Virus record (IMG/VR): IMGVR_UViG_3300015607_005478
Strand: one strand, 5' to 3'
DNA length: 20,000 nt
From: an uncultured virus (IMG/VR IMGVR_UViG_3300015607_005478)
Lineage: Duplodnaviria > Heunggongvirae > Uroviricota > Caudoviricetes
The position numbers and the translations under genes are program-made. This document shows, one piece after another, positions 1 through 20,000 of this stretch; within the stretch, counting starts at the first letter, position 1, and the number at the start of each line of letters is the position of its first letter. Under the pieces are notes generated by a model. The model was not told where the DNA came from, made no database searches, and saw only the letters and a list, made by a program, of their open reading frames with translations.

Positions 1-1
1 G

Positions 2-352
2 ACCTTTGCAGAGCATCAATGGAAAAGCATCCTCGCCTCGTATTGCCTGCAGCCGCCCGCGGAGAAGAAGGCGCGGCTGCGCGCCGTCGTCGAGCTCTCT
101 GTGGAACTGACCGAGATCAAGAAGACGCGCCGCTTCGGCACCGCTCTCGCTGACAGCGCCATCGAGGCCGTCATCGAGGGCGATTGGAAGAAGGCGCGTA
201 TGTGCATCAGTTGGTTCTCCTTCACGGACGAGAGCGAGGAGCTCCGTCGAGAAGAAGCACCGCACTGGGAGAAGTTTCGCGCCATCCTCCTCGCCGTCTG
301 TGACGGCGCCGAGCAGCGCATGGTCGGCGTTGAATCGCCGGGAAGGAACTGA
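2..352 (+). CDS. hypothetical protein, 5'-partial
   Basis: Frame is open from base 2 (TFAEHQWKSILASYCLQPP...) through the track ORF 101..352; start lies outside the window. Confidence 0.75.
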   Translation, partial: TFAEHQWKSILASYCLQPPAEKKARLRAVVELSVELTEIKKTRRFGTALADSAIEAVIEGDWKKARMCISWFSFTDESEELRREEAPHWEKFRAILLAVCDGAEQRMVGVESPGRN

Positions 353-354
353 GC

Positions 355-696
355 ATGCGAATGCAGACACTCAGCACTATCGACGCATTGGTACTTCCTC
401 TTCTGAAGGAGGGCGTTCCGATTATCTTGGCGTGGGACGGCGCGAAGAACATCTGGCTCGAGGCTGTTATCTCGGGGCCGGATTGCGATGACGATCCGCC
501 CTTCGATCAGGATGAATGGCTTGAGTACCAGGTCTCCGAAGGGCTGCCCGGCGAGCGCACCTTCGCCGAAAGCTTCTACACGTTCGAGGACGCGCAGAAG
601 GCATTCGATGAAATGTGCCTCGGCGCCAGCAAAACAGCCCCACCAGCCTCCGGGCTCTTTCAGCCACAACCCGCTCGTGTGCGCTCGGATGGCTGA
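355..696 (+). CDS. hypothetical acidic protein (113 aa)
   Basis: Starts 2 nt after previous stop, AAGGA upstream, overlaps next gene. Confidence 0.7.
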   Translation: MRMQTLSTIDALVLPLLKEGVPIILAWDGAKNIWLEAVISGPDCDDDPPFDQDEWLEYQVSEGLPGERTFAESFYTFEDAQKAFDEMCLGASKTAPPASGLFQPQPARVRSDG

Positions 697-1285
697 CATG
701 CTCGCCAAAAAGCTCGCACAGCTCTTTCTACAGATGACCCGCCCCGGGAGTGCGCGCGGTGCAGGCGGACAAACCGTCACCAGCTTCAAGTGCCCCGTAT
801 GCGAGAACGACTTCGCACACGCGGACACGTCGGTGCCGTGGCTATGCCCTGGGTGCGAGCGTGAGGTACGCGCTCTCGCATCGCGTGATGCTTCCTCCGA
901 TGAGTGGATAGCGGTTTTCGCGACGGCATCACTCTCGCATCACTCCGTGCAGCTCCAGAAGTTTTCTGGCGCCACGAACCCCGGCGACATCCAAAGTCCG
1001 GAGATGAGTGAAGAGATGCGCGCGCGAATCACCCGGAGCACCGTCGGAAAAGTATGGCGCGCCCGCATTGGTCGTCAGCGCCGCTGGCACTACGGGTGGG
1101 ATGCGTGCGAAGCGCTGCGCAACGCGCTCAACGGCGGAGGCGTTCGTCTCACGACGCCAATTCCTCAGCTCGAACGCGAGCTTGAAGAACTCGAACGGAC
1201 AAACCCCGAGGTCAGTGCTGCAGCTCGACAGCTAGACCGAGTGACACACGGTATTATCGGGAAAAACAAGCGTGGGGGGATGTGA
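689..1285 (+). CDS. hypothetical zinc-ribbon protein (~198 aa)
   Basis: ATG 689 overlaps previous stop (preferred over track start 488); CPVC...CPGC pair. Confidence 0.7.
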   Translation: MADMLAKKLAQLFLQMTRPGSARGAGGQTVTSFKCPVCENDFAHADTSVPWLCPGCEREVRALASRDASSDEWIAVFATASLSHHSVQLQKFSGATNPGDIQSPEMSEEMRARITRSTVGKVWRARIGRQRRWHYGWDACEALRNALNGGGVRLTTPIPQLERELEELERTNPEVSAAARQLDRVTHGIIGKNKRGGM

Positions 1286-1857
1286 ATATGGGACGCAGTC
1301 TTGTAGCCTCAAGTCTTAGTCGTGGCTTCGACGAGATATCAAGAAGCGTCGCGCACCCACTCCACCGGAAAGGTCAAGCGCATGAATCAGCCGCACACGC
1401 TCGAGGTAACGCCGTGAACCCCATCGACGGCCTCGCACGATTGCAGGCTCCTTCTCCTGTTCGCGTTGTTCCCTCACCCGCTCTGCGTCCGTGCAGGTGG
1501 TGCAATGGGAAAGGTGAGCGCCATCCCGACAACAACGGCAGTCAGTTCAACTGCCAGGACTGCCGGCGTCCTTGCGGCTCGTACATGGTGAAGGACGCTG
1601 TTTGGCGGCAGGCGTGGCCCGACTACGCGAAGAAGAAGCAGGAGCTGATGCAGAAGTACCACGGCACGCCGGAATACTTCCGCACGCACCTCTCGCTTTG
1701 CCTCGGCTGTTTGCAGAAGAGGTTGGGCAGGAAGCTCGCGAAGGAGGACTTCGACCTCACGCTTCCGATCAACAACCTTCTCCTCGTCGGTATGGAGCTC
1801 GGGGCGAAGATGCAGGCCGAGAACTTCCCGAGTGAAGTGCCCGAAGTGCAACGCTGA
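1282..1857 (+). CDS. hypothetical phage-type Cys-rich protein
   Basis: CRWC, CQDC...YMVKDAVW...LCLGCLQKRLGRKL...DF pattern recalled from uncharacterised phage proteins; start uncertain (1282, 1288, or GTG 1414 after GAGGT). Confidence 0.7.
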   Translation: MNMGRSLVASSLSRGFDEISRSVAHPLHRKGQAHESAAHARGNAVNPIDGLARLQAPSPVRVVPSPALRPCRWCNGKGERHPDNNGSQFNCQDCRRPCGSYMVKDAVWRQAWPDYAKKKQELMQKYHGTPEYFRTHLSLCLGCLQKRLGRKLAKEDFDLTLPINNLLLVGMELGAKMQAENFPSEVPEVQR

Positions 1858-2107
1858 CGTAACGAAGACACACGAGCGCACGCCCGGCACGAACGACATC
1901 CACTACGAGAACGGCACGCCCCGGCCGCCCACGATCGACGAGATCTTGGGAGACCGGGGCGTTCGCATTTTCGGAACGGAGTTCGACGTGCTCTTCACGT
2001 GTGCGACGGATGGCGAGTTCGGTGTTCGAGCCGATGGCTCCGCCGAGTTCGCAGAACCCGACACCTGGATTGAAGGACCGACCGGCGAGAAGCTGTTTCG
2101 GATGTGA
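1832..2107 (+). CDS. hypothetical protein (91 aa) with N-terminal CPKC
   Basis: GTG start, fills the gap between neighbours, typical codon usage. Confidence 0.65.
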   Translation: MKCPKCNADVTKTHERTPGTNDIHYENGTPRPPTIDEILGDRGVRIFGTEFDVLFTCATDGEFGVRADGSAEFAEPDTWIEGPTGEKLFRM

Positions 2108-2110
2108 CTC

Positions 2111-2485
2111 ATGGAGCCAATTCGATTCATCTATGACGCGAAGCTGCGCCTAAAGATTACGCGAGCGGAGCTGGCGACCCTTCGAACAATCTGCGAACGT
2201 CACTACGACAGCACGGTTCGCAGACTCAGCATTCCGGGGAGAGGCGCCGTGCTCAACGGTGCAGCCACGATGATGGCTGACCGAAATGAGGTGGATGCAG
2301 ACTTCACGTATCGCGAGCTTGACACGCTCGCGAAGGGACTCGAGCAAGCCGACAGCGAAGAAGAGGTGCTGCTCGCCTTCCGCGTGCGCCGACTACTTCG
2401 CGTTCTCGCTAAAGAGGACGCGGAGATCAACAAAGAGAAGCAGCCCGAGTCTGAATGGTGGGCAGAGCAGCTGAGGGGAACATGA
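2111..2485 (+). CDS. hypothetical protein (124 aa)
   Basis: Starts 3 nt after previous stop; ATGA overlap with next gene. Confidence 0.75.
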   Translation: MEPIRFIYDAKLRLKITRAELATLRTICERHYDSTVRRLSIPGRGAVLNGAATMMADRNEVDADFTYRELDTLAKGLEQADSEEEVLLAFRVRRLLRVLAKEDAEINKEKQPESEWWAEQLRGT

Positions 2486-2799
2486 AGAGGTGTACCGAAG
2501 GTGGAGACTGCAACGGCGGATACATGCGCGGAACTCCGTTTCGCTGCACGAAGTGTAAGCGCATGCCTAATGACGAACCGCAACCGCCGATGCTCTGCGG
2601 GACTTGTTGTGTTATGCACGTGCCGTATGAAACCTGCCCCTCTGTCGATGAGGCTGGCGTCATCGCCATCATTGCTCTGCAGAAGGCGGTGGGCATCACG
2701 GAGACGCATGAAGACGCGCTCGAAGGTTGGAAAGAGATGTCGCTAGAAGAGCGCGCTAACACCCTCGCGGCATATCGCGTGGTTGTCGCGGCCGCGTGA
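2482..2799 (+). CDS. hypothetical Cys-rich protein (105 aa)
   Basis: ATGA overlap, GAGGGG SD, CTKC and CGTCC..H...C motifs; followed by hairpin. Confidence 0.7.
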   Translation: MKRCTEGGDCNGGYMRGTPFRCTKCKRMPNDEPQPPMLCGTCCVMHVPYETCPSVDEAGVIAIIALQKAVGITETHEDALEGWKEMSLEERANTLAAYRVVVAAA

Positions 2800-2802
2800 C
2801 TT

Positions 2803-2836
2803 AGAAGGGCCGCTTGGCCCTTCTTCTTAGCCTCCG
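2803..2836 (+). terminator. terminator-like hairpin with TAGCCTCCG tail
   Basis: AGAAGGGCC-GCTT-GGCCCTTCT perfect 9-bp stem just after the stop at 2799, then TCTTAGCCTCCG. Confidence 0.7.
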
Positions 2837-2849
2837 CTAGGCTGAGCGC

Positions 2850-3383
2850 ATGCTGGACCAGCTCATCGAAGAAACGCGCAAAGAGTTCCCTGACTTCAAG
2901 ACCGTGCGTAAGCGCGACTCTCGCTTGATGAAGACGATCAACGTCTTCTTGATGATCATCTCCTTCGGACTGATGCGCTCGTTCTTTCGCTTCTACACCA
3001 CGCTCGGCACGACCATCTACGTGCCCGATAGCTGGGACACTTCGAGCGAGATCTCGCGCGCCGCTACGATTCGGCACGAGCGCGTGCATATGCGGCAAGC
3101 GCGAAAGTACACCAGGTTCGTCTTCTCGTTCCTCTACCTCTTCGTGTTCTTCCCTGCCGGCCTTGCCTACTTCCGCATGCGCTTCGAGAAGGAGGCGTAC
3201 GAAGAGAGCATCCGCGCGATGTACGAATACGCCGGGCCGGAAGCCATTCAGGACGAAGTTTACCGCGACAAGATCATCACGCACTTCACGAGCGCCGAGT
3301 ACTACTGGATGTGGCCTTTCCGAAAGAGCCTCGAAGCCTGGTACGACGGCGTGGTAAAGAAGGTCTTGAACGGCGTTGCCTGA
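2850..3383 (+). CDS. putative zincin-like metallopeptidase (HExxH), membrane-associated, DUF4157-like
   Basis: TTLGTTIY, HERVH, downstream FEKEAY third-ligand-like motif, two hydrophobic stretches. Confidence 0.7.
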   Translation: MLDQLIEETRKEFPDFKTVRKRDSRLMKTINVFLMIISFGLMRSFFRFYTTLGTTIYVPDSWDTSSEISRAATIRHERVHMRQARKYTRFVFSFLYLFVFFPAGLAYFRMRFEKEAYEESIRAMYEYAGPEAIQDEVYRDKIITHFTSAEYYWMWPFRKSLEAWYDGVVKKVLNGVA

Positions 3384-3386
3384 TCC

Positions 3387-3405
3387 GGAACAAGAAGGGT
3401 GGAGG
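3387..3405 (+). promoter_or_regulatory. repeated promoter-like motif copy 1 plus SD
   Basis: GGAACAAGA-AGG-GTGG(AGG), intergenic, upstream of pyrE ATG 3411. Confidence 0.65.
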
Positions 3406-3410
3406 GCCGT

Positions 3411-3980
3411 ATGGCTAGAGAAACGGATGTTCCCCGCACAATGCTCCTCGAGCTTCTGAAGGAGCATGCGCTCAAGCGCGGGGACTTCACGCTGAAGTCG
3501 GGGAGAAAGAGCAACTTCCTCATCAACTGCAAGGACGTCGTGCTCACAGCCGATGGGCACTACTTCGTGGGTCGTGTGATGCTCGAGACACTCCAAACCG
3601 CGGGCTGTAAGGCTGTGGCGGGTGTCGAGCTCGGTGGGTGCCCCATCGCGAGCGCCATAGCGATGGCGAGCTCGGTAACGGACAAGCCCATCAACGCCGT
3701 CTACGTTCGCAAGTCGCCGAAGGATCATGGCTCGAAGAACCTCCTCGAGGGCGAGGCGTTTGTGAAGAGAACGGACCCCATCGTTGTGGTTGAGGACGTG
3801 ACGACGACAGGTTCTAGCGCCCTCGACGCCGTCATCCAGCTTTGGAAGTACGGCTACAGCGTGATGGGCGTAGCCACACTTGTGGACCGCCTCGAGGGCG
3901 GCCGAGAAAACATCGTGTCGAAGAACCTCACGTTCTGGAGCGTGTTCGACCGCAACGACTTCCTTCCATCAGGTGAGTGA
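3411..3980 (+). CDS. pyrE: orotate phosphoribosyltransferase
   Basis: GDFTLKSGRKS, flexible loop YVRKSPKDHG, PRPP-binding VVVEDVTTTGSS, LVDRLEGG; SD GGAGG 3401-3405 (alternative GTG 3399). Confidence 0.95.
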   Translation: MARETDVPRTMLLELLKEHALKRGDFTLKSGRKSNFLINCKDVVLTADGHYFVGRVMLETLQTAGCKAVAGVELGGCPIASAIAMASSVTDKPINAVYVRKSPKDHGSKNLLEGEAFVKRTDPIVVVEDVTTTGSSALDAVIQLWKYGYSVMGVATLVDRLEGGRENIVSKNLTFWSVFDRNDFLPSGE

Positions 3981-4468
3981 TGACGAACGAAGAGCTCGCC
4001 GACGAGATCATCGTCCGCTTCAACAAACTCCTCGAAAATCCCGAGGTGCGCGCGGACATCAACGCGTTGCTACATCGCACCGTTGGCGCGTGCTGGCAGA
4101 CGCAGGAACATCCCACGATTCAAACCAACGCGCGGCGCCTCAGCGTCATGGGCTTGCTCAACGGCCTCATCGGAACTATCGGTGCCGGGCCGCGCGCCTC
4201 GTGGGGCCTCATCTCAGCTGAGTTCGACGATAGTGAATCGCTCGTGCGCTTTGTTCGCACGGAGCCATTTGTCGTTGGCGCGCCCGTGTGGTGCAAGGAC
4301 ATCACCGGCCCGTATCCAGAACTTCGCGGCCTTGTTGGCGCAGTGAAAGAGATCACGCCGACAGAGATCGTGGTCACGTATCACATCGGGAGAACGAAGA
4401 AGGATTACATCCTTCCTCGAGAAGAGGTGGTGCCCCATGAGCCCGTACCGCGTAAGCGCAAAGCCTGA
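3977..4468 (+). CDS. hypothetical phage protein with possible C-terminal SH3/KOW-like domain
   Basis: GTGA overlap with pyrE; HPTIQ...MGLLNGLIG pattern; C-terminal FVVGAPVW...GLVGAVKEI...IVVTY beta pattern. Confidence 0.7.
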   Translation: MMTNEELADEIIVRFNKLLENPEVRADINALLHRTVGACWQTQEHPTIQTNARRLSVMGLLNGLIGTIGAGPRASWGLISAEFDDSESLVRFVRTEPFVVGAPVWCKDITGPYPELRGLVGAVKEITPTEIVVTYHIGRTKKDYILPREEVVPHEPVPRKRKA

Positions 4469-4829
4469 AGAGCTGGCGCCGAAGAAGCCGTTTCTCTGCC
4501 GCATCGGTTTTCATGTCTGGGGCGGATGGGTGCTCGATGGCTGCAGCGTGTTCTGGTGCACGCGCTGCGAGAAGCATTTCTTCACCAACAAGCACCCAGA
4601 AGAGGTAGCGGCGGGTGACACTGTCGTCTCGTGGAGGCAGGTTCTCGGCGAGGTCCATCTTTGTGAAAACAAGTGGGCTACAGAGCCGTGCCGGAACAAT
4701 GCCACCTGTCTTGTGCAGCTCTATAGTGGAGCAGGCTGGGTGCTCTGCGATAAGTGCACCATGCACATGATCTGGGGAGAGGACGTCGAAACAGTGATCG
4801 CTCGTCCCCTTTTGCTGCGCACGCCATAA
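4437..4829 (+). CDS. hypothetical Cys-rich protein (130 aa)
   Basis: LCRIGFHVW...CTRC and LCDKC motifs; stop merges into next gene's SD (TAAGGAGG). Confidence 0.7.
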   Translation: MSPYRVSAKPEELAPKKPFLCRIGFHVWGGWVLDGCSVFWCTRCEKHFFTNKHPEEVAAGDTVVSWRQVLGEVHLCENKWATEPCRNNATCLVQLYSGAGWVLCDKCTMHMIWGEDVETVIARPLLLRTP

Positions 4830-4839
4830 GGAGGTCGAC

Positions 4840-5019
4840 ATGATGGGTGGAGACATTGCGGTCAACGTCCGCACGGGCGAGTACCGTCTTGTGATCGAAG
4901 TAGACCGCTTCCACAACGAAGTGACGTTCTCCGGCTCAATGAAGTGGGAGAGCTCGAAGGACTGGCGCGCGAGCGGCCGACACATGCGCCTGGTATGGGG
5001 CGCCTTCAAGGAGACGTGA
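4840..5019 (+). CDS. small hypothetical protein (59 aa), absent from ORF track
   Basis: Strong SD TAAGGAGGT; MMGGDIAVNVRTGEYRLVIEVDRF...WGAFKET*; fills the gap exactly up to ATG 5021. Confidence 0.75.
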   Translation: MMGGDIAVNVRTGEYRLVIEVDRFHNEVTFSGSMKWESSKDWRASGRHMRLVWGAFKET

Positions 5020-5020
5020 G

Positions 5021-6652
5021 ATGCACGTCGACGACTTCATCGAAGATCCGACATCCGATAAGTACGCGGTGTCGTGGTTCGAGTCATTTCGGCGGCCAGA
5101 GTGGGCCAAGCTAGAAAAGCCTGATGAGCGAAAGCTCTATGCAACGTACAAGGGCGAACGCTACCTCGTGACGGGCTGCTCGCGGATGGGCGATGTGTGG
5201 CTGCACTCGGACCTGACGTACACGGGCATGAGCTACGAGAGACGCGTGAACGTGGCTGACTGCTCTGCGTGGTCATCAGAGCCACAGGAGAAGGGCGATG
5301 CCGAAAATTCGAATCTCATGGGAGCAAGCGCGGATGCTGGGGATAGCGCACTGCGAATGCGGTCACCCAGCGAACAATCACTTCCTGGACCAACCGGGGA
5401 AGCCGTGCGCGCACTGCAAGTGCAAGAAGATGAAAGAGCGCATCACGCTGCCGAAGCGCCGGCGTTAGGGCATGAGCAAGTGATCATTGGTGCCATCTCC
5501 GGCGAAGGCTATGTACAGTCTTGGGGAGTGAGCGCAGACCATGACGCGGGCGAGGCTCGCCAAAACCAGATCATCGTCGAGACTCCGCGCTCAAGCGATG
5601 TCACGACCGAACATGCTGAGGCGTTGATCGCCTGCGCGGCGCCCGTCGCGCCGGTAGCAACCTTCATCACTGCAGATGAGAATCGCCCGAACGAGGCGCC
5701 GCCCGCGGAGAAGTGCGGCACGTGGCTCGACGACGGGACGTGGGAATGCAGGTGCCGCCATGCGAGCGTGAACGACGCTGCCGTCTTTCGGTGTGGATTC
5801 TGCCAACTCTTTCGGCCCGCACCGCGCCCGCAAGAGGCGCCGACACCGAAGATCGACACGGCCGCATGGCTGGAGAGCATCGCTGGCCTGGCCGAAAAGT
5901 TTCTCGAGGACACCACCGACTTCGCGGTCCGCGGACTGCTCGATAGGGCACTCACGCTTCGCCACCACAAGCCGAGCCCAGATTCGCCCACGCTAAAGGC
6001 CGCGACACTGGAGTGCGATCACTGCGGCGATGTCGCGATCGAGTCGAGTAGCGGATACTTTTGGGACGGCGACGGCGGGCGATGTCTCGCGTGTGGCCAC
6101 CCTGGCCATGTTTCTTGTGACGGCGAGGAGTCGCCTTGGTGGAGCACGGGAGACGGAGAGGACGACTTTTGCGCACGTCCCGATTGTGAGGAATGCAACG
6201 AACGCCGCGTGAAGCGGACGGACAAGGCGCTGCTCGATAACATCAATGAGCAAAGGGCGCTGGTCGGGAATCCACCGCTGTCCCGCGACGAGCTGCGCAA
6301 CGCAACTCGCTGCTGTCGAGCATTTTACGGACACGAGGCTGGGTGTCCTAGCGCCAAGGGAACGAAGGGCTCACTGTTGCTCGCGAGCGGCATCTGTCTC
6401 ACGGTGGAAGAGGTCGACGAAGTGCTCGCAGCACGTCGCGTGGACTATCCGCTTCCCGCTCGCGAGATCGCCGAGATGCTGCGGTACCTCTGCGGCGCGC
6501 TCGAACACGATCTCCCGTCCGAAGGCATGGGCGACGACGATGCCGAGCGCCAGAGTCTCAGCTACCTCTACGACAACATTCGCCAGGCGCAGGCTATGGC
6601 GACGCGGCTCGATCCTCGCACTGATTCAGTCACGACACCGGAGAAGAAGTGA
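5021..6652 (+). CDS. 543-aa composite ORF: N-terminal small phage domain plus C-terminal multi-zinc-finger region; probably two genes joined in frame
   Basis: SD AAGGAG; HVDDFI...YLVTGCSRMGDVWL...CSAWS module ending near 5287; WECRC...CGFC, CDHC, CLAC, CEEC motifs later; possible second start GTG 5528. Confidence 0.65.
   Translation: MHVDDFIEDPTSDKYAVSWFESFRRPEWAKLEKPDERKLYATYKGERYLVTGCSRMGDVWLHSDLTYTGMSYERRVNVADCSAWSSEPQEKGDAENSNLMGASADAGDSALRMRSPSEQSLPGPTGEAVRALQVQEDERAHHAAEAPALGHEQVIIGAISGEGYVQSWGVSADHDAGEARQNQIIVETPRSSDVTTEHAEALIACAAPVAPVATFITADENRPNEAPPAEKCGTWLDDGTWECRCRHASVNDAAVFRCGFCQLFRPAPRPQEAPTPKIDTAAWLESIAGLAEKFLEDTTDFAVRGLLDRALTLRHHKPSPDSPTLKAATLECDHCGDVAIESSSGYFWDGDGGRCLACGHPGHVSCDGEESPWWSTGDGEDDFCARPDCEECNERRVKRTDKALLDNINEQRALVGNPPLSRDELRNATRCCRAFYGHEAGCPSAKGTKGSLLLASGICLTVEEVDEVLAARRVDYPLPAREIAEMLRYLCGALEHDLPSEGMGDDDAERQSLSYLYDNIRQAQAMATRLDPRTDSVTTPEKK
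5298..5468 (+). CDS. nested 56-aa basic zinc-binding protein in the +1 frame
   Basis: AGGAG 7 nt before ATG; MPKIRISWEQARMLGIAHCECGHPANNHFLDQPGKPCAHCKCKKMKERITLPKRRR*. Confidence 0.7.
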   Translation: MPKIRISWEQARMLGIAHCECGHPANNHFLDQPGKPCAHCKCKKMKERITLPKRRR

Positions 6653-6891
6653 TGCTGAGTTGGGGTGCGTGCCTCGTCATGACGTTCATCGGTGCGTTTT
6701 TGATCGGTCGCATGTGGGAGCGTGCCAAGCGAGAGCGTCCCTATTGCCGCGAGGAATCGTGTCGAAGACGCGTCGACATCGCTGGGGCACGTTGCCAGCC
6801 ATGTCTCGAGGGAATCGCTCGTAAGTACGAGATGCTCACCGCTGTTGCGAAGGCTCAGGGCACGAACGGAAAGAAGGTGCACGGGTCATGA
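6649..6891 (+). CDS. small membrane-anchored Cys-motif protein (80 aa)
   Basis: GTGA overlap; N-terminal hydrophobic helix then CxxxxC...CQPC. Confidence 0.65.
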   Translation: MMLSWGACLVMTFIGAFLIGRMWERAKRERPYCREESCRRRVDIAGARCQPCLEGIARKYEMLTAVAKAQGTNGKKVHGS

Positions 6892-6936
6892 CGCTCGAAC
6901 GCGGTCTAGAAAACGCTCAAGAAGCGAGATGGATGA

Positions 6937-6955
6937 GGCATAAGAGGTGTGGAGG
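6937..6955 (+). promoter_or_regulatory. repeated promoter-like motif copy 2 plus SD
   Basis: GGCATAAGA-GGT-GTGG(AGG), upstream of ATG 6963. Confidence 0.65.
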
Positions 6956-6962
6956 CTAGACC

Positions 6963-7277
6963 ATGACCACACTTCTTCAACGACTCATCCTCGCGCTCTC
7001 GGACAACGACCTCTGCGATATCCGTGAACTCATCACGCAGGAGATGAAGCAGCGCCCGCTTAGAACTACGTGGCTCACTGCGATACCAGAGACGGTGGAC
7101 GATCGAGCAGCTCTCATGCGCTTCTTCATGCTCGATCGCAATATCACCGAACGCGACGCCCTTCGTCTTTGCACGGCGGTGAACTCAGGTGAGGCCGTCA
7201 ACATGAAGTATCTCACGCTCGACGCGTTCGACCGACTTAGCAGGATCCCAGGCGTTGTGCTGCGGTTGGAGCTCTAG
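6963..7277 (+). CDS. hypothetical protein (104 aa)
   Basis: GGAGG SD 7 nt upstream; abuts next gene. Confidence 0.8.
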   Translation: MTTLLQRLILALSDNDLCDIRELITQEMKQRPLRTTWLTAIPETVDDRAALMRFFMLDRNITERDALRLCTAVNSGEAVNMKYLTLDAFDRLSRIPGVVLRLEL

Positions 7278-7631
7278 ATGGCGCGGGCGCAAGCGGGCAT
7301 CCCGGGCATCAGCGTTTCAATCGAGACCGAGGACTACGTCATCATCACGCGCGGAGATCGGAAGGTCTTCGTCCACTTCAATGACCGCGACGGCAAAGTG
7401 TTCGCGAAGGTCAGTGGTGCTGGCGAATCACCGCTCGGGCGTATTCAACGCATCCTTGAGGCGACGGATATCGGAACGCCTCGCGGCGTGAACTCAGGGC
7501 GCTCGTCTTTGCGCGAGCGCGTTACCGCGTGCAAACACGAGATGTGGCACGTCGGTCTCGACACCCTTATTCGCTGCGTCGATTGTTCTGAAGTGGCGAA
7601 CAAGGAGTACTTCAAGGGAAGAGCAAAATGA
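7278..7631 (+). CDS. hypothetical protein (117 aa) with C-terminal CxH...CxxC
   Basis: Abuts previous stop, GGAG SD, ATGA overlap downstream. Confidence 0.75.
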   Translation: MARAQAGIPGISVSIETEDYVIITRGDRKVFVHFNDRDGKVFAKVSGAGESPLGRIQRILEATDIGTPRGVNSGRSSLRERVTACKHEMWHVGLDTLIRCVDCSEVANKEYFKGRAK

Positions 7632-8104
7632 GCATCGAACAAGATCTTGAGTTCTGGCACATCGAAGAGGACATTCGGTACTTCAAGGCGAAGATCGAGC
7701 TATCCATGCGCAGTCTGCCACCGCTCGCCGCCGAACGCGCGCGGATGTACCTCGTGCTTCTTACACAAGCCCGTGATGAGCTCGTGTTGAAGCATCCGCG
7801 CACGGGTGCCGAGACGTTCATGCCGAAGATGACGAACGAGGCACGCATCGAGTTCGTCAAGCACGCGCTCAACAGCGGACAAGAACAAGCACTCATAGAC
7901 TTTGCCGTGCACTACATCCAGGATCGCCTCGAGCATCTTGCGCGGCAGCCGCCCATGCCTCTCGGCAAGACGGCTCAGCAGGTGAATGAAGCCATCGAGA
8001 TCATCATGCAGTTCCTGCGTGACAACGGGCAGACGCAGCAGCTCGCGCGCCTCGAAGGGCAGTACAAAGCCATGCGCATTCTCGAGGGCGAGCCGTCTTC
8101 GTGA
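7628..8104 (+). CDS. hypothetical helical protein (158 aa)
   Basis: Four-base overlaps at both ends; typical codon usage. Confidence 0.8.
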   Translation: MSIEQDLEFWHIEEDIRYFKAKIELSMRSLPPLAAERARMYLVLLTQARDELVLKHPRTGAETFMPKMTNEARIEFVKHALNSGQEQALIDFAVHYIQDRLEHLARQPPMPLGKTAQQVNEAIEIIMQFLRDNGQTQQLARLEGQYKAMRILEGEPSS

Positions 8105-8283
8105 GCTACCGGATGCCGGTTGGCTGCCCCGCCTGCGGTGCACCTGCGGGTCAACCTTGTCGTCGACGCATCATTGATAGAAGCGACGGAAGCATACGCG
8201 TGCTCGGACACACGCCACGCTCACCGCATGTAGCGAGGCTCATGCGCATTCACGTGCTCAACCGAAAGAAAGAACATGGGTAA
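8101..8283 (+). CDS. small phage-type zinc-finger protein (60 aa)
   Basis: CPACGAPAGQPC...H..R motif; GTGA overlap. Confidence 0.7.
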   Translation: MSYRMPVGCPACGAPAGQPCRRRIIDRSDGSIRVLGHTPRSPHVARLMRIHVLNRKKEHG

Positions 8284-8509
8284 GTACGCACCGAATCCGA
8301 AGTGTGGAGCCTGCATCGCCGGTGGTGAACTCTGCATGCAATGCGCCCTCGACTGGCGCCTCAAGCAGAGCGCGGATGAAACGCGCGTTCTTCGACGCAT
8401 CGCCGCCATCGTCCGCGACCGCGCCCTTTTACGCATTCCCGAGCTCAAGCCGCTCTACAAGCGCCTCGACACCATCAGGAACCGCAAGCCGCGTCGGAAG
8501 AAGAGGTAG
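8276..8509 (+). CDS. small basic CxxC-CxxC protein (77 aa)
   Basis: CGAC...CMQC, basic tail, overlaps previous stop. Confidence 0.7.
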   Translation: MGKYAPNPKCGACIAGGELCMQCALDWRLKQSADETRVLRRIAAIVRDRALLRIPELKPLYKRLDTIRNRKPRRKKR

Positions 8510-8511
8510 TC

Positions 8512-9087
8512 ATGCACATCATCTGCGATGAATGCTTCAAGAAGGCCCAGCCTCTCGAAGAGATAACCAAGGGCACGATACACGTGACGCCCTGGCTGTG
8601 TGCGTATTGCGGAACTTCAACGCCCGCAAATACAACGCACTACCTCTCGGGTGACACACCCAGCTGGGACGTCTGCCGCACCCTCGGCGTCTCAACCAAG
8701 AACTGCAGCTTCTTCGACTACGAATCGATTCAACGAGACATCGACGTTGAGTTTGAGACAGAGCTGCAGAAGGACACGCGCGGGCTGGCAAACCGACTCA
8801 TCGACTGGCTTCGTAGCCCCAGGCAGTCGAACGAGGCGCCGAAGAAGCGCATGGCGCGTGTCATCGAAGAGCTGGGCAAGCTCTCTTCGTGGAACAACAA
8901 CGACCCGCGCGAGAACATCTACAAGCGCGGAGACATCCTCGTCCTTCATCCCGATGGACGTATCGGTAAGGGGCAGGTCGATACGAAGGAAGGTTGGTAT
9001 CTTCACATCGTCCTCGACAACGGCCAGATGATCTACGACTGGGACACGACGTGGTTGTGGTGCCACGACCCGAGGAAGAAGAACTAG
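8512..9087 (+). CDS. hypothetical protein (191 aa) with N-terminal zinc ribbon
   Basis: GAGGT SD; CDEC...CAYC. Confidence 0.75.
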   Translation: MHIICDECFKKAQPLEEITKGTIHVTPWLCAYCGTSTPANTTHYLSGDTPSWDVCRTLGVSTKNCSFFDYESIQRDIDVEFETELQKDTRGLANRLIDWLRSPRQSNEAPKKRMARVIEELGKLSSWNNNDPRENIYKRGDILVLHPDGRIGKGQVDTKEGWYLHIVLDNGQMIYDWDTTWLWCHDPRKKN

Positions 9088-9089
9088 TC

Positions 9090-9320
9090 ATGCCCAAACT
9101 CTCCTTCGAAGCACCGCCACAAGGCGCGTATAAAACGCGGCTTCTTCTCGACGACGTCCACGTCGATGGTGTTCTGAGCGTGGCCCTCCACTTCTCAGGC
9201 AACGCGCCCTTTCCTGCGTGCCTCATTGTGCTCTACGCCACCGAAGAGAACATCCCCATTGTCGAATCGCTCAGGACTATTCCCTGGGTCACCGTCGTTC
9301 TTGAACGACCACCCGCATAG
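9090..9320 (+). CDS. hypothetical protein (76 aa)
   Basis: ATG 2 nt after previous stop (preferred over track start 8994); followed by hairpin. Confidence 0.7.
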   Translation: MPKLSFEAPPQGAYKTRLLLDDVHVDGVLSVALHFSGNAPFPACLIVLYATEENIPIVESLRTIPWVTVVLERPPA

Positions 9321-9325
9321 CGCGT

Positions 9326-9368
9326 GTCGGCCCTCCTAGCGGGGGCCGGCTCTTTCCTTTAGCCTCCG
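9326..9368 (+). terminator. terminator-like hairpin with TAGCCTCCG tail
   Basis: GTCGGCCCTC-CTAGC-GGGGGCCGGC 10-bp stem (2 G-U), then TCTTTCCTTTAGCCTCCG. Confidence 0.7.
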
Positions 9369-9372
9369 GTTC

Positions 9373-9582
9373 ATGCCGCACAGCACGCACGGCCGAGAGT
9401 CGCCGGAAGAAACGCCCAACCTCACCTTCTGCCCCTGCCTCGGGCACGCACTGCAGAAGGAATGCGCCGAGGCGGGCTGCGGCTACTGCCACAACGCGGA
9501 GAATCCACCCCCTCCCCTCGACCCCGAGATATCAGCGGCGCTGGGCTGGGATGTAGACGCCGTTTACGGGAAGAAGGACTGA
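9373..9582 (+). CDS. small Cys-rich hypothetical protein (69 aa)
   Basis: CPC...C....CGYC; no SD, TAGCCT 7 nt upstream. Confidence 0.55.
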   Translation: MPHSTHGRESPEETPNLTFCPCLGHALQKECAEAGCGYCHNAENPPPPLDPEISAALGWDVDAVYGKKD

Positions 9583-9586
9583 CGAT

Positions 9587-9955
9587 ATGGACGACATTCG
9601 ACCGAAAGGCACCGGGGAAGGGCCATGCGCATCCTGCCCCGTGGGTGAGAACGGCGAGCGCTGGTACTTCTGGGTGGACGCCCTTGATCCGCGCTTGCCG
9701 GATGGCCCCTTCATCTGCCCGACATGCATCAACGGCGACAAGCCCCTCGAGAAGGAGACCGTCGAGGGTCTCATCCAGCAATTCGGCGCGCAGATGTGCC
9801 TCGACATCGCGCGGGAAAAACTACAGAACCACGCCCCCGATCTCTACCCTCCACTTATCCGCCAGTTGCTTCGGTACACACAGAGCCTCAGCCACACGCC
9901 CCTCTGGCAAGAAGTCGACGCGCTCCTCAAGAAGAACGCTCCCCAGGAGAACTGA
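9587..9955 (+). CDS. hypothetical protein (122 aa) with CxxC pair
   Basis: AAGGA SD; CASC...CPTC. Confidence 0.75.
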   Translation: MDDIRPKGTGEGPCASCPVGENGERWYFWVDALDPRLPDGPFICPTCINGDKPLEKETVEGLIQQFGAQMCLDIAREKLQNHAPDLYPPLIRQLLRYTQSLSHTPLWQEVDALLKKNAPQEN

Positions 9956-9961
9956 TCCACC

Positions 9962-12900
9962 ATGGCCGGATATACCGCCGAAGAGATTCAAGCCGTCGTC
10001 GAGAAGCTGGTGCTCTCCACCATCCGGAGGCCTTTCGACACTCTCGGTGTAAGGAGACCGGATGTGTCCTTCACGGATGTGCAAGAGGCTGCGGCCGGGG
10101 TTTTCTTGTTGTACCCAAACAGCCCTTTCTACGTTCTATACCTAGGAGCACAGCGCCTTGGCGACCTGATTGCGGCGGAGGCGTCCAGCATCGAGCAGCT
10201 CCTGGACGCCATCGAGGCGACAGGACGGAACGTGCTGCCGGTCGAGGACGTGTCGACGCTGTTCAACGCCCAAGCGGCTCTCCAAGAGCTCGGGAGCGCG
10301 GCGGCGGCCCGAGGGGGCATCTTCGGGGACATCACCAAGGCGCCGGCGTACCAGCGCTTCTCGAACAACGTGCAGCAGTTCCTGAGCGGGCCCGGCCAGA
10401 ACGTGAAGCAGGCAGGCACCATCGTCCAGACGCCTCAGCAGGCGCGGGCGGCCATCCCTGGCCTTCTGTCCCAGCTCGAGGAGGCACATGCCACGCTCGT
10501 TGCTCGGGTGGGCGGCATCGCGAGCGGCATCGAGGACTACAACAAGGTGAACCTGCCGCGCGTTGTATCCACCTCGGTGCTCTCGAACGCGGCGAACCTC
10601 GTGGGCGCCGATGCAGCGGCTCTGGATGTACTCACTCCAACAGAACGCCTGACCCTCATCCGCCAGACGGTGCTCGACGTGCTGAGCGTCCGCGCGGTGG
10701 TTACAACGTTTGGCTCCTTCGCACCGGCGAGCGACTTCTACGCGCTCGAGGGCATCGGGCGGCCCTACTCCGATGCGAAGCACTTGAGCACGCCCGCGTT
10801 CGGCGATGTGGGCGTCAACACCTTCGGCATCATCCAGGGCGTCAACGACAGCATTACTGTCACCGTCGACGACGGCGCGCCACTCACACTGACCTTCCAG
10901 CCCTCGAACCTCGCCGAGCTCGACGGCGTGGCGACGGATGACCGGTTCATCATCGGCAATGGCACAACGCCCGTCCTTCCGGGTGGAGCGTCTGTTCCGA
11001 ACAACAACATCTTCCAGCTTGAGGTGGACGGCACCATCTACCAAGCGACGCTCACCCCTTCGAGCTCGCCCACACCGGCGGTGCGCATTGGCTCGGGGGA
11101 TACAACAACGTCGGGCTGGTACGGCGGTGGCGGCACGCTCAACGGCAAGACGCTCATCCTCAACATCGACGGCACGTTCACGTATACGGTGACGTTCACC
11201 GCGCCAGCTAACGCAGCGGCCATGGTCTCGCAGATCAACGCGGTTACAAATGTGACCGGTGGGCAGCATCTCGTTGTAGCGGACATCTTCAGCAATCGTC
11301 TCAGGCTCACCACCGTAAACACGGGTGCCGGCGCGGTCATCATGATCGGGCCAGGCACGGCCGACAGCATCCTGGGACTGGCACAAGGCACAACGGTGCG
11401 CGGATCTTCTGGAGCACGCACCGCAGACCAAGTAGCGGCGGACATTCAGGCCGTGTTGCCCGCCGGCGTTGTAGCGGAAGGTTACTTCACGCCGCTCCGC
11501 TTCAGCGGCGCCTTCCATATCAATGCGGACTTCGCTGGGTTCTCGACGTTCGAGGCTCTTGCGGGAGCCACGGACTTCCTCGCACTCGGCGTGACGAACA
11601 AGGACGTCGTTCACGTGTTGGATGGGCCAAACGCCGGCATCTATCCCATCAACGCCGTCGGCACGACCACGATCGATGTATTGGGCTTCTTCACCGATGA
11701 CCCGAGCCGCGTGTGTGAAATTGGTCCAGCCAACCGCGCGGTGCGCGTCCGTTGTACGGATCCTGCAACGCAGCTCCCGATTGAAACAACCATCAAGACC
11801 GTTGCGACGTTCTCCATCGCGCAGGCGTGCCTCGACGTGCTCGGCTTCATCGCCGGCGGTGCCTCGCAGTGCTTGCGAACGCCGATGAAGGACCTCGCAA
11901 CGGACCTGAGCCACAAGAGCTCGGCGCTCTCCTTCGAGGCCGTGCCGCATTACACGCTCACGAATGTCCGTGCGCTCACGAAGCCGACGGATCCGAGCGT
12001 TGTAACCATCGTGCCGATTCAAGCCGTCGGCACACAGGCGTTCGCCTCCACGACCATCGCGTACACGGTTACATCCGTGGTGGCTTCGCAGCGCGCGGTT
12101 GTTCCTTCTTCTGACCGCCTCTTCCTCAACGACGGGCCGAACGCCTTCGCTGACTACGGCATCAACACCATCAATGGCTCCACGGCAGCGAAGACGCTCG
12201 AGGTCGGCGATGTGATCGTAGGAACGGGTACAGTCGCAGGGAGTGCGGGCTCCGGCGTCACTGTCTACATCAGCCAGCCCTTCACACCGGCGAAGTATGA
12301 CGTGTTCGCCATCGATGGCGGTCCGAACAACGGTGACGATTACGTCGTCGGGCCTCCGCTGACGGGCGTGAACATCTTCGACGTGCCGTTGCTCAACCGT
12401 GCGTTGCCTGCGTATGTGTCCGGCCCGAGCACACCCATCGAGATGTCGCTCAGCTACGGACAGTCGTATCTGCGCTTCGCGTCCCCGACCCCAACCACCG
12501 CAAGCCGCATCCGCGTCTCGAGTCCGAGCTCGCTCTTCGCGGCTGTCGATCGTTACGGCACATCACCTTGGTTCTTGCTGCCGACGGTTCCTCGCGGTCT
12601 GCAGGCCGGGGACCTCTTCTTCGGCTACTCCTCGGATTACAAGACGCCGAGTATTACGGCGACCATCGATTCGGTCGACACGTCGCTCAAGGTTATCGGC
12701 GTCAGCCCCGAGCTCGCCTCGAACGTGACCTGGCAGTTCTCCACGCAGCCTCCGCCCTTCGCGCGCCTGCGCATGGGCGTTCTGAACGACTACTCCACCG
12801 TCAAAGAGAAACTCGATGCGTGGCTCGCTCGCGATGTGAACCAAACCTCGTTCTTCACCAACTTCAACCGCTTCATCAACCCGCTCCTCGCGAACGACAA

Positions 12901-13387
12901 CCCGACAGCGGTGCAGGTCGGCACGGCGAAGAACGAGCTCCTGCGCTTCTACGCCTATCTGCTCGCCACCGAGGCGGAGGCATTTGGCATCGATGCGGCT
13001 CTCGCACTCGACACCATCTTGTCCTTGTACACAGTGCAGCGCGTCGATGCCGTGGACACGCTCCTTCGGACGTTCGTGGAGAAGGGCTCGGACCGCGCGA
13101 ACGACCTGCTTCTTCAGGGCGCGTTCCAGACCTTCTTCGATCTCACCGTCGACGGCGCGAGCTACAGCGGCGCGTTCCAAGAAGCGGTGCGCGACGTAGC
13201 CCGTAACGACCTGCCTGTCCGACGCGTGAACCGCGCAGATGCGCAGACCTCACGCATGATCAGCCAGACCTCGAGCCCCGACTTTGAATACACGGCCGCA
13301 AGCGTGAGCGAGTCGGTGGAAGGCGACGCATCCGTCGACCCGCCGGGCACCTACGGCGAGCCGGCGAACTACGGACGTACAGATTGA
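9962..13387 (+). CDS. large probable virion structural protein (1141 aa), tail/baseplate-like
   Basis: Long ORF rich in Thr/Gly/Ala/Val with low charge; helical termini around a beta-rich core; TLNGKTLILNIDG...SQINA...LRLTT...GTADSILGL module. Function is inferred. Confidence 0.6.
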   Translation: MAGYTAEEIQAVVEKLVLSTIRRPFDTLGVRRPDVSFTDVQEAAAGVFLLYPNSPFYVLYLGAQRLGDLIAAEASSIEQLLDAIEATGRNVLPVEDVSTLFNAQAALQELGSAAAARGGIFGDITKAPAYQRFSNNVQQFLSGPGQNVKQAGTIVQTPQQARAAIPGLLSQLEEAHATLVARVGGIASGIEDYNKVNLPRVVSTSVLSNAANLVGADAAALDVLTPTERLTLIRQTVLDVLSVRAVVTTFGSFAPASDFYALEGIGRPYSDAKHLSTPAFGDVGVNTFGIIQGVNDSITVTVDDGAPLTLTFQPSNLAELDGVATDDRFIIGNGTTPVLPGGASVPNNNIFQLEVDGTIYQATLTPSSSPTPAVRIGSGDTTTSGWYGGGGTLNGKTLILNIDGTFTYTVTFTAPANAAAMVSQINAVTNVTGGQHLVVADIFSNRLRLTTVNTGAGAVIMIGPGTADSILGLAQGTTVRGSSGARTADQVAADIQAVLPAGVVAEGYFTPLRFSGAFHINADFAGFSTFEALAGATDFLALGVTNKDVVHVLDGPNAGIYPINAVGTTTIDVLGFFTDDPSRVCEIGPANRAVRVRCTDPATQLPIETTIKTVATFSIAQACLDVLGFIAGGASQCLRTPMKDLATDLSHKSSALSFEAVPHYTLTNVRALTKPTDPSVVTIVPIQAVGTQAFASTTIAYTVTSVVASQRAVVPSSDRLFLNDGPNAFADYGINTINGSTAAKTLEVGDVIVGTGTVAGSAGSGVTVYISQPFTPAKYDVFAIDGGPNNGDDYVVGPPLTGVNIFDVPLLNRALPAYVSGPSTPIEMSLSYGQSYLRFASPTPTTASRIRVSSPSSLFAAVDRYGTSPWFLLPTVPRGLQAGDLFFGYSSDYKTPSITATIDSVDTSLKVIGVSPELASNVTWQFSTQPPPFARLRMGVLNDYSTVKEKLDAWLARDVNQTSFFTNFNRFINPLLANDNPTAVQVGTAKNELLRFYAYLLATEAEAFGIDAALALDTILSLYTVQRVDAVDTLLRTFVEKGSDRANDLLLQGAFQTFFDLTVDGASYSGAFQEAVRDVARNDLPVRRVNRADAQTSRMISQTSSPDFEYTAASVSESVEGDASVDPPGTYGEPANYGRTD

Positions 13388-13412
13388 ACACGGCATAGAT
13401 TGAAACAAATCG

Positions 13413-13431
13413 GGGACAAGAGACATGGAGG
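13413..13431 (+). promoter_or_regulatory. repeated promoter-like motif copy 3 plus SD
   Basis: GGGACAAGA-GAC-ATGG(AGG), upstream of ATG 13437. Confidence 0.65.
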
Positions 13432-13436
13432 AACCC

Positions 13437-13817
13437 ATGTCACTTTCCAACCAAGCACAAGCCGATCAGGTACTGCGCAACCTTTGTGCTCCACGCAGGG
13501 TGGAGCGGAAGAAAGTAAAGAACGGCCTCGACGCTGCCATGTACGCGATGGACGCGTTCGATCGGTGGCGCGACTTGCACGACAAGGCGGACACCGTCGA
13601 AGACGCCGAGCGCGAGGCCTGGCTCGAGTTCCGTCACTACTTCGACGAGATGCTTCGTCTCACGAAAGACCTCGACATGCTCTCGCACTTGTCACTCGTC
13701 GAACGGACGAAGGCACGCGTTCTCATCCGCAGCGTTCAAGTACTCTCGCTCATCTACGGGCCCTCGAATCGGAAGGAGCTCGAGGCGCCACCTCGTAAGA
13801 GCTGGTGGAGGGGTTGA
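13437..13817 (+). CDS. hypothetical helical protein (126 aa)
   Basis: GGAGG SD 13427-13431 (alternative in-frame ATG 13425); followed by hairpin. Confidence 0.8.
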   Translation: MSLSNQAQADQVLRNLCAPRRVERKKVKNGLDAAMYAMDAFDRWRDLHDKADTVEDAEREAWLEFRHYFDEMLRLTKDLDMLSHLSLVERTKARVLIRSVQVLSLIYGPSNRKELEAPPRKSWWRG

Positions 13818-13820
13818 CTC

Positions 13821-13853
13821 GGAGAGGGCGGAAAGCCCTTTTCTTAGCCCCCG
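13821..13853 (+). terminator. terminator-like hairpin with TAGCCCCCG tail
   Basis: GGAGAGGGC-GGAAA-GCCCTTTTC stem (2 G-U), then TTAGCCCCCG. Confidence 0.7.
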
Positions 13854-13888
13854 TTCCCGCCGCGCGGCCGCACCCGTAAAGTGAAGGT

Positions 13889-15094
13889 GTGACCACCACG
13901 AAGAAGTTCCAGATCAATCCGGATGACCTGGAGTTCGGAAAACCGCGGATTTTGCTCGTAGAAGACGAGCCGACTTTCGCCAAAGTCGTCTCGCGCGTGT
14001 TATCCGATGATTACGAAGTGGTCGTTGCCGCCGACGGTTTGGTGGCCAGCACCCTGCTGACCGAGCCGTTCGACCTCATTCTGACCGACCTGCTTCTTCC
14101 CGGCCTCAGCGGTGTGGACCTTCTGCGCTTGGTCAGGACCTACGACCTCGACGTGCCGATGGTCATCATGACCGGCATGCCGTCGCTCGACACGGCCATC
14201 GAGGCGGTCCAGCTCGGCGCGCTGCAGTACCTCGTGAAGCCGGTGGACCTCGACCTGCTGCGAGAGACGGTGAGTAAGGGCGTTGCGCTGAACCGCCTGG
14301 CGCGGACCAAGCGGGCCGCCCTTGCCATCGCCAGTACAACGGAAGCCAGAAGCGAGCCGCTCTTCATGGGCGATCGTTTGGGGTTGCGGGTGCGGTTCGA
14401 CCGAGCGATGCAGCACCTGCGTCTCGTCTTCCAGCCCATCGTCGACTTCAAGACGCGGCGCATCGTGGCGTACGAAGCGCTCATGCGCTCGCGGGAGGAC
14501 TCGCTGCCGTCACCGGGCGCTGTTCTCGACGCCGCCGAACGTCTCGGGCTTGTAGGCGAGGTGGGTCGGCAGGTTCGCCATCTGGCCGCGGCTGCCATGC
14601 CCCTTCTTCCGAAGGGAGCCGATCTCTTCGTGAACATCCACACCGCCGAACTCGCTGACGACTTCCTGTTCTCGGGCGGCTGTCCGTTGGTGCCCCATGC
14701 CACGCGCGTCATCTTCGAGATCACGGAGAGGGCGGCTATCGACGGCGTGCACGACTTACCGAAGCGTGTTCGCACCCTCCGCGAGATGGGCTTTCGCATC
14801 GCTCTGGACGACCTCGGTGCGGGCTATGCCGGGCTCTCCACGTTCGCTTCTCTCGAGCCGGACATCGTGAAAATCGACATGTCCCTCATCCGCAACATCC
14901 AAGACTCGATTACGAAGCAGCGTGTCGTGCGCTCGCTCGTAACACTCTGCCGCGAGATGAACATGCGTGTCGTGGCGGAGGGCATCGAGACAAGCGAAGA
15001 GCTCGCCGTCGTCGCCGACATCGGTGCCGACCTTCTGCAGGGCTACTTGCTCGGCAAACCGGCAAAGGTATTCAGCACGAAAGTGAACCTCTAG
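13889..15094 (+). CDS. response regulator receiver (REC) plus EAL domain c-di-GMP phosphodiesterase
   Basis: REC: ILLVEDE, LILTDLLLPG, MTG, LVKP. EAL: FQPIV, YEALMR, FVNI, FEITER, IALDDLGAGY, VKIDMS, VAEGIET, LQGYLLGKP. Confidence 0.95.
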   Translation: MTTTKKFQINPDDLEFGKPRILLVEDEPTFAKVVSRVLSDDYEVVVAADGLVASTLLTEPFDLILTDLLLPGLSGVDLLRLVRTYDLDVPMVIMTGMPSLDTAIEAVQLGALQYLVKPVDLDLLRETVSKGVALNRLARTKRAALAIASTTEARSEPLFMGDRLGLRVRFDRAMQHLRLVFQPIVDFKTRRIVAYEALMRSREDSLPSPGAVLDAAERLGLVGEVGRQVRHLAAAAMPLLPKGADLFVNIHTAELADDFLFSGGCPLVPHATRVIFEITERAAIDGVHDLPKRVRTLREMGFRIALDDLGAGYAGLSTFASLEPDIVKIDMSLIRNIQDSITKQRVVRSLVTLCREMNMRVVAEGIETSEELAVVADIGADLLQGYLLGKPAKVFSTKVNL

Positions 15095-15117
15095 CCTTCT
15101 TCTGCTACAACCGGGCG

Positions 15118-15405
15118 ATGCGTACCGTTCTCACGTTGGGTCGCTTCTCGTTCGCCGTTGCCGCGGCAGCTACTGCTGGAACCGCTGATAGCGCGGAGCT
15201 GACCCTGCCGGCTGAAGCCGCGAGCACGATGATTCGAGAAGAGCCGCCTCTCGCACCCGGCCCGCGCTCGCGCAAAGAACGTCGAGCCGCAAAGAAGTTC
15301 AATCGCCTGCTCGAGCGCCGCCTCAGCAAGGACAAGACGCCGGTGAGGGTGGAAGTACAGCCCGACGGCGGCCTGCACGTGCAAGTCAACACACGGGAGA
15401 AGTGA
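15118..15405 (+). CDS. hypothetical protein (95 aa), possible signal peptide
   Basis: MRTVLTLGRFSFAVAAAATAGTADSA N-terminus; TGATG overlap with next ORF. Confidence 0.6.
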   Translation: MRTVLTLGRFSFAVAAAATAGTADSAELTLPAEAASTMIREEPPLAPGPRSRKERRAAKKFNRLLERRLSKDKTPVRVEVQPDGGLHVQVNTREK

Positions 15406-15518
15406 TGTCCCTGCGCGCCTTCGATTTCATCAGCGGGTTTGTAACCGGGCTGCTCGCCCTCATCTTCCTCAGCTTCTTGCGCCACGCGTACATTCTGTAT
15501 CTGTACCGACGTCGATAA
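15405..15518 (+). CDS. 37-aa single-pass membrane microprotein, absent from ORF track
   Basis: GGGAG SD, TGATG overlap; MSLRAFDFISGFVTGLLALIFLSFLRHAYILYLYRRR*. Confidence 0.65.
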   Translation: MSLRAFDFISGFVTGLLALIFLSFLRHAYILYLYRRR

Positions 15519-15527
15519 GCTGGAGGC

Positions 15528-16031
15528 ATGAGAGAGCTCACGCAGACCAGCCTCAACCCCGGCAACTGTTGGCAGACGTGCATTGCTTGCATTCTTGAGC
15601 TCGACCCGGAGACGTTGCCGTCCCAGGTTGAGCACGACATGCGCCGTGTTATGGGTCCGAACGGTGACTGGACCTGGGAGGGCCGAGGTTACGGCAACGT
15701 GCTCGGCAACTACCTGCGGAAGCATCACGGACTTGCGTACGTCCAGCTTCATTACCCCGAAGAGATATGGTCAGCAGTTGCTGTCCGCCCTGGTCTGCAC
15801 ATGATGACCGGGCGCACCGAGCGAACAGCGCAGAACGGTTCACGACATGTTGTGGTTGGTGAGAACGGCTCAATCCGTTGGGACCCGCATCCTTCGAGAG
15901 CGGGTCTCCTCGACGAGATCGAATACGGCTTCCTCATCCCCTTCCCCAAGATGTGGGAAGAGACGTGGACCCGCATGCGCGAAGACTGCCTCTGCCCTGC
16001 CTGCGTGAGCGTGGCTAAACTCACTCCATGA
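15528..16031 (+). CDS. putative papain-fold (C39-like) cysteine hydrolase
   Basis: GGAGG SD; Q...GNCWQTCIACILEL, RHVVV, WDPHPS give Gln/Cys/His/Asp in papain order. Confidence 0.65.
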   Translation: MRELTQTSLNPGNCWQTCIACILELDPETLPSQVEHDMRRVMGPNGDWTWEGRGYGNVLGNYLRKHHGLAYVQLHYPEEIWSAVAVRPGLHMMTGRTERTAQNGSRHVVVGENGSIRWDPHPSRAGLLDEIEYGFLIPFPKMWEETWTRMREDCLCPACVSVAKLTP

Positions 16032-16411
16032 AGCTGGCCGAGCTCGAGCCCCAATTCCTGCGTCACGAAGAGAAGCTCGAGAAGCGGATGTATCAGACCA
16101 AAGATGGTCGTACAGAAGAGCGAGAAGAGCTGCAGACGTACCACGTCTACGAAGACGAGCTGTCGAAGGCGCAGGGCATCATGTTCTTGTGCCCCGAGTG
16201 CTTCAAGAAGAACAACGGGCCTGTCGGAACACATTCGGTCATCTGCTGGTTCCGCGACCGCGGTGTCCCTGCGGATGCTTTCCCTCTCCCCGGCCGCTGG
16301 GTTGTAACCGGTACAACCTATGAAGACCTCACCTTGAGCCCTTCTGTTCTTCTGACCGACGGCTGCCGGTGGCATGGCTTCGTTACGGGAGGAATGATCA
16401 CGCAGTGCTAA
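16028..16411 (+). CDS. DUF6527-like zinc-binding protein (127 aa)
   Basis: FLCPEC...H...W...DLTLSPSV...CRWHGFVTGG; ATGA overlap; family name recalled from memory. Confidence 0.65.
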   Translation: MKLAELEPQFLRHEEKLEKRMYQTKDGRTEEREELQTYHVYEDELSKAQGIMFLCPECFKKNNGPVGTHSVICWFRDRGVPADAFPLPGRWVVTGTTYEDLTLSPSVLLTDGCRWHGFVTGGMITQC

Positions 16412-16414
16412 TCG

Positions 16415-16493
16415 AAGAGCAGAAAAAAACTTGAGAGGGTCTAAGTAGTTGAAATTAGGTAGGCGGACTCTCTTCAAGTTTTTTTCTGCTCTT
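16415..16493. repeat. long inverted repeat / stem-loop in AT-rich spacer
   Basis: AAGAGCAGAAAAAAACTTGA (16415-16434) is perfectly complementary to 16474-16493; after a 1-nt bulge, 8 more pairs (16435-16442 with 16465-16472, 2 G-U); 22-nt loop. Confidence 0.95.
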
Positions 16494-16557
16494 TTATCAA
16501 CGTCACTCTCTCAAGATCTCTACCTAGACGAAGAGCTGGAAGAACAACCCCAGGCAG

Positions 16558-16573
16558 GGGATAAGACTTGTGG
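16558..16573 (+). promoter_or_regulatory. repeated promoter-like motif copy 4
   Basis: GGGATAAGA-CTT-GTGG; SD AGGAGG at 16585-16590, ATG 16596. Confidence 0.65.
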
Positions 16574-16595
16574 TCACTACAACTAGGAGGACCAC

Positions 16596-17444
16596 ATGTT
16601 CGTTTGGGGAAGGCACCATGCTGCCCTCTGCCGAGCTCGGCAGATCATCGACTTTCTAGGCGCGAGACTTGATCGCGGTCCGCACCTCACCGTCATCAGG
16701 GAGTTCAACGAGCCGTCTCTTCTTATGGGACTCGGCGTTCGCCTCAGCTCGATTGTGCTGGTGTGCTCGAGCGAGGAGGCTCTTGAGGTGGAGCGACATC
16801 TGCCGCAGCTTCGTATCATCGCCGATGATCTTTCCGGCGCCATCAAAGACTGCCGACGCCGTTACACCTACGCGTTCTACGAAGCTCCGGGAGAAGGCAC
16901 GCTTACCACGCGTGCGGTCGACGAGTTCCAGCAGATCCTCTCTCAGGGCGTCGCCACCGACGGTCTGGCTGCTATCTCCTTCACCCTCAACGCGAGCGAG
17001 GATGAAGAAGAAGCACCCGAGCTCGTGAAGATCATCAGTGAACGTGAGGTTGGTGCTGACAATCCAACTCTGAGGTCTATCGACCTTACAGCGTCGCTTC
17101 GGGTGGCGGCGTTGCTACAGATGAACGCCTGGCGTTTTCAAACGACAACGGTGTGGGAGCCCAGTCACGTCTTTGCCTGGGAACTTCCTGACGGCGGCTG
17201 CGAAGCCTTTGCGATTGGGCCGGTTCGACGTGGGCGTCGAGCGCAGACTGCCGTGCTCGGAGACAGAATCTTTGCACCGGTCACGGCCGCCACGCTGGCC
17301 TCGGACGAGGAGGGCTTCAAGCACCGCATCGTCGAGTTCTTCGAACGCTTCAACAGCACACTGGCCGACCGCGACATGACCATCGCCACTCTCGCAGCCG
17401 TCATCAACATTCCGTTCAAAGAGGTTTCGACATGGATCAAGTGA
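16596..17444 (+). CDS. hypothetical protein (282 aa) with possible C-terminal helix-turn-helix
   Basis: AGGAGG SD; C-terminus RDMTIATLAAVINIPFKEVSTW fits an HTH pattern. Confidence 0.75.
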   Translation: MFVWGRHHAALCRARQIIDFLGARLDRGPHLTVIREFNEPSLLMGLGVRLSSIVLVCSSEEALEVERHLPQLRIIADDLSGAIKDCRRRYTYAFYEAPGEGTLTTRAVDEFQQILSQGVATDGLAAISFTLNASEDEEEAPELVKIISEREVGADNPTLRSIDLTASLRVAALLQMNAWRFQTTTVWEPSHVFAWELPDGGCEAFAIGPVRRGRRAQTAVLGDRIFAPVTAATLASDEEGFKHRIVEFFERFNSTLADRDMTIATLAAVINIPFKEVSTWIK

Positions 17445-18172
17445 ACATCCGCGCTGTTCTCGTTTCTCACTTCCCGCCAGCGTTCACCCACGAGACGCTC
17501 ATCCCAAAGATGAACGAGCTCGGTGTGCAGGTCGACCAGGTTGTGAACGCTGAGCGCAACAAGGACTTCGGCCTCGGTTCGGCCAACCTCGTCATCTGCA
17601 TGAGGGACTACATGAGCCATTCGTCCTACGACGCGGCGAAGGACGCGGCGAAGAAAGCCTCGTTGCCCTTCGTGGCGCTCACGCGAAAGTCGTCCGACTG
17701 GGAATCGAAGTTGGGCGTGGCCGTGAAGCGCATACAAGCGGCACGCGTTCCGGCGAAGCCAAAGCGCCCCAATGCCAGGTTTGCGGACGTGTCGACCCTC
17801 GGGTACACCCCGCCCGAGCCGATCTCAGAGCCCGTCACGGAGCCAGAGGAACCGCCGGAAGCGACGACCGACGAGCTTCGCGAGCTGCTTGCGATGTTCG
17901 AGGAGGACAACACAAAGCTAGGTCTCGAGCTCAAGGCCGCAGAGCACCTAGCCGCCAGCCGCCAAGAAGAAATCTACGGGCTGATGCGTCAACATGAAGC
18001 GAATCTCGCGCAATTCGCAAAGGACTTCTTCAACAAGCAGACGCTGCTCGAGGGCCTCCGGGTCCTCGCAGACTTGAAGGCCGAGAAGCCGGGGGCAATG
18101 CGTGCCGTTCTGGGCTTCGCTCATAAGACCGGCCTCACCATCCCAGAGCTCCTCGAGCTCGTCGGCGTCTGA
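17432..18172 (+). CDS. DUF2325-like domain protein with Pro/Glu linker and coiled coil (246 aa)
   Basis: GAGGT SD; ANLVICMRDYMSHSSYDAAKDAAKKASLPFV resembles the DUF2325 core; PEPISEPVTEPEEPP linker. Confidence 0.7.
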   Translation: MDQVNIRAVLVSHFPPAFTHETLIPKMNELGVQVDQVVNAERNKDFGLGSANLVICMRDYMSHSSYDAAKDAAKKASLPFVALTRKSSDWESKLGVAVKRIQAARVPAKPKRPNARFADVSTLGYTPPEPISEPVTEPEEPPEATTDELRELLAMFEEDNTKLGLELKAAEHLAASRQEEIYGLMRQHEANLAQFAKDFFNKQTLLEGLRVLADLKAEKPGAMRAVLGFAHKTGLTIPELLELVGV

Positions 18173-18174
18173 TC

Positions 18175-18219
18175 GGGAAAGAGCAGCGGCAAAAGCCTCT
18201 GCTCTTTTTCTAGCTCTCG
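18175..18219 (+). terminator. terminator-like hairpin with TAGCTCTCG tail
   Basis: GGGAAAGAGCAGcGGC-AAAA-GCCtCTGCTCTTTTTC (one mismatch), just after the stop at 18172. Confidence 0.7.
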
Positions 18220-18220
18220 C

Positions 18221-18239
18221 GGCATAAGAAGAGCGGAGG
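18221..18239 (+). promoter_or_regulatory. repeated promoter-like motif copy 5 plus SD
   Basis: GGCATAAGA-AGA-GCGG(AGG), upstream of ATG 18247. Confidence 0.65.
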
Positions 18240-18246
18240 AACATGC

Positions 18247-18348
18247 ATGCTTCGTAAGCTTCACATCGCTTTTGGCATCATCATCGCCGTCCTGGCGGCG
18301 CTCGACGCCGTCATCGTGCAGATGATCAACCAGGGATACAGGTGCTGA
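18247..18348 (+). CDS. 33-aa hydrophobic membrane peptide, absent from ORF track
   Basis: GGAGG 7 nt upstream; MLRKLHIAFGIIIAVLAALDAVIVQMINQGYRC*. Confidence 0.7.
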   Translation: MLRKLHIAFGIIIAVLAALDAVIVQMINQGYRC

Positions 18349-18429
18349 AGGTTATTTCTGTTGGCGCTCGAAGAGCTTATTGAGACCTGGTTGCTCGACC
18401 AGATAGGTCGCGGCTCGGATGGCAAGAAG

Positions 18430-18621
18430 ATGGCTGAGCGCCCCGTTTACACCATCACGATCGGTCTCGTGCTCGAGGACGATTCGTGGTGTCTCGAGAC
18501 AGATGCCGGCAACATGGCGCTCACGGTTGGCATTGTGCAGATGGTCCTATGGGACCTCAAAAACATCACCGTCAAAGACTGGTCCGAGCGACCAATGGAA
18601 TCGGAGAAGAACAATGGGTGA
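18430..18621 (+). CDS. small hypothetical protein (63 aa; 86 aa if TTG 18361 is used)
   Basis: Typical codon usage, overlaps next start; start uncertain. Confidence 0.6.
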   Translation: MAERPVYTITIGLVLEDDSWCLETDAGNMALTVGIVQMVLWDLKNITVKDWSERPMESEKNNG

Positions 18622-18946
18622 TATCGATGAACGGCGCCGAGCCGCCGGCGCAAAGGTCAAAGCCGGCGCCCAGAAGCGCAAAGAGCGAGACGAGAAGATC
18701 CTCTCGAACAAGGAGCGCGAGGCAGCACGTGTTGAAGACGACAAGAAGGCCCGCACCTGCGATTGCGCCGAGAAGATGGATGAGGCGCTCAAGCCGTACA
18801 ACGGGATGCTCGTTGGGTCGCTACGTTTGAACAACGCTCCTCGTCGCGTCTACATCATGGTCGAGAAGCGCGATGACATGTCGCGCACGAAACCGCCGAT
18901 GGTCGCAGCAAGCTACTGCCCGTTCTGTGGGGTGAAGCAGCCATGA
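18614..18946 (+). CDS. hypothetical phage protein with CxC...YCPFCG motif (110 aa)
   Basis: GGAG SD; ATG overlaps previous stop (preferred over track start 18419). Confidence 0.75.
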   Translation: MGDIDERRRAAGAKVKAGAQKRKERDEKILSNKEREAARVEDDKKARTCDCAEKMDEALKPYNGMLVGSLRLNNAPRRVYIMVEKRDDMSRTKPPMVAASYCPFCGVKQP

Positions 18947-19317
18947 AGCCGCTGCTTATCTCCATCGCTGGACGCGTGGGTCACTCATTCGAAGTGAAGA
19001 CGATGATCAAGGGCTTCGGGGTACACGCACGCGGTATGACGGTTACCGCGTCTGGGGAGAAGAGCGCCACGGTGGAGACCGCACCTTTGCGCGGTCGTTC
19101 TTTCATCGTCACGTTCCGCGCAGGTAAGGTCGGCCTCATCGCCGGCTGCTCATGCAGCACGCCGCAAGCAGAGCGCCCGTGCCGGCACATGTGGGCTGCT
19201 CTCCTCGAGATTGACAAGCAAGGCGGACTCACTGCATTCCGCAGGAGGCGAGGACCTATCACCCTCAGCTGTCCTCCCGGAAAGAAGGAGAAGAAAGATG
19301 CCCGCCGCGTCGGCTAA
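18943..19317 (+). CDS. stand-alone SWIM zinc-finger protein (124 aa)
   Basis: CSC-x8-CRH then MWAALL matches SWIM CxCxnCxH; ATGA overlap. Confidence 0.75.
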   Translation: MKPLLISIAGRVGHSFEVKTMIKGFGVHARGMTVTASGEKSATVETAPLRGRSFIVTFRAGKVGLIAGCSCSTPQAERPCRHMWAALLEIDKQGGLTAFRRRRGPITLSCPPGKKEKKDARRVG

Positions 19318-19660
19318 ACGTCAGCCCAAGGTCACGAAGGCCTATAGCTGCTCGAACTGCGGCAAAGTCTTTCGGCATGACGTGCACGGAAAGGCTGCGG
19401 CCGAGATTTGCTGCACGTGCCCGAAATGCGGCGGGCCTTGTGACCGCTACATTGGCTCGAGCGATAAGTACTGCGCTTCGTGCAAAAACAACGCTGAGTG
19501 GGAGAACGCGGTGAAGTACTTGAAGGACTCGCTCCTGAAGTACATCGCCGTGTCCCGTGCGCAGAAGAAGCGCGACCCAGAGATTGACCGCTTCATGAAG
19601 CGCTTCGTGGAGGAGGCGCCAAAAGAAGCGCCCGTACCAGTGAAGAGGAAGCATGCCTAA
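19298..19660 (+). CDS. multi-Cys zinc-binding protein (120 aa)
   Basis: AAGGAG SD; CSNC, CCTCPKC, YCASC. Confidence 0.75.
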   Translation: MPAASAKRQPKVTKAYSCSNCGKVFRHDVHGKAAAEICCTCPKCGGPCDRYIGSSDKYCASCKNNAEWENAVKYLKDSLLKYIAVSRAQKKRDPEIDRFMKRFVEEAPKEAPVPVKRKHA

Positions 19661-20000
19661 GAAGATCAAGAAAGACCCCGGCATCACGTGTCGGTTCTGC
19701 GATACAGCCGGACACGCCGCCATCGTGCCTCTTCCAGGACGAGGGCCGGAATCTGCCCGCTGCATCTTCTGTTTGGGCAAGCACATCGAACAACAGAACG
19801 CCCAGATCAAGAGCCTCCAGGCCGACGTCAAAGCCGCCGAAGAGGAACGCATCGGTGAGTCCATCAACGATGGCCGCCGCGATATCGCTGAGGTACTTGT
19901 CGGCGCTCTTCAGCCAGATCTCATCGTGCCGTTGGCTGAGAAGATGGTGGTGCGTATCGTCGATGACCCCTACGACGGTATCCGCGAGTTGATCGCGGAA
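19653..20000 (+). CDS. hypothetical CxxC-CxxC protein with coiled coil, 3'-partial
   Basis: GAGGA SD; MPKKIKKDPGITCRFC...RCIFC...; frame open to window end. Confidence 0.75.
   Translation, partial: MPKKIKKDPGITCRFCDTAGHAAIVPLPGRGPESARCIFCLGKHIEQQNAQIKSLQADVKAAEEERIGESINDGRRDIAEVLVGALQPDLIVPLAEKMVVRIVDDPYDGIRELIAE

Follow-up and report, generated by a model that had tools for sequence, protein, structure and literature searches.

Sequence features of the window

The window, i.e., the whole stretch of DNA analyzed (20,000 nucleotides), contains five exact copies of the core motif GGNAYAAGA-N3-RYGG, at positions 3387, 6937, 13413, 16558, and 18221. All five are on the plus strand and intergenic, in gaps of 27, 71, 49, 184, and 246 nt, respectively. 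An exact scan returned precisely the copies listed in the first-pass annotation, and the chance expectation given there (~0.01 copies) was reproduced by 200 dinucleotide-preserving shuffles (mean, 0.01), none of which reached five copies. When up to two mismatches were allowed, the window contained 11 matches versus 7.0 ± 2.8 expected, i.e., no excess over chance. In four of the five copies, the terminal GG begins the Shine-Dalgarno (SD) sequence GGAGG, as had been noted before, and an ATG follows 5 to 7 nt further on. In the copy at 16558, the SD sequence and ATG are ~20 nt further downstream.

The sites were scored with a weight matrix (calling threshold, 16 bits; random background mean, -8.0, with a standard deviation of 5.1). 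Promoter-like site 1 (3365 to 3405, plus strand; 27.9 bits, with 5.2 from the upstream part) consists of TGAA (3367 to 3370) and the core GGAACAAGAaggGTGG (3387 to 3402), followed by AGG, which completes GGAGG. By analogy with sigma-28 promoters, its transcript is predicted to start at ~3401. The first gene behind site 1 (3411 to 3980, plus strand) is pyrE, encoding orotate phosphoribosyltransferase; this identification was confirmed by TIGR00336 (137.6 bits; cutoff, 106.8), and the gene also matches phrog_32468 (4.8e-38). Site 2 (6915 to 6955, plus strand; 29.9 bits, upstream part 5.4) has TCAA at 6917 to 6920 and the core GGCATAAGAggtGTGG at 6937 to 6952, again followed by AGG. The ATG at 6963 behind it opens a 104-amino-acid ORF for which family searches gave no match. 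Site 3 (13391 to 13431, plus strand; 33.8 bits, upstream part 9.4), with GCAT at 13393 to 13396, the core GGGACAAGAgacATGG at 13413 to 13428, and then AGG, is located directly 3' of a gene for a 1,141-amino-acid protein with no assigned function (9962 to 13387, plus strand), and the ATG at 13437 opens a 126-amino-acid ORF. Site 4 (16536 to 16576, plus strand; 21.5 bits) has GGAA at 16538 to 16541 and the core GGGATAAGActtGTGG at 16558 to 16573; a long hairpin with a T-run is found ~60 nt upstream of it. No SD sequence directly follows this core; AGGAGG and an ATG (16596) are found ~20 nt downstream, giving this copy a longer leader. Site 5 (18199 to 18239, plus strand; 23.3 bits, upstream part -0.2) contains the core GGCATAAGAagaGCGG at 18221 to 18236, followed by AGG, and has a poor match, GCTC, at the -35 position. 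The sole ORF right behind it is small (18247 to 18348; 33 amino acids), and which gene site 5 serves first is uncertain. A weak candidate at 1260 to 1275 on the plus strand (GGAAAAACAagcGTGG; two mismatches; 11.5 bits, below the threshold), ahead of the ATG at 1288, overlaps the 3' end of the preceding ORF and is doubtful as a sixth site.

Four intrinsic terminators were identified on the plus strand. The one at 2800 to 2832 (-16.7 kcal/mol), 25 nt behind the end of a co-oriented gene, is a GC hairpin followed by a T-run and TAGCC, the tail typical of the family described below. The best terminator-like site of the window, at 9326 to 9362, has a 10-bp stem and the tail CTCTTTCCTTTAGCC, and that at 13820 to 13848 has the tail TTTTCTTAGCC and a hairpin of -16.4 kcal/mol. 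The terminator at 18176 to 18214 (tail TTTTTCTAGC; -19.8 kcal/mol) is immediately upstream of site 5, the two forming a terminator-promoter module. An excess of sigma-70-like promoters was looked for in the window, and none was seen; no sigma factor gene was found in these 20 kb. The sequencing runs in which the window occurs are all DNA runs.

Architecture and placement of the element in related phages

The 1,141-amino-acid protein was used as a family marker to reach relatives. It has 48 homologues, many of them on contigs of 170 to 197 kb, and eight IMG/VR loci were retrieved; a search of cultured phages gave no match. The marker proteins of the relatives are 39% to 55% identical to that of the window phage, and only ~12 of the 36 window genes are common to both. 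In five related phage records, the unchanged core pattern was present in 9, 6, 5, 4, and 6 exact copies (30 in total), versus 2, 0, 0, 0, and 0 (2 in total) for the reversed pattern. The motif search in related phages proposed earlier thus replicates the unchanged pattern, which meets the concern that the motif had been defined after the fact. At 16 bits or more, the weight matrix found 108 sites versus 0 in reversed sequence, and a further 68 loci (1.5 Mb) yielded 85 sites versus 1. That the word recurs by chance or as a leftover of DNA duplication, a reading for which the after-the-fact definition would speak, is ruled out by the expectation of 0.01 copies in the window and by this independent replication in relatives with unrelated flanking sequences. 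The relatives carry ~16 to 29 sites per phage genome. The phages with these sites, large (~170 to 200 kb), uncultured, and from wastewater and soil, form a family to which the motif is specific.

The first-pass annotation reported no shared -35 element. At the family level this proved wrong: a block GCAA occupies positions -20 to -17 relative to the first G of the motif (G in 22, C in 22, A in 26, and A in 26 of 34 aligned sites), and these positions played no part in choosing the 34 sites. The element is therefore two-part with fixed spacing, GCAA-N16-GGNAYAAGA-N3-RTGGA. The corresponding tetramers of the window (TGAA, TCAA, GCAT, GGAA, and GCTC) are weak, one being no better than random. The 3' part RTGGA is retained family-wide, with an A at +16 in 31 of 34 sites. 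Lineage variants hit many sites at once: (i) in relative G002, position 4 is C in 15 of 19 sites, and (ii) in relative G005, position 7 is C or A in 17 of 29 sites.

Of 94 family sites, 82 are intergenic, though noncoding DNA makes up only 11% to 23% of the sequence; 92 point towards the next gene and none is antisense to a gene. The remaining 12 lie within called genes (gene calls were our own) and are tentatively attributed to mis-set starts. Divergent gene junctions hold 42 of 89 sites, and 32 of 58 such junctions have a site; since a divergent junction needs a promoter, this enrichment argues for promoter function. Other sites are located directly behind terminators. When the intergenic regions were scanned for enriched 7-mers, all those returned were fragments of this motif or of the terminator tail.

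The association with ribosome-binding sites raises the alternative that the motif acts in RNA, as a start-associated sequence, a translational operator or enhancer, or a signal for RNA processing or stability of which the SD sequence is a part. Besides the four window copies, 54 of 107 family sites end in an SD sequence with a start codon 7 to 16 nt after the GG. The first half of the motif also resembles the 13-bp start-associated sequence (SAS) of cluster K mycobacteriophages, 5'-GGGATAGGAGCCC, which, according to the available text of PMC3203893, includes the SD sequence, lies 3 to 7 bp from the ATG, has no -35-like partner, and is proposed to act in translation. As far as that text describes SAS, the two are alike in their asymmetry, single orientation, occurrence in nonstructural gene regions, inclusion of the SD sequence, and first six letters. 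However, in 53 of the 107 family sites, that at 16558 included, the nearest ORF start is more than 16 nt from the GG, i.e., from the predicted transcript start. These sites differ in this from SAS as given there, virtually all copies of which are 3 to 7 bp from a start codon. RTGGA is still kept at these sites, so the motif is not merely part of a ribosome site. The family consensus, GGNAYAAGA-N3-RTGGAGG, also departs from the SAS consensus GGGATAGGAGCCC, and the spaced upstream block and the enrichment at divergent junctions set the family further apart from SAS as described in that text. The conserved block 16 nt upstream has no obvious RNA role, and at divergent junctions and behind terminators there is no upstream transcript that could carry the motif. 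Hairpins pairing N3-RYGG with the surroundings of the start codon are in modest excess (9 sites versus 2.5 ± 1.5; in the window, 6937, 13413, and 16558); they fit action in RNA and would need a transcript start upstream of the predicted one, which counts against the start proposed here. However, the five window sites fold into differing structures, none of them shared by all (z-scores, -0.2 to -3.6), and a search of the motif sites against Rfam gave no family match. We consider an RNA-level signal quite improbable.

Sigma factor and RNA polymerase genes of the relatives

The first-pass annotation had called for a search for sigma factor and RNA polymerase genes, and both were found in the relatives. 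A fused beta-beta' RNA polymerase of ~2,130 amino acids is present in all eight relatives from the first search, with Rpb2_6 (2.6e-56) and Rpb1_2 (2.2e-31) domains and the catalytic NADFDGD kept, and it has matches in 305 IMG/VR stretches. A conserved, divergent, group 3-like sigma factor of the sigma-70 family, here called sig2, is encoded in 10 of 13 records; the three records without it are 91%, 88%, and 64% complete. No sig2 gene was found in relatives G001 and G003, though both have many sites. When compared with solved structures, the sig2 profile matched only sigma factors (63 chains; best, 4e-13), and its matches to SigBFG (5.5e-10) and FliA_WhiG (3.3e-8) are both far under the family cutoffs (33.5 versus 189.6 bits for FliA_WhiG). 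As judged from its relatives, the phage of the window probably carries sigma factor and polymerase genes as well.

Every lineage examined has the sigma factor, the polymerase, and the motif together, and their co-occurrence therefore cannot tell which factor reads the motif. When the structure of sig2 was predicted together with the phage polymerase's clamp-helix region, the score was 0.75 versus 0.00 for the best of three controls. Among solved complexes, 116 of 157 attain this mark, as do 2 of 215 mismatched pairs; since sigma-beta' complexes have already been solved, this score measures likeness, not binding. At least 46% of contacts were common to the runs, and the partner pLDDT was at least 72.

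In 42 of the 68 loci, the RNA polymerase gene has a divergently oriented motif site 46 to 100 nt ahead of its start; at polymerase identities of at least 50%, this is the case in 38 of 46 loci. The polymerase gene itself is preceded by TTGCNN-N16-19-TANNNT in 17 of 39 distinct upstream regions (0.085 expected), a signal that is of host type and different from the phage motif. The phage word is thus distinct from host-type promoters, and it lies upstream of, and co-oriented with, transcription units.

An operator for a phage DNA-binding regulator, i.e., a repressor or activator site of the stoperator kind placed beside promoters, would also give such a pattern: the stoperators of cluster A mycobacteriophages are asymmetric, single-orientation, intergenic, and numerous per genome, as are the sites here. 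The 7-mer enrichment returned no accompanying promoter-like signal. The two blocks stand at -35/-10 spacing, and at the divergent junctions, which need a promoter, the only other conserved signal is the host-type promoter pointing the opposite way. This reading appears even less probable than action in RNA.

Candidate readers of the element and known systems

In Pseudomonas aeruginosa, the fliC promoter has the -10 element GCCGATAA at -15 to -8 and the -35 element TCTAAAG at -36 to -30 (PMC12784957). Judged against the available text of that source, the phage element has the architecture and spacing of a sigma-28 promoter: aligning ATAA (-11 to -8) places GCAA at -34 to -31 and makes the GG the site of +1, the -10 element is preceded by a G/C-rich extension, and the implied start is 8 nt after the last A. 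The likeness raises the alternative that the promoter is served by host polymerase carrying one of the host's own alternative sigma factors, of the FliA/sigma-28 or SigB/F type, with the phage sigma factor acting on another class of genes. Relative G004 has an extra, clearly FliA/WhiG-like sigma factor (NCBIfam, 1e-34), suggestive of traffic with the host flagellar regulon, and the lineage variants of the motif could follow different hosts as well as different phage sigma factors. However, relative to the promoter as given in that source, the family sequence S-G-G-N-A-Y-A-A keeps only ATAA (Y at T), the preceding C, C, and G reading G, G, and N, so that the octamer GCCGATAA with its CGA core is not recovered in the consensus; a conserved tetramer stands exactly where TAAA does, 15 bp upstream of the -10 octamer, but reads GCAA, with two of the four letters in agreement. 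The phage element also has an additional conserved GA after ATAA and RTGGA at the start site. Within the phage genomes it dominates among the intergenic signals, and it travels with the conserved phage sigma factor across lineages whose polymerases are 41% to 58% identical and whose G+C contents range from 48% to 70%, which fits a phage-carried factor. Recognition by a host sigma factor is, in our view, unlikely.

We favor the reading, at a probability of roughly 70%, that the motif is a promoter recognized by the phage-encoded, far-diverged sigma factor sig2. The earlier proposal of a recognition site for a phage sigma factor or RNA polymerase is supported, at the level of sequence, by the two-part spacing, the intergenic placement, the divergent junctions, and the genes of the relatives. 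For the reader protein, the start site, and the timing of the promoter, we infer the following. The partner of sig2 would be either the fused beta-beta' RNA polymerase that the phage encodes or the core enzyme of the host. With sigma-28 open complexes as the model, A-Y-A-A would form positions -11 to -8 of the -10 element and GCAA would take the position of the sigma-28 -35 sequence TAAA. Transcription would start at the first G of the GG, where sigma-28 open-complex mapping places +1 and in line with the start near RYGG expected in the first-pass annotation. For roughly half of the units, the SD sequence GGAGG would then form the 5' end of the mRNA, leaving a leader of 10 to 13 nt. In the window, the sites would serve as promoters of five short units, one with pyrE and four with genes of no assigned function. 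The unstudied transcription machine of this phage family would become testable through such a promoter.

A more tentative and, on balance, doubtful extension is that the virion packages and injects the polymerase with the sigma factor. The sites would then be host-independent early promoters yielding mRNAs with a 5'-terminal SD sequence (10- to 13-nt leader), and transcription of the polymerase and virion genes would fall to the host enzyme, by way of back-to-back promoters sharing one TTGC/GCAA -35 block.

Phage sigma factors with their own promoters include gp36 of phiEco32 and 7-11, gp28 and gp33/34 of SPO1, and gp55 of T4. The system described here resembles these in having its own sigma factor and a phage-specific word that marks transcription units and can be found from sequence alone. 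It differs in that the relatives also encode a full bacterial-type beta-beta' fusion and in that the promoter keeps a -35 block, with its predicted start on the SD sequence.

Bacterial-type multisubunit polymerases are known from phages of the mReC lineage (PMC7481178) and from Salmonella phage Arash, which also has a sigma factor; its beta, beta', and sigma proteins were detected in purified particles (PMC10585845). The word "promoter" occurs 0 times in the available text of either paper. As far as these texts describe them, mReC, Arash, and the Vibrio phage D69 group are, like the present family, tailed phages of large size, with beta and beta' subunits that cellular profiles recognize; for this family, this is known from the relatives, the window being 20 kb. 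Their polymerases are ~32% to 33% identical to those of this family and are split, whereas here they are fused. Neither Arash (8 versus 2) nor D69 (2 versus 3) shows clear enrichment of the motif.

The polymerases of the jumbo phages phiKZ and AR9 are very diverged, consist of several polypeptides, and are not known to use a sigma-70 family factor; their promoters are short AT-rich words with no -35 block. A phage-encoded multisubunit polymerase and short promoter words of its own are common to them and the present family, which differs in its fused beta-beta' subunit, the sigma-70 family factor of the relatives, and the two-block promoter.

Recurrence of the motif in the window and in related phages

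A search of both strands with the pattern GGNAYAAGANNNRYGG located five copies of the motif GGNAYAAGA-N3-RYGG in the window, at 3387, 6937, 13413, 16558, and 18221, all on the + strand and exactly where the first-pass annotation had placed them. Dinucleotide-preserving shuffles of the window (n = 200) contained 0.01 copies on average, matching the chance rate that had been estimated by eye, and none contained five. The claim that the copies lie between genes was also borne out: in a coherent gene map with all gene-sized ORFs on the + strand, they occupy five of the few real intergenic gaps (27, 71, 49, 184, and 246 nt, respectively). In four copies, the terminal GG opens the sequence GGAGG and is followed by an ATG after 5 to 7 nt, in line with the proposed short leader; the copy at 16558 is followed by an AGGAGG Shine-Dalgarno (SD) sequence and an ATG ~20 nt further downstream. 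The first copy precedes the gene that had been assigned to the proposed regulon as pyrE, an identity upheld by TIGR00336 (137.6 bits; cutoff, 106.8), and profile searches gave no family match for the remaining genes served by the window copies. When two mismatches were allowed, 11 matches were found in the window against 7.0 ± 2.8 expected, so that the relaxed pattern contributed no more than chance would, and sigma-70-like sites were not in excess there (2 versus 3.4 expected). The initial observation is confirmed.

No match to the window was obtained by megablast among cultured phages, and words taken from its ends had no exact occurrence in IMG/VR. Its DNA is present in seven DNA runs from wastewater metagenomes of two studies, with no RNA run listed, and most of its ~35 genes have no family match. 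Relatives were reached through a marker gene (9962 to 13387; 1,141-amino-acid product) with 48 homologues, many of them on contigs of 170 to 197 kb, the alignment of which led to eight IMG/VR loci on contigs of 137 to 196 kb. About 12 of the 36 window ORFs are common to these relatives and marker protein identities are 39% to 55%, and the window is thus a rather distant member of the same broad family. Eleven unchanged copies of the motif, each co-oriented with the marker gene, were found in four of the eight loci. Five whole records contained 9, 6, 5, 4, and 6 exact copies, against 2, 0, 0, 0, and 0 for the reversed-pattern control, and this replication meets the concern that the motif had been defined post hoc. 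In two more distant complete genomes, a slightly relaxed form of the pattern matched 8 times each, against 1 and 0 times in the control. Synteny of the five window sites was rejected, as the relatives have no sites at the same genes; only a site adjacent to the polymerase gene is syntenic.

Two-part architecture and placement of the sites

When 34 exact sites from the window and its relatives were aligned, positions that had played no part in their selection proved to be conserved: G, C, A, and A stand at positions -20 to -17 relative to the first G in 22, 22, 26, and 26 of the sites, respectively, and A stands at position +16 in 31. The element, as read from this alignment, is GCAA-N16-GGNAYAAGA-N3-RTGGA. 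A weight matrix spanning -22 to +18, iterated three times and applied at a threshold of 16 bits, recovered 108 sites, against none in the reversed sequence, with 16 to 29 sites per complete genome and exactly five in the window. The window sites have a weak upstream block (TGAA, TCAA, GCAT, GGAA, and GCTC), which is why the first-pass annotation reported no shared -35, a statement that fails against the GCAA block of the 34 aligned sites. In four of the five window sites, the upstream part exceeds the 95th percentile of scores at random positions; that of the site at 18221 lies below it. The recognition site for a phage-encoded sigma factor or RNA polymerase that had been postulated is supported with a corrected anatomy, that of a probable two-part promoter with its predicted start on the SD sequence. 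The sites also vary by lineage: in the related phage record G002, position 4 from the first G is C in 15 of 19 sites, and in another, G005, position 7 is C or A in 17 of 29. Such lineage-wide change fits a dedicated, coevolving factor and says nothing of whose factor it is.

Placement was assessed in the window and in four whole relatives, with genes called from ORFs by a procedure of our own that is crude and makes unreliable start choices. Intergenic positions account for 82 of 94 sites, against a noncoding share of only 11% to 23%; the other 12 are inside co-oriented calls, none is inside an antisense gene, and 92 of the 94 point at the next gene. The upstream neighbor is on the opposite strand at 42 of 89 sites in four genomes. 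Divergent junctions make up 58 of ~890 junctions, and 32 of the 58 hold a site. Such a junction requires a promoter, and the motif could not be brought in by a transcript from further upstream. Several sites, including those at 16558 and 18221 in the window, are located just behind terminators, and 7-mer enrichment over all intergenic regions returned only pieces of the motif and of the terminator tail.

The overlap with the SD sequence raises the possibility that the motif acts in translation. Among 107 nonduplicate sites, an ORF starts 7 to 16 nt after the GG at 54, and an SD-like word lies on the GG in 48 of these; at the other 53, the leader is longer or no start lies close by. Both the start-proximal and the start-distant groups retain RTGGA, and the motif is therefore often fused to the SD sequence and not dependent on it. 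Searches for an RNA family or structure gave no Rfam match, no tRNA, and, among the five window sites, no shared fold. A tetramer complementary to N3-RYGG occurs near the start codon at 31 sites, against 19.1 ± 3.6 in swapped controls, and with two or more further pairs at 9 sites, against 2.5 ± 1.5, a modest excess. At three window sites (6946 to 6974, 13422 to 13441, and 16568 to 16590), N3-RYGG can pair at or just past the start codon, with the SD sequence in the loop. This pairing could represent a 5' hairpin or be fortuitous, and it is in mild conflict with the start predicted here: if it is real, transcription would start a few nucleotides upstream of the prediction, or the pairing would form in read-through transcripts from upstream.

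Phage polymerase, candidate sigma factor, and proposed mechanism

The search for sigma factor and RNA polymerase genes that the first-pass annotation had recommended was productive in the relatives. All eight encode a bacterial-type beta-beta' fusion as a single polypeptide of ~2,130 amino acids (54% to 58% identity), which matches the profiles Rpb2_6 (2.6e-56), Rpb2_3, Rpb1_1, Rpb1_2 (2.2e-31), and Rpb1_5 (1.3e-21) and has an intact NADFDGD in its consensus; the gene is located at 140307 to 146696 (- strand) in G004, 63969 to 70409 (- strand) in G001, and 23816 to 30268 (+ strand) in G005. In the cultured, distant relatives Arash and Vibrio D69, the polymerase is split, whereas it is fused in this family. 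A T7-like single-subunit polymerase (PF00940) was unmatched in five relatives, a result of little weight since the control genomes were also unmatched.

Related polymerase stretches number 305 in IMG/VR. The best 68 loci taken from these (1.5 Mb) contained 85 matrix sites, against 1 in the control. At 42 of the 68, a site lies 46 to 100 nt upstream of the polymerase gene and divergent from it (38 of the 46 loci with at least 50% polymerase identity and 4 of the 22 below). The polymerase-sense strand of the same intergenic region reads TCTTATCCC-N16-CTTGC(A/G)-N17-19-TAnnnT-ATG. At 31 of 39 distinct regions, TTGC, the reverse complement of the GCAA of the motif, is found at that place, and the full TTGCNN-N16-19-TANNNT is present in 17 of the 39, against 0.085 expected from shuffles. 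The polymerase gene thus seems to be served by an ordinary sigma-70-type promoter arranged back to back with the motif promoter, the two having a common -35 block. Such putative pairs, with the TTGC/GCAA block shared between both strands, lie at ~10 kb in loci from this set of 68 (L060 to L127) and at 70409 to 70528 in G001, 145664 to 145744 in G002, and 23699 to 23815 in G005. The sigma-70-type promoter indicates that the main host sigma factor would read ordinary promoters, so that the motif would represent a different class.

Two sigma factor genes were identified in G004. The shorter, FliA/WhiG-like gene (9290 to 9868, + strand; 193-amino-acid frame; 1e-34) is restricted to G004 among the records and belongs to a unit with a motif site, at 6948, at its head. 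The other, sig2, encodes 253 amino acids (phrog_351; 7.7e-13) and has homologues in G005, G002, G006 to G008, and four of five distant records, a total of 10 of 13 records with G004; the three records in which it is missing are 91%, 88%, and 64% complete. No sig2 gene was found in G001 or G003, two site-rich records. Sig2 is, as judged from its profile matches, a far-diverged sigma-70-family protein: Pfam region 3 scores above the cutoff, NCBIfam SigB/F/G (5.5e-10) and FliA/WhiG (3.3e-8) both fall far below their family cutoffs, and a sig2 profile compared with solved structures retrieved 63 chains, all of them sigma factors, with regions 2 to 4 covered. The predicted complex of sig2 with polymerase residues 1000 to 1450 scored 0.75, and the best of three controls scored 0.00. 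Among reference pairs, 116 of 157 solved complexes attained that mark, as did 2 of 215 mismatched pairs. The folding runs agreed in at least 46% of contacts with a partner pLDDT of at least 72, and the predicted contacts join polymerase residues 1209 to 1241 to sig2 residues 37 to 80. Because sigma-beta' complexes have already been solved, the fold shows likeness to them and not binding. In G005, a strong site immediately precedes sig2, and in G004 the gene is part of a site-headed operon. Autoregulation as a general feature was rejected, as no site was found within 1.5 kb upstream of sig2 in G006 to G008, where the gene simply follows another gene. Sigma factor, polymerase, and motif co-occur everywhere, and the reader is therefore not distinguishable by distribution.

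In the Pseudomonas aeruginosa sigma-28 open complex at fliC, as described in the structural report (PMC12784957), GCCGATAA occupies -15 to -8 and TCTAAAG occupies -36 to -30, and A-11 is flipped out. When ATAA is aligned with fliC, the phage GCAA falls at -34 to -31, where TAAA sits, and +1 falls on the first G of the GG of RYGG. The alignment establishes this register, on which GGNAYAAGA would form an extended -10, with GCAA in the role of the -35 and RTGGA in that of the start region. We infer a start on the first G, sig2 as the reader, and the core enzyme. Transcripts of about half of the units would then begin with GGAGG and have a leader of 10 to 13 nt. In G004, no site is located in the block from the polymerase gene through the terminase and major capsid genes; as in the window, its sites are found at the heads of short units composed of small genes, most of them unknown. 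The Arash paper (PMC10585845) reports beta, beta', and a sigma factor in purified particles, beta having the highest spectrum count. If the present family is like Arash, an injected enzyme would read early genes marked by the motif; otherwise the motif would mark a middle class of genes.

Phage sigma factors with their own promoter words are a known kind (phiEco32, SPO1, and T4). Literature matches listed for GGGATAAGA were primers or unrelated, and this word is undescribed among them; those listed for phage-encoded sigma promoters and jumbo-phage polymerases contained no description of this phage family. The motif would work like a group 3 sigma promoter but departs from the sequence that defines sigma-28 sites. 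In both its word and its position, there is a likeness to the start-associated sequences of Cluster K mycobacteriophages, but about half of its sites lack the closeness to starts that defines those. Among described phages, the mReC lineage and the Arash/D69 group come closest, and the motif shows no clear enrichment in either Arash or D69; no polymerase is present in the "moraphage" lineage. The accessible text of the mReC paper (PMC7481178) lacks the words "promoter" and "sigma", that of the Arash paper lacks "promoter", and neither, to that extent, says how the phage polymerase finds its genes. Phages with a recognizable bacterial-type polymerase are widespread in metagenomes, as the 305 stretches illustrate, and a conserved promoter word, a candidate sigma factor, and a predicted start site make an uncultured transcription machine testable at the bench. 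The predicted start on the SD sequence is an unusual design, as is the promoter pair that shares a single -35 block upstream of the polymerase gene. The promoter-sigma pair could serve as an orthogonal expression module, and the word can mark transcription units in genomes consisting largely of genes of unknown function.

Terminators and other genes of the window

A hairpin followed by a T-run and TAGC was considered as a second promoter class and rejected. Of 45 intergenic copies behind a stable hairpin, 38 follow a co-oriented gene end and 18 are at convergent junctions, and they are therefore terminators. These end in a conserved tail made up of a GC hairpin, a T-run, and then TAGC(C/T), and TCTTAGC is 154-fold enriched in intergenic DNA. 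Intrinsic terminators of this type are located at 2800 to 2832, 9326 to 9362, 13820 to 13848, and 18176 to 18214 in the window and are also present in G001, G002, G004, and G005. A very long, nearly perfect hairpin at 16412 to 16500 (GAAGAGCAGAAAAAAACTTGAGAG ... CTCTTCAAGTTTTTTTCTGCTCTT), each arm of which has a T-run, resembles a bidirectional terminator and is located ~60 nt ahead of the site at 16558.

Three genes directly behind terminators, starting at 2850, 9373, and 13889, lack both the motif and a clear SD sequence. The last of these (13889 to 15094, + strand) encodes a response-regulator receiver fused to an EAL domain (Pfam EAL, 2.5e-54, and REC, 1.1e-21; NCBIfam agrees), resembling the c-di-GMP phosphodiesterase PvrR, and this phage gene could lower host c-di-GMP. 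A small protein encoded at 8101 to 8283 (+ strand) contains a phage zinc-finger DNA-binding domain (PF24623; 3.9e-7). The ORF at 5021 to 6652 (+ strand) encodes a cysteine-rich protein of 543 amino acids, the N-terminal ~80 residues of which are common to Cobetia phage Carin-5 and the Vibrio D69 group (38% to 44% identity), the latter of which also encodes a bacterial-type polymerase.

Follow-up and report, generated by a model that had tools for sequence, protein, structure and literature searches.

A predicted REC-EAL c-di-GMP phosphodiesterase in a variable slot of a putative large myxobacterial phage

REC-EAL proteins and phage enzymes that act on cyclic nucleotides

RocR (PA3947) and PvrR of P. 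aeruginosa are CheY-EAL c-di-GMP phosphodiesterases. RocR is reported to be activated by phosphorylation and to compete with RocA1 for RocS1 (PMC4933438). The protein described here, REC-EAL, is encoded in a 20,000-nucleotide stretch of DNA from an uncultured virus (IMG/VR record IMGVR_UViG_3300015607_005478), which was analysed at its full length and is referred to as the window. Like RocR and PvrR, REC-EAL combines a receiver with an EAL domain and is about 400 aa long. It differs from both in that it has no adjoining cognate sensor kinase and is phage-encoded, not part of a chromosomal two-component locus.

The REC-EAL gene (P0001) lies at positions 13889–15094 on the + strand and encodes 401 aa, predicted to form an orphan response-regulator c-di-GMP phosphodiesterase. 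Its start codon is GTG, located immediately 3' of an in-frame TAA. The receiver (REC) domain, encoded by 13949–14272 (+), occupies residues 21–128 and contains E25/D26, the acceptor D67, T95, and K117. The EAL domain, encoded by 14405–15061 (+), occupies residues 173–391 and contains E196-A-L-x-R200, N249, E277/E280, D307/D308, K328, E364/E367, and Q384. Pfam detects the two domains over exactly these residues: Response_reg at E 1.1e-21 (77.6 bits; cut-off 30.2 bits) and EAL at E 2.5e-54 (184.6 bits; cut-off 31.3 bits). The residues expected in REC and EAL domains are known from the literature on both. In an alignment of 13 sequences, D26, D67, T95, and K117 are identical in 13/13 and position 25 is either E or D in all; identity is likewise complete (13/13) for the EAL residues E196/L198/R200 (EAL-x-R), N249, E277/E280, D307/D308, K328, E364/E367 (EGIE), and Q384. 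The original prediction of a receiver with an acidic pocket, acceptor Asp, Thr, and Lys, joined to an EAL domain with a complete set of metal-binding and catalytic motifs, is thus upheld by both the Pfam matches and the conservation. Loop 6 of the protein departs from the EAL consensus DDFGTGYSS, a point against the predicted function; it is DDLGAGYAG, a variant common to the whole cellular family.

The AlphaFold model of REC-EAL (pLDDT 81.2) finds EAL proteins throughout its structural top matches. The leading Foldseek matches in the PDB are chains B, C, and A of RocR 3sy8 (396–398 columns, E about 1e-22), the top one with 396 columns, E 4.3e-23, and TM 0.54, and RocR is the nearest solved structure across the full length of the protein. 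By sequence, the phmmer match to 3sy8 spans residues 21–392, REC-EAL is only 22% identical to RocR, and the best PDB match is the stand-alone EAL protein 6ifq of V. cholerae (E 6.7e-27). The alignment to the PvrR model of NCBIfam (NF052596) covers residues 19–391 of REC-EAL and 4–379 of 398 model positions. REC-EAL scores 128.6 bits against the equivalog cut-off of 580, and is therefore not a PvrR orthologue. From the sequence and the structural model, we infer that the protein is an intact RocR/PvrR-type response-regulator phosphodiesterase with predicted activity.

Other virus-encoded c-di-GMP genes resemble REC-EAL in that they specify c-di-GMP turnover enzymes on viral or proviral DNA. For example, a diguanylate cyclase is carried on Mu-like viral contigs (PMC7785012). 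Further examples are the EAL-containing families phrog_11823 and phrog_22021, both listed in PHROGs as 'unknown function', and two IMG/VR contigs, one encoding an EAL-only protein (G009) and one a GGDEF-EAL protein (G010). These genes differ from REC-EAL in architecture, none having a receiver fused to EAL, and for none of them has a kinase-gated product from a large lytic-type phage been described. Full-text literature searches found no publication on a phage REC-EAL.

Phages destroy or sequester immune nucleotide signals. Acb1, with a 2H-phosphoesterase fold, and Apyc1, with a metallo-beta-lactamase fold, are phage enzymes that degrade immune nucleotides. REC-EAL is similar to them as a phage-encoded protein predicted to hydrolyse a host cyclic nucleotide messenger. 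In contrast to Acb1 and Apyc1, it is an EAL TIM-barrel fused to a receiver, it lacks their folds (only REC and EAL domains are detected), and it probably acts on a housekeeping messenger. Few cases are documented in which viruses interfere with second messengers of this housekeeping kind, and such interference is regarded as limited. In a 2026 preprint, viral targeting of core host signalling is called 'comparably limited' and treated as an open question (PMC13640721). In the case presented here, a diverged lineage has retained an intact and presumably kinase-dependent REC-EAL, and a second, apparently independent acquisition is seen in an unrelated phage of the same host group.

The window and its large viral relatives

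No hallmark virion or packaging gene (capsid, terminase) is found among the window ORFs. As a result, the support for a phage-borne gene, as originally proposed, comes entirely through relatives: IMG/VR homologues of the flanking genes, the phage genes of one relative (G002), and a common cassette. In a megablast search, none of 50,697 phage records matched the window, and single-sequence scans of IMG/VR with P0001 or with the product of a 1141-aa gene located upstream at 9962–13387 (+) were equally negative. The IMG/VR homologues were recovered by alignment-based scans only. The 1141-aa gene serves as a marker of the phage group. It has 48 homologues, all metagenomic, of which 11 are on contigs of 174–198 kb, and seven IMG/VR viral records with CheckV completeness of 58–100% hold homologues. 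Direct terminal repeats are present in one of these seven relatives, and IMG/VR labels one relative (G003) a provirus. The contig carrying REC-EAL reaches up to 195,848 bp.

The relative G002 has a tailed phage gene set that includes a large terminase subunit, major head protein, endolysin, and tail fibre, and it also has DNA polymerase, primase, and RNA polymerase beta-like genes. Homologues in G001–G003 were found for 5 of 35 window ORF queries; the IMG/VR viral genomes of 171–194 kb contain counterparts of the 1141-aa gene, a 95-aa gene, and three further ORFs. The window is coded on a single strand at a phage-like gene density, matches phrog_5845, phrog_32468, phrog_6053, and Phage_zn_bind_8, and has a GC content of 60%, as against 67% in cellular REC-EAL loci. 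The marker gene occurs in 0/401 sampled genomes of the host class (positive control 3/3). It was also not found in five Polyangiaceae-type genomes, and neither set gave a host link via a prophage. The phage identity of the window is supported through the five genes and one sequence motif that it holds in common with its relatives.

The function of the 1141-aa protein can be approached through its structural model. Sequence comparison yielded no tblastn match in the 50,697 phage records and no meaningful match in the PDB, and atlas scores stayed below 0.9. Foldseek probabilities against the PDB were at most 0.41, except for one FliD match at 0.69. In BFVD, the model matches phage proteins, tail sheath and baseplate J-like proteins among them, and on these matches alone the marker is probably a virion or tail protein.

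Chimeric assembly at the gene boundaries had been named as an outcome that would undermine the locus. Per-run contigs from 4/4 runs (two studies) bridge both REC-EAL borders, covering 9000–17000, or at least 11786–17000, with 0–2 differences. The assembly is therefore not chimeric at these points.

REC-EAL occupies a slot of variable content that is bounded by two conserved phage genes, the marker on the left and the 95-aa ORF at 15118–15405 (+) on the right. In G001 and G002, too, the marker gene has the 95-aa ORF downstream of it (tblastn identity 45–53%). The distance between the two genes is about 275 bp in G001 compared with 1.7 kb in the window, and in G002 the slot holds different small ORFs. 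REC-EAL is present in 0/7 IMG/VR relatives and is thus an accessory ('moron') gene, missing from the syntenic position. It shares the slot with a 130-aa ORFan at 13425–13817 (+), whose sole match is itself, with no homologue, family match, or atlas match.

The 71-bp gap 5' of REC-EAL contains a 9-bp hairpin and a U-rich run. The hairpin spans 13821–13843, and the U-run is followed by TTAGCCCCCG (13844–13853); this cassette as a whole (13821–13853, +) is one of three in the window. Two further hairpin/T-run/TTAGCCTCCG cassettes are located at 2803–2836 (+; folding z-score −2.97) and at 9324–9368 (+). Exact matches to the cassette of hairpin, T-run, and TTAGCCYCCG number 3 where 0.03 are expected, and all are intergenic and on the + strand. 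The hairpin-TTAGCCYCC cassette is also present in the related phage genomes G001 and G002. The copy upstream of REC-EAL folds with a z-score of about −1.4 to −1.9, and a generic terminator scan left the hairpin at 13821–13843 uncalled; the two terminator-like sites that it did call are not upstream of REC-EAL. A sigma-70-like promoter scan of 12800–15800 returned 0 sites. Of the two signals first proposed for this gap, the terminator stands as a real hairpin with a U-run in a recurrent cassette, but neither as a scan call nor as a strong fold, and the gene's own putative promoter gained no support from the sigma-70-like scan of 12800–15800. Judged from the sequence, the cassette is probably a transcription-unit boundary.

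Relatives of REC-EAL and their signalling partners

The best 80 genome matches of REC-EAL come almost entirely from Polyangiaceae, Polyangia, or Myxococcota MAGs, at 43–52% identity. Phylogeny, which had been suggested for this gene from the outset, places the window clade inside Myxococcota cellular genes: in trees of 85 and 87 rows (quick method, SH-aLRT support only, midpoint root), REC-EAL and four metagenomic homologues that are 64–80% identical (P0002–P0005) form one clade with SH-aLRT of 99–100, nested among cellular genes of Polyangia (Myxococcota). All key residues are kept in this five-member clade, within which the receiver is 59–74% and the EAL domain 70–85% identical. Among P0002–P0005, the sole link to the marker gene is that P0005 and a copy of the marker lie on contigs of identical size (129,371 bp). 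A metagenome scan with P0001 yielded 80 loci, none with a homologue of the 35 other window ORF queries; the contig of the window itself is absent from this set. From the gene phylogeny alone, we infer a host in Polyangia (Myxococcota), there being neither a CRISPR nor a prophage link, and the data suggest a large virus of soil and wastewater myxobacteria.

Members of the Polyangia/Myxococcota cellular family are 50–60% identical to REC-EAL over the full length and share its loop-6 variant (DDLGAGY) and its key residues. Examples are P0007 (the gene at 9920–11119 of locus L008) and the Labilithrix- and Polyangiaceae-labelled proteins P0021, P0030, P0047, and P0091. The genes of this family are chromosomal and accompanied by signalling partners; their loci have a GC content of about 67%, and their GC3 averages 0.87. 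In contrast, REC-EAL lies between phage genes without a signalling partner, and its GC3 of 0.81 falls between that of the phage ORFs (mean 0.73) and that of the cellular homologues.

Cellular REC-EAL relatives adjoin FHA-GGDEF cyclases, Pkinase-PilZ proteins, and sensor kinases, and a kinase is the immediate neighbour in 12 of 63 cellular loci. A Ser/Thr kinase had been considered as a conserved neighbour of the cellular homologues; this candidate was dropped after a Pfam scan placed it as immediate neighbour in only 5/63 loci. Immediately upstream of the nearest cellular relative (the L008 gene, identical to P0007) is an RsbU_N-HisKA-HATPase_c kinase, and this relative is tied to a protoglobin-STAS/RsbU_N-kinase module. 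In the window, HisKA, HATPase_c, and GGDEF have no match in the 37 ORFs scanned, in agreement with the original prediction of no histidine kinase or GGDEF partner there (0/37).

Receivers also occur by themselves in the related phages. Stand-alone REC proteins of 136–220 aa, scoring above the Pfam cut-off, are encoded in four of seven related genomes. The acceptor Asp is kept in the three that were aligned, and these proteins are only about 30% identical to the receiver of REC-EAL. A HATPase_c domain was found in 0/5 REC-carrying phage records searched. The proposal that the enzyme is phosphorylation-gated and taps a host kinase would now seem stronger, because the receiver residues are intact in the clade, the L008 relative sits behind a kinase, and the REC-carrying records searched have no HATPase_c domain.

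Possible role of REC-EAL and competing explanations

The explanation that we regard as the best, and on balance probable, combines origin and mechanism: the ancestor of a tailed phage lineage of about 195 kb took the gene from a Polyangia host and the lineage then kept it, so that the phage carries a captured, intact REC-EAL phosphodiesterase that is gated by a host kinase and lowers c-di-GMP, with activity, gating, and benefit all predicted. According to this explanation, the protein would be made in the host cytoplasm during infection and its receiver would be phosphorylated at Asp67 by a host histidine kinase or acetyl phosphate. The phosphorylated receiver would then activate the EAL domain, which would cut c-di-GMP to pGpG; as a result, the c-di-GMP pool of the host would collapse only when the host is in a certain sensory state. 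Matrix production, motility, and multicellular development are under the control of c-di-GMP in myxobacteria. A low level would be expected to reduce exopolysaccharide and matrix and to block starvation-induced development and sporulation. M. xanthus development is reported to require a c-di-GMP threshold (PMC4877007). With development and matrix blocked, the cell might stay productive and progeny release might be eased. REC-EAL could also compete for phosphoryl groups and so dampen the normal output of the host kinase. An intact host signalling enzyme on a phage suggests that the virus rewires host behaviour in infection.

The receiver could instead be only a dimerisation or scaffold module of a constitutive phosphodiesterase. 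The enzyme would then be active once made, and phage transcription would therefore provide all the regulation. VieA is a REC-EAL protein reported to be active without phosphorylation, and both the absence of any kinase beside the orphaned gene and the apparent phage-specific transcription boundary upstream would fit. The acidic pocket, acceptor Asp, Thr, and Lys are nevertheless invariant across the clade and the cellular relatives, an unexpected finding if phosphorylation played no part, and we consider a constitutive enzyme unlikely. Conversely, the receiver could be the working part, a phosphate sink or decoy that drains a host kinase and silences its normal response regulator, with EAL activity secondary or vestigial. 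Such a role would accord with the stand-alone receivers of four of the seven relatives, which keep the acceptor Asp where aligned and occur in records without a kinase, and with the reported competition of RocR with RocA1 for RocS1 (PMC4933438). However, the catalytic residues of EAL are all invariant in the five-member clade, and EAL is more conserved than REC, which argues that the enzyme is under selection; in addition, the resemblance of the stand-alone receivers to that of REC-EAL amounts to about 30% identity. A decoy is, for these reasons, a rather improbable account.

The kinase-gated phosphodiesterase would act on housekeeping c-di-GMP, and a different target is conceivable: the EAL domain could destroy a CBASS-type immune signal, 3'3'-cGAMP or c-di-GMP. 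Phage degradation of immune nucleotides is known from Acb1 and Apyc1, the PDB deposition of 6ifq uses the names 'cyclic di nucleotide phosphodiesterase' or 'versatile EAL', and M. xanthus is reported to produce 3'3'-cGAMP (PMC8844925). Against this, REC-EAL is a close copy (50–60% identity) of a housekeeping Myxococcota protein whose gene neighbours are FHA-GGDEF cyclases, PilZ kinases, and sensor kinases. A receiver awaiting a host kinase would be an odd design for an immune countermeasure, the fold is unrelated to those of Acb1 and Apyc1, and family scans of the window, made with libraries other than PADLOC, recognised neither defence nor anti-defence genes in the vicinity. Moreover, the bacteria in which CBASS is described as signalling through c-di-GMP have no housekeeping c-di-GMP signalling, a distribution that, together with the GGDEF and PilZ neighbours of the cellular relatives, argues against immunity as a target. 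The STING/CBASS idea in the original prediction thus found no supporting evidence, and we hold it to be very unlikely. Least probable of all is that the DNA is not viral, being a bacterial chromosome island or megaplasmid, or a gene joined to phage DNA by mis-assembly. The missing hallmark genes, the negative single-sequence IMG/VR scan, the lack of nucleotide matches among the 50,697 phage records, and the provirus label of G003 could be read in this way, but separate contigs of four runs from two studies span the borders, marker homologues sit on viral genomes with terminase and capsid genes, and the marker was not found in the 401 sampled host-class genomes. A phage is also in keeping with the gene density, the coding on a single strand, the PHROG and Phage_zn_bind_8 matches, and a GC content below that of the cellular loci.

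If the captured enzyme is active, it would offer a tractable case of a virus that conditions host manipulation on a host sensory kinase, and signalling genes would join the auxiliary-gene repertoire of myxophages; such genes go unmentioned in the main text of a recent survey of 790 myxophages. A broader reading can be put forward tentatively, as a possibility that we doubt more than we credit: myxobacterial phages of about 195 kb may plug orphan receivers into host phosphorelays, and in one sub-lineage the receiver may drive an EAL domain, by which the virus would read the state of a host sensor kinase. The collapse of c-di-GMP, and of matrix production and sporulation along with it, would then be signal-dependent. 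The signal sensed might be oxygen, NO, or stress, since the nearest cellular relative is wired to the protoglobin-STAS/RsbU_N-kinase module. If true, the virus would be using a phosphorylation-gated enzyme to eavesdrop on a sensory pathway of its bacterial host. The arrangement would have arisen on at least two occasions, given that a REC-EAL gene from another branch of the same family was captured by an unrelated phage contig of 24.7 kb (L001). In L001, portal and terminase genes form one flank of the gene, and a methyltransferase and other PHROG genes form the opposite flank.

The REC-EAL gene and its family

The REC-EAL gene (13889-15094, + strand) encodes a 401-aa protein, P0001, from a GTG start directly behind an in-frame TAA. 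In Pfam, residues 21-128 match the receiver (REC) family (E 1.1e-21) and residues 173-391 the EAL family (E 2.5e-54), each with a score well over its curated cut-off. The original prediction described a receiver with an acidic pocket, acceptor Asp, Thr and Lys, joined to an EAL domain with the full metal-binding and catalytic motifs, and alignment with 12 homologues (50-80% identity) bears this out. D26, D67, T95 and K117 of the receiver and E196, L198, R200, N249, E277, E280, D307, D308, K328, E364, E367 and Q384 of the EAL domain are invariant in all 13 sequences, and position 25 (E25 here) is always E or D; following the RocR and EAL literature, we take these to be the functional residues. 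The top PDB match of the AlphaFold model (pLDDT 81.2) is RocR (3sy8; 396 columns, E 4.3e-23, TM 0.54, 22% identity). By PDB sequence search RocR aligns to residues 21-392; 6ifq, a stand-alone EAL of V. cholerae, ranks first (E 6.7e-27). The NCBIfam PvrR model aligns end to end, yet scores 128.6 bits where the cut-off is 580. Since the RocR and PvrR matches span the full length and the PvrR score falls under its cut-off, the protein has the RocR/PvrR architecture and is an orthologue of neither.

Four metagenomic homologues, P0002-P0005 (80, 77, 67 and 64% identity), are set apart from the ~50-58% bulk of about 7,600 scored homologues, in which the named sequences carry Labilithrix, Polyangiaceae or Myxococcales labels. 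The best 80 matches in species-representative genomes are nearly all from Polyangiaceae, Polyangia or Myxococcota MAGs (43-52% identity). P0001-P0005 form a single clade (SH-aLRT 100 and 99 in the 85- and 87-sequence trees), within which identity is 70-85% in the EAL and 59-74% in the REC domain; both domains have been retained. This clade sits inside a larger one with P0006/13/23/26, P0007-P0010, P0011/12, the Labilithrix-labelled P0021/P0047 and Polyangiaceae loci, so that the proposed phylogeny places it amid Myxococcota/Polyangiaceae cellular REC-EAL genes.

A second viral copy (L001:9953-11167, 404 aa, 49-50% identity) lies on L001, an IMG/VR contig of 24.7 kb (67.6% GC, CheckV 48%), between portal (phrog_146, 8.8e-97) and large terminase genes on one side and DNA methyltransferase, DHH phosphoesterase, phrog_18063 and phrog_10276 genes on the other. 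It clusters with P0021, P0047 and the locus L185 (SH-aLRT 98), apart from the window clade. Because L001 shares no other window ORF and its REC-EAL branches elsewhere, two unrelated phages have taken up different branches of one Myxococcota family. The L001 DHH-family phosphoesterase (14152-15159, phrog_4771), ~3 kb from its REC-EAL, may be a nuclease of the RecJ type or, as a speculation, an enzyme that degrades pGpG and so completes c-di-GMP breakdown.

Other viral c-di-GMP genes differ in form. For example, in the 80.7-kb IMG/VR provirus G009 an EAL-only gene and a distinct REC gene lie ~1 kb apart (6866-7549, 8541-8888), the 225.6-kb IMG/VR contig G010 has a GGDEF-EAL gene (98706-99560), and PHROGs already includes EAL families annotated 'unknown function'. 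Viral diguanylate cyclases are noted on Mu-like contigs in one report (PMC7785012). A full-text literature search found no published description of a phage-encoded REC-EAL, and c-di-GMP, EAL, response regulator and jumbo do not occur in the main text of a 2026 preprint on 790 myxophages.

The phage and the variable slot

A nucleotide search of 50,697 phage records gave no match to the window, which is also absent from IMG/VR and the metagenome collection. The 1141-aa marker gene (9962-13387, + strand), directly upstream of the slot holding REC-EAL, has just 48 homologues among 5.8 billion clusters, every one metagenomic; 11 are on 174-198 kb contigs, and contigs in the cluster of the window protein itself are up to 195,848 bp long. 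The P0005 contig and that of the marker homologue P0131 are both 129,371 bp, the sole context evidence for P0002-P0005. An alignment-based scan found the marker in seven IMG/VR records of 111-196 kb (CheckV completeness 58, 88, 91, 95, 100, 100 and 100%), one with direct terminal repeats. G002, a complete record among them (193,844 bp, 63% GC), was scanned at 103 of 214 called ORFs, excluding ORFs below 180 aa and eight across segment borders. It encodes a terminase large subunit (6.4e-35), major head protein (7e-10), endolysin and tail-fibre proteins, a DNA polymerase, primase, DnaB-like and Dda-like helicases, a UvsX-like recombinase, a sigma-factor-like protein and a 2162-aa RNA polymerase beta-like protein. 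Several phage PHROGs for the RNA polymerase beta subunit align along the last of these (G002:7048-13536, L097), so a fused RNA polymerase of the multisubunit type seems to be encoded in this phage group. Homologues in the relatives G001-G003 were found for 5 of 35 window ORF queries (3977-4468, 9962-13387, 15118-15405, 16028-16411 and 19211-19660). With flanking genes shared with IMG/VR viral genomes, and G002 carrying terminase, head and tail-fibre genes, the viral context that was to be confirmed is supported through relatives. We conclude that the window, in which no capsid, portal or terminase gene was found and which shows no structural genes itself, is part of a ~195-kb tailed phage of the marker-gene group.

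For the marker protein model (pLDDT 69.5), BFVD gives 110 viral matches at E<=0.001; an uncharacterised Caudovirales protein ranks first (1.7e-28), ahead of tail sheath and baseplate J-like proteins. The model's PDB matches are weak. A ~110-aa internal domain (residues ~365-490) recurs, sometimes in tandem, in other proteins of related phages, in open frames of 303 to ~1150 aa (G001:38146-39177, G001:45023-45400, G002:175146-175487, G005:114395-115249); it is probably a surface or decoration module common to these proteins.

REC-EAL is present in none of the seven relatives (0/7). From the marker gene to the homologue of ORF 15118-15405 there are ~275 bp in G001, ~1.9 kb of other small ORFs in G002, and 1.7 kb in the window, holding REC-EAL and ORFan 13425-13817, which has no homologue except itself. 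GC3 of REC-EAL is 0.81, compared with a mean of 0.73 (range 0.57-0.84) in other window ORFs and 0.87 in 63 cellular homologues.

A chimera at the REC-EAL borders, named beforehand as a possible refutation, is unlikely. All sampled words of 12900-15700 occur in five runs from two studies (labelled wastewater metagenome), and in 4/4 runs examined one contig of that run's own assembly spans both borders. The stretch covered is 9000-17000 in X1 and X2 (0 differences), 9394-17000 in X3, and 11786-17000 in X5 of the second study (2 differences). The source sample of the window may be among these runs; the assemblies are separate.

Signalling partners and proposed role

Cellular neighbourhoods were surveyed in the 63 of 80 loci where ORF calling recovered the gene, the other 17 being left out. 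Among 123 immediate neighbour proteins, REC-EAL adjoins a histidine kinase in 12 of the 63 loci, a GGDEF protein in 7 (FHA-GGDEF in 6 of them), a Ser/Thr kinase in 5 (2 with a PilZ domain) and a stand-alone receiver in 3. The FHA-GGDEF gene follows REC-EAL in L134, L158, L161, L176 and L193 and precedes it in L208, all Polyangia; the Ser/Thr kinase-PilZ fusions are in L182 and L198. On the basis of these neighbours, the cellular family sits within two-component and c-di-GMP networks. The closest relative with cellular context, L008 (identical to P0007; 57-60% identity to P0001, 68% GC), carries a same-strand array (6069-11119) of protoglobin-STAS, HATPase_c_2 (RsbW-like), RsbU_N-HisKA-HATPase_c kinase and REC-EAL genes, through which gas or stress sensing might lead to the breakdown of c-di-GMP.

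The phage copy has lost all signalling partners: HisKA, HATPase_c and GGDEF domains are absent from the 37 window ORFs scanned, as originally noted for a kinase or GGDEF partner. Four of the seven relatives (G001, G002, G005 and G007; 111-196 kb) each encode one stand-alone receiver above the Pfam cut-off (G001:148053-148316, G002:77410-77748, G005:16418-16732, G007:59876-60187; loci L096, L095 and L128), of 136-220 aa and with the acceptor Asp kept in 3/3 aligned. No HATPase_c domain is present in five phage records with a REC gene (completeness 91% or more in three), so any phosphorylation of the phage receiver must come from the host or small phosphodonors.

The most likely reading, held with moderate confidence, is that REC-EAL is a host-derived, kinase-gated c-di-GMP phosphodiesterase, which would lower c-di-GMP in the cell during infection. 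The phage might gain from reduced matrix, sporulation turned off and easier release. RocR is described as activated by phosphorylation and as a rival of RocA1 for its kinase (PMC4933438), and M. xanthus development is reported to need c-di-GMP, as essential (PMC4877007).

Less probably, the receiver could act as a phosphate sink, a reading against which the invariant EAL residues speak, or the enzyme could be constitutive, against which the invariant receiver pocket speaks. An anti-defence dinucleotide hydrolase would accord with the immunity role once suggested, for which the name of the best PDB match is the sole positive point. A non-viral origin is improbable; among the points against it, the marker gene was not found in 401 sampled genomes of the class holding the cellular REC-EAL genes (positive control 3/3). 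REC-EAL is a genuine gene, intact and carried in a true phage context, with a predicted enzyme activity. Its enzyme family is ordinary and the carrier unusual; there are two independent captures, and orphan receivers are a habit of the whole lineage.

Transcription signals and the gene array

The predicted terminator and promoter upstream of REC-EAL held in part. The 71-bp gap contains a cassette (13821-13853, + strand) in which a 9-bp hairpin (13821-13843) is followed by a U-rich run and then by TTAGCCCCCG, and the cassette recurs; a generic scan called no terminator in the gap, and no sigma-70 promoter was found in 12800-15800. TTAGCCYCCG has exactly three window copies (2827, 9359 and 13844), all + strand, intergenic and directly behind a hairpin and T-run; 0.03 are expected and 0/200 shuffles gave three, for a pattern derived from the same data. 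The cassettes span 2803-2836, 9324-9368 and 13821-13853, with a similar one at 18175-18222. TTAGCCTCC occurs five times in G001 and G002, by eye directly behind an inverted repeat and T-run in four (G001 near 12413 and 104851; G002 near 147792 and 148956). The cassette, a GC-rich hairpin, T-run and then TTAGCC(C/T)CC(G) (reverse complement GGAGGCTAA), looks like a transcription boundary peculiar to the phage group and may serve an RNA polymerase or sigma factor of the phage itself as terminator and promoter in one. REC-EAL probably opens a transcription unit.

GC3 points to + strand ORFs across the whole window. Within 15105-16477 the minus-strand frames are longer, yet relatives and PHROG matches belong to + strand ORFs: 15118-15405 (homologues in G001 and G002), 15528-16031 (phrog_5845, 9.8e-23) and 16028-16411 (DUF6527 and phrog_15183). 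The window is therefore one dense co-directional array, mostly of ORFans and without detected tRNAs. Its few family matches include phrog_6053, Phage_zn_bind_8 (8101-8283) and a pyrE-like orotate phosphoribosyltransferase (3399-3980; phrog_32468, 4.2e-38; TIGR00336, 137.5 bits, above cut-off), an auxiliary gene of nucleotide metabolism. In a 543-aa Cys-rich protein (5021-6652), the N-terminal 80-110 residues (1-109) are similar (37-44% identity) to hypothetical proteins from large phages (145-188 kb) of Vibrio, Yersinia and Cobetia. A near-perfect long hairpin of 81 nt (16414-16494; -43.2 kcal/mol, z -6.56), with TTTTATC behind it, lies inside a 184-bp intergenic region.
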